Notes under the pieces: generated by a model
The model's database searches: none
What the model saw: only the letters and a program-made list of their open reading frames with translations
Told to the model about the DNA's origin: nothing
Made by a program: the position numbers and the translations under genes
Shown here: in pieces, positions 1 through 64,000 of the stretch
How the letters are laid out: the number at the start of each line of letters is the position of its first letter
How positions within the stretch are numbered: the stretch's first letter is position 1
Origin: Shigella phage SSG23
Direction: 5' to 3' (one strand)
DNA: 64,000 nucleotides
Sequence record: PQ351811

Positions 1-336
1 ATTTGCGCGTTTGGTTTTTGCAGCACGACGGGCAATTTGACGGCGTTTAGCTTTGCTTAGGCCAGTAGTCATGTAAGCATTACGCTCACGGGTTTTGCGA
101 TCTTTCTTACGTGCAACTTCCCCGCGTGCGTTTACATGTTTAACCATTGCTTCGTTTACGGTGATTCCGTCGATAATAGACAACATTGCTACAGCCAATT
201 CTGGCTCATCTTCGGCGATACCTTCAACGATTTTCAATAGTTCTTCTGACTCAAACATAGCCAACATGTCCAATTTTTCCTGTGCTTCCGGCAGAAAAGT
301 TTCCAAGTCAGCTTTAGGAGTAAAATCTTTAATCAT
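1..336 (-). CDS. prohead core protein, gp68-like (partial; C-terminus beyond window start)
   Basis: Reverse-strand ORF starting at ATG (plus 334-336) with AGGAAG RBS; translation MIKDFTPKADLETFLPEAQEK..., basic C-terminal part; lies after gp67 in T4 order. Confidence 0.4.
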   Translation of the reverse strand, partial: MIKDFTPKADLETFLPEAQEKLDMLAMFESEELLKIVEGIAEDEPELAVAMLSIIDGITVNEAMVKHVNARGEVARKKDRKTRERNAYMTTGLSKAKRRQIARRAAKTKRAN

Positions 337-348
337 GTTGGCTTCCTA

Positions 349-579
349 TTATTCGTCGTCTTCTTTGTCTTTTTTATCGTCTTTGCGATCTTCGTCTTCG
401 TCTTCATCGTCCTCATCATCGCGGTCTTTTTCTTCTTCACCTTCGATCATGACACTGGATGCGATTTCGACACGCTGGGATTCGATGATCTGGGCTTTTT
501 TAGCCTCCATGATCTTATCAAATTCTTTTTCGATCAGCGTTAGATCGCGAGTTTTAATTGCTTCGATAAATTGTTTCAT
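349..579 (-). CDS. prohead core protein gp67-like (acidic tail)
   Basis: 76 aa ORF directly downstream of portal gene; highly acidic C-terminus (DDEDDEDEDEDRKDDKKDKEDDE); T4 synteny 20-67-68. Confidence 0.5.
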   Translation of the reverse strand: MKQFIEAIKTRDLTLIEKEFDKIMEAKKAQIIESQRVEIASSVMIEGEEEKDRDDEDDEDEDEDRKDDKKDKEDDE

Positions 580-2145
580 TTAAAAATCCTCTATTTCATC
601 GGGAGTTTGTTTAAAGCGCGGATCGTTCGCTTCTTCTTCGATCTGTTTCTTCTCGGTGTCCATCTGGTCATCGGTATATTTCAGAATGTCACGCATCACT
701 GTCTGATTGGAGAAATACTTACCAATGTAAGGGGCGATACGTTCGATTAGACCGATTCGACGTTCTAAAATTTCCGCGTCTTTAACTTCTGTATAATAAG
801 AGTCCCGATGGAAAACCACCTTGATATTATTTATTTCACGATCCCAATCGTCTTCCGTAATTACATTTTTAAGGATCAGATTATATTTAAGCGGATCGCG
901 CAATACTTCCGAAAACTGTGATTGCAGAGTTCTAATGAATTTCGAAAATTCCAACTCATCGCGAGTAATTTCTGAACCGTCACCACCAATAACCATATTA
1001 GCATCGGAGAGATTGCTACGTGACAATGGTACACGCAACGCTTCATACAATTTACGGTTAAAGTAGCGAATATCATCGATATCACTCATACCAGATGCAC
1101 CGGGTAAAGTAGTAACATCGGTGATTGCTTTACCATCTCGACGCTGTAACCAGTAGTCCTCTGTCATTGATAGGTTTGCTTGCTGGTTTTTAAGTTTACC
1201 AGTCGATGCATCATAAACAACGCGGTTTTTAAAAGACTGTGCCACTGAGTTCATGTGCTGTGCAGCCTTGCGGTTGTTCATGTTTCCGGTATCAATAAAG
1301 AACACTCGGCGTTCCGGTGCACGAGTGATACGATAAACGACCATTGCGTCTTCCAACAATTTAAGCTGGTTTGCTGGCTTAACAGCCCGATGCAAATAAC
1401 CAATGATATATTTATCATCGCAATCCATCAAGCCGCTGTGAGCGTATGTAATGGCACTACGCGGGATTTTAACGCGACTATTAGGAGAGAATACTTGACC
1501 ACCTGCGCAATAAGAGCTATTGCCTACAGTGTAAATGAAATATTCTTTCGTTGCTTTATAAATTTTACCTTCCGGTGTGTCTTCTGTAATGATCTCGCGA
1601 ACATATTCAAGATTTCGCGGATCAAGCTGGCGTAATTCTACGATACCATCTTTTGGATTTTTACCGATGATCTTATGGAAGAAAATACGCGAATCGACAT
1701 ACCAGCGACGGAACATATCCTGACCGCGCTTATCAAACTGGATAGTGTTTAAAAGATCTTTAAATTCTTCATGAATGCGCTCTTTTACAGATTCACTAAA
1801 GCCAGTCGCCTCAAGATTTAATGAAACAACGTCATGACCGTCCTCAAATACAATCGCATCGTTAACGATATTTTGTACAGCGTTTTCGACTTCATGGTTA
1901 TTCATCAAACCGCGATATGTGTTAACTAATTGCTTAGTTGTACTGATTTTCTGGTCGGTGCTGTAAAATTGCTGGGTAAGAGAGTTCCACGCGCTAGCAG
2001 GTGAATTATCGTTAATTTCTACTTCCGTAGCACCATCATTGTTTTTAGGTGCGGCGATAGACTCTGCTTTATCTTTAATTTGTTCTTCGTATTTGTCGTT
2101 GTCAAAATCAGCCCAACGCGCAAGCATTTTTAATCTACTAAACAT
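580..2145 (-). CDS. gp20: portal vertex protein gp20
   Basis: 521 aa (T4 gp20 is about 524 aa); position between tail tube gene and prohead core genes. Confidence 0.8.
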   Translation of the reverse strand: MFSRLKMLARWADFDNDKYEEQIKDKAESIAAPKNNDGATEVEINDNSPASAWNSLTQQFYSTDQKISTTKQLVNTYRGLMNNHEVENAVQNIVNDAIVFEDGHDVVSLNLEATGFSESVKERIHEEFKDLLNTIQFDKRGQDMFRRWYVDSRIFFHKIIGKNPKDGIVELRQLDPRNLEYVREIITEDTPEGKIYKATKEYFIYTVGNSSYCAGGQVFSPNSRVKIPRSAITYAHSGLMDCDDKYIIGYLHRAVKPANQLKLLEDAMVVYRITRAPERRVFFIDTGNMNNRKAAQHMNSVAQSFKNRVVYDASTGKLKNQQANLSMTEDYWLQRRDGKAITDVTTLPGASGMSDIDDIRYFNRKLYEALRVPLSRSNLSDANMVIGGDGSEITRDELEFSKFIRTLQSQFSEVLRDPLKYNLILKNVITEDDWDREINNIKVVFHRDSYYTEVKDAEILERRIGLIERIAPYIGKYFSNQTVMRDILKYTDDQMDTEKKQIEEEANDPRFKQTPDEIEDF

Positions 2146-2169
2146 TATTCACCTCGAATTGGGAGAAAT

Positions 2170-2190
2170 TAAGCGGGGAACTTCTCCCCG
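2170..2190 (-). terminator. GC-rich hairpin between gp19 and gp20 (attenuator-like)
   Basis: Inverted repeat GCGGGGA-N5-TCCCCGC in the 58 bp intergenic gap; weak U-tract on minus transcript. Confidence 0.3.
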
Positions 2191-2203
2191 CATGATAATA
2201 TAT

Positions 2204-2698
2204 TTATTCTACCCAATCGATAGCAAAAGTAACTTCAAACGTTTCAACTTCGTTGTTTTGTTCCCAATCGAGGGTTACTTCACCAACGTTGGTCGGGAAA
2301 ATACCGTACAATGTTTTTTCGCTAGTTGATTCTGTGTTACGATTAAGTTGACGAACAATAGCTTGTTTCTTATATTGTGCCGGAGTTGCGCCAGTGATCG
2401 CCGATCCAGTGCCATGCGTCTGATCGCTCCATGCAACGATAGCATCACGGATCTTGTGCGCGTCATCGTTGAATACAGTGATGGTCCAGTCGTCGTATAC
2501 ACGGTCGCCAGCGATGTTAATTTTACGGTTTTGATAACCTATAGCGATTTTTTCTACGGTTGCAGCCGGGACAGTTGCCGCTTTACACATCAGCTTAAAG
2601 TTTTGCCCCAGATACGGGATCTCAACTTCAAACAGGTTAGGACGAGCAAAATCGCCAGACTCGAAACCGCGTGTAATATCATTCAAATCGAGTGCCAT
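2204..2698 (-). CDS. gp19: tail tube protein gp19
   Basis: 164 aa (T4 gp19 163 aa); immediately downstream of tail sheath gene. Confidence 0.8.
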   Translation of the reverse strand: MALDLNDITRGFESGDFARPNLFEVEIPYLGQNFKLMCKAATVPAATVEKIAIGYQNRKINIAGDRVYDDWTITVFNDDAHKIRDAIVAWSDQTHGTGSAITGATPAQYKKQAIVRQLNRNTESTSEKTLYGIFPTNVGEVTLDWEQNNEVETFEVTFAIDWVE

Positions 2699-2717
2699 AA
2701 TTGATATTCCTTAATAG

Positions 2718-2738
2718 AGCGGGGATTTTCTCCCCGCT
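2718..2738 (-). terminator. GC-rich hairpin between gp18 and gp19 (attenuator-like)
   Basis: Inverted repeat AGCGGGGA-N5-TCCCCGCT, near-copy of the hairpin at 2170-2190. Confidence 0.3.
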
Positions 2739-2771
2739 TGATTTAACTTTTAATCTATGCTAATTTACTGA

Positions 2772-4766
2772 TTATGCCTGGTTAGCTGGACCGATAATTT
2801 CGTCAAAATCAGCACCAGTTGCAACAGCAGTGAAATTGAGCATGATATAGTTGATCGATTTTGCTGGTTTGATGAACATACTAGCAACAAATTCGTTACG
2901 ATCAATTACATCCGGCGTGTTGTTCGTGGTGTCGCATTGTACTCGGAAGTCATAAATGCCACCCAGAGAGCGAATCGTGCTGAGGTATTGCGAAACCTCC
3001 ATACGGAAGGAAGCGCGAGTAAAGTTATCGTTGTTTTCAAACAGTTTGTATTTGCTTGAATCGCCGATATTCTTTTTCAGCATATTAAACAGACGACGAA
3101 CGTTAATGCGGTCAAACGGGCTAGGAACAGTCGTAGCGGTTTTATCACCCATCAGGATAAACCCTTCACCGCCAGCACCGATTACCGGGTTAATTGCGGC
3201 TTGATACAGACGATCACGGTGCGCCTTGCGAGGCTCAATTGCCAGCTTAACCACGTTCATGATCTGACCACGGTTATAACCTGCCGGACTCATCCACGGC
3301 TGCGATACAGCATCAGTACGAGCACACAAACCAGCGATATCAGCAGCCAACGGAATCCAACGGTTTACATCGTTATATTTGTCATACTGATATTTGTAGT
3401 TACCATCAATAACCGCGTAAGTGGTATTAATGTTCATGTTGTTTTCATTATAGTTTCCTGAACCTTCGCGCCATGCAATCAGGTTATCAATTGCAGTAGT
3501 CACCGGAATATTAACAACAGTGCTACGCGGCGGAGAAACCATTACTAAGCAATCCTGACGCTCATCACCGATAGAAACAGCATGTTTCTGTACGGTAGAG
3601 AATGCATCACCTTCACCAGCACATGCACCAGCGATCAGAAGGTTTACGTGAATAGATTCACGTTCAGCAAACAGATCCCAGCCTTGCATCATCGCACTAA
3701 CAAACGGATCAGCACCAACACCAGCGGTTGCTTCGTTGGCAGAAACACCACCAGCAAGAGAAATAATGCCACTGAAACCATCTACCCAACCCTGAGCGGT
3801 TGCATAAATGTACTGGCTAGCACCACGAGCAAAGAAGTCGTCCATATAGATAGAATTGCCGTAGACGTCTTTATCTCCTTTCAGAGTAGACAGTACATAG
3901 GATTCTACCACAACACCATCGCGACGAACAATAAACGCATATTGATTATCATTCTGCGGCGCATATGGAATCAGGTTGCGTGCTGCGGTGCGCTCGCCAC
4001 CATAAGGATACATGGTCAGATCCGGTGCAGTATTCTTAAACGCACTACGTGCCAGAATTTCAACTTCCAGCGAGTTGCCAATCTCACCAGCATAGATCGC
4101 GCTTACAGCTGGCATATCATACTTCTTGAGTTTAGTCAAGAAAGTTTGATTCGTGATATTGGCGCGGGAAGTTTCCATGTCAGTTAACAGAAGACCGGAG
4201 TCGACCACAATTCCAGATACAGTGATCGATGCACCTGAGTTACCGCTATCAGAAATGATTTCTACAGTGTATCCTTCCAGTTTTGGATATGCCCCGATTG
4301 TTTTTGCGTGTGCAATCAGCTTACCAGTTGGAATAAAAATACCTTTGATCTTACCTTCCGACGAAATTTTTGTAACCTTTCCGCCAGTTTCAATTTCAGA
4401 ACTTTTGTATTTTACTTTAATTGTATCGCCAACCTTATAGTTTGAACCTTCGTTTGTGATTTCAAACTCGACGTTACCAGCTAGGGTAGTTGCGTTTTTT
4501 GCTTTTTCTTTATTCAGTACACGAACAACACGCAGGTCATTACCGTACTGGAGGAAGTTAGCCCCGCTCATGAAATAGTCTGCGGTGTTATTATCCGGCT
4601 GACCAAATTTATTAACTAATTCAACTTCATTAGTTACTTGAATAATCTGGAAAGCTGGACCCCATTGGAATTTACCTACCAGTGCCGCGCGACCAGTCGC
4701 AGATTGCACAATGGTAGTGGAGAGAGTAGTTTCTTTCGTTTCGAAACCCGGTGATAATAGAGTCAT
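2772..4766 (-). CDS. gp18: tail sheath protein gp18
   Basis: 664 aa (T4 gp18 659 aa); position between terminase and tail tube genes. Confidence 0.85.
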   Translation of the reverse strand: MTLLSPGFETKETTLSTTIVQSATGRAALVGKFQWGPAFQIIQVTNEVELVNKFGQPDNNTADYFMSGANFLQYGNDLRVVRVLNKEKAKNATTLAGNVEFEITNEGSNYKVGDTIKVKYKSSEIETGGKVTKISSEGKIKGIFIPTGKLIAHAKTIGAYPKLEGYTVEIISDSGNSGASITVSGIVVDSGLLLTDMETSRANITNQTFLTKLKKYDMPAVSAIYAGEIGNSLEVEILARSAFKNTAPDLTMYPYGGERTAARNLIPYAPQNDNQYAFIVRRDGVVVESYVLSTLKGDKDVYGNSIYMDDFFARGASQYIYATAQGWVDGFSGIISLAGGVSANEATAGVGADPFVSAMMQGWDLFAERESIHVNLLIAGACAGEGDAFSTVQKHAVSIGDERQDCLVMVSPPRSTVVNIPVTTAIDNLIAWREGSGNYNENNMNINTTYAVIDGNYKYQYDKYNDVNRWIPLAADIAGLCARTDAVSQPWMSPAGYNRGQIMNVVKLAIEPRKAHRDRLYQAAINPVIGAGGEGFILMGDKTATTVPSPFDRINVRRLFNMLKKNIGDSSKYKLFENNDNFTRASFRMEVSQYLSTIRSLGGIYDFRVQCDTTNNTPDVIDRNEFVASMFIKPAKSINYIMLNFTAVATGADFDEIIGPANQA

Positions 4767-4797
4767 TAGAATTTCCTCATCTTTTTATGCATTATCG

Positions 4798-7118
<2,321 letters not shown>

Positions 7119-7131
7119 GATAAATTACCTC

Positions 7132-7995
7132 TTAAAATTCTTTTACAATACGTGGACCCGGTGGAGTCGGTGCAACTGGTACAGGAATATCACTAGAATA
7201 TGATTCTTTGATTGTTCCGTCCCATTCTTCTTGCTCAACATCACGTTTAACGACCTCATGATCCACGGATTCAAAATTGCCACTAGGATTTAATTCACGA
7301 GAATTAGCATGAAAATCAAGATAAATCGTTCTAATTTCCCCCTTAACGTCGGTAGCTGGAGGATAGATAAACCCGATAAATTCAAACATAATGGTCCATT
7401 CAAGACGGCGACGAGAAAACTTATCTTCGCCTACCTGTTCATCTGGAGTAATAGAACTAATCGTGACCTGAATATCTCGATCAATCCATACATCATTACC
7501 GTGTAGTTCTTTAATCTTACAGTTAAAATGAGGCTGGAAGTAAGGAAGAATCTGCTCAATTATCTGAAACATATCATCCTCGTTACGCGTATAAATCCCC
7601 AACTCGAAAGTAAACTTATATGGTACAGGATTATATTGTGTTACGCTCCTGATTCCATCAGCCGTATATTTTGGTGCTGTCTTATTTGCGATATTGGTTT
7701 TAAAGTTCTGGGCGTATGTCATATCAATCAAAGAAAGACACATGCGCGGTAAAATAGTTTCTACCTTTGCTACGTCTTCCTCACTTGAGATATTGTTATA
7801 TTTGTCCAGACTCATCATGAATTTTTCTTTCTTTGCGTAGGTGATAGGAACTTTAATAAAACGCTCACCGTCACTACGCACCCTTTTAATTTGTACGCCG
7901 GAGAATAAATTACCCAGCAATACAATATACCGTCTAATTGACGAATTATAGTGCCAACCGAACATTTGACCCCCTTGTTTATGAGTATTTATCAA
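7132..7995 (-). CDS. gp15: tail sheath stabilizer / tail completion protein gp15
   Basis: 287 aa at gp15 position in T4 order 13-14-15-16. Confidence 0.65.
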
Positions 7996-8732
7996 AAATC
8001 GGCGAAAGGTGAACCCTTGCCATTAATAGGATCAAATGGGTCAATAAAATCTTGTCCTTCGCTTCTGAATTGCTTATCTTCTTTGTACTGATCTAAGTTG
8101 ATATCTGTTAACCCGTCCAGATTAGTGATCGGTGCAAGATCCAGATCCGCGAACTCATCAACATTAATTCCCTCATTGCGTTGTAATTCTGGTCGCAATT
8201 CCTCACCGCTATACACGAATTTCTCTGCAATAATTTTACGCATGGCATTTTTTCCAGCCTGAAAAAACGGCTGATATGGCTCGACGTAATTTATTTCAAA
8301 GAGATCATTACTCATTGGAATATAAATCAAGTCACCTGATTTTGGCTCTTGATCATCTACTTGATGCTTGAATAGGTTGGGGTTAACCGTAAAAGTTAGT
8401 TCATCATTGGCTTGATAACCGAAACTAGAGAAGAAATTACCCGCTCCTTCATACCCATCAAATGAGTTAATATAAGCCGCAAATTTCCATGCTTTAGTAA
8501 ATTTGCTTTGAACATCCTCGCCAAAGATCATGTCTGGTTTGACAAATTCACGAGGGATGTAATATAATTCTACACCTCGCATCTGAATAGCTTCGGCGAC
8601 CATAACGTCGGCTAACGTCTGAGTATTTGTATATTTGTGAAAGTTCACATAAGGATTAAGAATCTCTGTTTGTCGTGTATTCTCATAATCCTTTTGCGAT
8701 TCAAGTCGAGCAAAAAGAGTGTTGTTAAACAT
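7992..8732 (-). CDS. gp14: neck protein gp14
   Basis: 246 aa at gp14 position. Confidence 0.65.
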
Positions 8733-8768
8733 ATGTTACTCCAAATGGGGGAATACTCCCCCAATAAA

Positions 8769-9701
8769 TCAAATCATGAGGATGCCGAACGGAGGATCTA
8801 ATAATTCTAGTTCTTGTCGCAATTTCTCAATATCGGCGCGTGCTTCTTCAATGATTCGGATACCATCCACGGTAACACCGCCGGGCAATTGCAGACCTTG
8901 ATGTTTAGCCATGATGGACCCCCACACTTCCTTAGTGAAAGCGGTTGCCATGTCTTTAACCCAGCGGTTATTATATGCGCCCTGCCTGTTCTCGCTGATC
9001 GGTCCCATGCCAGCAACAATCCCGCTTAAACCAGCAGTAGGATTATCATAAACGGCGCTAATCCCGCCAGCGGTAGAACACCCTCCTGCATGAGCATAAC
9101 CAGCAACCGCCCCCATCATGTCCGGTACATCAACATAACTTTTAACATACAATTCAACAACAATGAGATCTCCTTCTCGGAAGTTTCCTGTGATCTTAAG
9201 TTGTCCATTTGCGCTATTATACCAATAATCTGGCAGCGGATTGAGCATATTTTGCATAGTGGCTCGATAGCTCATAAGCTGTTCGAAATATCCCAGATCA
9301 CCGCCCATTGCATTTGGACCATAAAATTTACTACAGCCAGATCCTAAACCGCCATTTACACCCGCTAAACCCAACAGAAAGTCGGTAAACCACGGATAAA
9401 CGGCAGTACCATCCATCGTAGCCGCGCTACCTACGTTTGTTCGAATTATTTTAGTTACTGCGAATACTCCAGAATCGCTTAAATCAAATACCCCGTGTTG
9501 TGCTTGCTCTGCACTAACACGAAATACTTTATATCCTTTATTCACACCATCGAAATGATATTCCCCATAGAGTTCTAGTGCTCTCTGAATACAATCGTAA
9601 ATCTGGTCTTCTGTGACTTCGACGTTAATCACTGGTGCGCCTAAACGACGCAGAATAGCGTCTTTTAATTCTCTTGGGTTATTGGTTACATATCCTGACA
9701 T
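8769..9701 (-). CDS. gp13: neck protein gp13
   Basis: 310 aa (T4 gp13 309 aa) at gp13 position. Confidence 0.7.
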
Positions 9702-9710
9702 AATATCACC

Positions 9711-9745
9711 TATAAACGAAAAAGGGGCTTAACGCCCCTTTAATT
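9711..9745 (-). terminator. rho-independent terminator after fibritin gene
   Basis: Minus-strand RNA hairpin AAAGGGGCGTTAAGCCCCTTT followed by TTTCGTTTAT. Confidence 0.6.
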
Positions 9746-9747
9746 TC

Positions 9748-11517
9748 TTATACCGGAGAAATCCCAAAGAGGAACTCTTTAATTTGTACTGGCTGTGCTA
9801 CTGCTTCGGCAGATACACCCTTAATACGGATGTTAATCTGATCGCCCTTTTCAATATTTAGGAAAGCACTGGTAGAATAGCTGATCAATTCGTCTGTGCC
9901 GTAATGACCATTTTTCGCTTCATATACCATCTGTCCATTTTTGAAAATCGCAACAATGAATGTTGCATTATGTTGAGCGTGTACAGCGCAACGGAATACA
10001 CAACGGAATAAACCCTTGTCCTGAACGGTAACAACAGATTCACTTTTCACCATTTGACGCACATTAACTTCCGACGCCATGTCGTTAAGCGGAATCGGTT
10101 TATAAACATCCTGTTCGTTAAGTTCAACCGTAATGTCTGCGGTATTTTTAAATGCTCCAGCAGCATATGCAACTTGCACCCATTCGCCGTGCTTACGCAG
10201 ATAATGAAAACCGTCATCAGGAACATCATCTACTTTGTTTTCGTTAGATGTTTGTAACTCTTTGACGATTTTAATCACGCCTTTCTGAGTAAATGGATCA
10301 TCTGAACCATCATCACCATAGATATCACTTGACAGTTTAATAACGCCAGCGGTCAAACCTGATTCGCGATCACCTACAAGCTGTTCCATGTCCTGTACGC
10401 TTGCTTCTAACCGACCCTGAGTGTTTTCTACAACTTTAAGACGTCCGGCTAGAGTATGTCGATCTCTGTCAGTACCAATCTCATTGGAAAGTCGAGCAAC
10501 TTCACCGCGCAAACCGTCAGCACCGCTTACGCCAACAACCTGTTTAAGATCTAAAAATTCTCGCTCTGTGTTGGTTAATCGATAATCAAGGCTTCCCGCC
10601 GATTGAGGCGTTCCGATCTTGTTTTCAACTGCCAGAAGACGAGGACGAATACCAGAATCTACACCATTAACATCATCGTTTAGACGTTCATAATTAGTGC
10701 CTAGCGTAGTGACTTTAGTCCCGATATCAGGGATTGAATCAAACAAAATTGCTTTCTTGACTTCTAGAACTTCATTTGATAAGTTAGCAATGTTTCTTGC
10801 GTTGGTGCGGAGACGAACATACACATTTTCTTGTGTTGCAAGAGATGTGTCGCCGATCTCGCTGCGCATTTTGTTAACTTGTTTTGTTAACTCGCCTACG
10901 TCAGAATCTTGCCAGTCGTTTTCTAGCTGAACGATTCGGCGACCGTGGTCATTTAATGCTGCGGTATTCTGGATAACTCGGTATTTGATGCCGGAACCGG
11001 AATTACCCGCATCAGGAGAACCATTAATATTGAAGTTAGGATAAGAACCCATTTCTTGTTTGATGAAAGAAATATCATCATAGATTGTTCTTGTGCTCGG
11101 ATCGGCAGCGGGGCGATCACCAATCTTGATGTTAAGTTCTGATACAGCGTCTACCGTTGTTTGCAGCGTTTTTGCTGTTTCTCCTAAGTTCTCTTCGACG
11201 GATTCAACTTTTGCGACAGTCTGGTTAACCACATCAATGATACTTCCGTCAGAAATTGCCCCTAAAGTTGTTTTAATATCGTTAACCGCCGTTACAACTT
11301 CGTTAACTTTAGCGACGGTTGATTTTGCGTTTTCGTTTACGCGTGCAACGTTTTCTTGAATTGCAACCGGGGCGCGGTTAAGCGTCCCGTCATTGCCAGT
11401 CTGTGTCGTTGCTGCGCTTAAACATTCGCCATTCTTGATCCAATTAATCCGGTGCTGTCCTTCGCCTGGTACACCGTCAACATTTGGGATCTCGTGGATG
11501 TTTAATTGTTCAATCAT
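9748..11517 (-). CDS. wac: fibritin (wac) with extra C-terminal domain after a foldon-like motif
   Basis: 589 aa between gp13 and gp12; coiled-coil-like body; internal DGFHYLRKHGEWVQV resembles T4 foldon; about 130 further residues follow. Confidence 0.65.
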   Translation of the reverse strand: MIEQLNIHEIPNVDGVPGEGQHRINWIKNGECLSAATTQTGNDGTLNRAPVAIQENVARVNENAKSTVAKVNEVVTAVNDIKTTLGAISDGSIIDVVNQTVAKVESVEENLGETAKTLQTTVDAVSELNIKIGDRPAADPSTRTIYDDISFIKQEMGSYPNFNINGSPDAGNSGSGIKYRVIQNTAALNDHGRRIVQLENDWQDSDVGELTKQVNKMRSEIGDTSLATQENVYVRLRTNARNIANLSNEVLEVKKAILFDSIPDIGTKVTTLGTNYERLNDDVNGVDSGIRPRLLAVENKIGTPQSAGSLDYRLTNTEREFLDLKQVVGVSGADGLRGEVARLSNEIGTDRDRHTLAGRLKVVENTQGRLEASVQDMEQLVGDRESGLTAGVIKLSSDIYGDDGSDDPFTQKGVIKIVKELQTSNENKVDDVPDDGFHYLRKHGEWVQVAYAAGAFKNTADITVELNEQDVYKPIPLNDMASEVNVRQMVKSESVVTVQDKGLFRCVFRCAVHAQHNATFIVAIFKNGQMVYEAKNGHYGTDELISYSTSAFLNIEKGDQINIRIKGVSAEAVAQPVQIKEFLFGISPV

Positions 11518-12917
11518 TAGCGCACCCTTATGATATAGTTTAATGCCAGACTCTTGACGCGAGTCTCGTTAGCCGTTCTTACGGATCTTCCTGAGTCAAA
11601 GTTAACAGTAGAACCCCAATCATCCCCCTTACCGTTTTTATAGTTCGTGCTCCATTGACCGCGCTGTGCAGTAAATGCGCCACCATACCAACCGCGCCAG
11701 CGGTCAGCTACAGGGAATTTACCAGTAATTCTCTGCATTGCGTCTTCTTGATAAGAACCAAATCGACGGCCTGGATCAAAGTTTCGTCCATGATCGCAAC
11801 CACGAGCAACTAAACCGCGCATATCAGGAAGGTTAAAATTGTTACCTGACCCACCAAAGGTATAACCAATCGCAGAAAATAATTGCGGATATTGATTTTT
11901 ATTCAGTGAACGACCATTACAGATCAGAAAGTCGCCTCGATCAGCATTGAATCCAGAAAGGATAATACCACCAATTGGCATTGCGTGACTCGCTAATTCA
12001 TTTTTAGTAACAAACTGGTTGCCGTCTGAGTTAGAACCTTTATAGACGTTTCCGCTTACCGTACCGCCAGTGCTAGGAAGAACCTTAGCATTTGCTGATA
12101 GTGCAGCGTTAGCCTCACTTCCTACGGTGTCTCGTAGTTTAACAATACCGTATTGAGACGTTGTTGCCTTAGTGCTTGCAAACTTCTTAGCAGAAACAAC
12201 TACAGTATCATCAGAACCAGCATTCATCTGTGACTGGTTGGCGATCTTAACAGTACCCGCCTGATTCTCATTGGCGCGAGCATTTGCAAATGCATAAGGG
12301 CTAATTGCAAAACCTTCTCGAATCTGGCCTTGTAAAACTTGCGCATTGGTTGCTAACTGAACTAAACCTTGTGCGCTTTCGGTTGCTGTGTTTTGCTCTG
12401 GAATTAATCCCGGTACAATCTGTGCAATGGCAGTGTGCATCTTTTTCGGTGTTACTGCCATTGTGTCATCACTGCCAATCTTTGCTGCCTCAAGAGAACA
12501 TATCTTAATAGTCCCCTGAACGCTCTCTGACGCCTTTTTAGTGGTGAAGTAATGGTTTAGTGTGTCTGGACCGATTGCCATGTTCTCGTTGCTCTCTTGC
12601 AGCGATTCTTCCATCGTGGCAAATCGGGTGATGCCCTTTACTTCTTTTGTAGCATCTGGGCGTGACATTTTAACAGCCAGTGTTTTTGGAGTCACGATCT
12701 TATTATCTACAGTACCGTCGTTTACTTCTTCCTGAGTTGCGATTGCAGCGATCCCGGCTGTATCTTCCGTAGCGTCCGGTAATCCATTTACAGCAAAGCC
12801 GTTAATAGCGGCTAAAGCCGCTTGTACGTTGGTAATGCTTTGAGGCCAATCATTTACAGGGTTAAACTTGACGTATTGAGCATCGTCTTTTACGTGGTTA
12901 ATAGTATTGTTTGCCAT
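11517..12917 (-). CDS. gp12: short tail fiber protein gp12
   Basis: 466 aa; C-terminal tail-collar-like motif YPQLFSAIGYTFGGSGNNFNLPDMRGLVARG; position between gp11 and wac. Confidence 0.75.
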   Translation of the reverse strand: MANNTINHVKDDAQYVKFNPVNDWPQSITNVQAALAAINGFAVNGLPDATEDTAGIAAIATQEEVNDGTVDNKIVTPKTLAVKMSRPDATKEVKGITRFATMEESLQESNENMAIGPDTLNHYFTTKKASESVQGTIKICSLEAAKIGSDDTMAVTPKKMHTAIAQIVPGLIPEQNTATESAQGLVQLATNAQVLQGQIREGFAISPYAFANARANENQAGTVKIANQSQMNAGSDDTVVVSAKKFASTKATTSQYGIVKLRDTVGSEANAALSANAKVLPSTGGTVSGNVYKGSNSDGNQFVTKNELASHAMPIGGIILSGFNADRGDFLICNGRSLNKNQYPQLFSAIGYTFGGSGNNFNLPDMRGLVARGCDHGRNFDPGRRFGSYQEDAMQRITGKFPVADRWRGWYGGAFTAQRGQWSTNYKNGKGDDWGSTVNFDSGRSVRTANETRVKSLALNYIIRVR

Positions 12918-12928
12918 TATACATCACC

Positions 12929-13573
12929 TTATGCAATACGTTTGAAATAATATAGGGTAGTTCCAAATTTCTCTTCTGTACCCATTCGAGACCATGAACC
13001 ATAACCAACACGGGCAGGGGAATCAACATTTCCTGTGACTGTAATTCCGTACTTGTTGATATCGGTTGGTGGATGTTCAAGAGAATCGATATAATGAATT
13101 TCTAATTGGTCGTTGCTACTTCCTTTTCTTTTTACTTCCTTGAACATAATGTTTTTATTCATTAGTTCGGTAAATTTTTCCGTTACTTTCTCACATAGAG
13201 AAACGCCGGAAGACCCAACATCAACAATAAATGGATAACCCAAAACATCAATTAATACTTTCTTTGCTTCTGGGTTATGTTGACTATTAACACTTCCTGC
13301 AAATGTTAATGTTTCAATTTGCCCTGCCGATTGTGGTGCAGTTGAATTTGTTGTTACTAAAACGTCACCAATTCGGATCATTGACAATGAATAAAGGTCA
13401 TCAATTGCCGATTGAACGTTGTTTACATAGGAACCTTTTCTTGATTGATCGACATTAACGCCACCAATAGGACGAGAACCACCGATAACAGGATCTTTCG
13501 ATCCTGGATCGTATGAAATAAACGCCGCATCGCTGGAAAATACACTAGCTTTTGAACGTGTTTTCGAAATCAT
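12929..13573 (-). CDS. gp11: baseplate wedge protein gp11
   Basis: 214 aa (T4 gp11 219 aa) at gp11 position. Confidence 0.65.
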   Translation of the reverse strand: MISKTRSKASVFSSDAAFISYDPGSKDPVIGGSRPIGGVNVDQSRKGSYVNNVQSAIDDLYSLSMIRIGDVLVTTNSTAPQSAGQIETLTFAGSVNSQHNPEAKKVLIDVLGYPFIVDVGSSGVSLCEKVTEKFTELMNKNIMFKEVKRKGSSNDQLEIHYIDSLEHPPTDINKYGITVTGNVDSPARVGYGSWSRMGTEEKFGTTLYYFKRIA

Positions 13574-13574
13574 A

Positions 13575-15377
13575 TTAACCTACCCTTAGCCAACGATAGA
13601 CAGTTCTGTATGGAGGAAGAATACCCATCATTGATGGGTCAGTATTTCCCTGATTAACTTTTACGGTATCCTCGCGGTATTTGGTAAATGCTGGACCTAC
13701 TGCATCAGGGTCTACCTGACAACCGCCGATAATAATATTTCCGTTATCGTCTTTTACAAGAACTCGATCGTTGCTCTGTAATTCAGGAATCATATTTTTC
13801 TTGATCTGATATGCAACATCACCACCATTACCACCTGCGGTGTGTGTAGGTTGACCATGTGTATCGAGATCGTTGTTGTTTATTGCGAAGTTTTGATCGC
13901 TTGCATCGGATGACCAACCAGCCAGAAATTCACCTTCCGCATACCGTACCCATGTACCAAATCCCATATAGGTCGCTGGGTTGGCTGGGTTATGCGCATT
14001 TTCATAAATTGTACCTACAGGATGGAAAATGTCGAATATGGAATAGATATCCATCACACGACCTGTATAATCCTCCATTGGACGTTTAGTCGCTTGGCTT
14101 GGATTCAGGAAATCGGTATATTCAATTCGATTTGTCAGAGTAACTTCATCTTCGTTATTGAGATAAATTTTATCTGCTTTCTCTTTAATACCGCCTACAC
14201 CGTCCCATTCCATTAATGTTCCGATATCATTATTAAACCAGCGAATTGTGATAGTGTCTCGGTTATCCAGTGCTTTAGATAATTTAATACCAGTCACTAC
14301 ACTGTTTTCGTCAAACATTAATGAATAATCTTCGCCAGATTCCACCCATTGACCGCCAGCAAGCGCACAAGTTTCTTCTGTTTCGCCATCAGCACCCTCA
14401 CACACAAAAGAAGGTAAATCCGCGTCACCAGCTTTAATCATTTGCGTGCCGTTGATCAGCAATTCAAATGAATTTGGATTAATAAGATCTCGCTTACTTA
14501 CTCCCAATTCAGAATTGGTAAATTCTTTCTTATTCGCAAGTTCCCCAACCCAAACTTCACCGGGGATAGATTCCAAAGTGGTCATTCCGGTTTCATAAAC
14601 TCGGATTGTGTGGGTAATATAACTTGACCGGAAGGATGCGATCCCGTCCATATAAGTGATGATTTGAATGGTATCACCTGCCGAGCAAGGGAAGCGTAAT
14701 TTAATGCTTTTACCGTCCAGTGGGACAATATCACCGTTTTCACCGATAGAACCGTAGTTAGAATCATCGGTCAGATCCTTACCATAATAAAGCAAGTTAC
14801 CGCGATAATATACTTCAACATTTCGAATATTGTAAGTATTGGAACCAAACACATTGGGGAAGTCTGTTTGTCCTTCGGTTGCGATATAAACTTCTTTGGC
14901 GACGGTGCTTAAATCGGAAGTTGTTATAGTGTCAACTCGTTTATTTTCGACATATTCCCACCGACCGGGTGCACAATAAACCAATTCAACATCCATGAAA
15001 TCTTTATATAATTCACGGTTGATTGGCGACCCTTTAATGGTATCACCTTGTGCTGGCTTCAATGTTACGTTATGTGCAGCCCATGAGCGCCAAACATCAC
15101 GAAGTTTAATTGTTTTATTATAATCACTCGCGCTTCCTTTAGGCAATTCAACAGAAACAGCGTTGTTCGTTGTATTAATCGCCCATGCATCACCAAAATT
15201 TGGTTTTAATACTGGTTGTGTGTGAGTTTTCCACGCGCCGGATGCATGAGGGATATCACCATCCCCCAGCTTAGTATAAAGTTCAGAAAAGTTGTCATTA
15301 ATCTTTTGACCACCTTTTCTTAGATAATCACCTGTACCGTCATCAACAACGTTACCGATATTAATTAATTGTTTCAT
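13575..15377 (-). CDS. gp10: baseplate wedge protein gp10
   Basis: 600 aa (T4 gp10 602 aa) at gp10 position. Confidence 0.7.
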   Translation of the reverse strand: MKQLINIGNVVDDGTGDYLRKGGQKINDNFSELYTKLGDGDIPHASGAWKTHTQPVLKPNFGDAWAINTTNNAVSVELPKGSASDYNKTIKLRDVWRSWAAHNVTLKPAQGDTIKGSPINRELYKDFMDVELVYCAPGRWEYVENKRVDTITTSDLSTVAKEVYIATEGQTDFPNVFGSNTYNIRNVEVYYRGNLLYYGKDLTDDSNYGSIGENGDIVPLDGKSIKLRFPCSAGDTIQIITYMDGIASFRSSYITHTIRVYETGMTTLESIPGEVWVGELANKKEFTNSELGVSKRDLINPNSFELLINGTQMIKAGDADLPSFVCEGADGETEETCALAGGQWVESGEDYSLMFDENSVVTGIKLSKALDNRDTITIRWFNNDIGTLMEWDGVGGIKEKADKIYLNNEDEVTLTNRIEYTDFLNPSQATKRPMEDYTGRVMDIYSIFDIFHPVGTIYENAHNPANPATYMGFGTWVRYAEGEFLAGWSSDASDQNFAINNNDLDTHGQPTHTAGGNGGDVAYQIKKNMIPELQSNDRVLVKDDNGNIIIGGCQVDPDAVGPAFTKYREDTVKVNQGNTDPSMMGILPPYRTVYRWLRVG

Positions 15378-16228
15378 GTAGCAACCCCGATTTTAATAGT
15401 GTCTACGGCTTTAACTGCTAAACGAATATTTTCGCCAGTAGCCTTATACTCTGCATATACTTTATCGCCGGAACCGATGAAATAACGAACCGTGTATAGT
15501 TCATCTTCTGTCTTCTGCAAAACTGTATATTCCGTCGCATAAACTTTTCCGGCTTTAGAATCAATCATCAGTAGCGTTTCACTTGAACGCATTTTTGAAC
15601 CGGATATATTGCTAGCGGTAGTTAATAATTTGATGGAAACATATTCTGTTTTTGCGGCAATAGCAACGTTTGTTGCTACTCCAGTTACGTTAACTGTTTT
15701 ATCTAATGGCGTTGTTGTATCGGTAAACATACTTTCGATACCCAATCGCCATGTTACGCGACTACCTTCAACGGCAGTACACCAAACGGTGACTTTTGAA
15801 AATGGTTGTGTTATTGTAGCATCACCGGAATACCCGCTAATAGAATCACCTGCTTGAGTTCGAATATTGAGCGGTGTCGTCGTTGAAAGGCTACCGTTAC
15901 TATTTATGAATACAACACCCTCACCAACCTTTGCTTTAGGGAGGATAGCAATAAGTGCGCCTTGAGTTGTATCGATATCGTGTAGACTCCCAATCTCAAC
16001 AGCGGAACCAGCGTAGCTTTGGCGTGGATGCTTCTGATAGTATCCGGTTGCATGAATAACCATTCTTCCTACACCGTGGTCTACGTCTTTAAACCGTTGA
16101 TCAGCAAATGCGTCATATATTGAATCAAAGTTATCGTTAATTTTATTACCGCCATCATATAAGATATCGCCAGTCGATGGATTGCCGACCGTACCTGTGT
16201 CTATTCTTTTCTTTGGAACTTGTGCCAT
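15374..16228 (-). CDS. gp9: baseplate wedge protein gp9
   Basis: 284 aa (T4 gp9 288 aa) at gp9 position. Confidence 0.65.
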   Translation of the reverse strand: MAQVPKKRIDTGTVGNPSTGDILYDGGNKINDNFDSIYDAFADQRFKDVDHGVGRMVIHATGYYQKHPRQSYAGSAVEIGSLHDIDTTQGALIAILPKAKVGEGVVFINSNGSLSTTTPLNIRTQAGDSISGYSGDATITQPFSKVTVWCTAVEGSRVTWRLGIESMFTDTTTPLDKTVNVTGVATNVAIAAKTEYVSIKLLTTASNISGSKMRSSETLLMIDSKAGKVYATEYTVLQKTEDELYTVRYFIGSGDKVYAEYKATGENIRLAVKAVDTIKIGVAT

Positions 16229-16255
16229 TGTTTAATTCCTCATGTTATGATGTAT

Positions 16256-16263
16256 TATTTATA
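16256..16263 (-). promoter_or_regulatory. T4-type late promoter core TATAAATA upstream of gp9
   Basis: Plus TATTTATA = minus TATAAATA about 28 nt upstream of gp9 ATG, just downstream of the cassette terminator. Confidence 0.5.
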
Positions 16264-16271
16264 AAATACAT

Positions 16272-16300
16272 ACAAAAAAGCCGCCCACAAGGACGGCTTA
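16272..16300 (-). terminator. rho-independent terminator after methyltransferase-like gene
   Basis: Minus RNA hairpin GCCGTCC-TTGT-GGGCGGC followed by TTTTTTGT. Confidence 0.65.
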
Positions 16301-16303
16301 TAA

Positions 16304-17143
16304 TTAAATGTCAAACAAGTCTGAGAGCGTCCCAGACGCTGTTTCTTGTTCTGGTAAGGTAATCTCCTTACTTTCTTCTATTTGTTCGTTAGGACGCGAT
16401 TTAGGCGCTTCTACGGCTTCTTTCTCGTAATACCTAACCTCAACCACTTCTGTTAAAACGTTGGTACTGTGCCATTCATCGCGATAGATTGATGTATCGA
16501 TCCCACATCCGGCATAAGTCACCAAACCAGTTTGTTTGCTCCATTTTAGATATTTATTAGACTTCATTGTTCCGTCATAATAAGGTCTACCGGAATAAGC
16601 AAAACCAGCAGAACCAGCAGGAACAATAAAGTAACCAACATCAGCAAACTTCTGGCCTAATGTCATAACCTTAAATTCAAACTCACCGCCAGTATATTCA
16701 AATACATCCTTTGTGTCGGTTGTATTGATTTTCCCGAAAGGTGGATTGCTAATTACAACATCAAATTTTTCGTTTGATTCAAATTCGAATACATCGCTGG
16801 TGATCCATTCTGCTTCCGGTAATAGTCGTTTACCGATCCGCGCAAATTCTGGATTGAGTTCGACGCATACGATCTTTTCTGGCTTACAACGATGCAACAT
16901 ACAGAAAGATAAACGACCGATCCCAGCACACAAATCTAATACTTTTCCGGTGCAGTGTGCGTCAATGGTAAAATCCCATGCAAGACCCTCTGGAGTAAAG
17001 AATGCACCGGAACCACCTAGACCATCTCCATGATAGTTATTATAGCAAAACTCCTTTTCTTCATATGTCAATGGGCGATCTGAATTGATTAGCTCCATTG
17101 CCCGATCGTGTAATTTTTGTTCTTGTTTGGAAAGTCGTGCCAT
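16304..17143 (-). CDS. gamma-class N6-adenine amino-methyltransferase-like protein (SAM-dependent)
   Basis: 279 aa; FFTPEGL (motif X-like), VLDLCAGIGRL (motif I), VISNPPFG (motif IV, NPPF); inserted between gp9 and gp8. Confidence 0.6.
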   Translation of the reverse strand: MARLSKQEQKLHDRAMELINSDRPLTYEEKEFCYNNYHGDGLGGSGAFFTPEGLAWDFTIDAHCTGKVLDLCAGIGRLSFCMLHRCKPEKIVCVELNPEFARIGKRLLPEAEWITSDVFEFESNEKFDVVISNPPFGKINTTDTKDVFEYTGGEFEFKVMTLGQKFADVGYFIVPAGSAGFAYSGRPYYDGTMKSNKYLKWSKQTGLVTYAGCGIDTSIYRDEWHSTNVLTEVVEVRYYEKEAVEAPKSRPNEQIEESKEITLPEQETASGTLSDLFDI

Positions 17144-17472
17144 TATTTAACCTTTGCTGTTACGGTAACGCTATGCCCCAAATAAACATGAGACATAAAG
17201 AACACAAAGTTTTTAAATTGCGGATTCTTTCGAATAAACCGTTTCAATTTTCGAATACAAGTAATGCTATGGTCATAATTAGAGTAATTAAATTTGATAC
17301 CCTGTTCCATCATCACATTAACTTCATCTTGAGAATGCCACTTCTTATCATGGTCACAAAACCAATAGTTATCATGCCATTTTTCTTGAAGATGCAAGCC
17401 CCAAAACACTTTATACATTGGATGTTTTGGTTTACCCATTGTGTAATGCAGTTTAATATTTACGCGTGCCAT
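17143..17472 (-). CDS. hypothetical protein (His/Trp/Tyr-rich), cassette gene 2
   Basis: 109 aa ORF, start overlaps stop of upstream ORF and stop overlaps methyltransferase start (translationally coupled). Confidence 0.5.
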   Translation of the reverse strand: MARVNIKLHYTMGKPKHPMYKVFWGLHLQEKWHDNYWFCDHDKKWHSQDEVNVMMEQGIKFNYSNYDHSITCIRKLKRFIRKNPQFKNFVFFMSHVYLGHSVTVTAKVK

Positions 17473-17717
17473 TTTCTATCACTCCACATACCGAAAGTTG
17501 GATTATACACAAAATGTATAGCTTCATCAATAGTCTTGAATCGTTTAGTTACGTTAGCGCAATTGATACCCTCCCATAGTTCATCGGTGTAATCGGCTAG
17601 TGATGAATGAGTATGATCGATGAGTTCCCCGATCTTCTCACCGTTCGCGATCACCTCCCAACCGCAAGGGGATACCTGAATTGCTTCACAATTATCTGTA
17701 AATTTACGACGTGCCAT
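17460..17717 (-). CDS. hypothetical protein, cassette gene 1
   Basis: 85 aa ORF with GGAGG RBS, first gene after the minus-strand early-type promoter. Confidence 0.5.
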   Translation of the reverse strand: MARRKFTDNCEAIQVSPCGWEVIANGEKIGELIDHTHSSLADYTDELWEGINCANVTKRFKTIDEAIHFVYNPTFGMWSDRKWHA

Positions 17718-17746
17718 AATTTATCCTCCGTTGTTTATATGTGTGT

Positions 17747-17774
17747 ATTATACCTTACCAAATAAGATTGTCAA
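17747..17774 (-). promoter_or_regulatory. sigma70-type early promoter on minus strand driving the 3-gene cassette
   Basis: Minus strand GGGTGTTGACA, 16 bp spacer, TATAAT, then ACACACAT leader and GGAGG; same architecture as plus-strand early cassettes. Confidence 0.6.
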
Positions 17775-17786
17775 CACCCAAAATAG

Positions 17787-17816
17787 AAAAAGCCAACTCT
17801 CTCGAATTGGCTTTTA
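17787..17816 (-). terminator. rho-independent terminator after gp8
   Basis: Minus RNA hairpin AAGCCAATTCGAGAGAGTTGGCTT followed by TTTTCTATTTT. Confidence 0.65.
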
Positions 17817-17827
17817 AAATCATACAC

Positions 17828-18823
17828 TTAGAACTCAAACAACACAGAAACAAGCTCTGTTTGATCTAATGACCGAACGATAGGTTGTCGGTTTTCCATG
17901 TAGATCATTTCTCCTGAGTGTGGCTCTAAATCCTGTGGTTGATATTTGTCTTTAATCGCTTTAACGTCTGGGTCGCTAGGACGTGCTTTCTTCTCTAATG
18001 GATTAAGGATAATACTTAACTGACGGAAGCCAGTATTACCCACTAACGCTGACGTTGGGAATTGTGCGGAATCCATATAAGCCTGAAAACGCAAAGTTAC
18101 TACTTTCAGCCGATAAAGCAGATTATAGTCATTATACCAGGTGATCACATTGTCATAGCCCCAACGCGCCGGATCTTGTCGCAGTTCATCAGGGAACGGC
18201 ACAACAATATGCTCGTTGGTGCAACGGTTGATCGCCGCATCAGGCGGAATTGTGTACAAATATTCCCAACGATATCCGTCACCCATATCAATAGAATCGC
18301 CTTTCCCTACTGGTGGCGCGATTGATTCATGCGTAGGGGTCCATTTTCCACCCAATTTCAAACACTCTACTTTAGCGTCAATGCTTGAAATAGAACAATA
18401 ACCGCGATCAGGAACATCTGTCACTCGATACACCATCCAACCACTACCAACATCTGTACGGTTATATGGTGCAGAGTTTACGACAACAATGTCATTGATA
18501 AAGAACGTGCGCGGGTTATCCTGTCCGGTATCACCCCAATCTTTACGGGGGATAACCGCATCAAGAAGTGATTTGTTAATCTTAACCGCCCCCATCATAT
18601 GGGTCCACATATCAACAACGCCAGCCGTTGAATCGGTCGGATAAGGTGGGGCAAAGCCCACCTCTTTTTCGTTTTCTGACCACGGCTCCGAACGTCCAAA
18701 CGTTCCATAAATTGTAATTTGATTTGCCCCATCGCCTACAGAATTATAGAAATTCAGAAGTTTTTCTGTTCTGAATTTACTAGTAATGATTGAGCGATAG
18801 ATCACACTATTTTCATTAGCCAT
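17828..18823 (-). CDS. gp8: baseplate wedge protein gp8
   Basis: 331 aa (T4 gp8 334 aa) at gp8 position. Confidence 0.7.
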   Translation of the reverse strand: MANENSVIYRSIITSKFRTEKLLNFYNSVGDGANQITIYGTFGRSEPWSENEKEVGFAPPYPTDSTAGVVDMWTHMMGAVKINKSLLDAVIPRKDWGDTGQDNPRTFFINDIVVVNSAPYNRTDVGSGWMVYRVTDVPDRGYCSISSIDAKVECLKLGGKWTPTHESIAPPVGKGDSIDMGDGYRWEYLYTIPPDAAINRCTNEHIVVPFPDELRQDPARWGYDNVITWYNDYNLLYRLKVVTLRFQAYMDSAQFPTSALVGNTGFRQLSIILNPLEKKARPSDPDVKAIKDKYQPQDLEPHSGEMIYMENRQPIVRSLDQTELVSVLFEF

Positions 18824-21800
18824 TAATTTTCCTCTGTGTCGGATTCTTCGGATCGCGTGGATTCCCTATATTATCCTTCAACCGTTTGTCTACAAGTTCA
18901 CGGAACATAGAGAATGTTACCGCCGACTGGTCAAACAGTGGACTCATTGCAAATCTTCGTTCGCTTGCTTTAAGTCCGTGGAACAATTCGCTGTTCTCCT
19001 GATCATATTCAGGAGGAACCGGAAATTCATCACCAATTAAAGGTGAAGTCAAATATAATGCTTTTCCGGTAAGCGGGTCTTTCTTAATGTTTCCGTCAAC
19101 GTCAAGGTCTGCCACCCGATCAGGATACACGCTAGGCAATCCGCTGTCAAACTTATAGTTTTTCAGAGATTGAATTATAGTCTCGGTGTGCTTCATGCTT
19201 AACCCGCTGTTAATGAACATCGTAAGCAGGGTAACACCGATAAACCCAAAGCCGACAGGATGAACGAATCGCATTACATCATTTGCATAGCGCGAAACTG
19301 GCAATGCACTTTTAATCTTCATGGTGTATTGACTTCGTGAGCGGTTGATATAGTCGATTGAACTACTTAACAACTCTTTACCACGTACACCAACAAGGAT
19401 CATCCCCTCAAACGCTGTTTTCTCTGATTTGATCAATTGACCTTCTTCGAACCGCCCGATCAGGTTATGAATGGTTACTCGCCAGCGTAGGCGACCACCT
19501 TCATATTCCCTTTCAAGATACGTCACGTTAGCCCGTCCGGTTGGAGTATAGATCGTGCGACCTACGATATCCTCGTCAATGTTCGTTGAACTAACAACAA
19601 TATCATACTCTAGTCCGGCTTGTGATTCAACCTCAATTTCCACATCTTCATTATAAAGTAACTTAAACAAGAACTTATAAGAAGCCTCCACGCCCTTAGT
19701 GGAATAAAAATCCGATTTGCGGGATTCAAAGAATCTTACTACCGCATCTCGCTTGTTTTTATCTGCATAGATGTTTCGTTTGTTCATCTCTGACCAAAGA
19801 TACTCATATGCATCTTGCTCGCGTGGGTATTTGTTTTTAATCAGATTTTTTAGTTTATTATAATATGTTCCTGAACCATCACTTAAGAATTGCAGATAAT
19901 ATTCAGAGAATTTTCTGAAATTTTCGTTCTCAAGCAAAAAGCTATCCGGCGTCATCTTATTCAGTAAAGGCCGCAAATCTGGGTCTTGCTCTCTGTCATA
20001 ATGAACAGGAACCCAGGGAACCTCTCGGACCTGATTTTGCAGTTCAGCAACAAATGCAACATTTGTAGGCTTCCAATATACACCAACCTGATCACGAACA
20101 CGATAATTAAATTGATAAAATCCTATGATCTCCCCTGTGTTTTTATGGAACATTACACCGGATGCATATTGTTTGAATCCTTCAAATTTAACATTGTTCA
20201 GATAACAGGTCACTGTCCCCTTATCATAAACCTCTCGGTTAACCCTGTTTTGGTCAAGAATGCCGGAAGTATCAACTTCCTGAGTATAGATAACCTCTGG
20301 ATAAACAACCAACGGGCGATTATCATTTGTGATCCATACACGAACACCGTTTCGACGCATCCATGTATAATCAGCCTCATTATAATATGCTTGTGGTCCT
20401 AACTCCCAGATACGCAAATCATCATAACTTGCTCTGAAAGTCGTTTGATGTATTTTCTTATCAGTTAGATAAGTTGGCTCCTGAGAATATTTTACAGCTT
20501 CGCTTAATTCATATTTCGCGGCTGTTTCTGGATCTGGTAAAATGCTTTCGAAATGATGATTATAATGGCTTATGAACACCTCATCACCGTTTGTTGACAT
20601 ATTACTAAATCCGTGCTGAATATATTCTCTTTCTTGCGGAGTATTACCAAATACACGCTGAAAAGACAGACCATCACTCCCGATTAAGTATACACCCGCA
20701 TCATCTGACGGAACAACGTTTTCTGGTTTGGTCGGATCTTGATAACGCTGTTTAACTTCACCCGTAACAAATACCAGTAATTTTCCGTCAACAACATCCA
20801 TTTTCTGAATAACAGCTTTGTCATTTCCTGTTACTCGGATAATATCAGGGTCAAATATCTTTTCCCCAAATGTAGGCGAACCCTGAACGGTATCAACTGG
20901 AGTATTCTTAAGGCGAATCCGGCGAATAACATCCTTAGCACCAACCCACAAATAGTCATCACTGCACGCCATAGCTTCGGCGTATTTTGTGGTATCACCT
21001 GTTAATCTGGAAAATACACCAAAGACCTCAACATCAAACCCTAAGTCGTTTTCGTCACCAACCTTTGCAAAAGTGATCGTATCATCACTAAATCGAACAT
21101 CGTCCGCGCTCCATCGAGTATCGCTCGCTTGTCGTCCGTAAAAGATTCGGTCATATCCTAAAACGTAAGTAGTGGTTTTAGACTGATAAACGCATGTACG
21201 GGAAACCGGATTGCCTACACGGTCATTAAAAGCCTTGTATGCTTTCCATGATTGACCTTTATCATTTGACACTTTCACGATCGGCTGGAACCGTTCGAAA
21301 AGGTACAAAACACCGTTCATTTCCGCTAACATCGTGCGGTTTATATCAGTACAAACTTTTTCTATGTGGTCCTGTATTTCATGAAAGTTCTCATCAACTA
21401 CAATGTAGTTTGAGATATTTGTCATGTTTGCATATTCAGGGCTAAAGACAAAATCTTCCTTCATCAATGACGCTTGAATCAGGTCAGTATTAAACTTGAC
21501 ATACTCTCTGTTATCGTATGTAAATTTTTCCTTTATAAACTCGTTTGCAAGGTTGAACTCGCGCATCATAGAAAAATTATATGCGTTTGTTTTAAATGTC
21601 TGAAACTCTTCTGTCTCGACCCATTTACTTTGTTCAAATCCTTCTGCGGCTACTGCTACACGAAACTTGTAATAATATTCTGGAAAAAGGTTTTTATCCT
21701 CAAACCAGTTTTGATCGGCAGTATATCCCAGGTTTACCCAGCTTAACTCATCGACGGGGATGATCTCCCCGTCTCGCGTTCTGGTTTCGGCTAACTCCAC

Positions 21801-21902
21801 AAAATAAAAGAAGTTTTCGCCTACGTCATCCCATGTGATATACGCCTGATTAGCAGACAATTTTTCTATTGTCAAGCTAGTTACACTAGGCGCTTTAATC
21901 AT
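18816..21902 (-). CDS. gp7: baseplate wedge protein gp7
   Basis: 1028 aa (T4 gp7 1032 aa) between gp6 and gp8. Confidence 0.8.
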   Translation of the reverse strand: MIKAPSVTSLTIEKLSANQAYITWDDVGENFFYFVELAETRTRDGEIIPVDELSWVNLGYTADQNWFEDKNLFPEYYYKFRVAVAAEGFEQSKWVETEEFQTFKTNAYNFSMMREFNLANEFIKEKFTYDNREYVKFNTDLIQASLMKEDFVFSPEYANMTNISNYIVVDENFHEIQDHIEKVCTDINRTMLAEMNGVLYLFERFQPIVKVSNDKGQSWKAYKAFNDRVGNPVSRTCVYQSKTTTYVLGYDRIFYGRQASDTRWSADDVRFSDDTITFAKVGDENDLGFDVEVFGVFSRLTGDTTKYAEAMACSDDYLWVGAKDVIRRIRLKNTPVDTVQGSPTFGEKIFDPDIIRVTGNDKAVIQKMDVVDGKLLVFVTGEVKQRYQDPTKPENVVPSDDAGVYLIGSDGLSFQRVFGNTPQEREYIQHGFSNMSTNGDEVFISHYNHHFESILPDPETAAKYELSEAVKYSQEPTYLTDKKIHQTTFRASYDDLRIWELGPQAYYNEADYTWMRRNGVRVWITNDNRPLVVYPEVIYTQEVDTSGILDQNRVNREVYDKGTVTCYLNNVKFEGFKQYASGVMFHKNTGEIIGFYQFNYRVRDQVGVYWKPTNVAFVAELQNQVREVPWVPVHYDREQDPDLRPLLNKMTPDSFLLENENFRKFSEYYLQFLSDGSGTYYNKLKNLIKNKYPREQDAYEYLWSEMNKRNIYADKNKRDAVVRFFESRKSDFYSTKGVEASYKFLFKLLYNEDVEIEVESQAGLEYDIVVSSTNIDEDIVGRTIYTPTGRANVTYLEREYEGGRLRWRVTIHNLIGRFEEGQLIKSEKTAFEGMILVGVRGKELLSSSIDYINRSRSQYTMKIKSALPVSRYANDVMRFVHPVGFGFIGVTLLTMFINSGLSMKHTETIIQSLKNYKFDSGLPSVYPDRVADLDVDGNIKKDPLTGKALYLTSPLIGDEFPVPPEYDQENSELFHGLKASERRFAMSPLFDQSAVTFSMFRELVDKRLKDNIGNPRDPKNPTQRKING

Positions 21903-23803
21903 TGAGCAATTGCCTCCAGACTAATAGTTGTGTACTGAGGACGGAGATCGTTTTCAAACACGATCAACGAACCGTCTTTAGTAAAAATGTTATCAGCAAT
22001 CGGTTTAGCTGTCAACTCAATATATGAACCAGTAAAGCGATCGCTATTGATATTCAGTTTACCCAGATCCCATGAAATAAGGTCTTCATAATGCTTAACT
22101 TCTCCAACCTCAAAGTATAGGTCCGCACCGTCGATAATCTCTTTATCAAAATCAGTGCCGGAATAGTGCGGTAAAGCGATTGTAGAACCAACAGGGAAAG
22201 GTCCAACCAGCAATTTAGCTAAACCTGATTCTTTGTTCATCTCTGTACTTACATAATGGATCGGGTATTGTTTACCGTCCTTTTCGAAGTTGAACGAACT
22301 AGACTTGATTCCGCTCTTATACTGGTTTAAAAACTTGATTCCAGCCATAGGTGCTTTATAGAAGTTGTCGATCTCTCGCACCATCTCGATTTCTGCACTA
22401 GAACCTATCACAGATACATCAGCTTTGTCAATACGCGCAAGCATTTTAGACTTACTAAAGGTCTGGTTAAAAATTTCCACTTCATCGGTATAATATGCAT
22501 CAATCTGATCAATAACAGCACCGCGCAACCACTGCTCTGATTCTGATAAGTCATTGATTGAATAGGAAACTTTAATATTCTGTTTAATATACAGATAGCT
22601 AGGGTCAATGATGCTCGGTGTGATGGGGGCAAGATTATATTTTGCCAGATAATCACGCATATCTTCTTTTTGAACAGTTGTCAAGCGCAAGCCCGATTTA
22701 GGCTTAACAGCAACAAAAGCATAACCTGGTTTCTCTCGGTCGGTGAAACATTGTACCGCCTGAACAATACTACCAAAACGGCTAGAAACAAAAGCCTCGT
22801 AGTCGGAAGCAGTTACACAACGACGCTGAGATTCACGCATTACCGGAGCAAGTTCACGGATACGTTCGATTGATTCAGGATCACCACCACCATCTGCACC
22901 GACATAATCACGATCATTTGTCGGATTCTCAATAATTTTAACAATAGAGATAGATGCAAGGGTATCCGCATATGTAAAATTAACTGAACCGTTTGCTTCC
23001 GCGCCCTTAGTGCTGATATATTCGATAACAATATTAGCACCAGTTGACGGCTTAAGGCCACCAATATAATTTGCTTCCAGTGCCCCGCCAGCCGCAGATA
23101 AGGTTGATTCACCTTCACCAAAGAAAATTTCTGTATGTCCGTCTACGGTTTCACGCATATAGAAAATATTGCTTGCGCCAGTTGCATTAACAATACTTTC
23201 TCGTGTCCAGTCTTTCCATTCAGCACCGTCCACCCACAATTTAACCTGAGAGCGGTCAATATCAGGGTCACGGATCAGAATTTGTTTCTTCGGATCAAAT
23301 AACATTTCTGTACGAACAATACGACCTTGTGCGACTTTAAGCATAGGTGTATATAAACCATTTGAACCTAAAACGCTCACAACGTCTTCTGTAGTAACAA
23401 ATGGGTAAGAAGTCTGGCGATCCACACTTGCAATAAATTTAGTTCCTCGTGGGATTCGAATACTTGCCGGATTTCGTGGATGGGAAACATGCAACATAAT
23501 TGTAGTTGATGCACTAGTTTTACTCGCTGGCAAATATCCTAAATCTTGCGCAGCTTGAACAACTGAACTACGCTTAATTGCCGTTCTGATAAAAGATTCA
23601 TATAGCGCGGCGTTGGCGAATTGCTGAATATACAGAGTGTTATATGCGAGCAAGTCCATCAATACGTTAATGCCAGCACCATTAAAATCAAAATCTTTAA
23701 ATTCTTCCTGGTTTCTCATCCAGTCGGTTAATGCGCTTTTAATTTCATCGAATGTAGCAGCATTAAAAATATCAGGAATTTGTGTAATCTTTTGCTTTGT
23801 CAT
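21899..23803 (-). CDS. gp6: baseplate wedge protein gp6
   Basis: 634 aa (T4 gp6 660 aa) at gp6 position. Confidence 0.75.
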
Positions 23804-24093
23804 TTTATGAATACCTTCGGTGATGCCATAGCGACGGTATCGCCACAGCTAATACGATCTGCCATTTGAATTGCTTTCTTTCCGGTAACAAATACTTTCG
23901 GGGTACTGGCGACCGTAGTTCCCCCGTGTGTATCATAAGGTTTTGTTGTTTTTGTATGTGGTGTAATTGGGTCTCCTTCGACTAATACAGGGATACCCTC
24001 AACAAATACCTTAGATTGAGTTGCATTAATTACCGTAGGTGGGTAGTTTCCGTGCCCTGTAGTTTTAGCTTTATCGTAGGATAATCCAGCCAT
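23800..24093 (-). CDS. gp5.4: PAAR-repeat baseplate spike tip protein gp5.4
   Basis: 97 aa, same length as T4 gp5.4; small beta-rich protein between gp5 region and gp6. Confidence 0.65.
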
Positions 24094-24662
24094 TAAACAC
24101 CCCTATGTACATAATCTCTTAGTTGCTGCGCCCACACATCCCAATTTCCAAAAACAGTTTGGGTATACACTTTTTCTATCGTGTGTTCGGTTACTACTGG
24201 AGGCGGATTAGTTTCACCAGCACCCTCTCGACTGTTAGAACCACCACTATTTCCTTCACCGGAACCACCAGAAGACTCTGAAACAGATTGGATATAGGTT
24301 AGGGTTACTTTATAAGTATAAACCTCCTGTAGACGTGTAGGAGCGTTAAAATAATATAGATCTGCTGTAGTTGGATCTGGTAAATCATCAAAACTTCCGG
24401 CAGATTTTTTAATTCGATCTTTCGTTATATATTTAAGAGAATCCGCGCCAAGCGAAAAACTATCCCGATACTCACCAGATATTTTAGTTTCTTCAACGGT
24501 AACGCCCTTATTGGGGCGATACTCGCTGATCTTAAACTCTTTAATCGTGTATGTGGTATTTGCATCAGGTGGCGTTGCTTTATAAGAGAACACCACCTCA
24601 AAGATTTCTCGCTCGCTGATATCCTCCAATTTTGAACTCATAGGAAGAATTTCAACCATCAA
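24093..24662 (-). CDS. hypothetical baseplate-region protein (position of T4 5.1)
   Basis: 189 aa ORF between gp5 and gp5.4; Gly/Ser-rich segment [17 protein letters not shown]. Confidence 0.4.
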
Positions 24663-24667
24663 TTACC

Positions 24668-26467
24668 TCACCCAAGATCAATACGGCTACCATCAATTTT
24701 AACTGTACCCGATGCAATATCTTTAACGCTTGCACCACAATTACGGGACCAGTCACCATTAACCTGATCTGATTTAGTACCATTGACGGTCATGTTAAAA
24801 TTACCCTCAACGGTTAAATCATAGTTACCTTTAATTGTCTCGGTAGTATTACCCTCGATCATTAATTCAGCATTGCCCTTGACGTTAGCCGTCAAATTAG
24901 CGTCAAGTTGTGCGGTAACATCACCGACAACATGCATATTAGCTGTACCTTCAACTGTCTGATTAACATTGCCACGAATAAATTCAGTGACGTTACCATC
25001 AACGGTTTGCATCACATTACCCATATAATAAACTTGCGCGTCACCTTCAACAACAACTTGCAGATTGCCTTTAACGTTGACTTTGCGGCCTTGCTTAACG
25101 ATCAAATAATCATCACCTTCAATCTTTTCTACCCTCGTTCCGTCCGGTCTGGTTTCTTCAAATGTACCAGAAGGATGTTTGCGATGATAACGCTCGTGAG
25201 AAGGAGTATCATCAATCTCGATAATATGACCGCTCTCTGATTCGTATACGTGGTTATATGGATACCTTGCAGAATACGAACTCTTAGGCTCTTTAAACAT
25301 GATTCGTGTGTCTTGTGGGGTAAACGGTGCTTCTGGGTCTTCTTCTGCTCTCTGCGTCTTATAGGCAGCAATACGGGCGTTTCTCAAACGTGCTCGCGGA
25401 TCATCAGAAACAGATTCCTCTTTCTTAGGAGCAATTACGCCATATGATTCTAAGTTACCAGTTAAAATAATTTTAGATACACGGCTTGAACGTCCTGGAG
25501 TTTGATTAGCCCATACTGATTGACGTAATCCATCATAGGCTTGTTTCCATTCTTCCGCCAGCATTGCAGCAAGACTATTCTTAAATTTACCCAATCCGCC
25601 AACACCCATTTGAAACGCCATATTTTCTAATGCCATACGACGCGAGGCATTACATTTATTATAGACAGGTGCAATTCGTGGATGTTTGCGCATATCACGA
25701 CGAGTCTTTTCTATATCGTCAGCAAATACTTTACTAACTTCTTCGGCGGTAAGTCTTCCGTTTGTAACTTCACGCCCTACCAGCTTAGAAAGTTCATTAT
25801 TGATAATACCCAGATCACTGGTTTTCTTATAAATGATCAAATGCCCGATGCCTATTGTCGGATATCCTTCTGAATCAAGATACCATTTCTCGCGATATCC
25901 CTCATCGCCCCGCAGCATTTTTTCTATTGTGTATTCTGGGTTATCGTCAACCGGAATTTGATCTAATGGCTCGTCGTCTGGATTTACGGCAACTCCAGTG
26001 TTTTCATCTCGAATATAGACACTATCAGGTTTTGTTGTTTGTCCGGTTTCTGGGTTAATACCGCCACGGGCAAGAATATTAACATCATTACCAATATAGC
26101 GCGGGTATGCACCAGAAGGGTCGCAAAAACCTTCTGTAGTGAGTGGTTTCTCTGTATATTGTCCGGCAATAGTACCCAGAATAACGCAGTTTAAATAACG
26201 TTCATCTAAGGCCAAACCAAATACCATTGAACCTTCAACAATACCAGTAGGGCTTTGACCTATACCGGAGATCGCCGCGCTTGTAATATCTTGTACTGGC
26301 GTAATCCATAATAGATCTTCGGTTGGAAGACCTTGAATGTCACCGTGTGCGGATAGCGAAGGATGTATACCATGAATCCTAACCTGAACTCGGCCTAACA
26401 TTAATGGGTCTTCCCTGTTTTCTACAATTCCGGTAAACCATTTAACGGAGTTATTAAACATTAGCAT
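24668..26467 (-). CDS. gp5: baseplate hub + tail lysozyme gp5
   Basis: 599 aa; lysozyme motif GYPTIGIGHLI (cf. T4 lysozyme YYTIGIGHLL); C-terminal VxGNxxxx beta-helix repeats. Confidence 0.85.
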   Translation of the reverse strand: MLMFNNSVKWFTGIVENREDPLMLGRVQVRIHGIHPSLSAHGDIQGLPTEDLLWITPVQDITSAAISGIGQSPTGIVEGSMVFGLALDERYLNCVILGTIAGQYTEKPLTTEGFCDPSGAYPRYIGNDVNILARGGINPETGQTTKPDSVYIRDENTGVAVNPDDEPLDQIPVDDNPEYTIEKMLRGDEGYREKWYLDSEGYPTIGIGHLIIYKKTSDLGIINNELSKLVGREVTNGRLTAEEVSKVFADDIEKTRRDMRKHPRIAPVYNKCNASRRMALENMAFQMGVGGLGKFKNSLAAMLAEEWKQAYDGLRQSVWANQTPGRSSRVSKIILTGNLESYGVIAPKKEESVSDDPRARLRNARIAAYKTQRAEEDPEAPFTPQDTRIMFKEPKSSYSARYPYNHVYESESGHIIEIDDTPSHERYHRKHPSGTFEETRPDGTRVEKIEGDDYLIVKQGRKVNVKGNLQVVVEGDAQVYYMGNVMQTVDGNVTEFIRGNVNQTVEGTANMHVVGDVTAQLDANLTANVKGNAELMIEGNTTETIKGNYDLTVEGNFNMTVNGTKSDQVNGDWSRNCGASVKDIASGTVKIDGSRIDLG

Positions 26468-26478
26468 AATTAATCACC

Positions 26479-27033
26479 TTACACATCAGCCTTTTCCATT
26501 TCTCGAATGAATGCGTTAATAAATTGTTTAATTTGTGTAGGATCTATGATCTTGATCTTGCGTCGTTCCTCGTTGCGGAGGATCGCATCTTCCAGTGTGT
26601 CTACCGCCGACAGTGCACCATGAAACTGCAAATGACGGTGATGAATATCCCCTTTGTCATACCAATTGCTTGAGCCTTTCGGATACTCGGTAAGATTCCA
26701 ATACTTGTTTCCGTCAATATCAACGTGGTATAATACTTGATTTCCTCCTACATTTGCATATCGTTGTTCGGCTGATTCATATGCTGTCTCTTGATCGGTG
26801 ATCCAGTCATGAAACGGATCGTATACGTCATTAAGCATCAGCAAGATCCAATAAAGTTGCTGGTTTCCGTATACTTCATATGCAACTTGTTCCGGTCGTG
26901 GACTACCTTGAATGTAATATGTTTGTATGTTATAATCAGAAATTATTGCGTTGAAATATGCGCGGTAATTGCGCACAATGTCAGTAATCATCTTGCCGTT
27001 GTATTCTATGGCAGGGAAGAAAGAAAAGAGCAT
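26479..27033 (-). CDS. gp53: baseplate wedge protein gp53
   Basis: 184 aa (T4 gp53 196 aa) immediately upstream of gp5. Confidence 0.6.
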   Translation of the reverse strand: MLFSFFPAIEYNGKMITDIVRNYRAYFNAIISDYNIQTYYIQGSPRPEQVAYEVYGNQQLYWILLMLNDVYDPFHDWITDQETAYESAEQRYANVGGNQVLYHVDIDGNKYWNLTEYPKGSSNWYDKGDIHHRHLQFHGALSAVDTLEDAILRNEERRKIKIIDPTQIKQFINAFIREMEKADV

Positions 27034-27065
27034 TTTAGCACCCTCAATTGATAAATAGTATTATG

Positions 27066-27073
27066 TATTTATA
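27066..27073 (-). promoter_or_regulatory. T4-type late promoter core TATAAATA upstream of gp53
   Basis: Plus TATTTATA = minus TATAAATA about 33 nt upstream of gp53 ATG, inside an 8-bp inverted repeat AGCACCCT...AGGGTGCT. Confidence 0.5.
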
Positions 27074-27088
27074 ATAAAGGGTGCTAAA

Positions 27089-27562
27089 ATGGGAGGATCT
27101 AACACTTATAAGGGCAAGTATGTTCCTGAGAATAAGGAAAAGTATAAAGGGGATATACGGAAAATCACATACCGTTCAAGTTGGGAAAGATGGATCATGC
27201 AGTGGCTAGACCGCAATCCTAGAGTTGCGAAATGGGGATCTGAGACCGTAGTAATTCCTTATGAGTCATCAACAGACGGAAAAAGACACAGATACTTTAT
27301 GGATTTTTACGTTAAGTTTGATGATGGCAAGGAGCATTTATGGGAAGTTAAACCAGCTAAAGAGACAAGGCCACCGGAAAAGCCAAAAAGAATGACCGCG
27401 AAGACAAAGCAACGGTATATGCATGAAGTATGGACGTACACAAAAAATACCGAAAAATGGTTAGCTGCCGTGAAATTATGCCAAAAGCATAACATGGAGT
27501 TTAAGATCATAACCGAACATGCATTAAAGAAAGTATTTGGCTTTAAAGGGCTTAACAAATAG
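27089..27562 (+). CDS. gp4: head completion protein gp4
   Basis: 157 aa (T4 gp4 150 aa); adjacent to gp2 as in T4. Confidence 0.65.
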   Translation: MGGSNTYKGKYVPENKEKYKGDIRKITYRSSWERWIMQWLDRNPRVAKWGSETVVIPYESSTDGKRHRYFMDFYVKFDDGKEHLWEVKPAKETRPPEKPKRMTAKTKQRYMHEVWTYTKNTEKWLAAVKLCQKHNMEFKIITEHALKKVFGFKGLNK

Positions 27563-27573
27563 AGGATAATATT

Positions 27574-28395
27574 ATGAGCGTATTTGAAATAATCACAGAA
27601 GACGAAAAGCCGTCTCCCCAAAAACGAAAGTCTAAACAGTGGGTCGAATTGGGTGTAGAATTTGCAAAAGCAAAAGCCAAAGGCATGACAGCTAAAGCAT
27701 TTGCAGATTCTAAGGGAATAGCCTATGCGACTTTCACTAAAAGTATGTCTCGTTATGCCAGCGAAATTAAAACAGCAATAGAAGTTGAAAAACTAAAAGG
27801 GAAAGGTGCAAAGGGTCTCAATAAGCAGCAACGCGCAATGATGATGATTAATGATTTTCGTGCGTCTATGCGTGCTGTATCAAAGAGTCGTCCTAAAGAA
27901 AAATCACAGGAATGGTTTACTAAAACAATAAAAGCGGGAATAAAGGGACACCAGATTGTAAAACCGCAAGTAGGGCGAATCTATACTTTTATGTATGATG
28001 CGAAGTATAAAGACACTTTGCCATATTGGGATGTTTTCCCGCTGATCATTTGTCTGGGTGATTCTAAGACAAAGGCGGGTAATACTGTAATGTTGGGTCT
28101 TAACTTACACTATGTAACGCCTAAAGCCCGTCAGCAGTTTCTGGAAGCACTTTTAAAGCAATATGCATCTACTCCTACCTTGAGCAATAAAACACGCTTG
28201 AAGATTAAATGGAGCGATGTAAAAGGTATGCGTGGTAGTGATCACATGATCAAAGCATACTTACCGGGACACATTAAAACAAAACTTGTGGAGATTAGCC
28301 CGAAAGACTGGAGCAATATTATCTATATGCCAACATATCAGTTTATGTCAAAAGGCAAGAAATACGACGCAAGGAAAGTTTGGAAGGATGCATAA
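27574..28395 (+). CDS. gp2: DNA end protector protein gp2
   Basis: 273 aa (T4 gp2 274 aa), basic protein, position next to gp4. Confidence 0.7.
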   Translation: MSVFEIITEDEKPSPQKRKSKQWVELGVEFAKAKAKGMTAKAFADSKGIAYATFTKSMSRYASEIKTAIEVEKLKGKGAKGLNKQQRAMMMINDFRASMRAVSKSRPKEKSQEWFTKTIKAGIKGHQIVKPQVGRIYTFMYDAKYKDTLPYWDVFPLIICLGDSKTKAGNTVMLGLNLHYVTPKARQQFLEALLKQYASTPTLSNKTRLKIKWSDVKGMRGSDHMIKAYLPGHIKTKLVEISPKDWSNIIYMPTYQFMSKGKKYDARKVWKDA

Positions 28396-28399
28396 GATT

Positions 28400-28427
28400 A
28401 AGCCCGTCGTTGACGGGCTTTTTTATT
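28400..28427 (+). terminator. rho-independent terminator after gp2
   Basis: Hairpin AAGCCCGTCGTTGACGGGCTT followed by TTTTTATTAT. Confidence 0.7.
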
Positions 28428-28680
28428 ATAGATCGATAGCATGAGCATAACCATGTAAGAAGTCTTTTAATTCTTCCTTATTGGTAACACGCTGTAAAAT
28501 CTCTAATGCCTTGTCGCGATCACGTAATGCACCTGAAAGGGATTTTATTTGATCATCCCTTTCTGCAATCTGCTTAAGCAGATCTGTATTGCATTTAGAC
28601 AAATAGAGAACTTCACCCCGCAATGTTGCTAATTCGTTATCCAAACGATCATAGAGTTTTAACAAAATGTCTTCTGTCAT
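28426..28680 (-). CDS. hypothetical coiled-coil protein
   Basis: 84 aa minus-strand ORF between gp2 and gp3; helical heptad-like sequence. Confidence 0.45.
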   Translation of the reverse strand: MTEDILLKLYDRLDNELATLRGEVLYLSKCNTDLLKQIAERDDQIKSLSGALRDRDKALEILQRVTNKEELKDFLHGYAHAIDL

Positions 28681-28869
28681 AAGAAGTCCTCGTATAGTAC
28701 CCGTTTTATTTATTACTGTATAAAAATATAGTTATTGGTTAAAACATAACCAAAACGAAGAAAGATCTTTAGAATAATAAAAATTTGTTTCGGTTAAAAA
28801 GTAGTCAGTGCCTCCGGCACGTCGCAAAGCGACAATTGTTAATAAATATTTTCATTTGAGGAATCGAAA

Positions 28870-29460
28870 ATGTCCAATCTCTTTAATTATGCTAACCCTA
28901 GCAACTGGCAGATTGCCATTCCAGATGGTCAACTAACAAAAGGCTTTACTTTAAATGCTCAAGGTGTTACACTTCCGGCTATAACCATTCCACCGACTAA
29001 ACAAGTTGCTGGTCAATATGGTTTGGCGGTCGCTGATTATCCTTCCAGTCATGTAGAGTTTGACCCGTTGGTAGTCCGGTTTATTGTCGATGAGCATTTG
29101 GAAAGCTATCTAAATCTTTACACATGGATGCTTTCTATAGTAGACTACAATAACGGTAACTCCACCGCGTGGAAGGATTCAATGCCGGAAGCCGTTCAAG
29201 TTCACATGATGGACAATGAACGCCGTAACATTGTATGCACCTTTAACTTTTATGGTTGTTGGTGTTCACAATTGGGGGAACTTGAGTTAACATACACCGA
29301 TGATATGCATGAATCTCTGGTGTGTACTGCAATTCTTCCATTTAAAACAATGAGCATTGAACGTGATGGTCAACTGATCGTTCCTCGCCCAGCAATTCAG
29401 GCGGCGGATCGTCAGCGAGTGGAAGGAATTAAAGCTATGCACCCTGCTTTTAGAAAGTAA
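28870..29460 (+). CDS. gp3: tail tube terminator / tail completion protein gp3-like
   Basis: 196 aa (T4 gp3 176 aa) between gp2 and gp1 as in T4 order 1-3-2-4. Confidence 0.55.
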   Translation: MSNLFNYANPSNWQIAIPDGQLTKGFTLNAQGVTLPAITIPPTKQVAGQYGLAVADYPSSHVEFDPLVVRFIVDEHLESYLNLYTWMLSIVDYNNGNSTAWKDSMPEAVQVHMMDNERRNIVCTFNFYGCWCSQLGELELTYTDDMHESLVCTAILPFKTMSIERDGQLIVPRPAIQAADRQRVEGIKAMHPAFRK

Positions 29461-29475
29461 CAAGAGGCTTATATT

Positions 29476-30132
29476 ATGAAATTGATTGCACTTTGTGGTA
29501 AAAAACGCGTAGGAAAAGACACTGCCGCGTTAATCATTGATGGACACAGTTATCAACTGGCAGCACCGATCAAAGAAATCTTATGCGAATGTCAACCAGA
29601 CTTAGGTCTGACTTATCTTGACTTTGACGGGTTGGGGCGTGACAGAGAAGCCGATCTAGGTATTGATACCTACACCGCGCACAAGTGGTTTATTCAGTGT
29701 CTTCTTATGCTAGATTCGAAGTATGGCGGTAGCTCTTTTACTTGTGATCGTCTGGCTGAGATTTACAAGGTCGTTAATGAGATCGGAGAAAAACATAATA
29801 ACGTCTGGTCTATTCGTCTCATGTTAACCACTCTCGGTACTGACATAATGGTTAACTTGATTAATCCGCTTTATTGGTGTAATCTCTTCGTGAATGAGTT
29901 TATGAAGCGCAAAAATGAAGAAGGGTATTTTGTAGTAGTTGATGTGCGTCAGCCTATTGAAATTGCTCTCATGCGTACTATGGGTGCTAAGGTGTTGCAT
30001 ATTCAGCGTGATACTGGTATTGTATCGACTCACTCCACCGAAAAAGGAATTTTGCCTATTGACGGTGAAACCATTATCATAAATAATGGTACATTAGAAG
30101 AATTTGAAAGCGCGATTCTCGCGAACCTTTAA
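29476..30132 (+). CDS. gp1: deoxynucleoside monophosphate kinase gp1
   Basis: 218 aa; N-terminus MKLIALCGKKRVGKDT matches T4 gp1 MKLIFLSGVKRSGKDT (P-loop). Confidence 0.85.
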   Translation: MKLIALCGKKRVGKDTAALIIDGHSYQLAAPIKEILCECQPDLGLTYLDFDGLGRDREADLGIDTYTAHKWFIQCLLMLDSKYGGSSFTCDRLAEIYKVVNEIGEKHNNVWSIRLMLTTLGTDIMVNLINPLYWCNLFVNEFMKRKNEEGYFVVVDVRQPIEIALMRTMGAKVLHIQRDTGIVSTHSTEKGILPIDGETIIINNGTLEEFESAILANL

Positions 30133-30164
30133 TAAAAAGTTATCAACAAGTAGGAGATGTGAAT

Positions 30165-30425
30165 ATGTCCAATCAGCATGAACAAATGATTAATGTCCTG
30201 AAAGTACGTCTGTTTGACACTCAAGAAAAAGCCGCATTCTTAGAAGGCCAACTGAAAGATCGTGAGCGTGTCTTGATGGAACTGGTACGCATTCTGGGTA
30301 TTCAGCCAGACGAAAACGGCACTGTTTCCCTTGATGCTATTGTCGAAGAAGTAAAAGCACTTCTCCCTAAAGACGAAGCAGCGGAAGACGATAAAGAGGA
30401 AGTAGAACTGATCACGGAGGCTTGA
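30165..30425 (+). CDS. 57A: tail fiber assembly chaperone gp57A-like
   Basis: 86 aa coiled-coil acidic protein directly after gp1 (T4 57A is 79 aa); ATG start chosen after TAGGAG RBS. Confidence 0.5.
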   Translation: MSNQHEQMINVLKVRLFDTQEKAAFLEGQLKDRERVLMELVRILGIQPDENGTVSLDAIVEEVKALLPKDEAAEDDKEEVELITEA

Positions 30426-30427
30426 TT

Positions 30428-30892
30428 ATGACCCCGTTTCGAGAATCCGTTAAAGGTACATATGCGGCGGTTAAATTCACTGAGGATACACTAGACCGCA
30501 TTGAAAAATTGCAGGAGTTCTACAATCTGCCTAATGCCGTTCCTCGTGATAAACTTCATAGTACGATCTTATATTCTCGTGTTTATGTTCCGTTTATCCC
30601 AGAAGATGGTGAAAAGTTTTTAGGCTCTCTATGCCATCTGAAAGTGTTTGAAACTCAATCCGGTACTAATGCACTTGTGCTGGCATTTGAAAGCGACTAC
30701 ATGCAATTCAGACACGATATCGGCACTGCTTTAGGTGCGACGTGGGATTATCCTGAATATGTACCGCATATCACGCTTTCTTATGATGTTGGTGCGCGTA
30801 AATTTGGCACTGACCTAGAGTTCGATTTAGAGATTGTCCGATCTCATGAATATGTCGAAGATCTAGACCTGGAGTGGACGACCAAACTGTAA
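30428..30892 (+). CDS. acb1: 2H phosphoesterase, 57B/Acb1-like (anti-CBASS cyclic-nucleotide phosphodiesterase)
   Basis: 154 aa; two H-x-T/S-x motifs (HSTIL, HITLS) typical of 2H/LigT fold; same position as T4 57B. Confidence 0.6.
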   Translation: MTPFRESVKGTYAAVKFTEDTLDRIEKLQEFYNLPNAVPRDKLHSTILYSRVYVPFIPEDGEKFLGSLCHLKVFETQSGTNALVLAFESDYMQFRHDIGTALGATWDYPEYVPHITLSYDVGARKFGTDLEFDLEIVRSHEYVEDLDLEWTTKL

Positions 30893-30899
30893 TTCTATA

Positions 30900-30930
30900 C
30901 CCCGAAATTTTTTCGGGGTTTTTTGTTTTT
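30900..30930 (+). terminator. rho-independent terminator
   Basis: Hairpin CCCCGAAATTTTTTCGGGG followed by TTTTTTGTTTTT. Confidence 0.75.
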
Positions 30931-30935
30931 ATGTG

Positions 30936-30964
30936 TTGACAACCATAAACGACTATAGCATAAT
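30936..30964 (+). promoter_or_regulatory. early promoter cassette P1 (TTGACA-N17-CATAAT + conserved leader)
   Basis: GTGTTGACA...TATAGCATAAT, then CACATCGAAACGAAACAC and AGGAGAATCAAAAAAATG. Confidence 0.65.
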
Positions 30965-31004
30965 GCACACATCGAAACGAAACACACTTAGGAGAATCAA
31001 AAAA

Positions 31005-31382
31005 ATGATGATGATGTTTAAAGATAAATTCGAATGTCACTATACCCGTAACTTTGACTTAGTATCCCGCTACTACATTCATAAAGAAACTGGCACGCAA
31101 GTAGTTCTTGAATCTCACAGCGAAGTCGGATTCGATTCAACGAAAGTAGCAATTAGTGCTCGCTTCTGGGATAACGGAAAATTTGCTTATATTGCCTGGA
31201 ACGACGACGAAAATGTAATTACAGTAGCTTTCGGTGATGACTACTACACTAAAAAGACTTTTGATAGCAAGCCATCAAATGAATACCTGAAAGCGTATGT
31301 TCAGCACATGTTCCAACGTGTTCTGACCGGAATGGAAATCAATGTCATGAAAGACATTGTAGACGAAGTAAAATATTCTTAA
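31005..31382 (+). CDS. hypothetical protein
   Basis: ORF-track ORF 30933-31382 trimmed to first ATG after the RBS of the promoter leader. Confidence 0.55.
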   Translation: MMMMFKDKFECHYTRNFDLVSRYYIHKETGTQVVLESHSEVGFDSTKVAISARFWDNGKFAYIAWNDDENVITVAFGDDYYTKKTFDSKPSNEYLKAYVQHMFQRVLTGMEINVMKDIVDEVKYS

Positions 31383-31388
31383 AAACAG

Positions 31389-31417
31389 TTGACAACATGA
31401 AACGGGGGTAGTAAGAT
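31389..31417 (+). promoter_or_regulatory. early promoter cassette P2 with palindromic spacer
   Basis: TTGACA, 17 bp spacer, TAAGAT; inverted repeat GGGGGTA/TACCCCC spans the -10. Confidence 0.6.
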
Positions 31418-31448
31418 ACCCCCACAAACAAACGAAAGGAGAATCAAA

Positions 31449-31607
31449 ATGAAATTTATCGGTAAAACTTTTATGTTCGTAGCTGGTACTCTGTTTACTG
31501 CAACTCTGATAGCTGGTGGGTTGGATATCTTTACTGCCTTTGAAACTTTCGGGTATACTGTAGCGTCGGGTGCTCTCTTCGGATTAGGTTTAGCGATTAG
31601 CAAATAA
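31449..31607 (+). CDS. small hydrophobic membrane protein (52 aa)
   Basis: Short ORF (below ORF-track cutoff) after GGAGAATCAAAATG; MKFIGKTFMFVAGTLFTATLIAGG... Confidence 0.45.
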   Translation: MKFIGKTFMFVAGTLFTATLIAGGLDIFTAFETFGYTVASGALFGLGLAISK

Positions 31608-31616
31608 GGTGATAAT

Positions 31617-31811
31617 ATGGAATTGGATATGGTTAACGCAAAATTTATGGGTAAAGATAAGAAAGGTACAACATTTGTTATTAACAAAACATTGCTTCGC
31701 TCTGACCTTAAGTGGGTAACACAACAATTTGCGGAAGTCAATGAGGCTGTAGTGACCTGCTTTGTCGGTGATAAGAAAGTTTTTGAAATTGACCGTCGTG
31801 GGGGTGTCTAA
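31617..31811 (+). CDS. hypothetical protein
   Basis: 64 aa ORF with RBS, tightly packed. Confidence 0.45.
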   Translation: MELDMVNAKFMGKDKKGTTFVINKTLLRSDLKWVTQQFAEVNEAVVTCFVGDKKVFEIDRRGGV

Positions 31812-32008
31812 TGATCACTAAACTGTTTAGCAATACTTTGTTTCTGATTGCATTTGTTTTCTTTCTGTGTCTGATCATCGGTGTGATTGCAGTCGGTAGT
31901 TATTCCGGTATTACACTAGATGATTTTTGTACATTGGTTTTCTTCTCAAGTGTTCCTACACTCCTGATCGCTGTATGTGGTGCTTTTAGATGGATCTGTG
32001 ATCTATGA
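31811..32008 (+). CDS. small membrane protein
   Basis: 65 aa, two hydrophobic segments; start overlaps previous stop. Confidence 0.5.
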   Translation: MITKLFSNTLFLIAFVFFLCLIIGVIAVGSYSGITLDDFCTLVFFSSVPTLLIAVCGAFRWICDL

Positions 32009-32111
32009 CTGAACAGGAACGAATGATGTTGATAGGTGGACCGGAGTTCACTAAATTTGATGCAATTCTTATTGCGTTGGGGTTTCTTATGATCTGTTGT
32101 ATGGTGGCGCT

Positions 32112-32333
32112 ATGAGTAGCATAAAATATTTTGCTTTCTTGTGTTTTATGATGTTCTTTACATTCTTAGCATGTGTATTCTTTACATGGCTTGCTCATGT
32201 TGATAATGCAACCGGACCGTTTTACTTCTTTTGTGTGCTGTCGGTGTTGACTGGTGCTCTTGTTACGTGGATGATTCGAGATTGTTACGGAATGTATAAG
32301 TTTGAAAAGACTCGACCGAAATGGGGCAAATGA
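32112..32333 (+). CDS. small membrane protein
   Basis: ORF 32097-32333 trimmed to ATG after GGTGG; hydrophobic. Confidence 0.45.
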   Translation: MSSIKYFAFLCFMMFFTFLACVFFTWLAHVDNATGPFYFFCVLSVLTGALVTWMIRDCYGMYKFEKTRPKWGK

Positions 32334-32515
32334 TGAAACTATTTGCGTGGCTAATTATTTTAAATGTAATTATTAAGACTGTTCTCGCTGGTTTACTGAT
32401 GATACATAGCACGGAACCAGAAGAAGCATTAACGTATTGTGTTGCTTATGTGTTGGGATTCTTGCTTACTGCGTGGATGTGTGATGAATATCGAAGAATT
32501 GAGGTAAAACCATGA
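32330..32515 (+). CDS. small membrane protein
   Basis: ORF 32321-32515 trimmed; hydrophobic; overlaps neighbours by 4 nt. Confidence 0.45.
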   Translation: MMKLFAWLIILNVIIKTVLAGLLMIHSTEPEEALTYCVAYVLGFLLTAWMCDEYRRIEVKP

Positions 32516-32730
32516 AGATGACTTTTTATATCTTAGCAAGTATCATGCTTGTGATCTCTTCTGCACTATTTGCATTTCTTACCGTTTGGGGGATCTGCAC
32601 TGATGCGAAGCCGTGGGATATCGTAGAAAACACTGTTATGTTTATTATCAGTCTCATGTGTCTGTTTGATGCATTTAACTCTATCAAAGAAGAAGATCAA
32701 AAACGTCGCGAAAGAAAGCTATATAAATAA
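32512..32730 (+). CDS. small membrane protein
   Basis: 72 aa, two hydrophobic helices, charged C-terminus. Confidence 0.5.
   Translation: MKMTFYILASIMLVISSALFAFLTVWGICTDAKPWDIVENTVMFIISLMCLFDAFNSIKEEDQKRRERKLYK
32722..32729 (+). promoter_or_regulatory. candidate late promoter core TATAAATA (plus strand)
   Basis: Exact TATAAATA at end of preceding ORF, upstream of ORF-free structured region; could be chance in AT-rich DNA. Confidence 0.3.
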
Positions 32731-32735
32731 TAGTG

Positions 32736-32907
32736 AACTAAAACAGCGCGGTTAGAATGATTTGGACGTCACCTAGCCGCATTTATTGCAGCGTATGGGG
32801 TTAATCCGGTACGCTAAAGCATTCACTTGCTAGGCCGCTAGCAGGTTGGAGACAAGGAAGATTCGCTACCTTCCCTATAAGCCACTCTTCGGAGTGGCTT
32901 TTTTATT
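32736..32907 (+). ncRNA. candidate structured non-coding RNA / long 3'-UTR
   Basis: About 170 nt with no plausible ORF; several local hairpins (GCGTA/TACGC, TGCTAG/CTAGCA, GGAAG/CTTCC) ending in the terminator. Confidence 0.25.
32879..32907 (+). terminator. rho-independent terminator
   Basis: Hairpin AAGCCACTCTTCGGAGTGGCTT followed by TTTTTATT. Confidence 0.75.
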
Positions 32908-32932
32908 GCCTAAAATTTTTTAAAAAAAGTTG

Positions 32933-32961
32933 TTGACACCAAATCGTGCCTATAGCATAAT
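32933..32961 (+). promoter_or_regulatory. early promoter cassette P3
   Basis: GTTGTTGACA, 17 bp spacer, CATAAT, then CACCCATCGAAACGAAACAC leader and GGAGAATCAAATTATG. Confidence 0.65.
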
Positions 32962-33007
32962 ACACCCATCGAAACGAAACACACTTTCTTAAACGGAGAA
33001 TCAAATT

Positions 33008-33193
33008 ATGGCACGTCGCATCACTAAAGCACTGAAAGCAGTAAGCAAAGAAAACGTAGTAGCTATTCTGGTAATCTGGGGTTATAACGAAGAATCCGCT
33101 AAACAGAAAGTTGAAGCGGGGTTTGAACTGGCAGTAAAAGCAATGCCGAATGATGACTCTGTAGGGCTGGCAAATTATATCGCATATTTCTGA
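33008..33193 (+). CDS. hypothetical protein
   Basis: 61 aa ORF immediately after promoter-leader cassette. Confidence 0.55.
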   Translation: MARRITKALKAVSKENVVAILVIWGYNEESAKQKVEAGFELAVKAMPNDDSVGLANYIAYF

Positions 33194-33201
33194 TAAAAGT
33201 G

Positions 33202-33231
33202 TTGACAGGGGGAGGATAACTCCCCTACAAT
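33202..33231 (+). promoter_or_regulatory. early promoter cassette P4 with palindromic spacer
   Basis: TTGACA, GGGGGAGGATAACTCCCC palindrome, TACAAT, then CATCAACGAAACGGGAGAATCAAAATG. Confidence 0.6.
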
Positions 33232-33260
33232 ACAACCATCAACGAAACGGGAGAATCAAA

Positions 33261-33482
33261 ATGATCAACTTTAAAGAAGCAGCGAAAGAAATTATCGACT
33301 TTGAGCGCGAATTGTTTGAAATGGAACCAAATATGAGCAAACTGGAACTGGCTAACCAGATCTGGTACTCTAAAATGAATCCATCTGATCGCCTAGAAGT
33401 TATGAACATTGTAGGCGAAGTGAAAGGTAGTGCACTAATGAAACTCCGCGCTTGCCACGCTTACATCGCTGATCAACTGTAA
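33261..33482 (+). CDS. hypothetical protein
   Basis: 73 aa ORF after promoter cassette. Confidence 0.55.
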   Translation: MINFKEAAKEIIDFERELFEMEPNMSKLELANQIWYSKMNPSDRLEVMNIVGEVKGSALMKLRACHAYIADQL

Positions 33483-33493
33483 GAGGGTATATT

Positions 33494-33682
33494 ATGGGGG
33501 AGAAACCATTAGTACAACTAAGAGTACGCTATAACCAGATTTTAGCATTACTTAAGGCTGAGGGTGTAGATCCATCGGACCGCGAGGCTGTAAAAGCGTG
33601 TCTATCTGATACGGTACAACCAAAACAAAACTATGCTTGTTATATGTACTTTCAAAATCGATTGAATAACGTTAAGTGTTGA
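33494..33682 (+). CDS. hypothetical protein
   Basis: 62 aa ORF with RBS. Confidence 0.5.
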   Translation: MGEKPLVQLRVRYNQILALLKAEGVDPSDREAVKACLSDTVQPKQNYACYMYFQNRLNNVKC

Positions 33683-33691
33683 GGTGATACT

Positions 33692-33880
33692 ATGGAAGAC
33701 AAAATTGAACAATTACGCGAATCCGCTAAAGAGCATGGTATGAGCGAAGAGTTTGTAGAATGGTTTATTTCTAAAAAGGCTGATTCCTGCGGGTGCTTTA
33801 ACTTCATTACTATGTCCATTATGTGGGAAGGTTGGAAAGGTGCAGTAGAAACTGCTCTAGAAATTATGAAAAAAGACTAA
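33692..33880 (+). CDS. hypothetical protein
   Basis: 62 aa ORF with RBS. Confidence 0.5.
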   Translation: MEDKIEQLRESAKEHGMSEEFVEWFISKKADSCGCFNFITMSIMWEGWKGAVETALEIMKKD

Positions 33881-33888
33881 AAAAGTTG

Positions 33889-33917
33889 TTGACAATGGGT
33901 CGGGTGTATAGCATAAT
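33889..33917 (+). promoter_or_regulatory. early promoter cassette P5
   Basis: GTTGTTGACA, 17 bp spacer, CATAAT inside GGGTGTAT/ATACACCC inverted repeat, then CATCGAAACGAAACAC leader. Confidence 0.65.
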
Positions 33918-33959
33918 ACACCCATCGAAACGAAACACGAACTACTAAGGAGTATCAAA

Positions 33960-34286
33960 ATGAAACCAGTATCTGTTAAAGTTATCTTCTCTGAATCTTC
34001 TGTATTCGCTAACGCAAACGAAGTATTCCACTTCGAAGACTTCGAGCGTAAAGCACTGGACGCGGCAGCAAAAGCCTATGAAAGCGAATATGACAAAACT
34101 CAAATCGAGGTTACATTCGAAGACGGCACTACTTACGCTTGCCGCCTTGACCTGGGTGATCGTCTGTCTGGCTTCCGTCACCATGTAGAGAAGACAATCG
34201 CTTTCTCTAAAACCGAAAAAGGAAAACACTACTTTTCTGTATTCGGTACTGAAAATCTGGATTTCTTGAAAACGGTTTCTTTCTAA
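33960..34286 (+). CDS. hypothetical protein
   Basis: 108 aa ORF after promoter cassette. Confidence 0.55.
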   Translation: MKPVSVKVIFSESSVFANANEVFHFEDFERKALDAAAKAYESEYDKTQIEVTFEDGTTYACRLDLGDRLSGFRHHVEKTIAFSKTEKGKHYFSVFGTENLDFLKTVSF

Positions 34287-34294
34287 GGTATATT

Positions 34295-34477
34295 ATGAAA
34301 AAGATTAATTGGTTAGCGAACATAGGCGCGGTATGCGCCTTTAACATCCTCGGATGGATAATGTTACATTTTGATGATCGCGTTTCAAAATGTGAAGGTG
34401 GATTGATTCTAGGATCTGCTAGTGTTTTCATTATGCTGTATGCAATTATAGTTGACTTAAACCGCGAGGATTGTTAA
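34295..34477 (+). CDS. small membrane protein
   Basis: 60 aa, hydrophobic. Confidence 0.5.
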   Translation: MKKINWLANIGAVCAFNILGWIMLHFDDRVSKCEGGLILGSASVFIMLYAIIVDLNREDC

Positions 34478-34478
34478 T

Positions 34479-34679
34479 ATGAAAATTAATAATAGTGCCA
34501 TCAGATTTTCGAGCGTATATGCTAGTTTCATTGCGCTGGTCTGTATGTTTGTTTTTATTCCTGTTGTACTTCTTGGATATTGTGATATTGAAGTAGCATT
34601 GATTGCTGGGATCTATATGTGGGTTGCGGTCTTTGTTCTTTCAATTGTAATGTGCAAGATTATTGACTATACTGATTAA
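34479..34679 (+). CDS. small membrane protein
   Basis: 66 aa, two hydrophobic helices. Confidence 0.5.
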   Translation: MKINNSAIRFSSVYASFIALVCMFVFIPVVLLGYCDIEVALIAGIYMWVAVFVLSIVMCKIIDYTD

Positions 34680-34697
34680 CTGTGTGAGGATTATATT

Positions 34698-35018
34698 ATG
34701 AGCAAACTGTTTGAAACTCCGCGCGAAATTCTGATTGATAAACTGAAAGAGCGTGGTTTTAAGATCAAAGATGCAACCAAATACAGCAGAATTGATGAAA
34801 TTAAGTTGCATTCTCTTGATGAACTGGTAGAATATGTTGCGGCAGTGGCTGATCCGCAGTTTGATGTTATTGTAGGTGACGTTGAATATCTCGATAATGT
34901 ATATTCATTCTTCACTTATGGTAAAATTGTGTCTGTGAAAATTTCATTCTGTGAAAATGTGGAGGTACTTGCTAGTGAACCAGAAGAACCAACTAACAAC
35001 GGTCCTACGGCAGCGTAA
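34698..35018 (+). CDS. hypothetical protein
   Basis: 106 aa, after TGTGAGGATTATATTATG translation-initiation motif. Confidence 0.5.
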   Translation: MSKLFETPREILIDKLKERGFKIKDATKYSRIDEIKLHSLDELVEYVAAVADPQFDVIVGDVEYLDNVYSFFTYGKIVSVKISFCENVEVLASEPEEPTNNGPTAA

Positions 35019-35289
35019 CAAGGAAGACCGCCTGATTTATGCGCTGGCTGTTATCCTAGAAAAAGAATTACCGGATCTTGAGGTAGTCTTTACTGACAGA
35101 CCAGTAGGCCAACGTTACGGCGGATATGATAGCCTAGTTTATCCTTCATATAGCCTTGAAATGTGGGTAGAAGATTTTAAAAACCTGGCTGATACATCTA
35201 AACCGCTTTATCTATGGGATGTTGAGTATAATTGCGATCCTAACTGGCCTGGTATTAATGTTTATGCGTCTATGACTTTGAAGGTGTGA
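34951..35289 (+). CDS. hypothetical protein (start uncertain; may begin at GTG near 34975)
   Basis: 112 aa ORF overlapping previous gene; GGAGG RBS upstream of an in-frame GTG. Confidence 0.4.
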   Translation: MKMWRYLLVNQKNQLTTVLRQRNKEDRLIYALAVILEKELPDLEVVFTDRPVGQRYGGYDSLVYPSYSLEMWVEDFKNLADTSKPLYLWDVEYNCDPNWPGINVYASMTLKV

Positions 35290-35291
35290 TA

Positions 35292-35450
35292 ATGATTGAA
35301 CAAATGTTAACTGCAACGGTAATGGCTTTCTGTATGGTTGTTGTTATGATTGCAATGATCCCTAAAGAGAGAATGAGTCTTCTTGTCGCTGTCTGTGTGG
35401 GTGTTGTTTGCGGATGGTTTGGAATCGCTTTAGAACAAGCTCTGCGTTGA
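35292..35450 (+). CDS. small membrane protein (52 aa)
   Basis: Short hydrophobic ORF below track cutoff, starts 2 nt after previous stop. Confidence 0.4.
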   Translation: MIEQMLTATVMAFCMVVVMIAMIPKERMSLLVAVCVGVVCGWFGIALEQALR

Positions 35451-35511
35451 TTAACAAAGCGGGTAGGGGAATGTACTACCCGCACTAAATTAGCTAACTG
35501 GAGGGCTTTCT

Positions 35512-35700
35512 ATGGCGTTTTATCTATGGTTGATTATAGTATGCTTTGTGCTGGGGTTGTGCTTCTATACTGGCGTATTCTGTTTGATTGGCTGGATAAA
35601 CGGAGGATTCTCTAGTATCATTTTGCTTGCCGGATCAATCGCCTCGTTTCTGTTGATATGGCTTTTTTCTTATTTGTTTGGTGAATGGGATTTATTATGA
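35512..35700 (+). CDS. small membrane protein
   Basis: 62 aa, two TM-like helices. Confidence 0.5.
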   Translation: MAFYLWLIIVCFVLGLCFYTGVFCLIGWINGGFSSIILLAGSIASFLLIWLFSYLFGEWDLL

Positions 35701-35876
35701 ACAAATATATGTTTTGGGCGATCCTTGCCTATGTTGTGATTGCGGTAGTCTGGGGACTCTGTGTTATTGTCGCTTCCCTGATCTGGTGGGAATCACTTGG
35801 CGTGGGTTGCTTGATTAGTGGTGCATCCTCTCTTATTATGGGTGTGATTGTTGGGTTTCTTGTGTCGGGGGATTGA
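35685..35876 (+). CDS. small membrane protein
   Basis: 63 aa, hydrophobic, overlapping neighbours. Confidence 0.5.
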   Translation: MGFIMNKYMFWAILAYVVIAVVWGLCVIVASLIWWESLGVGCLISGASSLIMGVIVGFLVSGD

Positions 35877-36094
35877 CAATGGTTTTCTTCGGTCTTATTA
35901 TAATGGTGCTTAATGTCATTTGTGGCGTTGCTATGTTAGCTATGGCCTTTACTGTTCCTATGTCTGTTGATAGCGCCGCATCCGTAGGCGTGTTGGGAAT
36001 TGTAAACCTGTTTACCGCCCTAGCATGTTGGATCACCGGACGAGATGAGGTAATGTATTACTTTTATAAACGTAAACAGAGAAAAGGAAAATAA
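35873..36094 (+). CDS. small membrane protein
   Basis: 73 aa, hydrophobic, basic C-terminus. Confidence 0.5.
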   Translation: MTMVFFGLIIMVLNVICGVAMLAMAFTVPMSVDSAASVGVLGIVNLFTALACWITGRDEVMYYFYKRKQRKGK

Positions 36095-36095
36095 T

Positions 36096-36287
36096 ATGAG
36101 ATTTGCATTTGGTTTTACCGTGATGTTGATTATTGCTCTGAGTATGTGTACCGGAATGCTTGTATTTGGTCTTGCAAACGGATTTAGCATTTATAATGAT
36201 CCGTGGGTTGATTGGGGGATGGTTGCTGTTAATGCGATCCTGATTGGTGCTAATACAAGAACTCTATGCAGGATCACAGGAATCTAA
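36096..36287 (+). CDS. small membrane protein (holin candidate by position)
   Basis: 63 aa hydrophobic protein directly upstream of the endolysin gene. Confidence 0.4.
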   Translation: MRFAFGFTVMLIIALSMCTGMLVFGLANGFSIYNDPWVDWGMVAVNAILIGANTRTLCRITGI

Positions 36288-36315
36288 ATATTATCACTCA
36301 CAAAGGGGGTGAATA

Positions 36316-36705
36316 ATGTTTAAATTATCTAAAAGAAGCAAAGATCGGCTTGTTGGCGTACATCCAGACCTGGTAAAAGTCGTTCATCGTGCATTAGAAC
36401 TGACTCCGGTCGATTTTGGTATTACGGAAGGTGTGCGTAGTCTAGAAACGCAAAAGAAATATGTTGCGGAAGGTAAATCTAAGACTATGAAATCTCGTCA
36501 TCTTCACGGTTTCGCGGTTGACGTTGTAGCGTATCCTAAAGATAAGGATACATGGAACATGAAATATTACCGCATGATCGCTGATGCATTTAAACAAGCT
36601 GGTCGAGAATTGGGTGTTCCTGTTGAATGGGGTGGAGATTGGACCAGTTTCAAAGATGGTCCTCATCTACAATTGCCACACAGCAAATACCCAGATCCAA
36701 AATAA
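36316..36705 (+). CDS. endolysin, peptidase M15 (L-alanyl-D-glutamate peptidase / VanY-like)
   Basis: 129 aa; SRHLHGFAVDV and DGPHLQL motifs typical of zinc D,D/L,D-peptidase M15 fold; no signal peptide. Confidence 0.75.
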   Translation: MFKLSKRSKDRLVGVHPDLVKVVHRALELTPVDFGITEGVRSLETQKKYVAEGKSKTMKSRHLHGFAVDVVAYPKDKDTWNMKYYRMIADAFKQAGRELGVPVEWGGDWTSFKDGPHLQLPHSKYPDPK

Positions 36706-36767
36706 AATATTAACCATCAACGGGGAGACAATCTAAGGATCTCTCCCCGTTCACTGGAGACTTTACC

Positions 36768-37253
36768 ATGAATATTGATGTAAAATTAGAAAGTAAAGAT
36801 TTGATTTATGCTGCGTGTGTATCTGCCGTAAATGGCATCATAGAACGCCGTAAGCGACGCAATTTTGCTGATGACCTAGATTCCATAGTCTCAATCAATT
36901 TAGGCCGTCAGACAGGGCATACAGACGCTACAATCAAGTTATATGACCATTATACGCGAAAAGGCTATAGTGTCTTTATCGTTTCAACGACGCGGGAACA
37001 TGCCAAAACGATCCGAGATCGCGGTCGCGGTGAAAATGTCAACATTTCAAATGTAGATTGCACGTCGATCCGAACTTTCCTGAATCCGATCACTTGGCGA
37101 GGTCGTAGTCTTGACAAAACAATTTTTATCCTAGATACTACCATGCGCGGATTTACTGACAGCGTATTGCAGTTTTTAGAGTTAAATCGACTTAGTGTTG
37201 GGATGGGTAATGTAGAAGACCAACCTATTTTCATTGGCTTAGGTATCAACTAA
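36768..37253 (+). CDS. hypothetical protein
   Basis: 161 aa ORF with GGAG RBS. Confidence 0.5.
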   Translation: MNIDVKLESKDLIYAACVSAVNGIIERRKRRNFADDLDSIVSINLGRQTGHTDATIKLYDHYTRKGYSVFIVSTTREHAKTIRDRGRGENVNISNVDCTSIRTFLNPITWRGRSLDKTIFILDTTMRGFTDSVLQFLELNRLSVGMGNVEDQPIFIGLGIN

Positions 37254-37378
37254 TGAAAAATAAAGATAGCGTAGCTCGTCGATTCCGTGCTACAATCAAT
37301 AAGAATCGTAAAGTCCAACCTGATAAACTCTATGGGGTTTTGGTTGGAAAAGTTAATGACGAACGTCCTGATCTATAA
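37253..37378 (+). CDS. possible small basic protein (41 aa)
   Basis: Short ORF in the gap before GrcA, start overlapping previous stop (TAATG); unsupported otherwise. Confidence 0.25.
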   Translation: MKNKDSVARRFRATINKNRKVQPDKLYGVLVGKVNDERPDL

Positions 37379-37390
37379 AAGAGGTGAATT

Positions 37391-37807
37391 ATGGAATTTA
37401 AAGCAATTCAAATCATGAAAGGTGAGCATAAAGGTACTATTATTGGTGGACACTTCGCGCCTATGATTCTGGTATCCGAACCGAAAGCACTGATCGGCGC
37501 TAAAGTAATTGTTAGTAAAACTTTCGCAGAAGACCATGTGATCACCGCAGAAGACGTCGATTCGCTGGAACTGCACACAACTAGCTTCCGTCCTGTTGTT
37601 GTAGATAATGGTGCTCCGGTTGTCGAAGGTGGTCAACACCTAAATGTTAACGTATTGTTACGAGAAATGTTGCTGGACGCGGTTGAACATCCTGAGAAGT
37701 ACCCGCAGCTTACAATTCGCGTTTCTGGTTACGCAGTGCGCTTCAATAGTCTGACTCCAGACCAGCAGCGTGACGTGATCGCGCGTACCTTTACCGAATC
37801 TCTCTAA
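37391..37807 (+). CDS. grcA: autonomous glycyl radical cofactor GrcA (YfiD-like)
   Basis: 138 aa; C-terminal [12 protein letters not shown]...[35 protein letters not shown], glycyl-radical motif RVSGY; as I recall it, near-identical to E. coli GrcA. Confidence 0.9.
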
Positions 37808-37817
37808 TTTTTCATCA

Positions 37818-37849
37818 AGCCAATCCGAAAAGGGTTGGCTTTTTCTTTA
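37818..37849 (+). terminator. rho-independent terminator
   Basis: Hairpin AAGCCAATCCGAAAAGGGTTGGCTT followed by TTTTCTTTAT. Confidence 0.75.
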
Positions 37850-37893
37850 TAGTGTGATACGATGCAATCTCTTAATCAACTGAGGGTTTAATT

Positions 37894-38592
37894 ATGCATA
37901 CAATGGTTAAAATGGTCTTTGGATCTCACTTATACGGCCTTGATACTGAAAATTCCGATAAAGATTATCGTGGTATCTTTGTTCCAACTGCGAAAGAAAT
38001 TATCTTAGGATCGATGAAAGAACACTATGACCAAAGCACTAGCGGTCAAGGTATCAAGAACACCAAAGACGATATTGATGTTAATATGTTCAGTCTAAAA
38101 AGGTTTATCAACCTGGCATGTAAAGGTGATATTGGCGCTATTGACATTGTGCACGCGCCTAGTAACATGTTGATTGAATCCTCCAGAGAATGGGAATACA
38201 TCCGAACACATCGCGATAAATTCTATCATGTTGGTATGTGGGGTTGTTCTGGCTATCTCAAAAAGCAGGTAGCCAAATCTGAAAAGTATTTCAGTAACTG
38301 GAAAGATCTTTCTCATGCTCTGCGTGTTGGTTATCAGCTACTTGAAATCTATCAGACAGGTGATCTACAATTCCCACTCGCTCGACGTTCTTCTATTTTA
38401 GCGTGTAAGTTAGGAGAAAGAACCTTTGATAATGTGCGGGAAGAATTGAAAGATCTCTACGAACGTGTTAAACTCGCGCGTGAAGAGGCAAAGAAAAACG
38501 GGATGCCAGAAGAACCAGATGTTGACTTTTGGAAAGATTTATTAGAATATATTCATCTGACCGTTGTTCTTGAACACTATACCCGTGGTTAG
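37894..38592 (+). CDS. pol-beta superfamily nucleotidyltransferase-like protein
   Basis: 232 aa; N-terminal GSHLYGLDTENSDKD fits the GS-x(9-13)-D-x-D nucleotidyltransferase signature. Confidence 0.55.
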   Translation: MHTMVKMVFGSHLYGLDTENSDKDYRGIFVPTAKEIILGSMKEHYDQSTSGQGIKNTKDDIDVNMFSLKRFINLACKGDIGAIDIVHAPSNMLIESSREWEYIRTHRDKFYHVGMWGCSGYLKKQVAKSEKYFSNWKDLSHALRVGYQLLEIYQTGDLQFPLARRSSILACKLGERTFDNVREELKDLYERVKLAREEAKKNGMPEEPDVDFWKDLLEYIHLTVVLEHYTRG

Positions 38593-38613
38593 TTAATATA
38601 GGAGATTAATAAA

Positions 38614-38808
38614 ATGCAAGTTTATACCAATAGCAATAAAGGACAAGATATTACGCCCGGAAAGATGTATGATTTTACCCCGGCACGAGACGACGAAAAT
38701 CCACCGACAATCGGTTACATCAAAGATGATATAGGTTATCGTATTACGATACTTCTTGATGGTGGATGTTCTCATCTTCGCGGTGATAAATGGGAGTTAG
38801 TACCATGA
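38614..38808 (+). CDS. hypothetical protein, YGYIKDD paralog 1
   Basis: 64 aa; shares TPxKxYxFTP...GYIKDD...CSHL motif with next two ORFs. Confidence 0.5.
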   Translation: MQVYTNSNKGQDITPGKMYDFTPARDDENPPTIGYIKDDIGYRITILLDGGCSHLRGDKWELVP

Positions 38809-39050
38809 TGTATGTTATGACACCTTATAGTAGTAGATCTTACATCACCCCAAATAAACTGTATAAGTTTACGCCAGATGAAAGAATGTCTACCTACGGT
38901 TACATCAAAGATGATAAAGGATACGAACTTTTTATTTCTCTGAAAAGTTGTGCATACCTTGATGACCGTCCGTGGACACTGATCGAAAAACCAAAACAAC
39001 CTGAGAATAAAGGTCTTTGGAATGTGCTAAAAAAATTCTTGAAAAAGTAG
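38805..39050 (+). CDS. hypothetical protein, YGYIKDD paralog 2
   Basis: ORF 38790-39050 trimmed to ATG overlapping previous stop (ATGA). Confidence 0.5.
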   Translation: MMYVMTPYSSRSYITPNKLYKFTPDERMSTYGYIKDDKGYELFISLKSCAYLDDRPWTLIEKPKQPENKGLWNVLKKFLKK

Positions 39051-39079
39051 TTGACAGCATGAAACGGGGGTAGTAATAT
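39051..39079 (+). promoter_or_regulatory. early promoter cassette P6 with palindromic spacer
   Basis: TTGACA, spacer with GGGGGTA/TACCCCC palindrome, TAATAT, then CATCGAAACAACAACGGAGTATTAAAATG. Confidence 0.6.
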
Positions 39080-39110
39080 ACCCCCATCGAAACAACAACG
39101 GAGTATTAAA

Positions 39111-39449
39111 ATGAGTGTTAAAGAAGTGTTTGTTTATACCGACTATGACGGGTGCGCCTATATCACCGCCGGAAAACTTTACCGATGTGAAATTATTCAT
39201 GGTACATTAGGTCGAATTATGTGCGATCCGGTTACAAAATTGTGGAAAAGCAATCCTAGTGAGCGAGAAACTCTTATTAACCTAGATCCAGACGGTTGTT
39301 CACATTTGGACTATAGAAAATGGCATATCGTGACACATGATGCTTATGGTATTCATCTTGCTACTAAAGAATTAACTATAGAGAAATTCAAGTTTAAAGA
39401 AATCCCGTTTGTATACTGGCTTCGCAATTTGTTCAAGAAAGGAGAATAA
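39111..39449 (+). CDS. hypothetical protein, YGYIKDD paralog 3
   Basis: 112 aa; AGKLYRCE...DPDGCSHLDYRKWHIV resembles the preceding two ORFs. Confidence 0.5.
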   Translation: MSVKEVFVYTDYDGCAYITAGKLYRCEIIHGTLGRIMCDPVTKLWKSNPSERETLINLDPDGCSHLDYRKWHIVTHDAYGIHLATKELTIEKFKFKEIPFVYWLRNLFKKGE

Positions 39450-39450
39450 A

Positions 39451-39873
39451 ATGGAAACAATTAATGTACATGTTCGTCGTAGCAAGCTGCGTCGATTCTT
39501 CGAAACTGAAATGCGCAAAACTAATGCACAGATCAAAGAAAAGTGCTTGAATGATGGTTACGGTGAGTATATTTTCATTCGCTTTAGTCCGCATATGATC
39601 GACCGTCTAACCGATCGTCATATCGATGAACATAAGACAATGGAACTATTCAATAAGGTAGAAACTCGTTTACCTGAGATCTTCAAGTTCTTGAAAATGG
39701 AAGACCGACCTAACCGACTAGAAATCACTGACGGTAACATGTGGATCGGGATGACAGTAGATCTAATCGAAGACGGTAAACCGTATTACGGGCTATGCTG
39801 CCGAATGATTATAGAGAATCCAAAGCGACTGGCGGGTAAAATGTCGGCGGTTGTTTTGAAAGTGGACCAATAA
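39451..39873 (+). CDS. hypothetical protein
   Basis: ORF 39409-39873 trimmed to ATG after AAGGAGAATAAA RBS. Confidence 0.5.
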   Translation: METINVHVRRSKLRRFFETEMRKTNAQIKEKCLNDGYGEYIFIRFSPHMIDRLTDRHIDEHKTMELFNKVETRLPEIFKFLKMEDRPNRLEITDGNMWIGMTVDLIEDGKPYYGLCCRMIIENPKRLAGKMSAVVLKVDQ

Positions 39874-39895
39874 TGGAAATTGGTTAAATTAATGC

Positions 39896-39923
39896 TTGAC
39901 TTTCTGGTGATAGGGCTATATTA
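39896..39923 (+). promoter_or_regulatory. possible promoter (TGCTTGACT ... TATATT)
   Basis: TTGACT with a 15-16 bp spacer to TATATT upstream of the secreted SLT-like gene; spacing suboptimal. Confidence 0.35.
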
Positions 39924-39958
39924 TGGAATCAGAAAGTTAAGCCAAACAGGAGAAATTG

Positions 39959-40549
39959 ATGTTAAAAGTTCTAAAAGCGATAGTATTGAGTCTGTCACTA
40001 GCCGTTGGTGCTACACACGCATCGACTAGCGCACCGATCAAAAAAGCGCCGATAGACAACTTTACAGCACACCAACTAGATAATTTACATTTCGCCTATC
40101 AATACGGTGAGCAATTCGAGAAAAGCGGTAAGTTGAAAAATGACCATCCGAATATTCGCTATAACGGAAAGGGTTTAGGTCACATCCTGGCGGGTATCGC
40201 ATGGCAAGAATCAAGCGCGGGTGCAAACTTAGCACCAAAGAAAAATCATCATGCTTATGGATTATTTCAAAATTACCTTAAAACGGTGAAAGCGAAAAAT
40301 GCAAAGCGCGGTGTTAAAATGAGTGATCGCCAGACTATCAACTTTATCATGAATCGCGAGGTTTCTGCATTCTACGCGATGGATGAGTTAGCATACTGGC
40401 TGGATGTTCGAAACGGTAATATTCGACTCGCGCTAGCTTCTTACAATGCAGGATGGAACTATAAAGCCGGGTTAGGTTATGCTGATGACGTACTAAAAAA
40501 GGCTAACCATCTAAAGAGTAAAGGCATTCTTAAAACTAAACGCTATTGA
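39959..40549 (+). CDS. secreted lytic transglycosylase-like protein (SLT domain)
   Basis: N-terminal signal peptide (LSLAVGATHA); AWQESS...GLFQ resembles the SLT catalytic ES...GLMQ motif. Confidence 0.55.
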   Translation: MLKVLKAIVLSLSLAVGATHASTSAPIKKAPIDNFTAHQLDNLHFAYQYGEQFEKSGKLKNDHPNIRYNGKGLGHILAGIAWQESSAGANLAPKKNHHAYGLFQNYLKTVKAKNAKRGVKMSDRQTINFIMNREVSAFYAMDELAYWLDVRNGNIRLALASYNAGWNYKAGLGYADDVLKKANHLKSKGILKTKRY

Positions 40550-40556
40550 GGAATCT

Positions 40557-40916
40557 ATGAAAAAGTTGACAGTAATTGCTATGATTGCTATGATGCTCTC
40601 GGCTGGTGCGCTTGCTAGTAATGAGCGCCCTTATCCAAAGTTCGAATACAAAGGGTTTGAGATCAACAAAAAGATCATTAAAACCTTCTGTGATAATGAT
40701 AACATGTGTAGCGATTTTATCGCACTTGAACTTGACGAAGCGTACAAACAAGGTCGAGACGAAAAACGAAAAAATCGAGCGTGGGATCTAAGTATTGCCA
40801 GCTTTGCTAAAACAAAACGTAACTTGTGTGATACTGCCCCGGATAAGCAATTGTGTTTTGCATATCGTGACACACTGTTAAGCCGTTTTATGGCTGGGTT
40901 GTCTTCCCGTGACTAA
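40557..40916 (+). CDS. secreted hypothetical protein
   Basis: 119 aa with N-terminal signal peptide (MKKLTVIAMIAMMLSAGALA), Cys-containing. Confidence 0.5.
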   Translation: MKKLTVIAMIAMMLSAGALASNERPYPKFEYKGFEINKKIIKTFCDNDNMCSDFIALELDEAYKQGRDEKRKNRAWDLSIASFAKTKRNLCDTAPDKQLCFAYRDTLLSRFMAGLSSRD

Positions 40917-40931
40917 TTAGAGGTTTATATT

Positions 40932-41387
40932 ATGATTATTGATACTGTAAAGGGCGATCTCATCGCCCTGTTTAAACAAGGAAACGGTCATTTAATTCAT
41001 GGTTGTAATTGTTTTCATACTATGGGCGCTGGTATTGCTGCGGATATCGCAAAAGAGTTCCCGCAAGCGTTAGAGATTGACAAGCAAACTTCTCGCGGTA
41101 AGGTAGAAAAGCTGGGTGGGTTTAGTGTCTGGACGCATCAAGTTAATGGTTATAACTGGTGTGGGGTGAATCTCTATACCCAATTCCGACCGGGTCCAAA
41201 TGCTGAATATAGTGCTATCCTGAAAGGATTTGAGTCTCTCAATGATGTTTTTGAAGGTGCTATACAGCCTTTCTATATTCCTAAAATCGGTTGCGGTATC
41301 GGTGGCCTTGAGTGGGAATGCGTAGAAGAAATCATTAATATTGCTACTCCAGATATCAATATTGTGGTGGTTGAATATGGCAAATAA
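40932..41387 (+). CDS. macro domain protein (ADP-ribose binding/processing)
   Basis: 151 aa; HGCNCFHTMGAGIA and KIGCGIGGL glycine-rich motifs characteristic of macro domains. Confidence 0.65.
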   Translation: MIIDTVKGDLIALFKQGNGHLIHGCNCFHTMGAGIAADIAKEFPQALEIDKQTSRGKVEKLGGFSVWTHQVNGYNWCGVNLYTQFRPGPNAEYSAILKGFESLNDVFEGAIQPFYIPKIGCGIGGLEWECVEEIINIATPDINIVVVEYGK

Positions 41388-41571
41388 AAATGATCTATAT
41401 TCCGGCGATTGGGTTAAACGTCAGACTGTAGAAAACGTAACTTGTTTTCGTTGTTTCACTGAATACAATATAAAAACCGCTCCTGTTAGTGTTCCAAAGA
41501 CAGACGGGTATTATATTAAAGAACCGCATTGCCCTAAATGTAAATGTCGATTATATTGGAGTCATCTATGA
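41377..41571 (+). CDS. small zinc-ribbon protein
   Basis: ORF trimmed to ATG; CFRCF...CPKCKC (two CxxC pairs). Confidence 0.45.
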   Translation: MANKNDLYSGDWVKRQTVENVTCFRCFTEYNIKTAPVSVPKTDGYYIKEPHCPKCKCRLYWSHL

Positions 41572-41786
41572 AGAAGCCTAATACCGCTCACATGAAGGAA
41601 AACTGCCGATGTGGTAGATGTGGTTGGCCTATTATCTTCACTTGCTGTAACGACGATATGCAGCGTTTACCGTGGGGAATGTGGGATTGGTGGATGTATT
41701 GCAGCAATAAAGGATGTATTCACCATGAAGGCGAAGGAGTGTTTCAAGAAACGCCTGATTGGGTGGAGGTGATAGAAAATGCTTGA
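41568..41786 (+). CDS. small Cys-rich (zinc-binding) protein
   Basis: ORF trimmed to ATG after GGAG; CRCGRCGW...CCNDD...CSNKGC. Confidence 0.45.
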   Translation: MKKPNTAHMKENCRCGRCGWPIIFTCCNDDMQRLPWGMWDWWMYCSNKGCIHHEGEGVFQETPDWVEVIENA

Positions 41787-42072
41787 GACTATCATTAACC
41801 TTGTTATGTGGACTTTTAATTTCGTTATTGTTATTATTGCGGGTATTGAGATCGTCAAGCAATATCTGTTACAATCCAGAAATAAACATGTTGTAATTGA
41901 TATGGATTCTCAAGGAAATAAGCTGATCCTGCTAGAAGACGGTCGGGAATATTGGGTAGGTTATCCAAAGACACTACGCGGATTTATCTTTGCTATGGGT
42001 GTTTGCTTCTTTTTCCTTTGTATCTGGGTTTATGTTGGTTTAGGTCTTGCTGGATTTTTGGAGATTAATTAA
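41779..42072 (+). CDS. small membrane protein
   Basis: 97 aa, two hydrophobic helices. Confidence 0.45.
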   Translation: MLETIINLVMWTFNFVIVIIAGIEIVKQYLLQSRNKHVVIDMDSQGNKLILLEDGREYWVGYPKTLRGFIFAMGVCFFFLCIWVYVGLGLAGFLEIN

Positions 42073-42668
42073 TGGCTCAACTATATTTCTACTATGCATC
42101 TATGAACGCTGGCAAATCAACTTCCCTGCTACAAAGTGCTTATAACTATACCGAACGTGATATGCGAGTATTAATTCTTAAACCAGCGATTGATAATCGT
42201 GATTCAGATAGTGAAGTTGTTTCCCGAATTGGTCTAAGTGCTCCAGCGATCACCTTCACTAAATCGGATGATCTTTTCGATTTGGTTTATCGTGAATCAC
42301 TGGGTAAGCGTAGACCAGATCGCTGGCGTCCTGATGCTGTATTTGTAGATGAAGCCCAATTTATGACTAAAGAACATGTTTTAGGCTTATGTGCACTGGT
42401 TGATGATGCCAATATCCCTGTTTTGTGCTATGGCCTTCGCACTGACTTTAAAGGCAATCTATTTGAGGGATCTGCGGCATTAATGGCATTGGCTGATAAA
42501 CTGGTTGAAATGAAGGGTATTTGTCATTGCGGTAAGAAAGCAACTATGGTCCTTCGCGTAGATAAAGATGGTAATGTTATTCGCGATGGTGCTCAAATAG
42601 AAGTTGGTGCAGAGGATAAATATGTTTCTGTGTGCCGTAAACATTTTATTGACGGAACTACCAACTAA
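42072..42668 (+). CDS. tk: thymidine kinase
   Basis: 198 aa; MAQLYFYYASMNAGKSTSLLQSAYNY... matches the bacterial/T4 thymidine kinase N-terminus and P-loop; C-terminal CHCGKKA zinc motif. Confidence 0.9.
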   Translation: MAQLYFYYASMNAGKSTSLLQSAYNYTERDMRVLILKPAIDNRDSDSEVVSRIGLSAPAITFTKSDDLFDLVYRESLGKRRPDRWRPDAVFVDEAQFMTKEHVLGLCALVDDANIPVLCYGLRTDFKGNLFEGSAALMALADKLVEMKGICHCGKKATMVLRVDKDGNVIRDGAQIEVGAEDKYVSVCRKHFIDGTTN

Positions 42669-42736
42669 GAGTTAATCATAAATAAAGCCCCAGATTATAA
42701 ATATAACTGAATATTTTCAATCTGGGGGAATGACTT

Positions 42737-43039
42737 ATGTCATTTATTCGTAAAACTCTAACAGCGGCAATATGCTTGACTGCGGTCGGAAGTGTCAGTG
42801 CTGATCAATATGATCCAACTGGTGACTTTACTGATTATTTCGACGGTGCAATGATAGTATATGTAAACAAAATATCTCCTTCCATTGAAACCAGCCAGAA
42901 ATTTCATGCCCATATTATGAAGATGTATGCTCGTAGTAAATGTATGGATTCTAAGCAGTGTTTTATTATGGGGGAATATGCCGCAAAACAATTTGTTATG
43001 TTGTATAATGTGGAGAATCGAGAACATGAAATTCAGTGA
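42737..43039 (+). CDS. secreted hypothetical protein
   Basis: 100 aa, N-terminal signal peptide (LTAAICLTAVGSVSA), two Cys. Confidence 0.5.
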   Translation: MSFIRKTLTAAICLTAVGSVSADQYDPTGDFTDYFDGAMIVYVNKISPSIETSQKFHAHIMKMYARSKCMDSKQCFIMGEYAAKQFVMLYNVENREHEIQ

Positions 43040-43424
43040 TTTTCGAAAGACGTCCGAAGAGGGGAAAGCTAATAAAGTTGACCGCTTTATCGGTGAATGT
43101 CTGATGAGTGTTACTTATATGCATTCTGCGCATTTTGGGGTGACTGGTCCAGGATCTTATGCAAAACATAAGGCTCTAGAAGAGTTCTATCTTGAAATGC
43201 AAGAATTGGTTGATAATTTCACTGAAACCAATATTGGGATCACTGGTCGTTATCAACCAACGTTGGTCGTCCGCAAGGAGATTAGCGAAATTGCCTATTT
43301 GCAAGAGTTAACGCAAATGGCTAGTGAGATTTATAATGATGTTGATAGCTCGTTACAGAGCGTTTTAGATGATATCAAAGTTCTATGCTTTAAAACAATT
43401 TATAAACTCACTCGACTGGCTTAA
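43026..43424 (+). CDS. Dps/ferritin-like protein
   Basis: ORF trimmed to ATG after GGAG; HSAHFGVTGPGSYAKHKALEEFY...ELVDNFTE resembles the Dps ferroxidase-site pattern. Confidence 0.45.
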   Translation: MKFSDFRKTSEEGKANKVDRFIGECLMSVTYMHSAHFGVTGPGSYAKHKALEEFYLEMQELVDNFTETNIGITGRYQPTLVVRKEISEIAYLQELTQMASEIYNDVDSSLQSVLDDIKVLCFKTIYKLTRLA

Positions 43425-43445
43425 TGTCAGTCACAAGGGGGATAC

Positions 43446-45593
43446 ATGCCAGCAGAAATTAAAAACACTACAATTAACTCTCAAATTTGGCTTCCTCATA
43501 CTTTTGAATGTTCGATTGTTGCCGAGTCGGATGACCCGGAGAAAAGACGAAAAGGATATTTATGGAAAAAGAACGATAAGTTGATCACAATGACCGATGG
43601 TCCGTCTTTTCCGCTAAAGTCTGTTAAAGAGGAAGATAAAACAGGTTGGTCTGTTAATGTTCGTGGTTTTGCTCAAGATGATGAAAATCTTTCTGGCGAA
43701 TCCGTAGATATCGGTACGGAAAACTTCACCTTTGAACTTTTTGATAATCCATATGTGGAACATGTATACCCGCCTACGTCTTTTAATATTGGTGATGAAA
43801 TCAAGGCAAAGATTGTTTTTCGTAGTCATATCCAGCCTAATATTTCGGTTGACCTTTATTATAATGATGGTTTGGTTGATTCCGTTGACGGTGATCTGGG
43901 GTTAGACCATCGTGAATTTAAAATTGCAAAATTCGCGTGGCCTGAATTTTCCGGTACATATAAAATGGAATTGAGTGATGAACATGGTGAGGTTAAGTTT
44001 GTATATCCTTTCTATGCAAATATCACTGAAAATAAGGAAGTATTCAACGTACAAAAATATGCACCTGCCTATTTTACAGTAGAGGATGATGCACCGAATC
44101 AGGCGGAATATACTATTGTCCGATATCGACTAGAGCGCAATGATGGTAGTTTGGTTTATGAGTCTAAAGATAAGACTCTATACGTGACTAAACACGCTCA
44201 ACCGTCCGATGCTGGGGTTTATATTGCTTTTGTTCGTGCATATAAGGTTGTTAATGGACCTGGTGCTGGGACCGAATATGTGGATGGTGAAAAACATCGA
44301 TTCACAGTTAACGTAAAAGAAAACGAATTTTTTAGCCGTGATTTTAGTGCTATTGATTTTCGTTATCCTTCTGGGTCTACTGTAAACCTTGATATGCCAG
44401 TGATGCAAGCCGATAGCTCATGGAATCGTCATTATGGTATGCTTACTAACAACGTTTACTTTACGTGGATGCTTGGCGGTAAGAAACTACAAAGTAAAAA
44501 ATATGGTGATGAAGGATATGACCGAATCACATTATCTGGATTGCAATATGATAACAGCGTTGCGCTTCAATTGTTGGTTGCTCCTGCCAATCCAGCGGGT
44601 GAACAGGTGATTCCTAACGGTCGCCCATTATTTTATGATCGTCGTATGCTTGAGATTTATGATAAAGAGTATGATTATCGTAATATTGAAGTGGGTGAAC
44701 CGATTGTTCTCAAGATCGTAGATCCTGAACCGCCAGCTAGTGATGATCCTGAACAAACGCGAACTTTGGTTATCACCAAAAACGACGTTAAAGTAACGGA
44801 ACTTCCACTAGGTACTAAGGAATATAAGATCACCGACTCTGCGGACCGAGACCATAACGGCATCTGGGCGCATGAATATCGTGATAGTCCGAGTAAAGAT
44901 CCATTTAGTGCACATACTGATTTTGATATTGCTGGTCGTTCGACCTATCATGTTGAAGTAGTGCCGAATATGGAGTTTGACGGTCCTCATCCTGTGCAGG
45001 TGACGGAGGGTGATACCCTGACGCTAGAAGCAACCATGCTAAAACCGCCAGCCTCATATGTTCCGACTTATGAGTTTAGTAAAAACGGTGTTAAAATGGA
45101 AATGGAAGACCCAAGAAGTCCGATTTACCGTAAAGCAAACGTTACGCTAGAGGATGCTGGTGTTTATCGATTTGTTGCATTTGCTGATAAAAACAGCAAC
45201 GATGAACTAGATCCTGGCGAGATTGTCGGGTATACAAAATATGTTCAGGTTGTAGTTAATAAACGTCCTGTGCGACCGGATGAACCTAGACCGGAAGTTA
45301 AAATTGTTACTATGTTTAACGAGTTTAGCAAAGGTCGATTTAGTCCGTGTCCGTATTGGGTAATTGATGAGCTTGTCGAATTGATGGAAGACCCGCATGG
45401 CTGGATGGATAAACTTGAAGATTCTGTCTACTATGACTGGCAAATCACTATCTTTAATGAGTTCCTAAAAGGCAAGGATTTGTATCTTCAAGATTCGTGT
45501 AATGGTTACTGGGCGATTGTCCGCCAGAAGGATATGTCTATTGAAACTGGCTATGGTCGATTCAAACACTACTATACAAATGGACGTGAATAA
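43446..45593 (+). CDS. large acidic protein with Ig-like repeat signatures
   Basis: 715 aa; repeated D-x-G-x-Y beta-sandwich-like motifs (PSDAGVYIAFVRAY, LEDAGVYRFVAFAD). Confidence 0.55.
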   Translation: MPAEIKNTTINSQIWLPHTFECSIVAESDDPEKRRKGYLWKKNDKLITMTDGPSFPLKSVKEEDKTGWSVNVRGFAQDDENLSGESVDIGTENFTFELFDNPYVEHVYPPTSFNIGDEIKAKIVFRSHIQPNISVDLYYNDGLVDSVDGDLGLDHREFKIAKFAWPEFSGTYKMELSDEHGEVKFVYPFYANITENKEVFNVQKYAPAYFTVEDDAPNQAEYTIVRYRLERNDGSLVYESKDKTLYVTKHAQPSDAGVYIAFVRAYKVVNGPGAGTEYVDGEKHRFTVNVKENEFFSRDFSAIDFRYPSGSTVNLDMPVMQADSSWNRHYGMLTNNVYFTWMLGGKKLQSKKYGDEGYDRITLSGLQYDNSVALQLLVAPANPAGEQVIPNGRPLFYDRRMLEIYDKEYDYRNIEVGEPIVLKIVDPEPPASDDPEQTRTLVITKNDVKVTELPLGTKEYKITDSADRDHNGIWAHEYRDSPSKDPFSAHTDFDIAGRSTYHVEVVPNMEFDGPHPVQVTEGDTLTLEATMLKPPASYVPTYEFSKNGVKMEMEDPRSPIYRKANVTLEDAGVYRFVAFADKNSNDELDPGEIVGYTKYVQVVVNKRPVRPDEPRPEVKIVTMFNEFSKGRFSPCPYWVIDELVELMEDPHGWMDKLEDSVYYDWQITIFNEFLKGKDLYLQDSCNGYWAIVRQKDMSIETGYGRFKHYYTNGRE

Positions 45594-45602
45594 AACATAA
45601 TC

Positions 45603-45636
45603 AAAAGCCATCCGAAAGGGTGGCTTTTTCGTTTTT
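45603..45636 (+). terminator. rho-independent terminator
   Basis: Hairpin AAGCCATCCGAAAGGGTGGCTT followed by TTTTCGTTTTT. Confidence 0.75.
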
Positions 45637-45641
45637 AGGTG

Positions 45642-45670
45642 TTGACAACCGGATCGTGGTATAGCATAAT
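45642..45670 (+). promoter_or_regulatory. early promoter cassette P7
   Basis: GGTGTTGACA, 17 bp spacer, CATAAT, then CACACATCGACAACAAAAGGAGAACCAAAATG. Confidence 0.65.
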
Positions 45671-45700
45671 GCACACATCGACAACAAAAGGAGAACCAAA

Positions 45701-45910
45701 ATGATTAATCCCGTAGCCGCAGCACTTGCTTCCGAAGAAACTTTGAAGTATATGGTAGAACACGCAGCAAAGAAGGGAGAAATTGTTACTGCCGATGAGA
45801 TCGTAGAAACCATGCTTCGCGATCCGAAGGGTAACACAGCAAAGTTTTTCGGTGATCATCTTAAGCTGGCTTACAAAACAATTATGGAGACCGTAAAGAA
45901 TGCAAAATGA
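45701..45910 (+). CDS. hypothetical protein
   Basis: 69 aa ORF after promoter cassette. Confidence 0.5.
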   Translation: MINPVAAALASEETLKYMVEHAAKKGEIVTADEIVETMLRDPKGNTAKFFGDHLKLAYKTIMETVKNAK

Positions 45911-46238
45911 TGTAATTGAAGTTATTATGAATCAATATCAAAACCGGATTAAATCGGGGCGAATCACCGAAGAAAAGGCGAAACGGATCATCGAAAGATA
46001 CGCCGAAGCAACTAAAGGCGCGCCATCAGCTAACAGAATCATGATTCTTAAATGTCTGGTGCTTTCTGGTGACGATATGCCTATTCATGCAAAGAGTGCA
46101 ACCGATTTTCATAAGACCTATCGCCAGTGTGATGTAATTTTTACTTCTGGCTTAGGTAGTTATGACTCTATTATGTGGAATTTAATGCACCTTGATCCGA
46201 TTATCTGGGATGTACTTTCAGAGGAGGGCTACAATTGA
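45900..46238 (+). CDS. hypothetical protein
   Basis: 112 aa ORF, overlapping neighbours. Confidence 0.5.
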   Translation: MQNDVIEVIMNQYQNRIKSGRITEEKAKRIIERYAEATKGAPSANRIMILKCLVLSGDDMPIHAKSATDFHKTYRQCDVIFTSGLGSYDSIMWNLMHLDPIIWDVLSEEGYN

Positions 46239-46585
46239 ACATTGATATTCAGCGATTAATTGATCATCTTCATGCGGGAATACCTTATCATGGCGACGTT
46301 ACCCGCGATATTCTTGATGTTCTGGGATATACCCAGCAAGTGATCAACGAAAAGCAAGCATTAGAATCACGGATCGACGAGGCAATAGGAAACATTGCAA
46401 CCGAAGATGAATTAGATAATCACTTTGGACCTGTTCTCGATGCTCTTATGGCTGCGCGTGATACTAAGCTGAAACAAGATAAACAAGAATTTATCCTTGA
46501 TGGTTTAGCTCGTTATCACAATGCAATTGATATTATGAATAACCAGCATGATTATGCTATTAGTGTTTTGAGGGGTATGGCATGA
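46235..46585 (+). CDS. hypothetical protein
   Basis: 116 aa ORF, overlapping neighbours by 4 nt. Confidence 0.5.
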   Translation: MNIDIQRLIDHLHAGIPYHGDVTRDILDVLGYTQQVINEKQALESRIDEAIGNIATEDELDNHFGPVLDALMAARDTKLKQDKQEFILDGLARYHNAIDIMNNQHDYAISVLRGMA

Positions 46586-46866
46586 AAGACACAAACGAAT
46601 TTAACGGCATTCAGGTAAGCCCGAATTTTATTGTTCCGTCACTGGTGACTAAGCTGAATGGTCATATGGTCGCTTTGTCTTCCACACCGCCAGAATCAGG
46701 AAAGTTTATTACTATCGTAGTTTATGCAGGGCAAATTTTCTCTCATGATTGCTGCATGAAAAATGGTGAACTGATGGTTGCAAATTATGACTACGGCGAC
46801 CTTGATTGGGAAGTTTTAGGTCTGGCTAAAGGTGCTGAAATTCTGGGCTATCTTCGATTAGTTTAA
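46582..46866 (+). CDS. hypothetical protein
   Basis: 94 aa ORF. Confidence 0.5.
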   Translation: MKDTNEFNGIQVSPNFIVPSLVTKLNGHMVALSSTPPESGKFITIVVYAGQIFSHDCCMKNGELMVANYDYGDLDWEVLGLAKGAEILGYLRLV

Positions 46867-46884
46867 AAATTTTCTTAGAAAGTG

Positions 46885-46913
46885 TTGACAGCGATCCGGT
46901 GTTATTGCATAAT
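46885..46913 (+). promoter_or_regulatory. early promoter cassette P8
   Basis: AGTGTTGACA, 17 bp spacer, CATAAT, then CACCCATCGAAACGAGATACAC and GGAGAATCAAAAATG. Confidence 0.65.
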
Positions 46914-46954
46914 ACACCCATCGAAACGAGATACACTTTCTAGGAGAATCAAAA

Positions 46955-47176
46955 ATGGCAACTGTTAAAATTATCAAATCTTCCGCTGGCTTCGGTTTCA
47001 TGCGTGGTGCTAAGTACCCGATGATTATTGAAAACGTTGCCATCGAAGATGGTATGGCTAAAGTGACCAGCCGTCAATTGTTCGAAGCTGGTGTTAAAAC
47101 TGCTGAATCATGGGCGCTTCGCTATCCTAACAAAACATGGTCTTTCTTCCTGAATGGTGAAGCTGAGATCATCTAA
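46955..47176 (+). CDS. hypothetical protein
   Basis: 73 aa ORF after promoter cassette, upstream of gp38-like gene. Confidence 0.5.
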   Translation: MATVKIIKSSAGFGFMRGAKYPMIIENVAIEDGMAKVTSRQLFEAGVKTAESWALRYPNKTWSFFLNGEAEII

Positions 47177-47230
47177 GTAATATTATCAATCAATGCCCCT
47201 TAATTGGGGCTTTTCTTGTGAGGAAACTTT

Positions 47231-48010
47231 ATGGCAATTAAAGCAGGTTGGGTCGGATCATCGGCTGTGTCCGAGACTGGTCAACGGTGGATGAGCGCCG
47301 CAATGCAAGCTGTACGCTTAGGCCGTCCGGCGTATATGTCAGCGATGGTCGGACGCTCTAAAGAGATTCATTATAGCATTGGCGCTAGTAACTCTTACAA
47401 TAAAGACACTCTTATTAACTGGATGAAAGCACAAGGATCTACTCCGGTAGTAATTACTATCACAGGTAATATTGTTTCCCAATCTACTGGCGTTCCTTGT
47501 CTTGATTTCCCTAGCTCACTAACAAATGAATATGTAACACTCATTATTAACTCTGGTGTTCATGTCTGGGGGCGTGGTGGTAATGGTGGCAATAACTCCG
47601 CTGGTGGTGCTGGTGGTAATGCAATTAACAACGGTATAGGCACACGCTTGCGCATCACAAATAACGGCGCTATTTGCGGTGGCGGTGGCGGCGGTGGCGG
47701 CGGGTATTATTCTCCTTTTTCACAAATGAAATTGACTTTTGGTGGAGGGGGCGGTCGTCCATTTGGTGCTGCTGGTGGGTCTGCTAATATGGAACAGGGT
47801 GCTACTGCTGGTACTATTTCCGCGCCAGGTAAAGGGTCTGTCAACGGTGTATATAATGGCGGTAACGGTGGTGATGCTGGTGGTGCTGGTGGTAAATGTA
47901 ATATCCGTGGACAGGGGTCGGAATATAATGGCGGAGCGGCTGGTAAGGCTGTTACTGGCAATGCCCCTCGCTGGGATAAAGTAGGCACGATCTACGGTGC
48001 TCGTGTGTAA
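47231..48010 (+). CDS. gp38-like glycine-rich receptor-binding adhesin
   Basis: 259 aa; N-terminus GWVGSSAVSETGQRWMS and runs GGGGGGGGGYY, FGGGGGRPFG, GGNGGDAGGAGG resemble T2/T6/S16-type gp38 glycine-rich motifs. Confidence 0.55.
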   Translation: MAIKAGWVGSSAVSETGQRWMSAAMQAVRLGRPAYMSAMVGRSKEIHYSIGASNSYNKDTLINWMKAQGSTPVVITITGNIVSQSTGVPCLDFPSSLTNEYVTLIINSGVHVWGRGGNGGNNSAGGAGGNAINNGIGTRLRITNNGAICGGGGGGGGGYYSPFSQMKLTFGGGGGRPFGAAGGSANMEQGATAGTISAPGKGSVNGVYNGGNGGDAGGAGGKCNIRGQGSEYNGGAAGKAVTGNAPRWDKVGTIYGARV

Positions 48011-48016
48011 TTTTAT

Positions 48017-48048
48017 GGGCTATCCTTCGGGGTAGCCTTTTTTGTTTT
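48017..48048 (+). terminator. rho-independent terminator
   Basis: Hairpin GGGCTATCCTTCGGGGTAGCC followed by TTTTTTGTTTT. Confidence 0.75.
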
Positions 48049-48053
48049 GGGTG

Positions 48054-48081
48054 TTGACAAAGATAATCACAATGCTATAAT
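48054..48081 (+). promoter_or_regulatory. early promoter cassette P9 (extended -10)
   Basis: GTGTTGACA, 16 bp spacer, TGCTATAAT, then AAGGAGAATCAAAGATG. Confidence 0.65.
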
Positions 48082-48110
48082 GCACGCATACCAACTAAGG
48101 AGAATCAAAG

Positions 48111-48401
48111 ATGACCACTGAACAATTAATCAAACATATCCGCAACATTATTTGGGATCTGTCTGGTGATAAAGAGGAACAAGCTGAACGCATTTTAGCT
48201 AAACTCTATAAGCGCCGTGACCGTGGAGTATCAGCAAAGAAAGTGGAAACTTTCAAAGAGTTATCTTTCATCGAAGCTAAAAGGGATGGATTGATTTATC
48301 AGTTGACAGATGGTTACTGGTGCTATGATAATACTCGTTATGACACAGCAACTGATGCATTAAAAGCATGTAATGACCATCTTCGCAAAACTACCATTTG
48401 A
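48111..48401 (+). CDS. hypothetical protein
   Basis: 96 aa ORF after promoter cassette. Confidence 0.5.
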   Translation: MTTEQLIKHIRNIIWDLSGDKEEQAERILAKLYKRRDRGVSAKKVETFKELSFIEAKRDGLIYQLTDGYWCYDNTRYDTATDALKACNDHLRKTTI

Positions 48402-48411
48402 GGATTATATT

Positions 48412-48609
48412 ATGAAGGTTAAAACATTGGCTGATATGGATGAGATCGAGACTCAAGTACACGCGGCGTTAGTCGGTTATGAGTTCGGTCGATTCCTTAA
48501 TAAGTTCCATGATTATAAATGTTTAAATTGTGGTGCTCATAACGCAATTGGTGCTTGCTGTATTAATCCTGTTATAGTACCATATAAAAGAAATGAAACA
48601 GAAGAGTGA
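48412..48609 (+). CDS. small zinc-ribbon-like protein
   Basis: ORF trimmed to ATG after GAGGATTATATTATG motif; CLNCGAHNAIGACC. Confidence 0.45.
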   Translation: MKVKTLADMDEIETQVHAALVGYEFGRFLNKFHDYKCLNCGAHNAIGACCINPVIVPYKRNETEE

Positions 48610-48619
48610 GGAATATAGA

Positions 48620-49054
48620 ATGAAAAAGTTGATGGCGACCTTTCATGATATGCGAGATCTACCAGGTTTAGAACATGTCGATTTTCCTGTTACTATGGAA
48701 GTGTCGGAATATGACGGTTATCATGATATTCTGTTTATTAAAAACACTGAGTTTATCCGCTTATGCGCTAAACCTGCTGTGCTATACCCAGAAGGAAACC
48801 GGACAGCGGTCAGAAAAACAAATTCTGTTAAATTAGCATTTAGTTCAGATGTTGACTTGGAACCAGCTTTCGGATATACTCCGGTCGAGATCACAAAATC
48901 GAATACTTCATTCGTGAAAGTTGGAGAGAAAACGCATATTTCAACTATGCAAGACGGTACACAATACCTATGGTCCGATTTCTGCCAGCGTTATGAGCGT
49001 TTATCATGGGCTACCCGCTTATGGCGTGTTGAGTATAAGGAGATCACAAAATGA
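48620..49054 (+). CDS. hypothetical protein
   Basis: ORF trimmed to ATG after GAGGAATATAGA RBS. Confidence 0.5.
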   Translation: MKKLMATFHDMRDLPGLEHVDFPVTMEVSEYDGYHDILFIKNTEFIRLCAKPAVLYPEGNRTAVRKTNSVKLAFSSDVDLEPAFGYTPVEITKSNTSFVKVGEKTHISTMQDGTQYLWSDFCQRYERLSWATRLWRVEYKEITK

Positions 49055-49305
49055 TCACCGGATATATTCCATATTCAACGACAAAACACATTGTCGGTTT
49101 TGAAAACATAGAAAAGTCTTGCTTTCCTCTCAAGGTTGAAGTAGACTTTATTACAGCGAACGGATGGGCTTACGTTACCGTGGAAGAGATGAAACGCTTA
49201 GGGTGGGAAAATTGCATACACCTACCGCATCTTATCCTAGATGTTCGCGCTGGTGAGATTGATATTGATGGAAAGATCTATGGAGACAATGTAAATGAAA
49301 ATTGA
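49051..49305 (+). CDS. hypothetical protein
   Basis: 84 aa ORF, translationally coupled. Confidence 0.45.
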   Translation: MITGYIPYSTTKHIVGFENIEKSCFPLKVEVDFITANGWAYVTVEEMKRLGWENCIHLPHLILDVRAGEIDIDGKIYGDNVNEN

Positions 49306-49555
49306 AATTATTGACCGTGCTGGGTATACTTTCATGGAAAAAGTTAAACTTCCTATCATTGTTGAAGGTCGCCCCTACTATCAAGGATTCTTTATAACGA
49401 CCAGAGAACTACGAAAGGCTGGTGTTCCTGTTGAATCCTGTTTCTGTGATGATTATGAATGGTGTTTCAGTGGCTTACGTGCGTGCAAAGCCAAAGAAGA
49501 AGCACGAAAAACATCATGGTTTACTCGCTTTAATAACTGGTTGAGGAAGCTGTGA
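49295..49555 (+). CDS. hypothetical protein
   Basis: 86 aa ORF; GYTF motif shared with next ORF. Confidence 0.45.
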   Translation: MKIEIIDRAGYTFMEKVKLPIIVEGRPYYQGFFITTRELRKAGVPVESCFCDDYEWCFSGLRACKAKEEARKTSWFTRFNNWLRKL

Positions 49556-49893
49556 TGAACGAACCGAAAATGTATTTGTTGCTGAATGATTCAGGATATA
49601 CCTTTCTACAAGGTGTCGAGCGTGATTCCCGTCCGATTGTATATGGCAAGGAACATCCGACCATTCCTGGGGTCATTCTTGTTACGACAACATCACTGCG
49701 TCGAGTGTCGGAAAGTCCATACCTACAAAACGTAAAGCAAGACCGAGAATGGGCTTTCGAGTTAGGTAAAGATCTTGTTGAGTGGGTAAACTGTGAAGAC
49801 AAGAACCAACGAAATCATGAAAAGAAGATTGCACGACTTGAACATAGAAGAAAACTTGATGAAATCAAAAACAGGATTCTACAATCAATGTAA
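49552..49893 (+). CDS. hypothetical protein
   Basis: 113 aa ORF; GYTFLQGVERDSRPIV resembles the previous ORF. Confidence 0.45.
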   Translation: MMNEPKMYLLLNDSGYTFLQGVERDSRPIVYGKEHPTIPGVILVTTTSLRRVSESPYLQNVKQDREWAFELGKDLVEWVNCEDKNQRNHEKKIARLEHRRKLDEIKNRILQSM

Positions 49894-50113
49894 CAGGGTA
49901 TTCATTGTCCTTCTGGATTCAGAAAACTATCCAGAACTCTCTAAAACGCGTTTTCCGTGCGTTGTTGAAGCACACAAGGCATATGCACCAGATAAACAGT
50001 TTATCGTGATGGCGAGCGAAATAGAGCGGTTAGGGGCGATTCCTAAACATGATGAATATGTGTTTCGTAAGGCGTTCTCTGTGCCTCATTTTGGTGTAGA
50101 GTTAATTCACTAA
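49859..50113 (+). CDS. hypothetical protein (start uncertain)
   Basis: ORF 49793-50113 trimmed to an internal ATG to limit overlap with the previous gene. Confidence 0.4.
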   Translation: MKSKTGFYNQCNRVFIVLLDSENYPELSKTRFPCVVEAHKAYAPDKQFIVMASEIERLGAIPKHDEYVFRKAFSVPHFGVELIH

Positions 50114-50129
50114 AATCATAAAAAAGTTG

Positions 50130-50158
50130 TTGACAGGGGATCGCCGATCCCCTATACT
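50130..50158 (+). promoter_or_regulatory. early promoter cassette P10 with palindromic spacer
   Basis: TTGACA, spacer GGGGATCGCCGATCCCC (perfect palindrome), TATACT, then CACATCAAAACGAAACAC leader. Confidence 0.65.
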
Positions 50159-50199
50159 ACACACATCAAAACGAAACACACTTTTTAAGGAGAATCAAA

Positions 50200-50478
50200 A
50201 TGAGCAACCTGTCTTTCGCTAAAGTAGAAATTTCTAAAACTCGCGGTGGCATCAAAATCAAAACTTCCAATATCACTTCCTGCCGTGGTTGCGACCAGTT
50301 TGCGCGTGACCTTGCTGTGAAGCTGGGTATGAAAACCTTTACGGTGGAGAGCGGATCTAACTGGACCACTCTGATTGTTACTGCCGCTTGGATCAATGGC
50401 GAGTATGTAGAAAAAGCATACTTTGACATTTTCTATGACTATGAAGAAAAATGCTTTTACGCACTGCAAGACATGTAA
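50200..50478 (+). CDS. hypothetical protein
   Basis: 92 aa ORF after promoter cassette. Confidence 0.5.
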   Translation: MSNLSFAKVEISKTRGGIKIKTSNITSCRGCDQFARDLAVKLGMKTFTVESGSNWTTLIVTAAWINGEYVEKAYFDIFYDYEEKCFYALQDM

Positions 50479-50488
50479 GGAGGATAAT

Positions 50489-50797
50489 GTGACAACACAA
50501 GATATTGTTAATGTGCTTTATATTTGGCCTACTGGTGCAATGATCTCGTATCTTATATTCTGCTTGTATGCCAGATTCGACAAGAACACGAAAGAGATCG
50601 ATACAGGAGCATTTTGTATTGCTGCAATCATCTGGCCTATAACGTGGACCGTAGTTTATGTTGTTATGTGTTATAAAGGGCTGAAATGTTTTGGTTTGAT
50701 GATCGCGGGTAAACCGGAAGCGAAGCCGCGCAAGCATACCGGATTTACCCCAAAACAAGAAGACGACGGTCGATATAAACCGGAAGAAGATTTTTAA
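50489..50797 (+). CDS. membrane protein (GTG start)
   Basis: ORF 50423-50797 trimmed to GTG after AAGGAGG RBS; hydrophobic helices. Confidence 0.45.
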   Translation: MTTQDIVNVLYIWPTGAMISYLIFCLYARFDKNTKEIDTGAFCIAAIIWPITWTVVYVVMCYKGLKCFGLMIAGKPEAKPRKHTGFTPKQEDDGRYKPEEDF

Positions 50798-50805
50798 AAA
50801 AACAG

Positions 50806-50834
50806 TTGACATGAAAATGCGGTTATCCTATAAT
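50806..50834 (+). promoter_or_regulatory. early promoter cassette P11 (consensus TTGACA-N17-TATAAT)
   Basis: CAGTTGACA, 17 bp spacer, TATAAT, then GAGGATTATATTATG. Confidence 0.7.
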
Positions 50835-50868
50835 AGCCGCATCAAATGAACGATGTGAGGATTATATT

Positions 50869-51177
50869 ATGTTTATCTCTTCTGCTACTCCAGTTAAAGT
50901 TTATGGCGAAACTGTGTATCTTCCGGCTGGCTATCGCTATGTTATTGTTGACCGTTACGGTGTAGTATATGCTTTTAAAGGCCGTCCGGTTGAGATTGAT
51001 GCTGAATATTGTACATGGGGATATAAAGCCGCATACATGGATATTCCTGATCTTGGAGTGCGCTTAGGAAGATTTGATAATGATGTTAAACCATGCTTGA
51101 TTAAGTATGCATCCTATGGTAAAACTGTTAAACCAAATAGCGTCGGCTGGATTGATGACGGCGTTAACGTGAAATAA
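50869..51177 (+). CDS. hypothetical protein
   Basis: 102 aa ORF after promoter. Confidence 0.5.
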   Translation: MFISSATPVKVYGETVYLPAGYRYVIVDRYGVVYAFKGRPVEIDAEYCTWGYKAAYMDIPDLGVRLGRFDNDVKPCLIKYASYGKTVKPNSVGWIDDGVNVK

Positions 51178-51191
51178 TGTGAGGTGAATTT

Positions 51192-51485
51192 ATGTTGTCT
51201 ACTCGTAAAATGGTTGTTGGTGTCGCTGAAAATGCTTTAGAAATCGCTGATGAGGCTTTGACCGTCGCTTATGTTCGACGTGAAGAACTGCTACTGAAAC
51301 ACGCGGACCTGTTGGCTGAAATGAAAGAGACTGCGAAAGCTGGTAAAAGCACGCTCGCGATCGCCATTAAACTTGCTGGTAGTGAAGATGAGATCGTGGA
51401 TATCCACACTAAGATCAAGGAAGTGGAAAAACACTATGAAATGCTGCGACACAATCTTGATGAACTTGGGGTAAATCATGGCTAA
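51192..51485 (+). CDS. hypothetical protein
   Basis: 97 aa helical ORF. Confidence 0.5.
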   Translation: MLSTRKMVVGVAENALEIADEALTVAYVRREELLLKHADLLAEMKETAKAGKSTLAIAIKLAGSEDEIVDIHTKIKEVEKHYEMLRHNLDELGVNHG

Positions 51486-51699
51486 GTTACGATCTGGACG
51501 AGTTTTAACTCTGGTTGAATTGAGAGAAAAGGGATTAGACCCCGATTCTGTCGGTATTAGACCTATTAATTACATTCTGTTTCTAGAGGGTAAACTCTTT
51601 ACTAATGCTCATTCAGCATTAAATGCACCACATTTTTATAAGTGCAATGACTTTAACGGCTATATCGTTCCAGAATATTTCTTAGAATTTGATGATTAG
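51478..51699 (+). CDS. hypothetical protein
   Basis: 73 aa ORF. Confidence 0.45.
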   Translation: MAKLRSGRVLTLVELREKGLDPDSVGIRPINYILFLEGKLFTNAHSALNAPHFYKCNDFNGYIVPEYFLEFDD

Positions 51700-51985
51700 T
51701 ATAAAACACTCACCGACCGGAAAGGGGTCGGTGATCTTTAATGACGATAAGCCGTTAATCTTAATTCGAAATGGTGACTGGACATTACATGATACCCGTG
51801 TTACTATCCATTCACCGCCTAAAGAGATTCAACGGGAATTGGTTAGGATTGCCCTAACCGACAAGCATAAAGATGCGGTAGGTTATTCTCTTCTGAAATT
51901 GGGTGTTGACTTTCCTTTCGAGTATACGCTAACATTCAGAGAGCAGTCAGTGAAGCTAACAGAGATTCTATTCTCTGAGATATGA
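51692..51985 (+). CDS. hypothetical protein
   Basis: ORF 51689-51985 trimmed to ATG. Confidence 0.45.
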   Translation: MISIKHSPTGKGSVIFNDDKPLILIRNGDWTLHDTRVTIHSPPKEIQRELVRIALTDKHKDAVGYSLLKLGVDFPFEYTLTFREQSVKLTEILFSEI

Positions 51986-51995
51986 GGATTATATA

Positions 51996-52424
51996 ATGGT
52001 TTATCCAACTCCTAGTAAGATTTACATTGATGATACCCATTTTATGGTTGATATGATGGGTATAAAGTTTAGTGGTAATGTTAAAATTGTAGAGTGGGAA
52101 TTGCACGGTCAACCTGTCATCGATTATGACCATTACATTCCTTTTTTGGGTGATGACAATTTTGTCTCGTTTGACCATGAAGGTTACATGATCTTTGAAC
52201 AGTCTGACGTACCTTTGTATCTGGCAATGATGCAAATTCCTACGAAGGTTTCTGTTGTTGAGGGTGATTGCGATTGCTGCGGTTGGTATACTGTAACAGA
52301 TATTAAGTTGCCATCCGGTAAAGAACTCTACAACGAAGACCATTTTGGAAACTGTAACTTTCCGTGTGATTGGGATGAATTTTTCGAACTGGTAGAAACT
52401 GAAAGAACTTATTTAAGGAAGTGA
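51996..52424 (+). CDS. hypothetical protein
   Basis: 142 aa ORF after ATGAGGATTATATAATG motif. Confidence 0.5.
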   Translation: MVYPTPSKIYIDDTHFMVDMMGIKFSGNVKIVEWELHGQPVIDYDHYIPFLGDDNFVSFDHEGYMIFEQSDVPLYLAMMQIPTKVSVVEGDCDCCGWYTVTDIKLPSGKELYNEDHFGNCNFPCDWDEFFELVETERTYLRK

Positions 52425-52426
52425 TA

Positions 52427-53239
52427 ATGAAGAAAGTATTAGGTTTAATTCCCTATACTGGCAATAAAGAAAAGTTATTACCGACAATTAGTAAGTATTT
52501 CCCTAAGCACTACAAACGCTTTGTTGATGCCTTTTGTGGTGGCTTGAGCGTGTCTCTGTACGTCGAAGGTGATGTGCTGGCTAATGACTATGATCACCAA
52601 TTAATTGACGCTTACAAGGCCATTGACGAGTGTCCTGATCCGGTTTCTACGATCAAGCGGATTATTGCCGAAAATGGTTTGTCTCGCGAAGATAAAGACG
52701 CTTACATGACATTCCGTAAGAAGTATAACGAGAATCCAGATCCGCTATCGCTGTTTGTGTTGATTCAGCATAGTTTTAGCAACATTAACCGCCATAACCG
52801 GAAGGGCGAATTTAATGCTAATTTTGGTCGCCGGACTTTTAACGAAAACGCGGTAGAGCGTGTCCTGAATTTTAAGGAAGAAAACAAAGACGGTCGAATC
52901 ATTTTTACTTCTGGACGATATGACGAGATCGAGATCTTGCCAGGTGATTTCGTTTATTTGGACCCGCCGTATCTTATCACTTCTGCGGAATATAATAAGT
53001 TCTGGAGTGACGAGGAAGAGATTAAATTCTATCAGTGGGTAGAATCTATTATGGCGCGTGGTTTTCAGTTTGGTATCAGTAATGTCACGCATCATAAGGG
53101 AAAGGTAAATGATCATCTTCTTGACTTTATCAAGCGGAATGATCTAAACTGCGTCCTGTTGAATAAGACCTATTGCCTAGATCGTTCAGGTGGCAAGTCT
53201 TCTGATACGCAAGAAGTTTATGTAACTAACGTAGATTGA
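52427..53239 (+). CDS. dam: DNA adenine methyltransferase (Dam-like, alpha class)
   Basis: N-terminus KKVLGLIPYTGNKEKLLP, FVDAFCGGLSVSL (motif I) and YLDPPY (motif IV), closely resembling T4 Dam. Confidence 0.85.
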   Translation: MKKVLGLIPYTGNKEKLLPTISKYFPKHYKRFVDAFCGGLSVSLYVEGDVLANDYDHQLIDAYKAIDECPDPVSTIKRIIAENGLSREDKDAYMTFRKKYNENPDPLSLFVLIQHSFSNINRHNRKGEFNANFGRRTFNENAVERVLNFKEENKDGRIIFTSGRYDEIEILPGDFVYLDPPYLITSAEYNKFWSDEEEIKFYQWVESIMARGFQFGISNVTHHKGKVNDHLLDFIKRNDLNCVLLNKTYCLDRSGGKSSDTQEVYVTNVD

Positions 53240-53247
53240 GGTATAAT

Positions 53248-53529
53248 ATGGTAGAAATTTTTGGTTTTGAAGGTTACAACTGTAAGTATTGCCAGAATGC
53301 AAAGCGCCTTTGTGAATCGCGTAAGATCCCTTACATCTACATTCCGGTTAATGATGGTGTAGACGAAAACGGTCGTCCGGTAAAGATTGATTCTATCATT
53401 GCCGACATTCAGGATCGCGCAGGGGTAGAAGTTATTGCCACCATGCCGCAGATTTTCTATAATGGTGATTATATAGGTGGTTTTGATGAGTTCAGATCCT
53501 TTGTAGTCAAAAACAAGATTAATGGTTAA
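53248..53529 (+). CDS. nrdC: glutaredoxin/thioredoxin NrdC-like
   Basis: CKYC active site and MPQIFYNGDYIGGFDEF as in T4 NrdC. Confidence 0.75.
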   Translation: MVEIFGFEGYNCKYCQNAKRLCESRKIPYIYIPVNDGVDENGRPVKIDSIIADIQDRAGVEVIATMPQIFYNGDYIGGFDEFRSFVVKNKING

Positions 53530-53553
53530 ATACCTTCTTTGGAGGGTGAATTT

Positions 53554-54027
53554 ATGTTACTGACTGCTAAGAGTGCTAAAGAGTACAAACAAGAACTATT
53601 CGAAAAACAAGGGGGCATTTGCCCCCTTTGTCAATTACCACTTTTTGAGGATATGAGCAAAAACCATCTTGACCATGATCATGATCTAGATGGGAAAGGG
53701 CAAGGCCGCGTAAGGGGATTGCTTCATTCGTGTTGCAACCGCCTAGAAGGATCGTTGACCGGAGACTTTAAACGGTTTGGTGTTGGTGCTTTAGGTGCTG
53801 ATTTCGTTGTTTGGGCTACAAACTATGTTAATTACATCAAAGGAGACTACACCAACAATCATTTACATCCTCAATATGCTGTTGATAAAGTAAAACGATT
53901 TTCACGCTTGACACGCGCGGAGATGGTTGCTATTATGGACGCAGAAGGTTTCGATTACTGCGACGCTGATACACGAGAAGAAATCACGAAGAAGTATAAG
54001 AAACAATTCATACAAAGATTAAGATAG
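53554..54027 (+). CDS. gp49: recombination endonuclease VII (gp49)
   Basis: MLLTAK..., GGICPLCQLPL, NHLDHDHDLDGKGQGRVRGLLHSCCN match T4 endo VII zinc and H-N-H-like motifs. Confidence 0.85.
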   Translation: MLLTAKSAKEYKQELFEKQGGICPLCQLPLFEDMSKNHLDHDHDLDGKGQGRVRGLLHSCCNRLEGSLTGDFKRFGVGALGADFVVWATNYVNYIKGDYTNNHLHPQYAVDKVKRFSRLTRAEMVAIMDAEGFDYCDADTREEITKKYKKQFIQRLR

Positions 54028-54030
54028 TAG

Positions 54031-54059
54031 TTGACAATAAGAAATGGGAGTAGTAAAAT
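54031..54059 (+). promoter_or_regulatory. early promoter cassette P12 with palindromic spacer
   Basis: TTGACA, spacer with GGGAGTA/TACTCCC inverted repeat, TAAAAT, then GGAGAATCAACAATG. Confidence 0.6.
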
Positions 54060-54090
54060 ACTCCCATCTAATCAAGAAGGAGAATCAACA

Positions 54091-54351
54091 ATGCGTAAGA
54101 TGTTTAAAGCTGGTGTGGCCTATGTTTTTAAATCTGAGCAAGCACATAAAGACTTCTTAGATGATGAATACGAAGGGGTGAAAGATACCTACGAAGTCAT
54201 CAAGAATGGGTTTACTGTTCTTAAAGTGTCACCTGTTGGTTATGTAAGTGAAATAGCGGTTGATGGGAAAACATACACCGCTAAAGACTTTGACCCGCGT
54301 TGGGAATTTATGCTGCTTCCGTGTGAGCGCATTCTGTTCCGTGCTGTTTAA
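54091..54351 (+). CDS. hypothetical protein, paralog family A member 1
   Basis: ORF trimmed to ATG after leader; FKAGVAYVFKSEQ...GFTVLKV...DGKTYTAKDF. Confidence 0.5.
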   Translation: MRKMFKAGVAYVFKSEQAHKDFLDDEYEGVKDTYEVIKNGFTVLKVSPVGYVSEIAVDGKTYTAKDFDPRWEFMLLPCERILFRAV

Positions 54352-54377
54352 TTAGTGAAATGATAGAGGATTATATT

Positions 54378-54938
54378 ATGGTACAGAAAACGTATAAATT
54401 GTATCCGGCTAAGTCTTCAAATGATGCTGTTTTTGAACGAGGTCGTTATTACACTTTCCGTAGTGCAGAAACAGCCGCAGAATTTATCAAACGATGTCCG
54501 CAACATAATAAGTTCTTGTATGACGTGCTTTGTAACGGCTTTAAAGTTCTCACTGTTGATGCGATGGGGCGTGTGTATCTGGTAGAAACTCATGGGTATG
54601 AAGGTGCATCTGTTCTGATTGCTGCAAACGAGCGCAAATACTTTAAACGCATCACTAAAAAGCAGTTTGAAGAAATGAAACCAGTTAAGAAAGAAGAATC
54701 TCTGGAAGATCTGATTAACTTGTTTGGTAAAGTTCGCTCTATCTCCTTTGCGATTGAAGATGACATTACCGACAATAAAATCTTTGTCAAGAACGCGGAA
54801 GACCTGAAAGAGTTCCTTATTGAAAATAGATCTCGACTGGAAACCTTTCTTGAAAGTGAAATTATTCGACATGATACCTACGCTAAATTCAGCGCCGAGA
54901 AAGTGGAAGAACTGAAAGAGATTAAAAAGTCACTTTAA
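54378..54938 (+). CDS. hypothetical protein, paralog family A member 2
   Basis: FERGRYYTFRSAE...GFKVLTVD...NERKYFKRITK; charged C-terminal helix. Confidence 0.5.
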   Translation: MVQKTYKLYPAKSSNDAVFERGRYYTFRSAETAAEFIKRCPQHNKFLYDVLCNGFKVLTVDAMGRVYLVETHGYEGASVLIAANERKYFKRITKKQFEEMKPVKKEESLEDLINLFGKVRSISFAIEDDITDNKIFVKNAEDLKEFLIENRSRLETFLESEIIRHDTYAKFSAEKVEELKEIKKSL

Positions 54939-54941
54939 CGC

Positions 54942-54970
54942 TTGACATGATGAAACGGGAGTAGTAAGAT
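54942..54970 (+). promoter_or_regulatory. early promoter cassette P13 with palindromic spacer
   Basis: GCTTGACA, spacer with GGGAGTA/TACTCCC, TAAGAT, then GAGAGGATTATATTATG. Confidence 0.6.
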
Positions 54971-55001
54971 ACTCCCATCTAAACAACGAGAGGATTATAT
55001 T

Positions 55002-56180
55002 ATGGCTAAATTCTTTGAAGGTCATTACTATGCATTCCGTGAAGGCGGTAAAGATGAGTTTCTAGACTTTTCTCGCTATTCAATTATTCTGACCGATGCT
55101 TCGCGCCGTGGTCATATTCGAGTTGCTGAAATCGTAGAAAAGGGCTTTAAAGTATTAGAAAAAGATGACCACGGTCATGTTATTACTATTGAAGCTGGAG
55201 ATGTAGTTTATTCCGCTGAGGATATCGTTTATTATTGGTCTACTATGATTATGCACAATGAGCGCAAATACTTTAAACGTATCTCAAAAGAGGCATACGA
55301 AGCGATGAACAAGAAAGAGGATGCAATGCCGACTTACTTTGAAAAAGGTAAATGTTATTCGTTTACCCCAGAAGGTTTGCAAGAATTTAAGCGATTCTGG
55401 GGAGAGCATGACCCAGAACACAAAGAAGCCATGAAACTTGCTGATTTTGTCGAATATGGCTTTTTGGTTGAAGAAGAATTGCACGGATCAGCTACCATGA
55501 TCACCGCGAAAGGTGAAACCGTTAAGGCAGATCGTTTTTGTGATCAATGGGCTTGTGTGTTTGACGGTGGCGAATTTGAATACTTCGCGGAAATCACCAA
55601 CCATCAATTTCATTCTATGCAAGCGGAAGGTCAGCGATTTAAAGTAGGCGAACGCTACAAGCCAAATCAGCATAATTTGCCTCATTGGTTTAACACTGAA
55701 ACCGTATCCAGCCATGTTATTGAAATTGTTCAAAAGCTGGAACATGGATTTAAGGTAACTAAAGTAGATCCTTTCGGAAGTGTTGACGCGGTTGAAGTTG
55801 ATGGTGTAGAATATACTCCCAAATCTTTCGGGCTTTGCTGGTATCATCTGATCAGCAATGATGAACGTTATAACTTTGTTGAACTGCCATCTGAACCGGA
55901 AGAAGCACTAGAGGATCATGATCATCTATCTGAACTGGTTAAGCTGTTTGGTGATCTGCCGGATGGTGTAGGGGTGGCGGTAATGGGTGAAGGTGCGGTT
56001 ATCCGAAACCTGAAAGACTTTAAAAAGTTCTTGATTGACATGCTGCCTAAACTTGATGATAATCTCGATACAGATATTCAGAATCGCAAAGAAATTGTTA
56101 AAGAGACTGAAAAAGAGATCGAAGCGATTCGAGCAATTCGCCAGAAGGTGAAAGCAGTAAAGAAAAAAGTTCGTGCTTGA
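55002..56180 (+). CDS. hypothetical protein, paralog family A member 3 (internally repeated)
   Basis: 392 aa; repeats of the family A domain (FEGHYYAFREG...GFKVLEKD..., NERKYFKRISK, ...GFKVTKVD...); C-terminal coiled coil. Confidence 0.55.
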   Translation: MAKFFEGHYYAFREGGKDEFLDFSRYSIILTDASRRGHIRVAEIVEKGFKVLEKDDHGHVITIEAGDVVYSAEDIVYYWSTMIMHNERKYFKRISKEAYEAMNKKEDAMPTYFEKGKCYSFTPEGLQEFKRFWGEHDPEHKEAMKLADFVEYGFLVEEELHGSATMITAKGETVKADRFCDQWACVFDGGEFEYFAEITNHQFHSMQAEGQRFKVGERYKPNQHNLPHWFNTETVSSHVIEIVQKLEHGFKVTKVDPFGSVDAVEVDGVEYTPKSFGLCWYHLISNDERYNFVELPSEPEEALEDHDHLSELVKLFGDLPDGVGVAVMGEGAVIRNLKDFKKFLIDMLPKLDDNLDTDIQNRKEIVKETEKEIEAIRAIRQKVKAVKKKVRA

Positions 56181-56204
56181 CATGCGAAGGGAGTATGCTA
56201 TAAT
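56177..56204 (+). promoter_or_regulatory. early promoter cassette P14 (extended -10, palindromic)
   Basis: GCTTGACA, 16 bp spacer, TGCTATAAT flanked by GGGAGTAT/ATACTCCC. Confidence 0.65.
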
Positions 56205-56234
56205 ACTCCCACTTAACAACGAGAGGATTATATT

Positions 56235-56729
56235 ATGTGGGTACAAGATGTTTGGTATACTGTAACTAAAGAAAACCTTGACGCATTCAGCGACCAATCT
56301 TGCGCTAATAGTTCAATTGCTGGTATCCTTACTGATGTGTTTGGTGGTGTTGATAAAATTCGTTTTAAAGTTGTTGTTGGTTCGATGGGGGGTGTAAAAG
56401 ACCTATACACCGAAGATAAAGACCTTGATCTTGAACTTCGTCTTCGTATTGATAATGCAAGTCTAGGTTATTGGTTTGAAGATAACGAATATGAATACTT
56501 CACCCCAGCAATTAAAGTTTTTGCGACTAAACTGGAAGCTGTACTAAATATCCGACCAATTAATGTTGACGGTTATATTATCAAAAATATTCAGGATTGG
56601 GAGTTGTATCTAGATCAGATTATCCGAAATAGTAAGCAGGAAGCCGCTAATAAGAAGCGACAAGAGATTAAACAGCTTAAGGCTGAACTGGAAGCTAAAG
56701 AAAAAGAATTAGCAGAACTGGTAAAATAA
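56235..56729 (+). CDS. hypothetical protein
   Basis: 164 aa with C-terminal coiled coil (KQLKAELEAKEKELAEL). Confidence 0.5.
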   Translation: MWVQDVWYTVTKENLDAFSDQSCANSSIAGILTDVFGGVDKIRFKVVVGSMGGVKDLYTEDKDLDLELRLRIDNASLGYWFEDNEYEYFTPAIKVFATKLEAVLNIRPINVDGYIIKNIQDWELYLDQIIRNSKQEAANKKRQEIKQLKAELEAKEKELAELVK

Positions 56730-56738
56730 CTATCAACG

Positions 56739-56762
56739 AGCGGGAGAAATCCCGCTTTTTCA
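56739..56762 (+). terminator. rho-independent terminator
   Basis: Hairpin GCGGGAGAAATCCCGC followed by TTTTTC. Confidence 0.6.
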
Positions 56763-56773
56763 TAGGTGATACA

Positions 56774-58636
56774 ATGGAAAAACTAATCAAAGACATTACA
56801 GAGATCGCAACGGGTAAAGAAAACGAAGTAAGCAAAGAGAACGCGAACAAAGACGCGCGAACATTCCCGACACGTCGAGATCTGATTGCTGGTGCTGTGT
56901 CTAAACAGATTGCTAAAACCGTGTTACCTGAGCACATCTATAAAGCGCATGTAGACGGTGATATTCATTATCATGATATGGATTATGCACCCGCTATGCC
57001 GTTTACTAACTGCTGTCTTGTTAATCTCAAAGACATGTTAGAGAATGGTTTTAAATTGGGTAGCGCACAAATCGAAAGTCCTAAATCGATCGGCGTTGCT
57101 TGTGCTGTAACCGCTCAAATTATCGCACAGGTGGCAAGTCATCAATATGGCGGGACCACAATTGCAAACATCGATCAGGTTTTAGCGCCATACGTTGAGA
57201 AAACATATCATAAACACCTTGCTGATGCAGAAACCTACGGAATCAAAGCTGATACTCTCTATGCACAAGAGAAGACAGAAAAAGAAACGCTAGACGGATA
57301 TCAGGCGTTGGAATATGAGATCAACACTTTGTTCTCTACCAACGGTCAAACACCTTTTGTGACTTTAACCTTTGGTATGGGTACTAGCTGGGAAGAAAAA
57401 CTGATTCAGAAAGCGATCCTGAAAGTTCGAACTAAAGGTTTAGGTAAAGATGGTATAACTCCGGTGTTTCCTAAGCTGGTGATGTTCTTAGAAGAAGGAT
57501 TAAACCTTAAACCGGAAGATCCGAACTACGACATTAAGCAACTTGCATTGGAATGTTCTAGTAAGCGTCTTTACCCTGATTATATCTCTGCGAAGAATAA
57601 CCGTAGTATCACTGGATCTAGTGTTCCGGTTAGCCCGATGGGTTGTCGTAGCTTCCTGGGTGTGTGGCATAATGAGAAAGGCGAAGAAGTATTAGATGGA
57701 CGTAATAACTTAGGTGTTGTGACTCTGAATCTTCCGCGTATTGCACTTATTGCCGCGCGTCGTGCTGGTAAAGCGTCTGTAATGCGCAGAATTGAGCTAT
57801 TCGAACAAGAGCTAGCTAATCGTCTGCCTATTTGCTTTGATGCGCTCATGAGTCGCGTAGACGCTTTAAAAGGGGCTAAAGCCAATGTTGCTCCTGTACT
57901 GTATACCGAAGGTGCATTTTTCCGTATTCATCAAAACGATGAAATTTTGGAAGTGCTGAAAGATGGTCGCGCTAGTATCTCTCTTGGGTATATTGGTTTA
58001 CATGAAGTGTTGAGCGTCCTGTTTGGTGTTCATCCGTTTGATTCGGAAGATGCGCAGCGATACGGTAAACATATTCTTAAAATCCTGCGTCATTATACTG
58101 AAAAATGGAAGGACGAAACCGGACTTGGGTTTAGTCTTTACGGCACGCCAGCCGAGAGCCTTTGTTATCGATTTAATCGACTGGACCGAGAGCAATTTGG
58201 TATTGTTAAGGGTGCTACCGATAAAGACTGGTACACCAACTCATTCCACCTTGACGTAGACCGGAAAGTTACACCGTTTGAGAAAATCGACTTTGAGAAA
58301 GACTATCACTGGCTGGCGTCTGGTGGTATGATCTCTTATGTTGAGTTCCCGGACATGAAAAACAACATTAAAGGGCTTGAAACTGTAGTAGACTATGCAA
58401 TGGATAAATTGCACTACTTCGGTGTTAATACTCCTTCTGATGTATGTCATGTATGCGGATCTACTAAGGAAATGAGAGCGACCGAGTCTGGTTTTGTTTG
58501 CCCTGATTGCGGCAATGACAATCTGGAAAAGATGAATGTTATCCGTCGCGTTAGTGGATATCTTGGATCTGTTGACCTGCGTCCATTCAACCACGGGAAA
58601 CACTCCGAGATGGTAAACCGCGTTAAACACATGTAA
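56774..58636 (+). CDS. nrdD: anaerobic ribonucleoside-triphosphate reductase NrdD
   Basis: 620 aa; C-terminal zinc ribbon CHVCGS...CPDCGNDN and glycyl-radical motif RRVSGYLGS. Confidence 0.9.
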   Translation: MEKLIKDITEIATGKENEVSKENANKDARTFPTRRDLIAGAVSKQIAKTVLPEHIYKAHVDGDIHYHDMDYAPAMPFTNCCLVNLKDMLENGFKLGSAQIESPKSIGVACAVTAQIIAQVASHQYGGTTIANIDQVLAPYVEKTYHKHLADAETYGIKADTLYAQEKTEKETLDGYQALEYEINTLFSTNGQTPFVTLTFGMGTSWEEKLIQKAILKVRTKGLGKDGITPVFPKLVMFLEEGLNLKPEDPNYDIKQLALECSSKRLYPDYISAKNNRSITGSSVPVSPMGCRSFLGVWHNEKGEEVLDGRNNLGVVTLNLPRIALIAARRAGKASVMRRIELFEQELANRLPICFDALMSRVDALKGAKANVAPVLYTEGAFFRIHQNDEILEVLKDGRASISLGYIGLHEVLSVLFGVHPFDSEDAQRYGKHILKILRHYTEKWKDETGLGFSLYGTPAESLCYRFNRLDREQFGIVKGATDKDWYTNSFHLDVDRKVTPFEKIDFEKDYHWLASGGMISYVEFPDMKNNIKGLETVVDYAMDKLHYFGVNTPSDVCHVCGSTKEMRATESGFVCPDCGNDNLEKMNVIRRVSGYLGSVDLRPFNHGKHSEMVNRVKHM

Positions 58637-58640
58637 ATTT

Positions 58641-58673
58641 CAGCCGATCCGAAAGGGTCGGCTTTTTCGTTTT
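58641..58673 (+). terminator. rho-independent terminator
   Basis: Hairpin CAGCCGATCCGAAAGGGTCGGCTT followed by TTTTCGTTTT. Confidence 0.75.
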
Positions 58674-58679
58674 GGGGTG

Positions 58680-58707
58680 TTGACAACATGATTAGATAAT
58701 GTATAAT
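58680..58707 (+). promoter_or_regulatory. early promoter cassette P15
   Basis: GGGGTGTTGACA, 16 bp spacer, TATAAT, then CTCACATCGAAAACAACGAGAGGACAACATG. Confidence 0.65.
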
Positions 58708-58736
58708 GCTCACATCGAAAACAACGAGAGGACAAC

Positions 58737-59276
58737 ATGATGATGTTTTGTGTACTGAGCAAAGAAGTTAAACTTCGTAAACTGGAAATTGGCGATGGTG
58801 TTGTTGTTAAAATGCACGCTAGCACATTGACTAGTTTTAATTTAAAGGAAAGTTTTTTTATTAGAGGAACGGTGGTTAATATCTGCTGGAGTAAAGGCGA
58901 AGGAATCCGTAGCTTTTGCGTAATTGACGATGATAATAACCTGTATGTGATTCGCTATCATAATAATTCTATATTGGTCTATACCGACAATTCACGAGAA
59001 TTGTATACTCTTGAATTTGTTAAGCGTACTGATTGCGATCGATTTGTTCGTGCTTATGAAGAAGATGGCTGTTTTGCGACTGAAACAGAAACACATGAAT
59101 ATGTTCCTATGGAAGTAGGAGCCGAAATTAAACACAAGATCACGGATCGTATTTTTAAGGTTGTGGCGGTTGCTCATACTCAATTTGTAGCGCAAGCGCC
59201 GGATGAAGAATTTATTATCTACAATATTGGTAATGCAAGTTCTCACTTTCATAATGTACAATATCGCGATCTTTGA
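58737..59276 (+). CDS. hypothetical protein
   Basis: 179 aa ORF after promoter cassette. Confidence 0.5.
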   Translation: MMMFCVLSKEVKLRKLEIGDGVVVKMHASTLTSFNLKESFFIRGTVVNICWSKGEGIRSFCVIDDDNNLYVIRYHNNSILVYTDNSRELYTLEFVKRTDCDRFVRAYEEDGCFATETETHEYVPMEVGAEIKHKITDRIFKVVAVAHTQFVAQAPDEEFIIYNIGNASSHFHNVQYRDL

Positions 59277-59287
59277 AATAATGTGAG

Positions 59288-59839
59288 GTGACTATGAAAT
59301 CATTAAACCGTAAACGTAAAGCACAACGACACATGGAACACGCAAAATCAATTAATGTTGATATGACATTAGAACATATTGATGATGATTCATGTTATGA
59401 TGATGAACCAACAAATAAGATCCCTGTATGGATGGTTACGGTAAGAATTGACAATAAACAGATCGAAGAGACACACGATGCTTTAGCCTTGTTTCACGAA
59501 TGGCATCCGGTTAATATCGGGTGGGAGGAAAACAAAGCAAAAGGTCAATACTTCCTCACCTGTTCGTGTGGTGTAGCCGGATGCGCTGGGTATTGGGAAC
59601 CTGTTGTGATTCGGGTTAAAAAGGATACTGTACAATGGTCTGTGCGTAAAGAGCAGGGATACAGCAAAGGTGTGATCGGTACTGGCGAGAATGTGATTTA
59701 TCTTAAACGTAAAGATTACGAAGAGTGCCGGAAGTTTATTTTGAATATGCTGCGTTCTTATCCAGATGACAATTTCATGTTTGCCGGAGAGTACCTACCA
59801 GGCCGCCTGTGGTTGAAATCTCTCGAAAAATTTAAATAA
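59288..59839 (+). CDS. hypothetical protein
   Basis: 183 aa ORF with GAGGTGA RBS. Confidence 0.5.
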   Translation: MTMKSLNRKRKAQRHMEHAKSINVDMTLEHIDDDSCYDDEPTNKIPVWMVTVRIDNKQIEETHDALALFHEWHPVNIGWEENKAKGQYFLTCSCGVAGCAGYWEPVVIRVKKDTVQWSVRKEQGYSKGVIGTGENVIYLKRKDYEECRKFILNMLRSYPDDNFMFAGEYLPGRLWLKSLEKFK

Positions 59840-59843
59840 ATGC

Positions 59844-59872
59844 TTGACGGGGATCGCGAGATCCCCTATACT
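59844..59872 (+). promoter_or_regulatory. early promoter cassette P16 with palindromic spacer
   Basis: GCTTGACG, spacer GGGGATCGCGAGATCCCC, TATACT, then CACACATCAAGACGAGATAC and GGAGAATCAAATATG. Confidence 0.6.
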
Positions 59873-59914
59873 ACACACATCAAGACGAGATACAACTTTA
59901 CAGGAGAATCAAAT

Positions 59915-60067
59915 ATGTGGACTTTACTGATTTGGGAAACTGAAAACGCACAAGTAGAAATCCGTGAATACGAATACCTAAGCCCAGCTTATCTATTGGC
60001 ATCTCGCGGCGGTTACTATAAAGCGCAGATTGTAAACGAGTTCGGGGTAATTGAATATGAGTTCTGA
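59915..60067 (+). CDS. small hypothetical protein (50 aa)
   Basis: ORF 59840-60067 trimmed to ATG after promoter leader. Confidence 0.4.
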   Translation: MWTLLIWETENAQVEIREYEYLSPAYLLASRGGYYKAQIVNEFGVIEYEF

Positions 60068-60560
60068 TACATACGGCAAACTACGCTATGCCGATATTAA
60101 AGATTGTGATATGGTTAATGGTGAGGGAGTGAGAGTCTCCCTTTACGTTACCGGATGTTCACACGCATGTGATGGTTGCTTTAATTCCAGTATACTCAAT
60201 CCTAAGAACGGGGAACCATTCACCGATGATACAATGGGATTGATTCTGGATCTGCTTAGACCTGATTTTATTCAGGGGCTAACATTCTTAGGTGGAGATC
60301 CACTGTATAAACGCAATTTAAAGGGTGTACAGCGGATCATCGATGAAGTAAAATCATGGATGCCAAATAAAGATATTTGGCTATGGTCCGGTTATACCCT
60401 TGACCAATTGAATGATGAGCAAAGAAAAATTGTAGAATCGGTTGACATGTTCATCGATGGGCGTTATATTAAAGATATGCCAACGAAGAAGCCGTGGCGG
60501 GGGTCTGACAATCAAGTACAATACAAGATTGTTAATAGTATTCCCGTGAAAATTATTTGA
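60057..60560 (+). CDS. nrdG: anaerobic ribonucleotide reductase activating protein NrdG (radical SAM)
   Basis: DCDMVNGEGVRVSLYVTGCSHACDGCFN: CxxxCxxC radical-SAM cluster motif. Confidence 0.85.
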   Translation: MSSDTYGKLRYADIKDCDMVNGEGVRVSLYVTGCSHACDGCFNSSILNPKNGEPFTDDTMGLILDLLRPDFIQGLTFLGGDPLYKRNLKGVQRIIDEVKSWMPNKDIWLWSGYTLDQLNDEQRKIVESVDMFIDGRYIKDMPTKKPWRGSDNQVQYKIVNSIPVKII

Positions 60561-60570
60561 GGTGATTATT

Positions 60571-61098
60571 ATGGAATGGGAAGTTGGTAAAACTTACAAG
60601 ATTGAATGCGAAGCGTCGAAAGCCGAACTGACTAAATTTTCGTCGTCTATTAACAGATGTATTGTTGACTTGTTGGCTGGTCGCCCGTTTAGGGTAGAAG
60701 ACCTTGACGATGATGGTGATGTTAGAGAAATTACTATTATTGGTAGTAATTTCGACTCTATGACGTTAAAAGAATCCCCTATTGGTTGTTCTGGTGTGTG
60801 GTTTTGGTCGGGTGAGCGTCGTTTCTTTACCGAAGTTACTATTGAACCTAAGATTCCAGAATCGGAAGAAAAAGAAGAAGACCTAACTTTAGAACGTCTG
60901 GGTCTGCTTATGGAAGCCTACGACATTCAGTTGATCGATAAGACAGGATTGCACAATAGCATTGCTAAAATCACTACCCTAGAAGGTATTAAGAGCGTAC
61001 TGGATGGTATGCCTAGCCGGATCGGTGCTATCCGCGAATACAAGCAAACGCGCGACCGTATGATCCAATTAGAATCACGTATCAAAAATGAGAGATGA
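60571..61098 (+). CDS. hypothetical protein, paralog family B member 1
   Basis: Starts MEWEVGKTYKIE...; shares W-E-x-G-K-T-Y and RPF motifs with the next three ORFs. Confidence 0.5.
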   Translation: MEWEVGKTYKIECEASKAELTKFSSSINRCIVDLLAGRPFRVEDLDDDGDVREITIIGSNFDSMTLKESPIGCSGVWFWSGERRFFTEVTIEPKIPESEEKEEDLTLERLGLLMEAYDIQLIDKTGLHNSIAKITTLEGIKSVLDGMPSRIGAIREYKQTRDRMIQLESRIKNER

Positions 61099-61102
61099 TA
61101 AT

Positions 61103-61588
61103 ATGAAATGGGAAGAAGGTAAGACCTATAAGTTGGGTGGAGAATACGAAAAGAGTATTTTGCGTGATTGTTGGCGTTACGAACGAAGACCTAATATTGA
61201 TGGTATGTTTACATATCTCGATAAACCATTTATTGTTGCTACGGTAGACCGTTGGGGTAATGTACGTTCAATCTATAATCACGAAGGGGATTATATTAGT
61301 TCTATCGATGTTGGTGATAATATATGGTTTTCCGATGGCGACCGAGCGTGCTTCAAAGAAGTTTTATTGCCTGGTCATGAGCATGATCTAATTGATCTTC
61401 TCAAATTGGCGATGGATAATTATAAAATTCGCTTTGAATGCAAATCACATGCGGCTATCGGTGCTAATGCATTGCGTCATATCTCCAGTTTTGAAGAGTT
61501 GAAAGATTTTCTTGACAAAATGCCGGAAAGAGTGCAAGCTATACAGGAAGCAGAGAAAGCATTAAACGAACTTGATAAAATCGGTTAA
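61103..61588 (+). CDS. hypothetical protein, paralog family B member 2
   Basis: Starts MKWEEGKTYKLGG... Confidence 0.5.
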   Translation: MKWEEGKTYKLGGEYEKSILRDCWRYERRPNIDGMFTYLDKPFIVATVDRWGNVRSIYNHEGDYISSIDVGDNIWFSDGDRACFKEVLLPGHEHDLIDLLKLAMDNYKIRFECKSHAAIGANALRHISSFEELKDFLDKMPERVQAIQEAEKALNELDKIG

Positions 61589-61600
61589 GGGGAATATATT

Positions 61601-62425
61601 ATGAAATGGGAAATTGGTAAAACTTACACTTGGAAAGATGAAAAAGCTAAAACTGAGTTTATTACTAACGGTGAAGGTGTTCTTTCTCCACTTAACAGCG
61701 ATATTAGTGCAGCTATTGGTGACAAGCCATTTACCATCATCGAGATCGAGGGTAATGGTTGGATTGATGTAATAGAACTCGATGGGGTTGAGCATACGGC
61801 GAAAACTGCTACAGGAAAAGACATTTGGACTGCAACATATTTCTTTAGTCCATTCGATAGAAAATTCTTTCGTGAAGTTGAAGAAGTTCCCCAGAAATGG
61901 GAGGTTGGTAAAACTTATACTTGGAAAGATGCGAATGCTATGACCGACTTCTGTCATTATGCTGAAAACGTATCTAATCTTAATTATGTTATTGCACGAG
62001 CAATAAATTATAGACCTTTTACTGTTAAAAATGTTCGTCCATGTGGGCAAATTGATGTAATTGAAATTGATGGTAAAGACCATACTCTAATGAGTGCAAC
62101 CGAAGATAGCGACCATAAAGGAACTAGCTGGTTTATTGATTCTGATAGAAAATTCTTTCAAGAAGTAGAAGAATTGGAAGTTATAACCACTGATTCTAAG
62201 ATCGTTGGGCAATTGAAGCGTCTGTTTAGTAGTCGTTATGGCCTAACAATGGTTAAATTTGGCGAAGCAAATGAAGGTAAAACCTTTGAACGTTTCGATG
62301 ATTTCATCACAGCACTTGACAAGATGGACGAAATCATGCAAGATCGACAGAAGATTAAAGACCTTCAAGAAGACATTAACCGTCGTGAAGTTGAATTTTT
62401 GATTGGTAAAGAGCGAGGATGGTAA
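61601..62425 (+). CDS. hypothetical protein, paralog family B member 3 (two tandem domains)
   Basis: Two copies of the domain: MKWEIGKTYTWKD...FFREVEE and KWEVGKTYTWKD...FFQEVEE. Confidence 0.55.
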   Translation: MKWEIGKTYTWKDEKAKTEFITNGEGVLSPLNSDISAAIGDKPFTIIEIEGNGWIDVIELDGVEHTAKTATGKDIWTATYFFSPFDRKFFREVEEVPQKWEVGKTYTWKDANAMTDFCHYAENVSNLNYVIARAINYRPFTVKNVRPCGQIDVIEIDGKDHTLMSATEDSDHKGTSWFIDSDRKFFQEVEELEVITTDSKIVGQLKRLFSSRYGLTMVKFGEANEGKTFERFDDFITALDKMDEIMQDRQKIKDLQEDINRREVEFLIGKERGW

Positions 62426-62426
62426 T

Positions 62427-62909
62427 ATGTTTGTTGCTGGCGTGACCTATCAGTGGAAAGATAAGAAAACGAGAGAAGATTTTGCAAACTTTAGCGTTGC
62501 AAATGATGCAATAGCAGAGTTTATCGGCGACCGTCCATTTAAAGTTATTGCATTTGATCACCATGCATCGGATGTGGATTATGTTTCTGTGATTGAAATT
62601 GATGGCAAGGTGTACACCTGCTGCAATGTTGATGATGTACGGGAATACGCGCACAACTGGTTTTTGCAATCAGAAGAACGTCATTTTAAAGTGGTATCGG
62701 CAGAACTGACCACTGATGCAATGTTGGAACAATTTTTTAACAACTACGAAGTTTCTGTACGTCGATATGGTGAAGAGGAAGTATTTAAAATTGATGACTA
62801 TAATCAGTTTAAACGAGTATTCGCCACTAAGATCCAACGTGATATTGAACGCGAGAAGCGCATCAAGGAACTGGAAGAAGAACTGGAAAGATTAAAGGCT
62901 GAGAAATGA
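62427..62909 (+). CDS. hypothetical protein, paralog family B member 4
   Basis: MFVAGVTYQWKDKKTREDF...GDRPFKVIAF...VIEIDGKVYT; C-terminal coiled coil. Confidence 0.5.
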   Translation: MFVAGVTYQWKDKKTREDFANFSVANDAIAEFIGDRPFKVIAFDHHASDVDYVSVIEIDGKVYTCCNVDDVREYAHNWFLQSEERHFKVVSAELTTDAMLEQFFNNYEVSVRRYGEEEVFKIDDYNQFKRVFATKIQRDIEREKRIKELEEELERLKAEK

Positions 62910-63175
62910 TCGAGATATACGGCATACCGAAAGAGGCTTATCATTGTTATGGTTGTATTGGTGCAATGAAGCTACTGGATGATCTGGGTATTCCGTATAC
63001 ACTTAAACCAGTATTCAAGCAGGTCGGGGTTGACATTATTCCCGACCGTGATATGATTGAAGAACTGGCGGGGAGGCTGAACTCAAAGAGCCTCCGGTTT
63101 GTATACCCCCAGATATTCATTGACAACGAGCACATTGGAGGCTATAAAGAACTGAGGGCGATTTATGATTATTGA
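62906..63175 (+). CDS. glutaredoxin-like protein (NrdH-like)
   Basis: 89 aa; CYGC redox motif and YPQIFIDNEHIGGYKEL. Confidence 0.6.
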   Translation: MIEIYGIPKEAYHCYGCIGAMKLLDDLGIPYTLKPVFKQVGVDIIPDRDMIEELAGRLNSKSLRFVYPQIFIDNEHIGGYKELRAIYDY

Positions 63176-63323
63176 GAATTTAGTTTCGGTGTTCATTATT
63201 GCTTTATTTGCTATAATGGCTTTACCGTTGAATAAGTGTAAACACTGTAACGGAACAGGATTGCGTGGTGATGGGTGTTGCGCTCATTGTCATGGATCTG
63301 GTAAAGTAAGTATCATTAAGTAA
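63165..63323 (+). CDS. small membrane-anchored zinc-finger protein (52 aa)
   Basis: Short ORF below track cutoff; N-terminal hydrophobic helix, CKHCNGTG and CAHCHGSG; coordinates by eye. Confidence 0.3.
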   Translation: MIIENLVSVFIIALFAIMALPLNKCKHCNGTGLRGDGCCAHCHGSGKVSIIK

Positions 63324-63344
63324 TTCTTGAGCGAGGAATATATT

Positions 63345-63632
63345 ATGTTAGTACACAATGCAATCGCACACATGGTTTACTCTCGATTTGGACGCATGGA
63401 AGAAATCAGTATTACCGATGCAGATTTAGATCTGATGCAAGTAGAAGGTCAGACATATCTGAAAAATAACGGCGTGAATATCGGTAAAGCGCGTGTGCGT
63501 GAATTGTTGGTTGAATATATTCTCTCTGAATTTGGCATTAGTGCTTTCGGTGTGAAAGAGATTGCACCAAAGCGAGAAATCTCTGATAAGATGATCAAGA
63601 AATGCCAGAAAGCACGACGTAAGGGTTTCTAA
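63345..63632 (+). CDS. hypothetical protein
   Basis: ORF 63327-63632 trimmed to ATG after GAGGAATATATT RBS. Confidence 0.45.
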   Translation: MLVHNAIAHMVYSRFGRMEEISITDADLDLMQVEGQTYLKNNGVNIGKARVRELLVEYILSEFGISAFGVKEIAPKREISDKMIKKCQKARRKGF

Positions 63633-64000
63633 TGAAGATTGAAACATTAATCGCATTGCCAGCGGCGGGGAAAACTGATGCTATACTTTCCCACGTCCTA
63701 GAGACAAAAGAAAAAGCGGTTATTGCTTCGCCATCTCGTGTTTTAAGTGAACAATCTTACAATAAGTTTAAAAGAATGGGCGGTCGTGCTGTCTTGATTG
63801 ATAGCACAAGACTAAGAAGCCTTAAGACAGTGCAAGCGTCGATAATGCAATCAGTTAAAGACGGCGCTGATGTGATATTCATTACACACACCGCGTTATC
63901 TAATATGGAACGTTCAAAAATGTTTGGTGAATATGCTCTTTACATTGATGAAGTTCCTCAACTGGTCGAATTTAATGAATATCCGTTTAAGTCTAATCTT
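63632..64000 (+). CDS. P-loop NTPase (partial; continues beyond window end)
   Basis: MKIETLIALPAAGKTDAIL (Walker A) and ALYIDEVP (Walker B-like); start overlaps previous stop. Confidence 0.45.
   Translation, partial: MKIETLIALPAAGKTDAILSHVLETKEKAVIASPSRVLSEQSYNKFKRMGGRAVLIDSTRLRSLKTVQASIMQSVKDGADVIFITHTALSNMERSKMFGEYALYIDEVPQLVEFNEYPFKSNL

Follow-up and report, generated by a model that had tools for sequence, protein, structure and literature searches.

The fibritin (wac) gene of Shigella phage SSG23 encodes a neck-whisker protein of the RB49 type, in which a T4-like foldon is retained and is followed by a C-terminal knob with a predicted C1q/TNF-like jelly-roll fold. In our view, this knob probably (about 0.6) serves for trimerization and, in addition, provides the whiskers with their distal docking surface. 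The gene lies in a 64,000-nucleotide stretch of DNA from sequence record PQ351811, which we refer to as the window in the following.

In T4-type phages, fibritin controls the attachment and extension of the long tail fibers and hence the infectivity of the virion, and the nature of its distal tip decides how it does so. Letarov and Krisch (2013; PMC3797505) distinguish about eight types of C-terminal module in fibritins, 'RB49' among them, and the C-terminal module described here is homologous to that of RB49 gpwac. By the account in this literature, the architecture is thus already known, as that of the RB49-type fibritin, and has been so for this phage group since 2005. The RB49 protein (J Bacteriol 187:1055) is of the same family and type and shows no structural difference; the RB49 allele and ours are 4% apart in DNA. 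A full-text search returned no paper that assigns a C1q/TNF fold to this fibritin, and the original description of 2005 may already do so. This assignment and the explicit reading of a retained foldon with an appended knob may represent small additions to the known architecture. The practical gain is small, given that the gene is annotated, the architecture published and TNF-like knobs are common on phage fibers. Yet the literature treats the module as an 'unrelated C-terminal moiety', for which a C1q/TNF-like knob offers a concrete structural hypothesis. Furthermore, Krischvirus phages are part of phage therapy collections, and a further binding module exposed at the virion surface would be relevant to the engineering of host range.

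In the ORF list of the window, wac is a frame of 589 codons plus stop on the minus strand, whereas the translated plus strand of the same interval is riddled with stops. A preliminary description, made from the sequence alone, had contrasted this length with the 487 residues of T4 fibritin, and both figures are correct (PDB 2bsg_A). The PHROG family phrog_1056, 'fibritin neck whisker', matches residues 1–581 with an E-value of 2e-185. Both in the window and in the record of Shigella phage SFHK24, wac is found between gp12 and gp13 in the one-strand order gp10-gp11-gp12-wac-gp13-gp14-gp15, which is the classical T4 gene order; the ORF list gives 600, 214 and 466 aa for the upstream genes gp10, gp11 and gp12, respectively. 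The stop codon of gp12 overlaps the wac start at 11517. A putative terminator is annotated after wac in phage G37-3, at the same position as the hairpin listed below. The T4 late-promoter consensus TATAAATA does not occur near wac, and over the whole window it turns up about as often as expected by chance. The features of the locus and of the protein, whose domains are discussed in the following, are these:

8769..9701, minus strand: gp13, neck protein, downstream of wac (ORF list; SFHK24 annotation)
9721..9741, minus strand: terminator-like hairpin between the wac stop codon and gp13, AAAGGGGCGTTAAGCCCCTTT followed by a T-rich tail (consensus match only)
9748..11517, minus strand: wac gene, RB49-type fibritin (ORF list, phrog_1056, DNA identity, SFHK24 annotation)
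9751..10164, minus strand: C-terminal knob, predicted C1q/TNF/BclA-like jelly roll (aa 452–589, 138 residues)
10165..10257, minus strand: linker and foldon, aa 421–451, with the foldon core NKVDDVPDDGFHYLRKHGEWVQVAY (Pfam Fibritin_C; T4 foldon alignment; hairpin in the model)
10258..11367, minus strand: segmented coiled-coil shaft, about aa 51–420 (collinear with the T4 fibritin shaft; full-length model)
11368..11517, minus strand: N-terminal neck-attachment domain, about aa 1–50 (alignment to the T4 fibritin N-terminal domain)
11517..12917, minus strand: gp12, short tail fiber, upstream of wac (ORF list; SFHK24 and RB49 annotation)

At the DNA level, the gene is 100% identical to SFHK24 wac and, over its whole length, 96.4% identical to RB49 wac, which occupies the same locus and likewise encodes 589 aa. 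RB49, Phi1, GEC-3S and some 25 further Krischvirus phages are 96–98% identical to it, and another 27 records of the genus form a second group with identities of 60–95%. Since the gene matches SFHK24, RB49 and other members of Krischvirus so closely, its source can be placed, as judged from the DNA, among the RB49-like T4-type phages of this genus in the Straboviridae.

Over most of its length, the protein follows T4 fibritin. The two align collinearly (residues 6–424 against 5–429 of PDB 2bsg, 487 aa; E-value 1.6e-49), with a shaft that is about 25–30 residues shorter than that of T4. A coiled coil of this many residues would measure about 4 nm, which is close to the height of one C1q/TNF head; if the shorter shaft offsets the knob, the tips of the two proteins may lie at about equal distances from the neck. 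The N-terminal domain aligns to that of T4 fibritin in PDB 1ox3, 2ibl and 2bsg over residues 7–84, with an E-value of about 1e-15 for the N-terminal constructs 1ox3 and 2ibl. No other segment of the protein is as well conserved among Krischvirus phages, and residues 1–50 contain 25 invariant positions in an alignment of this fibritin with 13 homologs, which were taken from metagenomes and genomes and range from 96% down to 30% identity. In the shaft, a full-length AlphaFold model shows 14 helices connected by short loops (residues 51–423). With a pLDDT of 55, this model is uninformative for the structure of the shaft, because a monomer was modeled, whereas the coiled coil is trimeric.

Behind the shaft, a linker leads to the foldon. 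In T4, it is a motif of about 27 residues, with PxDG leading into a Y-x-R-K / G-E-W-V β-hairpin, and these elements are found here. The preliminary description had recognized a foldon-like motif, and all the strings it quoted are present in the protein (DGFHYLRKHGEWVQV at residues 435–449, as well as GLFRCVFRCAVH and LNIEKGDQINIRIKG). The resemblance is far beyond chance, judging by the Pfam match, the alignment with T4 and the conservation of the motif: Pfam Fibritin_C, for which the cut-off is 21 bits, matches residues 368–451 with 98.7 bits (E-value 2.1e-28) and extends to position 92 of the 93 in the profile, and the T4 foldon aligns as a separate segment to residues 420–449, where the two proteins agree at 13 of 27 positions and have the P-DG-Y-RK-GEWV core in common. 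An AlphaFold2 model of the C-terminal part predicts the hairpin as HYLRK / EWVQV. That the motif might prove poorly conserved had been allowed for; across the 14 aligned sequences, with homologs of as little as 30% identity, D435, Y439 and R441 are nevertheless invariant and W446 is nearly so. Moreover, when a 170-residue C-terminal profile was compared with PDB sequences, it matched only chains carrying a foldon tag, and always at profile positions 9–30. Because the Fibritin_C score, the T4 alignment, the invariant residues and the matches to foldon tags agree, the foldon is real and retained, essentially intact, in this fibritin.

Behind the foldon motif, the protein continues for another 140 residues, slightly more than the previously estimated 130. 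For residues 420–589, AlphaFold2 yields a model with a mean pLDDT of 88 and a pTM of 0.82 from a 12-sequence alignment, in which a sandwich of about ten strands comes directly after the foldon hairpin, with pLDDT values of 87–97 per block of ten residues. The same strand pattern recurs in the independent full-length run, with values of 80–93. The preliminary description had guessed at a C1q/TNF-like or lectin-like jelly roll and had named disorder or a coiled coil as what would speak against it; the region is predicted as neither, and the C1q/TNF-like guess is borne out by the predicted sandwich, its structural neighbors and a weak Pfam signal. In the model, about 130 residues make up a compact jelly-roll β-sandwich whose topology is that of TNF/C1q, and the structural neighbors of the model come from both superfamily branches and from phages: the C1q domain of Caprin-2 (score 15.1), EDA-A1 (15.0), BclA (14.8), ExsFA (14.4), the cyanophage A4 tail fiber (14.4), C1QL1 (14.3), TWEAK (14.2), cerebellin (14.2), complement C1q (14.0), the A-1(L) short tail fiber domain (13.8), collagen VIII NC1 (13.7), PRD1 P5 (13.0), the receptor-binding domain of TM4 gp23 (12.4), the receptor-binding protein (RBP) of lactococcal phage 1358 (11.2) and the Sf6 needle knob (8.9). 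Sequence identities to the C1q/TNF neighbors are 7–21%. In a Foldseek search against predicted viral structures (BFVD), 465 matches reached E-values of 0.001 or better, among them phage proteins named as C1q-domain, collagen-repeat or tail fiber proteins.

The sequence signal for this relationship is faint. With the 170-residue fragment, the Pfam families BclA_C (PF18573) and C1q (PF00386) score 22.0 and 17.5 bits, below their gathering thresholds of 38 and 23.7, respectively. Among 12 homologs, such sub-threshold matches occur in nine for BclA_C (best E-value 2.9e-7) and in five for C1q, and one metagenomic relative carries a weak precomputed match to BclA_C. As these scores are below the gathering thresholds, we do not file the knob in either Pfam family and regard it as related to C1q and BclA_C at the fold or superfamily level.

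By contrast, the notion that the extension is not a domain at all, but arises by frameshift or read-through, is disordered or simply prolongs the coiled coil, is hardly conceivable. We found nothing in its favor; two metagenomic gene calls of 110 aa that consist of the knob alone (P0001 and P0002) are probably due to broken assemblies or gene calls. The 589-aa frame is intact in 57 Krischvirus genomes, the knob is under purifying selection and conserved in relatives at about 20–30% identity, and a β-sandwich is predicted with high confidence; by this evidence, we consider the notion refuted.

With regard to its distribution, a tblastn search with the knob found matches only in 57 Krischvirus records, always inside wac, and the RB49 knob is 95.7% identical in protein. 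When a diverged metagenomic knob (P0020) was used as the query, two Serratia phage records were reached in addition. The 594-aa fibritin of Serratia phage 4S has the same foldon-plus-knob end, with 27% identity over 163 residues (E-value 2e-16); the best BFVD match is likewise 594 aa long, and the two may be one and the same. Metagenomic relatives at 53%, 41% and 30% identity retain the synteny from gp10 to gp15, with wac between gp12 and gp13, while the most divergent relative (P0021) found no match in the phage collection by tblastn. Beyond fibritins, an exhaustive phmmer search of 1.84 billion representative proteins gave nothing credible: two of its four matches are fibritins, and the other two look spurious, one being a repeat protein of 2951 aa and the other an ORF of low-complexity repeats. 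Word-indexed searches with the C-terminal fragment or a knob-only profile, which missed even known full-length knob-bearing fibritins, returned only truncated fragments of 110 aa, except for one weak and short match of the C-terminal fragment to a 220-aa Fibritin_C protein (P0003). Finally, hhalign detected no relationship of the knob profile to the domain that ends another long fibritin (P0023). Judged by sequence, the knob is thus private to one T4-like lineage, Krischvirus and a few relatives, and inherited with the structural module.

Within Krischvirus, the knob varies about as much as the shaft in a domain-wise comparison of identities. For seven wac genes, the method of Nei and Gojobori gives dN/dS values of 0.05 for the N-terminal domain, 0.09 for the shaft, 0.07 for the foldon and 0.14 for the knob, which is consequently under purifying selection. 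The knob alleles of the RB49 and JSE types differ at 18 of the 80 positions in strands and at 17 of the 58 outside them, and the comparison of alleles reveals none of the hypervariable loops of the kind seen in gp38 or gp37. Across six compared phages, the stretch NGHYGTDELISYSTSAFLNIEKGD has only three substitutions and the last 13 residues are invariant. In total, the 57 sequenced phages, which infect many different hosts, carry just two or three knob alleles.

These alleles belong to a deep island of divergence, with the RB49 and JSE types 20–28% apart in DNA. In wac, including the knob, RB49-type and JSE-type alleles are 60–85% identical in DNA, whereas the adjoining downstream gene gp13 is 96–100% identical between the same phages, and gp34, gp35 and most of gp36 are 93–100% identical in RB49, JSE, ECD7 and SFHK24. 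Phage ECD7 is a natural recombinant, RB49-like (99–100%) up to about codon 473 and JSE-like (99–100%) from about codon 481 to the stop. At first sight, its breakpoint seems to coincide with the junction of foldon and knob, but the residue-level view places it 20–30 residues inside the knob, and we therefore do not claim clean domain swapping. Likewise, JK32 combines a shaft allele of its own with a JSE-like distal half of the knob. Since wac diverges while gp13 and gp34–36 are near-identical, the variation of the knob is clearly not driven by co-evolution with the fiber knee. For the same reason, gp34–36 of the four phages offer no dimorphism with which the knob alleles could be correlated; the comparison carries no information on docking and speaks against co-evolution. 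Overall, the diversity of the knob is old, reshuffled by recombination and purified, and does not track changes in the fiber knee. In its pattern of variation, wac resembles environment-exposed genes such as gp12 and gp37.

To understand what the knob might do, it is useful to recall what is known of T4, whose virion carries twelve fibritin trimers (PMC12929629). There, fibritin's N-terminal domain binds domain III of gp13 (PMC12929629), while the C-terminal part contacts the long tail fiber near its knee, aids fiber attachment and holds the fibers retracted in the 'up' position (PMC3797505). The fibritin homologs of the phages examined, including that of RB49, are reported to be trimeric (PMC3797505). 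In that paper's summary of earlier work (Letarov et al., 2005; Latypov et al., 2007; cited in PMC3797505), the foldon by itself is enough for trimeric folding only in fibritins of the T4 and JS98 types, whereas RB49 and the other types depend on sequences of their expanded C-terminal part for folding and trimerization.

Against this background, we propose the following picture for the knob-bearing fibritin. Its conserved N-terminal domain would plug into the gp13 neck ring. At the other end, three jelly rolls would form a compact knob of the C1q/TNF type atop the foldon, at the tip of each collar fiber or whisker; we infer such a three-fold trimer from the trimeric stalk, the foldon immediately upstream and the analogy with every characterized member of this fold. 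Knob and foldon together could then serve as the nucleus for trimerization and chain registration, from which the coiled coil would zip up, a proposal that matches the reported dependence of RB49 fibritin on its expanded C-terminal part. Because the knob caps the foldon, it would also take over the distal-surface role of the foldon end, and its surface might dock the long tail fiber as the T4 whisker tip does near the knee. The strong conservation of parts of the knob and the conserved gp34–36 are compatible with such docking. Efimov et al. suspect that the pre-adsorption conformation of the fibers in RB49-like phages might be unlike that of T4, which counts against this picture.

Two other functions have to be weighed against a trimerization knob with a docking surface. 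The preliminary description had read the knob as a lectin-like, receptor-binding head, which would turn the twelve collar and whisker fibers into auxiliary adhesins: by reversible binding to LPS, O-antigen, capsule or another glycan, they would concentrate virions before the long tail fibers engage. We consider this unlikely, although two observations that count against the docking picture favor it, namely that the structural neighbors of the knob include many heads that bind receptors or glycans and that wac forms a divergence island with the pattern of environment-exposed genes, in contrast to the near-identical gp13 and gp34–36. Furthermore, k-mers that predict LPS sugars fall in the fibritin gene beside gp12 (bioRxiv 10.64898/2026.04.02.716166), but linkage to this immediate upstream neighbor can account for the signal. 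Likeness in fold to binding domains does not prove binding, and the knob lacks the expected marks of an adhesin: it has no hypervariable loops, a low dN/dS, substitutions spread evenly over strands and loops, and very few alleles for so many hosts. In addition, published host-range mutants of RB49 changed only gp38, and host range followed differences in gp38. A host-binding role of the knob is possible but unlikely, and the indirect evidence speaks against a primary role in receptor binding. Were the knob a true lectin or surface-binding head after all, which we doubt, the virion would possess twelve extra trimeric adhesins at its neck, tethering it reversibly to LPS, other envelope glycans, mucus or biofilm matrix. 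The deep dimorphism of RB49-type and JSE-type wac would then stem from adaptation to distinct surface structures and not from drift, and the neck whiskers of T4-type phages would be a second organ for recognizing host or environment, beside their handling of the tail fibers.

Alternatively, the knob could be a module for folding, trimerization and stability only, a bulkier substitute for an insufficient foldon that has no binding partner, with the whiskers acting through other parts of fibritin or with reduced function. The reported need for the expanded C-terminal part in RB49 fits this idea, as do the slightly weaker constraint on the knob (0.14 against 0.05–0.09 elsewhere) and the fact that C1q/TNF heads are classic obligate trimers. 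Yet a long, surface-rich stretch of the knob is almost unchanged across alleles that are about 25% apart, which is unexpected for a mere cap; the conserved foldon makes a second trimerizer look redundant unless it adds something; and T4 fibritin functions through its distal end. A purely structural role consequently seems quite improbable to us, and we prefer a knob that both trimerizes and docks.

With T4 fibritin (PDB 2bsg, 1aa0, 1rfo), the protein has in common an N-terminal domain for neck binding, a coiled-coil shaft built of segments, the foldon and the position of its gene. While T4 fibritin ends a few residues past the foldon, the last foldon strand here continues into the 138-residue knob, predicted to be a jelly roll, and whereas a foldon-like motif alone suffices in the T4 type, it reportedly does not in RB49 fibritin (PMC3797505). 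Similar heads of the C1q/TNF type sit on trimeric stalks in proteins with gC1q domains (C1q, Caprin-2, cerebellin, collagen VIII NC1), in the TNF ligands EDA, TWEAK and APRIL, and in the Bacillus exosporium fibers BclA and ExsFA. In gC1q and NC1 heads, they provide trimerization and chain registration for collagen stalks; in the fibritin, the stalk is a coiled coil with a foldon, as opposed to the collagen of the C1q/BclA type. Also comparable are the TNF-like knobs at the fiber tips of other phages, namely PRD1 P5, the tail-needle knob of Sf6/HS1, the head of the 1358 RBP, the fibers of cyanophages A4 and A-1(L), and TM4 gp23. Phmmer, word-indexed and hhalign searches detect no sequence relationship between them and the knob, but they share its predicted fold and its distal placement on a trimeric virion fiber. 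They differ in where they point: these knobs are carried by host-facing tail or vertex fibers, and several are proven receptor binders, whereas the fibritin knob is carried by neck fibers, whose known role in T4 is to handle the phage's own long tail fibers.

Within Krischvirus, the RB49-like group to which phage SSG23 belongs, the fibritin gene wac forms an island of divergence, as seen when window 8769-11673 is compared with the corresponding loci of related phages (L006-L011). Between the RB49-type and JSE-type allele classes, the DNA encoding the shaft and the predicted C-terminal knob is 60-85% identical; the directly adjoining 3' gene, gp13, is 96-100% identical at the DNA level across the same phages. 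At the long-tail-fibre loci (L012-L015), gp34, gp35 and most of gp36 show 93-100% identity; among the genes compared, variation on the scale of that in wac is confined to the 3' end of gp36 and to gp37.

The two allele classes also occur joined within a single gene. The fibritin of phage ECD7 (L007) is a natural recombinant: until codon ~473 it resembles the RB49 type, and between codon ~481 and the stop codon the JSE type. Phage JK32 combines a shaft allele of its own with a knob whose distal half is JSE-like. Further downstream, a homing endonuclease gene (segC-like or a group I intron endonuclease) lies between gp13 and gp14 in ECD7, KFS-EC (L008) and G37-3 (L010); in the window, RB49, JSE and JK32, gp13 directly adjoins gp14. 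The switch region in ECD7 and a terminator-like element beside wac are located as follows:

L007 codons ~473-481 (counterpart in the window ~10075-10100): switch region of the ECD7 wac gene
Window 9721-9741, minus strand: terminator-like GC-rich hairpin, AAAGGGGCGTTAAGCCCCTTT, followed by a T-rich tail

This hairpin falls within the 46-nt gap that separates the wac stop codon from the gp13 start, and the G37-3 record carries an annotated putative terminator at the matching site. At its other border, wac is in close contact with gp12: the wac start codon shares one base (window 11517) with the stop codon of gp12, which suggests that the two genes are translationally coupled. In a study that predicted the receptors of 255 coliphages, the k-mers that pointed to the LPS core sugar target were found in gp12 and also in the gp12-adjacent fibritin and baseplate wedge genes (bioRxiv 10.64898/2026.04.02.716166); the fibritin signal could reflect either linkage or function.

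The neighbourhoods of metagenomic relatives have features of their own. On the contig encoding P0021, the most divergent relative (L002), an additional 72-aa ORF (5773-5991) without a Pfam match is situated between wac and a gp12-like gene of 402 aa. On the contig encoding P0019 (L004, 10819-13770), the large terminase gene appears split into two ORFs, the first (569 aa) with matches to Terminase_6N and weakly to Phage_endo_I and TnsA-like N, the second with matches to Terminase_6N and 6C. This arrangement may reflect the insertion of an endonuclease or of an element resembling an intein.

Other proteins vary the C-terminal part of the fibritin or contain only a portion of it. The metagenomic fibritins P0022 (1006 aa) and P0023 (736 aa) carry multiple foldon-like motifs in tandem (repeated DGxxYxRKxGxW), beyond which their C-terminal domains differ; that of P0023 looks beta-rich, and hhalign found no relationship between it and the wac knob. 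P0001 and P0002 (110 aa each, from ENA metagenomes) span no more than the C-terminal 110 residues of the knob, with 95% and 79% identity, respectively. One of them lies on a 50-kb contig, and these knob-only gene calls probably arose because the contigs contain a frameshift or a break in the assembly, or because the start was called wrongly. Finally, a stand-alone protein of 159 aa from the T4-like Klebsiella phage KPV15 (BFVD A0A1J0MHA5) matches the foldon-plus-knob model with TM-scores of 0.71/0.76 at 23% identity and, judged by this model comparison, may represent a free-standing or split form of the same module.

Follow-up and report, generated by a model that had tools for sequence, protein, structure and literature searches.

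The promoter-early stem-loop (PeSL) is a published class of genomic cassette in phages RB49 and phi1, in which a stem-loop terminator stands directly before a consensus sigma-70 promoter and ORFans follow downstream, with swapping of the downstream ORFs (Arbiol, Comeau and Krisch 2010, PMC2839356; Comeau 2014, PMC4122927). Activity has been published for other PeSLs, which act as strong promoters and effective terminators, and the authors who described the class had already noted a few of them inside virion modules (PMC2839356).

A second set of described systems concerns sliding clamps. In T4 and RB69, the epitopes that bind the gp45 clamp are the C-termini of gp43, gp55 and gp33; these ligands all finish in a short peptide, both hydrophobic and acidic, that is borne on a variable unstructured linker (PMC2988020, which also cites a crystal structure of the RB69 clamp with a bound peptide). 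The consensus bacterial beta-clamp motif is QL[S/D]LF (PMC12309361). Among DNA methyltransferases, mammalian DNMT1 possesses a short clamp-binding motif, a PIP box for PCNA, that couples methylation to replication (PMC9690074). A search of the literature outside subscription journals found no clamp-binding DNA methyltransferase from a phage or a bacterium.

The cassette between gp8 and gp9

We analyzed a window of 64,000 nucleotides (the whole stretch of DNA under study) from Shigella phage SSG23 (PQ351811), an RB49-like Krischvirus whose gp8–gp9 junction carries the cassette on the minus strand. Every element of the layout that the original prediction had given for this junction was recovered in place. 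The upstream late gene gp8, coding for a baseplate wedge subunit (17828–18823; Pfam Phage-Gp8 8e-144; PHROG 977), is followed by a stem-loop and T-tract terminator (17788–17815; 12 pairs, then TCTATTTTGG), the stem-loop half of the PeSL. Next comes the putative early promoter (17747–17783), in which a conserved TTTTGGGTG precedes TTGACA and TATAAT, the two hexamers lying 16 nt apart, a 12/12 sigma-70 match. Downstream of it is a run of ORFs, of 85, 109 and 279 aa, that overlap one another: ORF85 (17460–17717; PHROG 16603, function unknown) overlaps ORF109 (17143–17472; PHROG 12630, function unknown) by 13 nt (ATGGCACGCGTAA), which in turn overlaps the methyltransferase gene, ORF279 (16304–17143), by 1 nt (TAATG). 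The cassette ends in an intrinsic terminator (16278–16299) whose stem has 9 pairs, 6 being G-C, with TTTTTTG directly after it. Beyond it, the fresh late promoter claimed for gp9 is an exact match to the T4-type TATAAATA (16256–16263) ahead of gp9–gp10, with gp9 coding for the baseplate wedge and tail-fibre connector (15374–16228; Pfam T4_gp9_10_N 1.5e-40; PHROG 967). All these features lie on the minus strand.

The signals themselves stand out to different degrees. The TTGACA-16-TATAAT at 17774–17747 is the sole 12/12 sigma-70 match within 13–22.5 kb and the only minus-strand one among the six perfect matches in the window, where 0.14 would be expected by chance. The 60 nt upstream of it are predicted to fold as RNA at −17.3 kcal/mol. 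Likewise, the TTTTGGGTGTTGACA signature of PeSLs occurs six times in the window at no more than two mismatches (0.17 expected), and its sites at 48045 and 58671 show an equal layout of hairpin, T-tract and GGGTG. The count of TATAAATA in the window, 5 against 6 expected, is by itself not above chance; its position before gp9 is kept in RB49 and GEC-3S and also in two uncultured relatives, L023 and L025. Across RB49 and GEC-3S the upstream hairpin, the −35 and the −10 are unchanged; the intervening spacer varies, and the downstream terminator is identical; the depositors of GEC-3S themselves annotated the identical promoter and both terminators. An Rfam search of the intergenic regions gave no match near threshold. 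We thus have a consensus sigma-70 promoter, putatively early, with a stem-loop terminator directly before it, a TTTTGGGTGTTGACA box repeated in the genome's other copies, and downstream ORFans (ORF85 and ORF109) whose slot differs among relatives. Judging from these shared sequence features, the terminator–promoter unit is a PeSL cassette of the RB49 type and not a new architecture.

The cassette is present in 57 of the 58 Krischvirus records and missing from the gp8–gp9 junctions of T4-type phages and Tulanevirus, where the two genes are separated by just 63 bp (T4-type RB55) and 9 bp, respectively. The comparison of synteny agrees with the original prediction that an inserted unit interrupts the gp8–gp9 order, and identifies the cassette as an insertion and not a structural gene common to all relatives. 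In uncultured relatives whose gp8 is 81–88% identical and whose methyltransferase is only 65% identical, the layout of terminator, promoter, methyltransferase, terminator and TATAAATA is nevertheless kept. The locus thereby differs from the PeSL ORFan cassettes of RB49 and phi1 in three respects: its setting is a conserved virion module, not a hyperplastic region; the whole genus, as well as uncultured relatives further away, keeps it as a stable fixture; and besides ORFans it bears a conserved enzyme gene. An early module inside a late structural operon had been considered unusual; the placement is real, but PeSLs in virion modules were already on record (PMC2839356). The locus shows that permanent fixation of a PeSL cassette within a core late operon is compatible with continuing turnover in its cargo slot.

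The two small ORFs, unrecognised at the outset, have no match in Pfam, NCBIfam or PADLOC. Among 5.8 billion proteins, ORF85 forms one cluster, limited to Krischvirus and a few Vequintavirus, and ORF109 forms five; Krischvirus has two alleles of ORF109, and the copies in Vequintavirus are ~69% identical. AF2 modelled ORF109 at low confidence only (pLDDT 54), and the model is unusable. Both ORFs are slightly AT-richer (0.35 versus 0.40–0.45), with no further sign of horizontal transfer in base composition. They had been described as partners of the methyltransferase, a view that fails on three counts: the pair is found without the methyltransferase in Vequintavirus FV3, the slot is empty or occupied by a different 154 aa ORF in relatives, and tblastn of both ORFs against four phages with the methyltransferase at other loci returned nothing. 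Functional partnership with the enzyme is ruled out by these results, and we take ORF85 and ORF109 to be independent ORFan cargo.

The methyltransferase core and its probable substrate

ORF279 displays FFTPEGL at motif X (GAFFTP, residues 46–51; 16991–17008), DLCAGIGRL as motif I (16910–16936, with CAGIG at residues 72–76) and NPPFG as motif IV (residues 133–137; 16733–16747), that is, the X, I, IV order of the gamma class. Over 37–41 homologues, GAFFTP, CAG-G and N-P-x-F-G show no variation, and at least 90% of the sequences retain the second proline of NPPFG. The AF2 model is confident (pLDDT 83) and shows the Rossmann core of class I SAM-dependent enzymes, with the catalytic core spanning residues 1–240 (16424–17143). 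The best structural neighbors are all N6-adenine methyltransferases, and the best viral match outside its own family is to DNA-methylase modules. At the sequence level, the PADLOC models recovered were mad2 (5e-17) and Type II methyltransferases (down to 1e-9); Pfam Eco57I scored 28.4 bits (cut-off 25.3) and the generic MTS model 38.6 (cut-off 23), with N6_Mtase at 16.7 bits falling below its cut-off of 20.4. Many records already annotate the gene as a 'DNA methyltransferase'. The fold, the motif order and the structural neighbors, along with the conservation of the motifs, bear out the original call of a gamma-class N6-adenine methyltransferase. ORF279 is thus predicted to be a small Rossmann-fold N6-adenine methyltransferase, presumably acting on a target sequence in DNA.

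It is only 13–20% identical to the gamma-class N6-adenine DNA methyltransferases (M.TaqI, HsdM, the Eco57I family, MmeI and the MADS protein Mad2). In contrast to these enzymes, its core is just ~240 residues, with no recognizable target-recognition domain at the C-terminus, and it has no partner restriction or specificity subunit. As an orphan enzyme whose presumed task is to methylate phage DNA ahead of restriction, it would resemble T4 Dam and the other orphan adenine methyltransferases of phages; however, T4 Dam belongs to the alpha/D12 class, whereas ORF279 has the gamma order and no sequence similarity to it. The same is true within this phage, where the D12-class Dam at 52421–53239 has no sequence similarity to ORF279, so the two enzymes are distinct, as had been claimed. 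The homologues in Citrobacter and Salmonella are solitary genes at the margin of a prophage or prophage remnant, which rules out their being parts of restriction–modification systems.

The absence of a target-recognition domain and the small size would also suit an enzyme that acts on RNA, such as an rRNA or tRNA m6A or m2G methyltransferase of the METTL5, RsmC or TrmN kind that reprograms host translation, the tail described below then having some other purpose. In structure, the rRNA m6A enzyme METTL5 is as near to ORF279 as the DNA enzymes are, and the best sequence matches in the PDB are the small RNA methyltransferases PH1948 and RsmC. Further, the depositors of RB49 noted a likeness to rRNA guanine-N2 methyltransferase, and in phiM7 a CCA-adding enzyme and a peptidyl-tRNA hydrolase are encoded close to the homologue. 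Yet the NCBIfam matches to RsmC and TrmN are weak, all of them far under their cut-offs (29.2 bits versus 295 for RsmC, NF007023), and cover only motifs I to IV; the DNA methyltransferase models of PADLOC align from residue 35–46 and therefore additionally span the GAFFTP region of motif X. We consider an RNA substrate improbable.

A similar limitation attends the annotation 'release factor glutamine methyltransferase' found in Ec_Makalu_002, E26, ECD7, kaaroe and others, which would make ORF279 a protein glutamine methyltransferase of the PrmC/HemK kind. The PrmC model TIGR03534 is indeed the top NCBIfam match (1.7e-9), and an NPPY/F-type motif is present; but the match scores 37.5 bits where the cut-off is 199.1, is confined to residues 64–137 and leaves out the invariant GAFFTP that the DNA methyltransferase models align. 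That ORF279 modifies protein glutamine is very improbable.

The C-terminal tail and the sliding clamp

The most informative feature of ORF279 is one that the original prediction had overlooked, namely a C-terminal tail resembling a clamp-binding peptide. The core is followed by an acidic, Pro-rich, disordered linker (residues 241–269; 16337–16423), with residues 245–271 having pLDDT below 50, and by the peptide SGTLSDLFDI (16307–16336), a proposed gp45-binding motif. The protein ends in TLSDLFDI and the gp43 polymerase of the same phage in SLTDLFDI (tail peptides ETASGTLSDLFDI and EKVASLTDLFDI, respectively); both this gp43 and that of RB49 end in ASLTDLFDI. DLFDI is the only C-terminal 5-mer found in two of the 255 ORFs, those two being the methyltransferase and gp43. 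The gp45 gene lies outside the window. ORF279 possesses both sequence hallmarks of a gp45 ligand—a gp43-like hydrophobic and acidic extreme C-terminus and a variable unstructured linker—and its last five residues are those of gp43 in Krischvirus. It differs from the ligands listed for T4 late transcription in that the carrier is a methyltransferase, which is absent from that list (PMC2988020). Dam has no such clamp-like tail (that of RB49 ends ...VYVTNVD).

The tail could instead be a coincidence or a relic of recombination on a DNA adenine methyltransferase that works free and untethered, as T4 Dam does. The last 18 nt of the methyltransferase and gp43 genes are identical at 17 positions, which might reflect a recent patch of gene conversion and not selection. 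The nearest bacterial and prophage homologues (53–61% identity) have no tail, and the closest prophage versions would work without one. In Slopekvirus and Phynn, the tails of the methyltransferase (DLFTFTIE and NFTFRIE) are only loosely like those of their own gp43 (DLFGDW and DLFDF). Against a free enzyme stands the variation in relatives: the linker differs in length and sequence among close relatives with the end motif kept, and relatives with a core only 65–70% identical end in TLTDLFDI, SLSMFDI and TLDFVDFSEI. Retention of the end motif despite an entirely different linker and a diverged core is what selection on a short linear motif would be expected to leave. The restriction of DLFDI to gp43 and the methyltransferase among the 255 ORFs likewise speaks against coincidence.

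Independent evidence comes from distant members of the family. A profile search recovered 1060 representative clusters at E ≤ 1e-3. Among 146 family representatives with a mutual identity of 50% or less, 18 have Q[LF]x[LMF]F within the last 12 residues, compared to a mean of 0.02 on shuffling and to none of 3136 internal windows. Canonical beta-clamp motifs are therefore strongly enriched at the C-termini of the family. One member with a QLxLF tail lies on a temperate-phage contig of ~50 kb, in which a DnaB helicase was the only replication gene seen in the 20 kb inspected. In the sampled regions of Slopekvirus Miro and Phynn, the real genes with clamp-type C-termini are only gp43, gp33, gp55 and the methyltransferase. 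The family is large and occurs in many phages and prophages, with enterobacteria, Pseudomonas and actinobacteria as hosts.

Taken with this enrichment, the similarity to gp43 suggests that the tail mimics that of the polymerase and would bind gp45; a free, untethered enzyme is, in our judgment, unlikely. A clamp motif would also be senseless on an RNA methyltransferase, yet it occurs in these family members and, in Krischvirus, takes the form of the DNA polymerase's own tail; the same argument counts against a protein substrate. The likeliest reading of ORF279 is an orphan adenine methyltransferase of DNA that is tethered to the replisome. For the family, the chances appear evenly balanced that it is a large, unrecognised group of replisome-recruited orphan adenine DNA methyltransferases, belonging to phages, prophages and other mobile elements, whose C-terminal clamp peptide has been exchanged to fit the clamp in use: members from elements that replicate by means of host machinery would carry QLxLF for the beta clamp, and those of T4-like phages with their own clamp would carry a gp43-like peptide for gp45.

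Proposed role in phage replication

We favor, as somewhat more probable than its negation, a model in which the PeSL early cassette encodes a clamp-tethered N6-adenine methyltransferase that marks nascent phage DNA. Host sigma-70 RNA polymerase would start at the consensus promoter right after infection, and the early transcript would span the two ORFan cargo genes and the methyltransferase before halting at the downstream hairpin. The upstream hairpin would terminate the late gp6–gp8 transcript, and TATAAATA would restart that of gp9–gp10. The product would be a compact SAM-dependent N6-adenine methyltransferase followed by a disordered acidic linker of ~30 residues and TLSDLFDI, a tail that would tether it to gp45 clamps on replicating phage DNA, with the nascent strand being adenine-methylated during synthesis.

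RB49-like phages, which are widely used in therapeutic cocktails, have ordinary cytosine and are without the hypermodified-base shield of T4; to our knowledge, their escape from restriction is poorly understood. Because Krischvirus DNA has ordinary cytosine, the most likely purpose of such methylation would be to shield the phage from host restriction or other methylation-reading defenses. Counting against DNA methylation, HPLC-MS of the Krischvirus TB34 found no detectable modified DNA (PMC13390438). However, cytosine derivatives were all that was reported there, T4 included, and low-level m6dA may thus simply have gone unscored.

Were the enzyme carried on the clamp, protection would be built into DNA synthesis itself, which would be a simple way to settle the kinetic contest of methylation against cleavage; gp45 and the beta clamp would also gain a new class of client on their 'tool-belts'. 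The DNMT1–PCNA system concerns eukaryotic cytosine-5 maintenance methylation, with an unrelated sequence and clamp (PMC9690074), whereas ORF279 is a predicted adenine-N6 orphan of phages and mobile elements. If the clamp recruitment of this family holds true, it would be the prokaryotic and viral counterpart of DNMT1–PCNA, and would explain how phage methylation can be quick enough to outrun restriction during rapid replication.

Architecture and age of the gp8–gp9 insertion

On the minus strand, gp7 (18816-21902) and gp8 (17828-18823; Pfam and PHROG) are followed by the cassette, gp9 (15374-16228; Pfam and PHROG) and gp10 (13575-15377). The original prediction that an insertion interrupts the gp8–gp9 order held up: this junction spans 63 bp in the T4-type RB55 and 9 bp in Tulanevirus, whose gp8 (69% identity) is the closest outside Krischvirus, the RB49-like 'pseudo-T-even' Straboviridae.

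The signals it had placed around the insertion were likewise recovered. After the gp8 stop lies a 12-pair terminator hairpin with a T-tract (17815-17788, minus), followed by an early-type promoter of the form GGGTG TTGACA-16 nt-TATAAT (17774-17747, minus), the sole 12/12 sigma-70 match within 9.5 kb. Perfect TTGACA-N15-18-TATAAT promoters number six in the window versus 0.14 expected, and of these only the cassette copy is on the minus strand. The three minus-strand ORFs overlap, by 13 nt between ORF85 (17460-17717) and ORF109 (17143-17472) and by just the A of TAATG between ORF109 and ORF279 (16304-17143), which codes for the 279 aa methyltransferase (MTase). A 9-pair G+C-rich hairpin with TTTTTTG (16299-16278, minus) closes the cassette, and the late promoter octamer TATAAATA (16256-16263, minus) stands ahead of gp9; by number alone the octamer does not exceed the chance expectation for the window, but its position before gp9 is conserved in relatives. 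The GEC-3S record, annotated independently by its depositors, marks this promoter and the two terminators. Compared with RB49 and GEC-3S, neither the hairpins nor the two hexamers change, while the spacer between the hexamers varies, the pattern that selection on promoter function would predict. ATGGCAC (Met-Ala-Arg or Met-Ala-Gln) opens all three cassette ORFs and gp9 (17717, 17472, 17143 and 16228, minus), and an MA(K/R) N-terminus is conserved across the whole MTase family; the shared start is possibly a preference tied to translation initiation.

The predicted likeness to the plus-strand early cassettes was also borne out, as the copies at 48045 and 58671 have the same hairpin/T-tract/GGGTG layout. 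Further, the family box TTTTGGGTGTTGACA, present here, occurs six times in the window versus 0.17 expected. Because the box and layout match the other copies, the hairpin-plus-promoter is recognizable by sequence as a promoter-early stem-loop (PeSL), i.e., a known architecture. PeSLs were defined in RB49 and phi1 (Arbiol, Comeau, Krisch; PMC2839356), described as strong sigma-70-like promoters with effectively terminating stem-loops, occurring some 50 times in each genome, for the most part ahead of ORFans in hyperplastic regions, and proposed to mediate modular shuffling. A position inside the baseplate operon is less common. Three more perfect sigma-70 promoters (8539-8568, 50806-50834 and 56177-56204, all plus) are without the PeSL hairpin and GGGTG box; this phage would thus have early promoters of at least two kinds.

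Over the 1.85 kb surrounding the cassette, identity is 100% to Shigella phage SFHK24 (PQ351812) and 91-96% to 56 other Krischvirus records. Phage Skers (MW748999 12828-13599; 154.8 kb record), the sole record of 58 with <80% of the query region covered, has the MTase reduced to its first 65 residues beside a terminase annotation, probably an assembly break. Uncultured relatives (gp8 81-88% identical, MTase only 65%) likewise have the MTase between gp8 and gp9, with the signal order kept: hairpin, sigma-70 promoter, gene(s), hairpin, TATAAATA. Nothing precedes the MTase in two of these loci (L023, ENA k99_236053; L024, k119_1741), and an unrelated 154 aa ORF fills the slot in L025 (k141_245145). 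Since position and signals are shared and the cargo differs, the insertion is older than the sampled genus Krischvirus; the MTase is the part of it that stays fixed, and what follows the promoter turns over. In Slopekvirus (Miro) and Phynn the homologous MTase is found among replication genes, between gp41 and gp61; the homologues of Aeromonas, Sinorhizobium and GAP32 phages occupy still other gene contexts.

The methyltransferase and its small neighbours

The 279 aa protein matches PHROG 3820 ('DNA methyltransferase'; 2e-117) and, above threshold, Pfam MTS, Methyltransf_25 and Eco57I. Its AF2 model (37 homologues; mean pLDDT 83, core mostly >90) has the expected Rossmann methyltransferase fold with two N-terminal helices ahead, and the N6-adenine-type motifs GAFFTP (motif X), CAGIG (motif I) and NPPFG (motif IV) are indeed invariant or nearly so in 37-41 homologues. 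It is also, as first thought, distinct from Dam, being unrelated to the D12-class enzyme at 52421-53239. Alignments to the DNA-methyltransferase models of PADLOC (mad2 at 5e-17, the Type II MTases reaching 1e-9) begin at residue 35-46 and hence take in motif X. Neither the GenBank label 'release factor glutamine methyltransferase' nor 'rRNA guanine-N2-methyltransferase', as noted for RB49, is supported as a family assignment, because the NCBIfam models PrmC (37.5 versus a cut-off of 199 bits) and RsmC (29 versus 295 bits) score far below their cut-offs and align over motifs I-IV only. Weak points of a DNA-MTase assignment are that the protein has no separate target-recognition domain and that, judged on fold only, rRNA adenine enzymes are roughly as close as DNA ones. 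In Dickeya jumbo phages (JA29, 389 aa; P0130, BFVD A0A384ZXJ6) the MTase core is joined to a C-terminal portion of a PF01555 N6/N4 DNA methylase domain, and the other viral structural neighbours are DNA-methylase modules; both observations further link the family to DNA.

ORF85 and ORF109 match only PHROG families of unknown function, with no match in Pfam, NCBIfam or PADLOC, and form one and five clusters, respectively, among 5.8 billion proteins; the AF2 model of ORF109 (pLDDT 54) is unusable. They had been taken for partners of the MTase, a reading we reject: the pair, adjacent, overlapping and ~69% identical, occurs in the Vequintavirus (rV5-like) FV3 (JQ031132 12851-13425, L018) in a run of small genes of early type that lacks the MTase, and was not found beside the MTase in other phages. 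We therefore treat both as independent ORFan cargo, a two-gene module that appears to move between unrelated phage families. Two ORF109 alleles (97% and ~73% identity) circulate in Krischvirus. In the original RB49 record (L002 2861-3107, ORF140w/141w) the ORF85 homologue is split into two short ORFs; as the tblastn match is also in two pieces, a frameshift or sequencing error is suggested.

A polymerase-like tail and the sliding clamp

The MTase core ends near residue 240, and residues 245-271 are disordered (AF2 pLDDT <50), acidic and proline-rich, the protein terminating in SGTLSDLFDI. Versions from T4-like phages share a variable linker with a short hydrophobic/acidic end (TLTDLFDI, GSLSMFDI, TLDFVDFSEI; KSDLFTFTIE in Slopekvirus, QENFTFRIE in Phynn). 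The DNA polymerase gp43 of RB49 and SFHK24 ends in ASLTDLFDI, its last five residues identical to those of the MTase, and DLFDI is the only C-terminal pentapeptide common to two ORFs among 255 (minimum 60 aa, taken from the window and from 12 kb of the SFHK24 replication region). RB49 gp55 (L014 27531-28064) ends in SLDQFYEIEN and gp33 (L016 42695-42964) in TNTLDI. In T4/RB69, the C-termini of gp43, gp55 and gp33 bind the sliding clamp gp45 and are interchangeable, on divergent unstructured linkers (PMC2988020). At the sequence level, the MTase tail has every property of such a gp45-binding epitope. Weak points of such a tether are that Slopekvirus MTase tails match their own gp43 tails only loosely, and that the bacterial/prophage homologues (53-61% identity; closest outside the phage clade), which are found singly at the edges of prophages in Citrobacter and Salmonella, end right past the core.

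The 3' 18 nt of the MTase gene (16304-16321) and of SFHK24 gp43 (L017 6177-6194) are identical at 17/18 positions (GACYTGTTTGACATTTAA), which may point to gene conversion or to a tail acquired from gp43. RB49 DNA ligase gp30 (L016 24126-25622) ends in VKEVFDV, a loose likeness to clamp-binding tails.

A family profile searched against 1.84 billion representative proteins recovered 1060 clusters at E <= 1e-3, 348 of them at E <= 1e-30. In 89 of the best 146 full-length representatives the protein continues for 10 or more residues past the core, and 18 of the 146 have Q[LF]x[LMF]F in the last 12 residues (mean 0.02, maximum 1, when the last 30 residues are shuffled; 0/3136 internal windows). The looser Q-phi-x-phi-[FL] occurs at 24 C-termini versus 0.3 expected, and a phi-F pair at 53 versus 12.6. 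Typical ends (SQLSLFDAA, EQLTLF, SQLALF, PQLSLFA, QQLDLFGGAR) match the bacterial beta-clamp-binding consensus, QL[S/D]LF or QxxLF (PMC12309361). Such members come from Pseudomonas and Kitasatospora genomes and 40-50 kb phage-sized contigs; one lies in a Pseudomonas mobile island and another on a temperate-phage contig with a portal, S24 repressor, RusA and DnaB, and neither polymerase nor clamp within the 20 kb inspected. Accordingly, the tail appears to follow the clamp used by the replicating element. The family-wide motif is independent evidence pointing to the tail as a clamp ligand and to DNA as the substrate.

A proposed clamp-borne DNA methyltransferase

We propose that host RNA polymerase would transcribe the cassette early from its PeSL promoter and that the MTase would therefore be ready at replication start; T4 gp43 and gp45 are early gene products. 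The polymerase-like tail would bind the enzyme to gp45 clamps on replicating phage DNA, where it would methylate adenine N6 of the nascent DNA. Since Krischvirus DNA carries ordinary cytosine, this would most likely shield it from restriction or other methylation-reading defences. A weak point of this proposal is that HPLC-MS of Krischvirus TB34 gave 'no detectable modified DNA', with only cytosine derivatives reported, even for T4 (PMC13390438). Krischvirus SAP, 99.96% identical to TB34, is reported to have glucosyl-methyl-dC versus no cytosine modification in TB34, a complete difference without known pathway genes and unexplained by the authors (PMC13390438); as far as can be told, it is unrelated to the cassette.

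The PeSL cassette type and a generic annotation of the gene were public already. In the literature searched we found no DNA methyltransferase from phages or bacteria described as carrying a clamp-binding motif; eukaryotic DNMT1-PCNA is the known analogue of a clamp-bound one (PMC9690074). The clamp-tail finding is cheap to test and extends to a large family.

Follow-up and report, generated by a model that had tools for sequence, protein, structure and literature searches.

The window analyzed here, i.e., the whole 64,000-nucleotide stretch of DNA from Shigella phage SSG23 (PQ351811), carries on its plus strand an open reading frame which starts with ATG at position 30428, stops with TAA at 30890-30892 and encodes a product of 154 amino acids, exactly as it had been delimited in the preliminary description. 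On the basis of the reading frame itself, the match to the Pfam family PF23474, the crystal structures 7T26/7T27 and the identity with T4 57B, this coding sequence (30428..30892, stop codon included) was assigned as acb1, the orthologue of T4 gene 57B. Upstream of acb1 three genes of the same strand were identified, namely gp3 (28870-29460, assigned by Pfam and PHROGs), gene 1 (29476..30132), whose product gp1 is the dNMP kinase (Pfam DNMK, E=9e-68), and, directly 5' of acb1, the gene for the tail-fibre chaperone gp57A (30165..30425), which is annotated 57A in Phi1, matches PHROG 1002 with E=5e-26 and reaches 27.3 bits (E=3e-6) against a cut-off of 27 for the Pfam family GP57. The earlier statement that the reading frame follows gp1 and a gp57A-like ORF is supported by these profile matches, and the proposed placement in the T4 57B slot likewise holds, as the order gp3-gp1-57A-57B was found to be kept, on one and the same strand, in T4, in Phi1 and in five more distant Straboviridae (ZZ1, AS4, 6E35-1b, leN and Earwig).

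Over positions 28800-31500 the window has the same sequence as Shigella phage SFHK24 (PQ351812; 100% identity), which is a Krischvirus of the RB49/Phi1 type, and Phi1, Ec_Makalu and further Krischvirus phages match this part at about 97%. On the codon level, acb1 differs from the Phi1 57B gene by eight synonymous and two conservative non-synonymous exchanges (N33D and D60E), a pattern which is consistent with purifying selection on acb1. In the region 5' of gp3, an insertion/deletion polymorphism was identified: Phi1 possesses an extra reading frame of 1032 bp, ORF130.1 (65-1096 of the locus piece), which overlaps the gp2 3' end and is located ahead of the minus-strand ORF130, and this reading frame is absent from the window (28396-28870), which here is of the SFHK24 type. 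The polymorphic site adjoins a terminator-like stem-loop at 28400-28420. The window counterpart of ORF130 itself (28426-28680, minus strand) is a lone reading frame of 84 amino acids, located between the plus-strand genes gp2 and gp3, whose only Pfam similarity, to DUF7615, is sub-threshold. In the gp4 position (27089-27562, plus strand), a product of 157 amino acids is encoded which is annotated as 'head closure protein' in SFHK24 and was found to match PF08722, the TnsA-like endonuclease N-terminal domain, with E=4e-21.

Predicted expression signals and the downstream variable region

Translation of acb1 is predicted to start at ATG 30428, which is preceded by a Shine-Dalgarno motif, read from the sequence (GGAGG, 30416..30420, plus strand), that resides within the 3' end of 57A and lies 7 nt 5' of the start codon. 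A TTG at 30422 would be an alternative start, adding two residues to the protein, but the ATG was favoured because of the 7 nt spacing of the GGAGG motif and because it is also the annotated start in Phi1 and SFHK24. As the 57A stop codon (TGA, 30423-30425) is separated from the acb1 ATG by a gap of 2 nt, translational coupling of the two genes is likely.

The transcription signals at the acb1 locus were taken exclusively from consensus scans. Within the 3' end of gene 1 a candidate sigma-70-like promoter was identified (TTGACG-17-AATAAT, 30059..30087, plus strand), a weak site with agreement at 10 of 12 positions, which could drive a 57A-acb1 transcript. On the other side of the gene, the terminator scan revealed a stem-loop (ACCCCGAAA/TTTCGGGGT) with T-run (30899..30925, plus strand), which resembles an intrinsic terminator and begins 7 nt 3' of the acb1 stop codon; acb1 is probably co-transcribed with 57A, whereby the transcript would end at this predicted terminator. 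Next to it, a near-consensus sigma-70 promoter was found (TTGACA-17-CATAAT, 11 of 12 positions; 30936..30964, plus strand), which is assigned to the next gene. Stem-loop and promoter (30899-30964) together match a cassette of the PeSL ('promoter-early stem-loop') type, a mobile regulatory element which Arbiol et al. 2010 (PMC2839356) reported from RB49 and Phi1, and with it the variable region would start. Further near-consensus plus-strand promoters (TTGACA-17-nATAAT) were identified at 31389, 32933, 33202, 33889, 35873, 37111, 38141, 39051 and 40566, and over this range (31389-40594) the TTGACA promoters precede small downstream ORFans, a series which likewise agrees with the PeSL pattern. 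The T4 late-promoter motif TATAAATA is absent from the plus strand of positions 27000-32000, which leaves the acb1 block with no assigned late promoter. The tRNA scan of the window returned no tRNA genes.

As a consequence of this arrangement, acb1 is the last gene of the conserved block and borders on a hyperplastic region, a core/variable junction which is consistent with the clustering of counter-defence genes at such boundaries. The first gene after acb1 (31005-31382, plus strand; Phi1 ORF125) encodes 125 amino acids that match PHROG 15253, a family of unknown function, with E=1.8e-87, and whose only Pfam similarity, to T4 Gp30.7 (E=0.004), stays below the threshold; judged from its position, this gene is a candidate for a further counter-defence gene. 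About 700 bp downstream of acb1 the window encodes a Dmd homologue of 64 amino acids (31617-31811, plus strand; PF17587, E=1.5e-14), so that two counter-defence genes are clustered at the locus. Dmd is an antitoxin directed against the RnlA and LsoA toxins.

Homology to Acb1 and conservation of the active site

The encoded protein matches the Pfam family PF23474 (Anti-CBASS protein Acb1) with E=1.5e-51 and 174.4 bits at a gathering cut-off of 27, whereby residues 9-152 are aligned with profile positions 1-143 of 144. When all chain sequences of the PDB were searched with phmmer, Acb1 of Erwinia phage FBB1 was the sole match (E=1.2e-43), with residues 10-153 of the query aligning to residues 2-143 of the chain at 54% identity and with no gaps over residues 10-111; for this enzyme, an apo structure (7T26) and a structure in complex with 3'3'-cGAMP (7T27) were reported (PMC9117128). 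With T4 57B, as encoded in a T4 genome record, the identity amounts to 48% over the full length. The alignment to Acb1 that had been proposed as a check was thus obtained with T4, with FBB1 and with the family profile, and the earlier statement that T4 57B is the protein described as Acb1 is correct, as the T4 protein was identified as such through activity-guided fractionation (Hobbs et al. 2022, PMC9117128). In NCBIfam, no model was found to match the protein. Single-sequence AlphaFold2 gave a mean pLDDT of 41.4 and a pTM of 0.37, values too low for a usable model; the 2H fold is predicted from the 54% sequence identity to a crystal structure solved at 1.1 A.

The preliminary description had started from two motifs, HSTIL and HITLS, which it regarded as hallmark of the 2H phosphoesterase fold. 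Both motifs are present (residues 44-48 and 114-118), and among the five histidines of the protein these two are the ones found in an H-x-[TS] context, but such a pair is within what chance would produce: at least two HxT/S motifs were counted in 13.4% of shuffled sequences with the composition of the protein, and 10 of 76 window ORFs with a length of at least 100 amino acids contain them as well. As a consequence, the motif pair is weak evidence by itself and was rejected as a stand-alone proof, whereas the full-length homology is decisive for the predicted Acb1 identity. As to their placement, both motifs were found by alignment to fall on the HxT/HxT tetrad known from the crystal structure: the first, H44-S45-T46 (30557..30565, plus strand), corresponds to H44/T46 and the second, H114-I115-T116 (30767..30775, plus strand), to H113/T115 of T4 Acb1, the catalytic role of these residues being taken from PMC9117128.

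In T4 Acb1, the tetrad H44/T46/H113/T115 serves acid-base catalysis, the residues Y12, W74, F107 and W147 stack on the nucleobases, E141 touches adenine N6, which explains why the enzyme needs adenosine, and residues 145-152 form the lid (PMC9117128). According to the alignment, all Acb1 residues to which a role was assigned by Hobbs et al. 2022 are either kept or conservatively replaced in the SSG23 protein. The catalytic tetrad corresponds to H44, T46, H114 and T116, the adenine-contacting E141 to E144, and the base-stacking residues to Y12, F74 (W74 in T4), Y108 (F107 in T4) and W150 (W147 in T4), the latter being located in the lid, while FBB1 Acb1 likewise possesses F and Y at the two exchanged positions. 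The C-terminal segment which comprises E144 and the lid residue W150 (residues 144-154) is encoded at 30857..30889 (plus strand), as derived from the alignment with the roles given in PMC9117128. In an alignment of eight homologues, namely the window protein and those of T4, FBB1, Acinetobacter phage ZZ1, Aeromonas phage AS4, Vibrio phage 6E35-1b, Cronobacter phage leN and Klebsiella phage Earwig, the residues Y12, H44, T46, H114, T116 and E144 are the same in every sequence, at identities reaching down to 31%.

Two members of this alignment deserve separate mention. The Acb1 homologues of leN and Earwig, both of the Pseudotevenvirus type, comprise 207 amino acids (1959-2582 of each locus piece), of which about 55 form a charged extension at the C-terminus, and their lid Trp is replaced by Lys; judged from these features, they may represent a variant whose lid differs or which has gained a function.

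Acb1 homologues were identified in 1473 of 50,697 phage records. Their identity to the SSG23 protein is at least 95% in 57 records, which are of the Krischvirus type, 80-90% in a single record and below 60% in the other 1415, and by this measure the Krischvirus Acb1 proteins form a distinct, tight subclade. A different architecture was found in Pseudomonas phage psageK9 (NC_074661.1), where a fusion protein of 600 amino acids (552-2354 of the locus piece) combines a portal domain (PF06381, residues 38-385, E=5e-89) with Acb1 at its C-terminus (PF23474, residues 457-598, E=1.9e-43). In this Acb1 domain Y12, the Glu that reads adenine and the two HxT motifs are retained, whereas the lid Trp is missing. 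With a query composed of the C-terminal part of the portal, the linker and the Acb1 domain, matches covering at least 80% of its length were obtained in at least 31 phage records, from phages of Pseudomonas syringae, Rhizobium, Sinorhizobium and Synechococcus; for the majority of those listed, the annotation is portal or head protein. The fusion to a portal protein suggests that this form of Acb1 is carried in the virion. Among the papers searched, one, on a megaphage, names Acb1, 'portal protein' and 'fusion' together.

Predicted function and alternative assignments

Homology in terms of family membership, conservation of residues, synteny and purifying selection are observed for the gene at 30428-30892. 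With high confidence, it was assigned as an intact and genuine acb1, encoding the Krischvirus orthologue of T4 gp57B, for which cleavage of CBASS signals is predicted by homology. The enzyme is probably active and would linearize cyclic di- and trinucleotide signals that contain adenine. From the earlier designation as anti-CBASS nuclease, the identity as Acb1 stands, while the notion of a general nuclease was abandoned, as the family is one of metal-independent cyclic-oligonucleotide phosphodiesterases. For T4 Acb1, cleavage of 3'3'-cGAMP, cAAA and related signals on the 3' side of adenosine, with no need for metal, was demonstrated (PMC9117128).

A reaction sequence can be suggested by homology with T4 and FBB1 Acb1 (PMC9117128), and catalysis, substrate range, expression timing and in vivo role of the SSG23 enzyme are to be read as predictions. 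It is assumed that the CBASS cyclase (CD-NTase) of the infected host would make 3'3'-cGAMP, cUA, cAAA, cAAG or a similar signal, which would be captured in the U-shaped Acb1 pocket with Y12, F74, Y108 and W150 stacking on its bases. Next, the C-terminal lid would shut over the ligand, with E144 reading adenine N6, and the bound cyclic nucleotide would become distorted, by which the adenosine 2'-OH would be placed to attack the adjacent 3'-5' phosphodiester. The attack on the 3'-5' bond would be catalyzed in a metal-free manner by the tetrad H44/T46 and H114/T116, and ring opening would proceed via a 2',3'-cyclic phosphate intermediate, finally yielding a linear product with a 3'-phosphate. The CBASS effector would hence stay inactive and abortive infection would be avoided.

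A different function is implied by existing annotation. The identical protein of SFHK24 (PQ351812 CDS0037) is named 'RNA ligase', which is the label of PHROG 755, a family matched by the SSG23 protein with E=7.9e-55; the same label is found in many RefSeq phage records, and one record reads RNA 2',3'-cyclic phosphodiesterase. Taken literally, the protein would be a 2H enzyme of the LigT type that acts on RNA ends (2'-5' RNA ligase or RNA 2',3'-cyclic phosphodiesterase) and functions in RNA or tRNA repair. Enzymes of this type (PF13563, PF02834) share with the SSG23 protein two HxT/S motifs and a distant similarity around the second of them, weak Pfam matches were obtained with 2_5_RNA_ligase2 (E=0.0011) and LigT_PEase (E=0.075), and the chemistry is related, as the Acb1 reaction passes via a 2',3'-cyclic phosphate (PMC9117128), a species also involved in LigT-type chemistry. 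However, both LigT-type scores remain below the gathering cut-offs (19.4 vs 27 for PF13563, 13.7 vs 23.3 for PF02834), while that for Acb1 is 174, and the label of PHROG 755 is an inherited and outdated family name, the family including T4 57B, which experimentally is Acb1 (PMC9117128). LigT-type enzymes have RNA ends rather than cyclic oligonucleotides as substrate and are devoid of the Acb1 lid and base-stacking residues, whereas the cyclic-oligonucleotide-binding residues Y12, E144 and the lid W150 are conserved in the SSG23 protein. Housekeeping RNA repair is further argued against by the closest characterized homologue, as T4 delta-acb1 grows normally without CBASS, while its plating efficiency on CBASS hosts is reduced more than 300-fold (PMC9117128). 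The assignment as RNA ligase or LigT-type enzyme was therefore rejected as extremely improbable.

It may also be considered that the protein belongs to the Acb1 family and that its main target in vivo is a pathway other than CBASS, such as type III CRISPR with its signal cA3 or another cyclic-oligonucleotide pathway, or that its specificity is shifted. In vitro, cA3 is a substrate of Acb1, and Panoptes systems, which guard cA3 pools, sense the enzyme in the BASEL T-even phages Bas35-37; the Krischvirus clade stands well apart from the remaining homologues, with the identity gap given above, and differs from T4 Acb1 by the exchanges W74F and F107Y and an insertion of two residues at 131-132. 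Yet FBB1 Acb1, which was crystallized with 3'3'-cGAMP, contains the same F and Y variants, the catalytic tetrad and the adenine-reading Glu are unaltered in the SSG23 protein, and each of nine further Acb1 homologues assayed by Hobbs et al. cleaved both 3'3'-cGAMP and cAAA (PMC9117128), so that a principal target outside of CBASS or a shifted specificity is regarded as very improbable. For the preferred assignment as CBASS-directed Acb1, the extent of the substrate range has to be considered as well. As the identity to the assayed Acb1 enzymes amounts to only 47-54%, the range may differ from theirs; it might, e.g., include cGG or 3'2'-cGAMP, both of which are spared by T4 Acb1, or might be narrowed to avoid guards of the Panoptes type. 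Since the ligand-contact residues are conserved, a substrate range of Krischvirus Acb1 that differs from that of T4 Acb1 is nevertheless considered unlikely.

Krischvirus is a genus considered for phage therapy. An intact acb1 predicts the SSG23 phage to resist CBASS systems which use adenine-containing cyclic di- or trinucleotides, and at the same time predicts vulnerability to Panoptes-type guards that sense the depletion of such nucleotides; for the BASEL T-even phages, an intact acb1 is what renders them sensitive to Panoptes guard systems. The finding itself is already known: the literature has covered family, structure, mechanism and prevalence of Acb1 among T4-like phages since 2022, GenBank contains the identical protein, the 57B label of Phi1 dates from 2007, and for a T4-like phage the presence of the gene is ordinary. 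The sole practical consequence concerns annotation. Many other phage records carry the entry 'hypothetical protein', and one among the records listed reads 'anti-CBASS protein Acb1', which is the correct label for the gene instead of 'hypothetical protein' or 'RNA ligase'; the latter is misleading for the SFHK24 gene.

Comparison with known Acb1 enzymes

Among the 12 best-ranked of 917 papers matching on RB49, Krischvirus or Phi1, none mentions Acb1, and neither enzyme data nor genetic data for the SSG23 protein or any Krischvirus Acb1 were found; the 57 phages whose lysates were screened by Hobbs et al. (PMC9117128) included one of the RB49 type, vB_EcoM-G2494. The counterpart in a sister phage, gp57B of the Krischvirus phages Phi1/RB49 (ABR24636.1), is 99% identical, with N33D and D60E as the only exchanges and with an identical gene order, and its 2007 annotation, which precedes the discovery of Acb1, reads 'conserved hypothetical protein'. 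The poxvirus cGAMP phosphodiesterases, as far as they are represented in PMC12064943 (citing Hobbs et al., Cell 2024), act in a eukaryotic host and carry their lid at the N-terminus, while that of Acb1 is C-terminal. FBB1 Acb1, which provides the structural reference for both 2H fold and active site, agrees with the SSG23 protein in the F74 and Y108 variants and differs from it by two additional residues in the 128-133 loop of the latter and by the genus of its host.

T4 Acb1 (NP_049750.1), the founding member of the family, resembles the SSG23 protein in length (152 as compared to 154 amino acids), in its HxT/HxT tetrad, Y12, the adenine-reading Glu and the lid Trp, and its gene occupies the same slot behind gp3-gp1-57A with other counter-defence genes adjoining. 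Next to the two exchanged base-stacking residues and the two residues inserted at 131-132, the SSG23 protein is distinguished from it by one additional residue near position 81. The regions downstream of acb1 differ: in T4, ipI and a tRNA cluster, the latter about 1.4 kb downstream of 57B, are found, whereas the window harbors ORFans and dmd and is free of tRNA genes. The pairing of acb1 with dmd in SSG23 nonetheless parallels the situation in T4, where acb1 abuts ipI.

Follow-up and report, generated by a model that had tools for sequence, protein, structure and literature searches.

Repeated intergenic elements called promoter-early stem-loops (PeSLs) have been described in phi1 and RB49 (Arbiol 2010; Comeau 2014). 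Most of them are found in the hyperplastic regions of these phages, 5′ of ORFans (Arbiol et al.), and their sequences include exact matches to the E. coli sigma70 consensus (PMC2839356). A wild-type clone of phi1 PeSL206/205 reached about 13,000 Miller units, and -35 or -10 mutations had arisen in most PeSL clones, which implies very strong promoters (PMC2839356). PeSLs are described as initiating and insulating small early transcription units, and the main thesis of Arbiol et al. 2010 and Comeau et al. 2014 is that they bound modular gene cassettes, which are shuffled by recombination at these elements. Both studies gave PCR and sequence evidence for PeSL mini-circles and found by junction sequencing that these arose from crossovers between PeSLs.

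We analyzed a 64,000 nt stretch of Shigella phage SSG23 (PQ351811), referred to here as the window. The record of Shigella phage SFHK24 (genus Krischvirus, RB49-like) matches it exactly over positions 1-62000, including 100% identity over 30000-50000; against the latter interval phi1 and JSE are 93.7% identical and RB49 91-98% across aligned blocks, and phi1 and RB49, at 93-96% identity to the window, are sister phages. We conclude, with a probability of about 0.92, that the repeated intergenic cassettes in the window are PeSLs of RB49-like T4-type phages, a family that is already known. In a preliminary description of this DNA the cassettes and their positions had been recognized correctly, and its main interpretation agrees with published data on the same elements in phi1 and RB49; near-identity of the copies, generality of one full motif and the fraction with terminators did not hold.

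A strict sigma70 scan combined with inspection of every intergenic gap found 17 plus-strand cassettes between 30893 and 59917, where at least 16 had been claimed, and one minus-strand cassette at the site claimed at 17747 (Table 1). All are intergenic and 29-46 nt 5′ of a same-strand ATG, and they are named below by the first position of the -35 hexamer. In each, an A/T-rich upstream stretch is followed by TTGACA and, after a spacer of 16-18 nt, by a -10 hexamer; then come aCaCcCATc, a short leader rich in A and C, a stereotyped Shine-Dalgarno (SD) and ATG. The consensus of the 18 cassettes reads A/T-rich..aaAg.tG TTGACA N17 tAtAAT aCaCcCATc.AAaCaA. The two stereotyped initiation regions proposed earlier account for 15 of the 17 plus-strand cassettes, 12 with GGAGAATCAAA or a one-base variant and three with the type-2 block GAGGATTATATTATG, while 39896 and 58680 fit neither. 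CAYCGAAACGAAACAC, which had been taken as a general feature, occurs in full (≤2 mismatches) at only five plus-strand sites; the general motif is aCaCcCATc followed by an A/C-rich tract.

Table 1. PeSL cassettes of the window and the regB gene (positions in the window; E, nhmmer; z, fold score).
Feature	Coordinates	Strand	Hairpin or stem-loop	-35	-10	SD or initiation region	ATG	Score
PeSL, upstream terminator	30893..31007	+	hairpin 30899-30919 + T-run	TTGACA 30936-30941	CATAAT 30959-30964	GGAGAATCAAA 30991	31005	E=1.3e-11
PeSL, stem-loop across -10	31383..31451	+	GGGGGTAGTAAGATACCCCC 31404-31423, -12.5 kcal/mol	31389-31394	TAAGAT 31412-31417	GGAGAATCAAA 31438	31449	core z=-3.6
PeSL, upstream terminator	32879..33010	+	hairpin 32879-32900 + T-run	32933-32938	CATAAT 32956-32961	GGAGAATCAAA 32995	33008	
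PeSL, stem-loop in spacer	33194..33263	+	GGGGGAGGATAACTCCCC 33208-33225	33202-33207	TACAAT 33226-33231	GGAGAATCAAA 33250	33261	z=-2.9
PeSL, stem-loop across -10	33881..33962	+	GGGTGTATAGCATAATACACCC 33902-33923	33889-33894	CATAAT 33912-33917	GGAGTATCAAA	33960	z=-3.0
PeSL, stem-loop across -10	39051..39113	+	39066-39085	39051-39056	TAATAT 39074-39079	GGAGTATTAAA	39111	z=-3.3
regB, GGAG-specific endoribonuclease gene	39451..39873	+				own SD GGAGAATAAAA 39441, perfect T4 RegB/S1 consensus		
Weakest family member	39874..39961	+	long imperfect hairpin across promoter	TTGACT 39896-39901	TATTAT 39919-39924		39959	E=3e-3
PeSL, upstream terminator	45594..45703	+	hairpin 45603-45628 + T-run	45642-45647	CATAAT 45665-45670	GGAGAACCAAA 45690	45701	
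PeSL, weak stem over -10	46867..46957	+		46885-46890	CATAAT 46908-46913	GGAGAATCAAA 46943	46955	z=-1.3
PeSL, upstream terminator	48011..48113	+	hairpin 48017-48038 + T-run	48054-48059	TATAAT 48076-48081	GGAGAATCAAA 48099	48111	
PeSL, stem-loop in spacer	50114..50202	+	GGGGATCGCCGATCCCC 50136-50152	50130-50135	TATACT 50153-50158	GGAGAATCAAA 50189	50200	z=-4.6
PeSL, stem-loop across -10	50798..50871	+	ATGCGGTTATCCTATAATAGCCGCAT 50817-50842	50806-50811	TATAAT 50829-50834	type-2, GAGGATTATATTATG	50869	z=-4.3
PeSL, stem-loop across -10	54028..54093	+	54044-54067	54031-54036	TAAAAT 54054-54059	GGAGAATCAAC	54091	z=-4.7
PeSL, stem-loop across -10	54939..55004	+	54957-54976	54942-54947	TAAGAT 54965-54970	type-2	55002	z=-3.1
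PeSL, stem-loop across -10	56170..56237	+	GGGAGTATGCTATAATACTCCC 56189-56210	56177-56182	TATAAT 56199-56204	type-2	56235	z=-4.4
PeSL, upstream terminator	58637..58739	+	hairpin 58642-58663 + T-run	58680-58685	TATAAT 58702-58707	GAGG	58737	
PeSL, stem-loop in spacer	59840..59917	+	GGGGATCGCGAGATCCCC 59849-59866	TTGACG 59844-59849	TATACT 59867-59872	GGAGAATCAAA 59903	59915	z=-5.1
Sole minus-strand PeSL	17715..17820	-	upstream terminator about 17816-17789	17774-17769	TATAAT 17752-17747	GGAGGATAAAT 17729	17717	E=3.2e-10; upstream z=-4.2

Cassette 39051 drives the ORF directly 5′ of regB and 39896 lies directly 3′ of it; the -35 hexamer of 56177 overlaps the upstream stop codon; and an annotated minus-strand CDS (32903-33004) overlapping cassette 32933 is probably spurious. 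The minus-strand PeSL is located within the baseplate gene block and drives three small non-structural genes, one of them a DNA methyltransferase gene.

The family is more frequent than expected by chance. For TGTTGACA there are 12 occurrences where 3.0 would be expected, and for TTGACA-N15-19-TAYAMT eight where 0.36 would be. An nhmmer profile built from the 18 window cassettes and run over 164 kb of genome gave 42 matches at E≤1e-3, with 41 on the early-transcription strand, and 20 composition-preserving shuffles searched with the same profile gave no match at E≤1e-2. The matches cluster in ORFan-rich regions genome-wide, and 25 of them fall outside the window and so had no part in training the profile. 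The copies are far from near-identical, as had been proposed: pairwise identity averages just 52% (range 36-79%, 68 aligned columns), and each window cassette shares 62-83% identity with its nearest paralogue.

A canonical hairpin and T-run precede the promoter in only five of the 17 plus-strand cassettes, plus the minus-strand one, rather than in about half as had been estimated. Missing from that earlier anatomy was the defining half of a PeSL: in 10-11 of the other plus-strand cassettes the promoter itself contains a stable G/C-rich stem-loop, placed either within the spacer or over the -10, the latter being weaker in 46885 and 39896. Of the 45 copies, 26 fold with z below -2 in the promoter core and 12 in the upstream flank, and 35 do so in one or the other. 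The stem arms vary while pairing is kept (GGGGGTA/TACCCCC, GGGAGTA/TACTCCC, GGGTGTAT/ATACACCC, GGGGATAT/ATATCCCC, GCGGTTAT/ATAGCCGC). In -10-spanning stems of one register three of eight pairs have changed on both sides with 94.6% of cells paired, as opposed to 32-71% when partners are slid, and in the other register a G:C to A:U switch leaves 100% paired, these counts being based on 7 and 9 related sequences.

Neither the spacer-type nor the -10-spanning stem-loops are followed by a U-tract, and they are therefore not intrinsic terminators by canonical criteria. This, together with a position between or across the hexamers that is classic for an operator, would fit inverted repeats acting as DNA, either bound by a dimeric phage protein that shuts off early promoters or used as a cruciform or recombinase target, instead of as an RNA hairpin stopping upstream transcription. 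We regard this as improbable. Varied stem sequence with pairing kept favours structure over a sequence-specific site, and the stem shifts relative to the hexamers between subclasses and gives way to an upstream terminator in one third of the cassettes. In addition, the spacer-type stem-loop of phi1 PeSL212/210, the only spacer-type stem assayed, cut downstream lacZ expression about as much as the rrnB T1 terminator (Arbiol et al.). Terminator function may extend to the -10-spanning stems.

It is also conceivable, though unlikely, that the cassettes are simply strong early promoters joined to strong ribosome-binding sites, alike through common descent and selection for the same optimal signals, with no special role in gene mobility. 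Positional stability across seven genomes speaks for this: comparison with phi1, RB49, JSE, JK32, Brandy and G2248 gave positional orthologues in all six for every plus-strand cassette except 39896, which among the relatives reaches E≤1e-3 only in JK32, and 48054 in G2248, the sole real exception. Most large indels in the window are likewise homing-endonuclease insertions (28393, 36667, 37852, 57644) or intragenic events (43539, 47704, 34483) in which no PeSL is involved. Mosaic boundaries, from a list curated by hand, lie within 40 bp of a PeSL in 6 of 21 cases (8.7% expected, p=0.007 against random positions), and six of the 13 at gene junctions are at PeSL junctions (22% expected, p=0.047), a modest enrichment. 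Against plain promoters, similarity reaches past the hexamers into spacer, discriminator and leader, and pairs 80-88% identical over about 80 nt drive, with one exception, unrelated proteins (BLOSUM62 local scores 15-30); a cassette is not tied to a particular driven gene. In G2248, a PeSL from another subclass stands in place of cassette 48054 and gene 38 with its flanking terminators, the crossover having fallen within the leader. Identity changes in steps located precisely at the cassette edges 45597, 58759 and 59826; at 59826 it rises abruptly to 96-98% in Brandy, Phi1, RB49, JK32 and G2248, from either about 72-80% or no alignment, JSE alone being collinear at the 59844 cassette. A 2-kb block that is deleted or divergent in relatives has cassette 45642 as its right edge, and a divergent two-gene module in JK32 is bounded exactly by PeSL 58680 (left edge) and PeSL 59844. 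The published mini-circle junctions, which are crossovers between PeSLs, also argue for shuffling. Since the cassettes are stable and most large indels occur without PeSLs, our data support a recombination role only modestly, as independent backing for the published claim and for the modular boundaries and hot spots suggested in the preliminary description.

A further possibility would add to the PeSL reading without competing with it. The main SD type, GGAGAAUCAAA, matches the RegB/S1 target, a single-stranded GGAGRAYARAA (T4 consensus GGAGAAUAAAA; PMC1702504), at 10 of 11 positions, which is possibly a new point. A shared post-transcriptional control element had been placed in the A-rich leader; we suggest as an unproven candidate the SD block rather than the CAYCGAAACGAAACAC tract, with GGAGAAUCAAA(AUG) as a RegB/S1 endoribonuclease site and the upstream CAUCGAAACGAAACAC tract as only an unstructured spacer. 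Translation of promoter-proximal cassette genes would therefore be switched off a few minutes after infection begins, the product of regB, encoded in the window, being the candidate trans-acting partner in such an early shut-off. We put this forward tentatively, at somewhat under even odds. Matches with at most one mismatch occur at the SD of 9 of 17 cassette-first genes; among the 64 other plus-strand genes between 30 and 64 kb just one has such a match (regB itself, a perfect site), as does one of 24 late minus-strand genes (the minus-strand cassette gene). This enrichment is not independent evidence because the SD belongs to the repeated homologous cassette. Leaders are less structured than shuffled versions (median length 26 nt) and A-rich (A 50%, C 23%, G 10%, U 17%; genome A 31%, C 19%, G 22%, T 29%), matching the RegB/S1 requirement. 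The SD of regB contains GGAG in SFHK24, Brandy and JK32 and GGAU in RB49, phi1, JSE and G2248; RegB cleavage sites in RB49 were reportedly mapped by Piesiniene in 2004. RB49 RegB has been reported to cleave its own GGAU SD in vivo (PMC3014915). On the other hand, nearly every copy has C at position 8, where A is strongly preferred, T4 gene 1 RNA, which has C there and at position 10, serves very poorly as a substrate, the type-2 block GAGGAUUAUAUUAUG matches poorly, and GGAG with an A-rich spacer is simply a good ribosome-binding site too.

Returning to the cassettes as PeSLs, we propose that each provides a strong promoter (A/T-rich UP-like tract, TTGACA, 16-18 nt spacer, (T/C)AtAAT, C-rich discriminator) that would be read by host sigma70 RNA polymerase immediately after infection, probably starting at the A of CATC. 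The joined G/C-rich stem-loop, whether an upstream hairpin and T-run terminator or internal (spacer or across the -10), lies 5′ of this start. The cassette's own transcript would thus lack it, and only upstream read-through RNA would carry it. In that RNA it may terminate or attenuate transcription, insulating each small ORFan gene group as an early transcription unit. The leader, 23-40 nt long, unstructured, rich in A and C and poor in G, ends in one of two stereotyped SD/ATG blocks, which would allow efficient translation. With roughly 45 copies sharing 60-90 bp of patchy homology in a single orientation, the phage recombination system could cross over between cassettes, and such crossovers would delete, insert or swap intervening genes without breaking regulation. 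Anatomy, genome-wide distribution, synteny, stem conservation with compensatory changes and the modest mosaic-boundary excess are our own observations. For the window cassettes, promoter, start-site, terminator and mini-circle activity would follow by analogy, all evidence coming from phi1 and RB49, where promoter strength, transcription starts, mini-circles and termination by one spacer-type stem-loop were demonstrated.

The sigma70-like early promoter family inferred beforehand corresponds to the consensus-identical sequences of the phi1 and RB49 PeSLs (PMC2839356), and the upstream, spacer and hexamer-overlapping stem-loop positions seen here are the subclasses that Arbiol et al. described for phi1/RB49. 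Arbiol et al. counted 52 PeSLs in phi1 and 51 in RB49, compared with our 42 profile matches. Three cassettes of the window (50130, 59844 and 33202) can be aligned with phi1 PeSL212/210, PeSL206/205 and PeSL193/191, and 50130 is a close relative of the experimentally tested PeSL212/210 and 206/205.

The cassettes are PeSLs, the promoter-early stem-loop elements known from phi1 and RB49, rediscovered here in a newly sequenced phage of their genus. PeSLs were first described in those two phages by Arbiol, Comeau, Kutateladze, Adamia and Krisch (2010, Genome Biol Evol 2:140; PMC2839356), and Comeau et al. (2014; PMC4122927) carried them to other T4-like phages. As published, a PeSL has a sigma70-consensus promoter, an A/T-rich upstream region, a Shine-Dalgarno (SD) sequence and start codon at its 3′ end, and a stable stem-loop, frequently of the polyG/polyC kind, that can occupy five places with respect to the hexamers, such as upstream of the -35, between -35 and -10, over a hexamer or just downstream; phi1 has about 52 copies and RB49 51, the majority ahead of ORFans in hyperplastic regions, and the few in core modules adjoin non-core genes (PMC2839356). 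Each published sequence-level feature was checked against the window cassettes and all were found. The PeSL family was already known, and current understanding of it is unchanged.

Positions 30000-50000 of the window are 100% identical to Shigella phage SFHK24 (PQ351812.1; Straboviridae, genus Krischvirus), whose record matches window 1-30059 and 18000-62000 exactly. Over the same 30000-50000 stretch Brandy, JK32, JSE and Phi1 are 92-96% identical, and RB49 is 91-98% identical to the window in aligned blocks. The long run of small early genes, the majority of them hypothetical ORFs, is the counterpart of phi1/RB49 ORF044-ORF126. A tRNA scan of the window found zero tRNA genes, in agreement with RB49 having none, and at Rfam gathering thresholds no RNA family was found for the leaders or any other part of the window.

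A census combining a scan for near-consensus sigma70 promoters with inspection of every intergenic gap yielded 17 plus-strand cassettes and one on the minus strand, bearing out the preliminary description, which had proposed at least 16 and one. All 18 occupy an intergenic gap, with the upstream stop codon at the 5′ end and an SD and same-strand ATG at the 3′ end, 29-46 nt separating the -10 from the ATG. The plus-strand sites carry an exact TTGACA in 15 of 17 cases (TTGACT or TTGACG in the other two), a 16-18 nt spacer, and a -10 agreeing with TATAAT at 4-6 of six positions, position 2 always being A and position 6 always T. Upstream of the -35 the alignment consensus is ..aaatttttaaataAg.tG, with A or T runs in every copy, and the aligned consensus as a whole reads A/T-rich..aaAg.tG TTGACA N17 tAtAAT aCaCcCATc.AAaCaA. 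Within the window TGTTGACA occurs 12 times against 3.0 expected, and TTGACA-N15-19-TAYAMT 8 times against 0.36. An nhmmer profile built from the 18 cassettes and searched over 164 kb of the 168.8-kb genome gave 42 matches at E ≤ 1e-3 (25 outside the window, 41 on the same strand), and 20 shuffled sequences gave zero even at E ≤ 1e-2. Since these motif counts exceed expectation and the profile matches are absent from shuffles, the family is real and far above chance. The matches cluster at 30.9-34, 39, 45.6-59.9, 96.9-98.7, 116-125 and 133-140 kb; one copy stands within the baseplate block, ahead of three non-structural genes. Calling the copies near-identical was too strong, as the copies are on average only 52% identical in pairs (36-79%), and 62-83% identical to their best paralogue. 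The cassettes are also independent of their cargo: with one exception, pairs 80-88% identical over ~80 nt precede genes for proteins without detectable similarity.

Features of the window (cassettes are given by the start of the -35, except on the minus strand)
Feature	Position	Strand	Remarks
Cassette	30936	+	terminator upstream
Cassette	31389	+	stem across -10
Cassette	32933	+	terminator upstream
Cassette	33202	+	stem in spacer
Cassette	33889	+	stem across -10
Cassette	39051	+	stem across -10
Cassette	39896	+	
Cassette	45642	+	terminator upstream
Cassette	46885	+	
Cassette	48054	+	terminator upstream
Cassette	50130	+	stem in spacer
Cassette	50806	+	stem across -10
Cassette	54031	+	stem across -10
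Cassette	54942	+	stem across -10
Cassette	56177	+	stem across -10
Cassette	58680	+	terminator upstream
Cassette	59844	+	stem in spacer
Cassette	17774-17747	-	terminator upstream
Late structural genes	1-27 kb	-	
Early genes	~30-64 kb	+	gene 57B onward: dmd, regB, vs, tk, gene 38, dam, nrdC, gene 49, nrdD, nrdG
Accessory ORF	43446-45593	+	hypothetical, 2148 nt
Candidate small RNA	32722-32908	+	gene-free; late-promoter motif 32722-32729, terminator 32879-32900 and T-run
Possibly spurious CDS	32903-33004	-	apparent real start ATG 33008
Possibly spurious CDS	50127-50222	+	apparent real start ATG 50200
Possibly spurious CDS	42758-42913	-	phi1 and RB49 annotate rI here
Gap with late-promoter motif	42669-42757		TATAAATA at 42696
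Promoter-less stem-loop gap	35451-35511	+	TTAACA and GCGGGTAG...CTACCCGC stem
Promoter-less stem-loop gap	36706-36767	+	
Promoter-less stem-loop gap	37808-37893	+	
Promoter-less stem-loop gap	47177-47230	+	
Promoter-less stem-loop gap	56730-56773	+	

Synteny and homology tie the cassettes to elements that have been tested. All plus-strand cassettes except weak 39896 have a profile match at the orthologous site in phi1, RB49, JSE, JK32, Brandy and G2248; the sole real exception to this synteny is 48054 in G2248, and among the six relatives 39896 reaches E ≤ 1e-3 in JK32 only. We placed the experimentally tested phi1 elements in the gaps ORF212/210, ORF206/205 and ORF193/191, and 50130, 59844 and 33202 align along their whole length with PeSL212/210, 206/205 and 193/191. 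In the published experiments, the stem-loop of PeSL211/210 cut lacZ expression about as far as rrnB T1, PeSL206/205 gave ~13,000 Miller units, and most clones of the tested PeSLs acquired -35 or -10 mutations, implying a toxic promoter strength (PMC2839356). Strong sigma70 promoter activity, early transcript starts, a terminator-like spacer-type stem-loop and PeSL recombination into mini-circles are on record for sister phages; the in vivo promoter and terminator activities and the mini-circles come from phi1 and RB49 elements only, by lacZ fusions and by PCR and circle sequencing (PMC2839356). RB49 has neither motA nor recognisable middle promoters (Nolan et al., PMC1524935). For the window phage we established the anatomy, copy number, strand bias, synteny and homology to tested elements, and the reading of the cassettes as a sigma70-like early promoter family is upheld by their sigma70-consensus anatomy together with the alignment to tested phi1 PeSLs.

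The stem-loops fall into three classes in the window, with an upstream terminator in 6 cassettes, a stem in the spacer in 3 (e.g. GGGGATCGCCGATCCCC) and a stem across the -10 in 7-8 (e.g. GGGGGTAGTAAGATACCCCC); one or two (46885, 39896) have weak structure only. About half of the cassettes had been said to follow a terminator, but a canonical G/C-rich hairpin and T-run precedes only 5 of 17 plus-strand cassettes and the minus-strand copy, roughly one third. The preliminary description overlooked that 10-11 of the others have a stable G/C-rich stem-loop inside the promoter itself. These promoter-internal stems have predicted energies of -10 to -13 kcal/mol and z scores of -2.9 to -5.1 against dinucleotide shuffles, and genome-wide 35 of 45 cassettes have z < -2 in the core or upstream flank. 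Stems in the spacer and across the -10 have no U-tract, the next bases being UAUACU/UAUAAU or AUCGAAAC, and are not canonical intrinsic terminators. Those across the -10 may also stop or attenuate read-through transcripts.

The inverted repeats might instead be read as a sequence-specific operator. The stems across the -10 vary in sequence among paralogous cassettes and retain pairing (GGGGGTA/TACCCCC, GGGAGTA/TACTCCC, GGGTGTAT/ATACACCC, GGGGATAT/ATATCCCC, GGGAGTAT/ATACTCCC, GCGGTTAT/ATAGCCGC). Of the 8 pairs in one register, 3 have changed on both sides, and pairing is kept in 94.6% of cells, compared with 32-71% when partners are slid; in the other register, one pair goes from G:C to A:U and 100% are paired. 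Such compensatory changes disfavour an operator and favour a structural role, as an RNA hairpin or cruciform. The stem conservation established here is supportive of that role rather than conclusive, because few sequences were compared and they are related to one another. A MITE or transposon-like repeat was also considered for the family as a whole and rejected: terminal inverted repeats and target duplications are absent, every copy except one has the same orientation, and each is exactly fitted from stop codon to start codon.

The leader, taken from the predicted start to the SD, has a median length of 26 nt, is rich in A and poor in G (A 50%, C 23%, G 10%, U 17%, against A 31%, C 19%, G 22%, T 29% in the genome) and folds more poorly than shuffled versions; it is unstructured and favours translation. 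A conserved transcribed tract, CAYCGAAACGAAACAC, had been proposed, and five copies do carry it, but the rest do not have it in full form. Because of this, and because other parts of the genome commonly have a second variant, CATACCGAAACGAA, we do not treat CAYCGAAACGAAACAC as a discrete element and regard the leader as an unstructured A/C-rich spacer with subfamily signatures. Its role would be to hold the initiation region single-stranded. Genome-wide, cassettes end in GGAG(A/T)A(T/C)(C/T)AA in 26 of 43 cases and in GAGGAWWWTATT in 7 of 43.

The SD block itself, rather than the A-rich leader of the preliminary description, is the best candidate for post-transcriptional control. RegB with S1 targets a single-stranded 11-mer, GGAGRAYARAA (T4 consensus GGAGAAUAAAA), in which GGA never varies and positions 6, 8, 10 and 11 show a strong preference for A (Durand et al. 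2006, PMC1702504). The main SD block, GGAGAAUCAAA, matches 10 of the 11 positions. With at most one mismatch (10/11), such sites occur at the SD of 9 of 17 cassette-first genes (at least 9 positions match in 12 of 17), at 1 of 64 other plus-strand genes in 30-64 kb, namely regB, whose SD at 39441 is a perfect GGAGAAUAAAA, and at 1 of 24 late genes, the one behind the minus-strand cassette; RegB-type sites in the window are limited to cassette-first genes and regB. The regB SD (39441-39451) is GGAGAAUAAAA, with GGAG, in SFHK24, Brandy and JK32, and GGAUAAUAAAA, with GGAU, in RB49, phi1, JSE and G2248, in agreement with a review reporting that RB49 regB uses GGAU and is cleaved in vivo (PMC3014915). 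The presence of regB in the window and the unstructured leaders also speak for RegB. As in T4 RegB/S1 sites, an early-gene SD has GGAG and then an A-rich 7-mer, in RNA that is single-stranded, but position 8 of the cassette block is C instead of the strongly preferred A, and T4 gene 1 RNA, in which positions 8 and 10 are both C, makes a poor substrate (PMC1702504). The enrichment is not independent evidence, since the SD belongs to the repeated cassette, and GGAG with an A-rich spacer is equally plainly a good ribosome-binding site. The PeSL papers (PMC2839356, PMC4122927) make no mention of RegB or a RegB-like SD. On balance, a RegB/S1 site in the SD block is a tentative addition to the PeSL explanation, one to which we give somewhat less than an even chance. 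RegB cleavage would then cap expression of cassette-first genes. It is rather unlikely that the PeSL is a full expression-timing module, joining promoter, insulator and post-transcriptional off switch, in which GGAGAAUCAAA is cut by RegB/S1 and the alternative block, GAGGAUUAUAUUAUG, is under another control such as the RegA translational repressor. If it were, any ORF captured behind a cassette would gain immediate-early, self-limiting expression. The sole new angle here is that the cassette may be coupled to the inactivation of early mRNAs by RegB.

That PeSLs are recombination hot spots, as the preliminary description expected, finds only modest support in this window. We aligned the window with the six relatives and curated 21 mosaic boundaries by hand. 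G2248 has no gene 38 at the syntenic position, and a single spacer-stem PeSL (G2248 27725-27761) replaces 47177-48086, i.e. the gene and both flanking terminators, with a crossover within the leader CATACCAACTAAGGAG. In JK32 a two-gene module (58759-59825), only 73-80% identical, lies exactly between PeSL 58680 and PeSL 59844; identity rises to 96-98% at 59826 in Brandy, Phi1, RB49, JK32 and G2248, and JSE is collinear there. The hypothetical ORF at 43446-45593, a fast-evolving accessory gene, is ~95% identical in SFHK24/Brandy and ~75% in JK32 and G2248, is reduced to a ~70-nt remnant in RB49 and JSE and is mostly deleted (43539-45385) in phi1; the right edge of its deletion or divergence is at PeSL 45594, with an identity step at 45597. 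Among the hand-curated boundaries, 6 of 21 lie within 40 bp of a PeSL (8.7% expected, p = 0.007), and 6 of the 13 at gene junctions fall at PeSL junctions (22% expected, p = 0.047). The enrichment, and with it the association with breakpoints, is modest. Boundaries at 34483, 43539, 47704 and 49294 do not involve a PeSL, and relatives have homing/HNH endonuclease genes of 0.5-1.2 kb at ~28393, ~36667, ~37852 and ~57644, with insertion points after gene 2, after endolysin, before nrdC.11 and inside nrdD in JSE; SFHK24 has none of the four. Judged from these alignments, most large indels here are due to endonuclease insertions rather than PeSL exchange.

Several other features were seen in the gaps. 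Five contain a terminator or stem-loop with no consensus promoter and may be degenerate or terminator-only relatives of the cassette. The segment 32722-32908 runs from the conserved late-promoter motif TATAAATA to an intrinsic terminator and may encode a structured small RNA expressed late: its 178-nt RNA has a predicted energy of -65.9 kcal/mol (z = -4.3), and its 3′ 110 nt are identical across seven Krischvirus genomes, the few changes being grouped in one hairpin loop. At gathering threshold it has no match in Rfam, nor is there a tRNA in it; a permissive Rfam scan of 32600-33020 gave sub-threshold sRNA-like matches only, most overlapping the terminator. Three very small CDSs of the SFHK24 record may be spurious, and those at 32903-33004 and 50127-50222 overlap PeSL promoters or leaders.

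PeSLs are among the few concrete sequence mechanisms proposed for the modular evolution of large virulent phages, as conserved regulatory linkers allow accessory genes to be swapped while expression and insulation are kept. Recognising them in a new Krischvirus genome aids annotation, two small ORFs annotated across cassettes being probably spurious, and defines early transcription units, and they mark safe sites for engineering therapeutic phages.

The PeSLs of phi1, RB49 and JSE are the closest known system, with the same genus, sequence family and syntenic sites, the same sigma70-consensus promoter preceded by an A/T-rich tract, GGGG...CCCC stem-loops that lie ahead of the promoter, inside it or over part of it, a 3′ SD and ATG, clusters upstream of ORFans in hyperplastic regions, ~45-50 copies per genome, and an association, modest in this window, with indels and replacements. 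No difference is essential, though the window elements are very stable in position and most indels come from homing endonucleases. T4 early promoters and the early-promoter/stem-loop elements of T-even internal-protein loci (Repoila 1994, via PMC2839356) are likewise strong host-RNA-polymerase promoters with an A-rich UP-like element, active right after infection upstream of small non-essential genes, and were proposed as shuffling linkers (PMC2839356). However, T4 early promoters have GTTTAC in the -35 region, whereas in the RB49 type a G at -33 makes the hexamer TTGACA and position -12 is T or C (PMC1524935); the T-even elements, with weaker A/T-rich stems, are termed analogues of PeSLs, not homologues. 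Morons and integron gene cassettes are similar in that a small accessory gene either brings its own promoter and terminator along or is captured by a conserved recombination site, and new genes are expressed without disturbing their neighbours. To our knowledge PeSLs have no integrase and no attC or attI-type site. Unlike integron cassettes, PeSLs are thought to be exchanged by general homologous recombination between the regulatory repeats themselves, and the flanks of morons, in contrast to PeSLs, are not conserved repeats.
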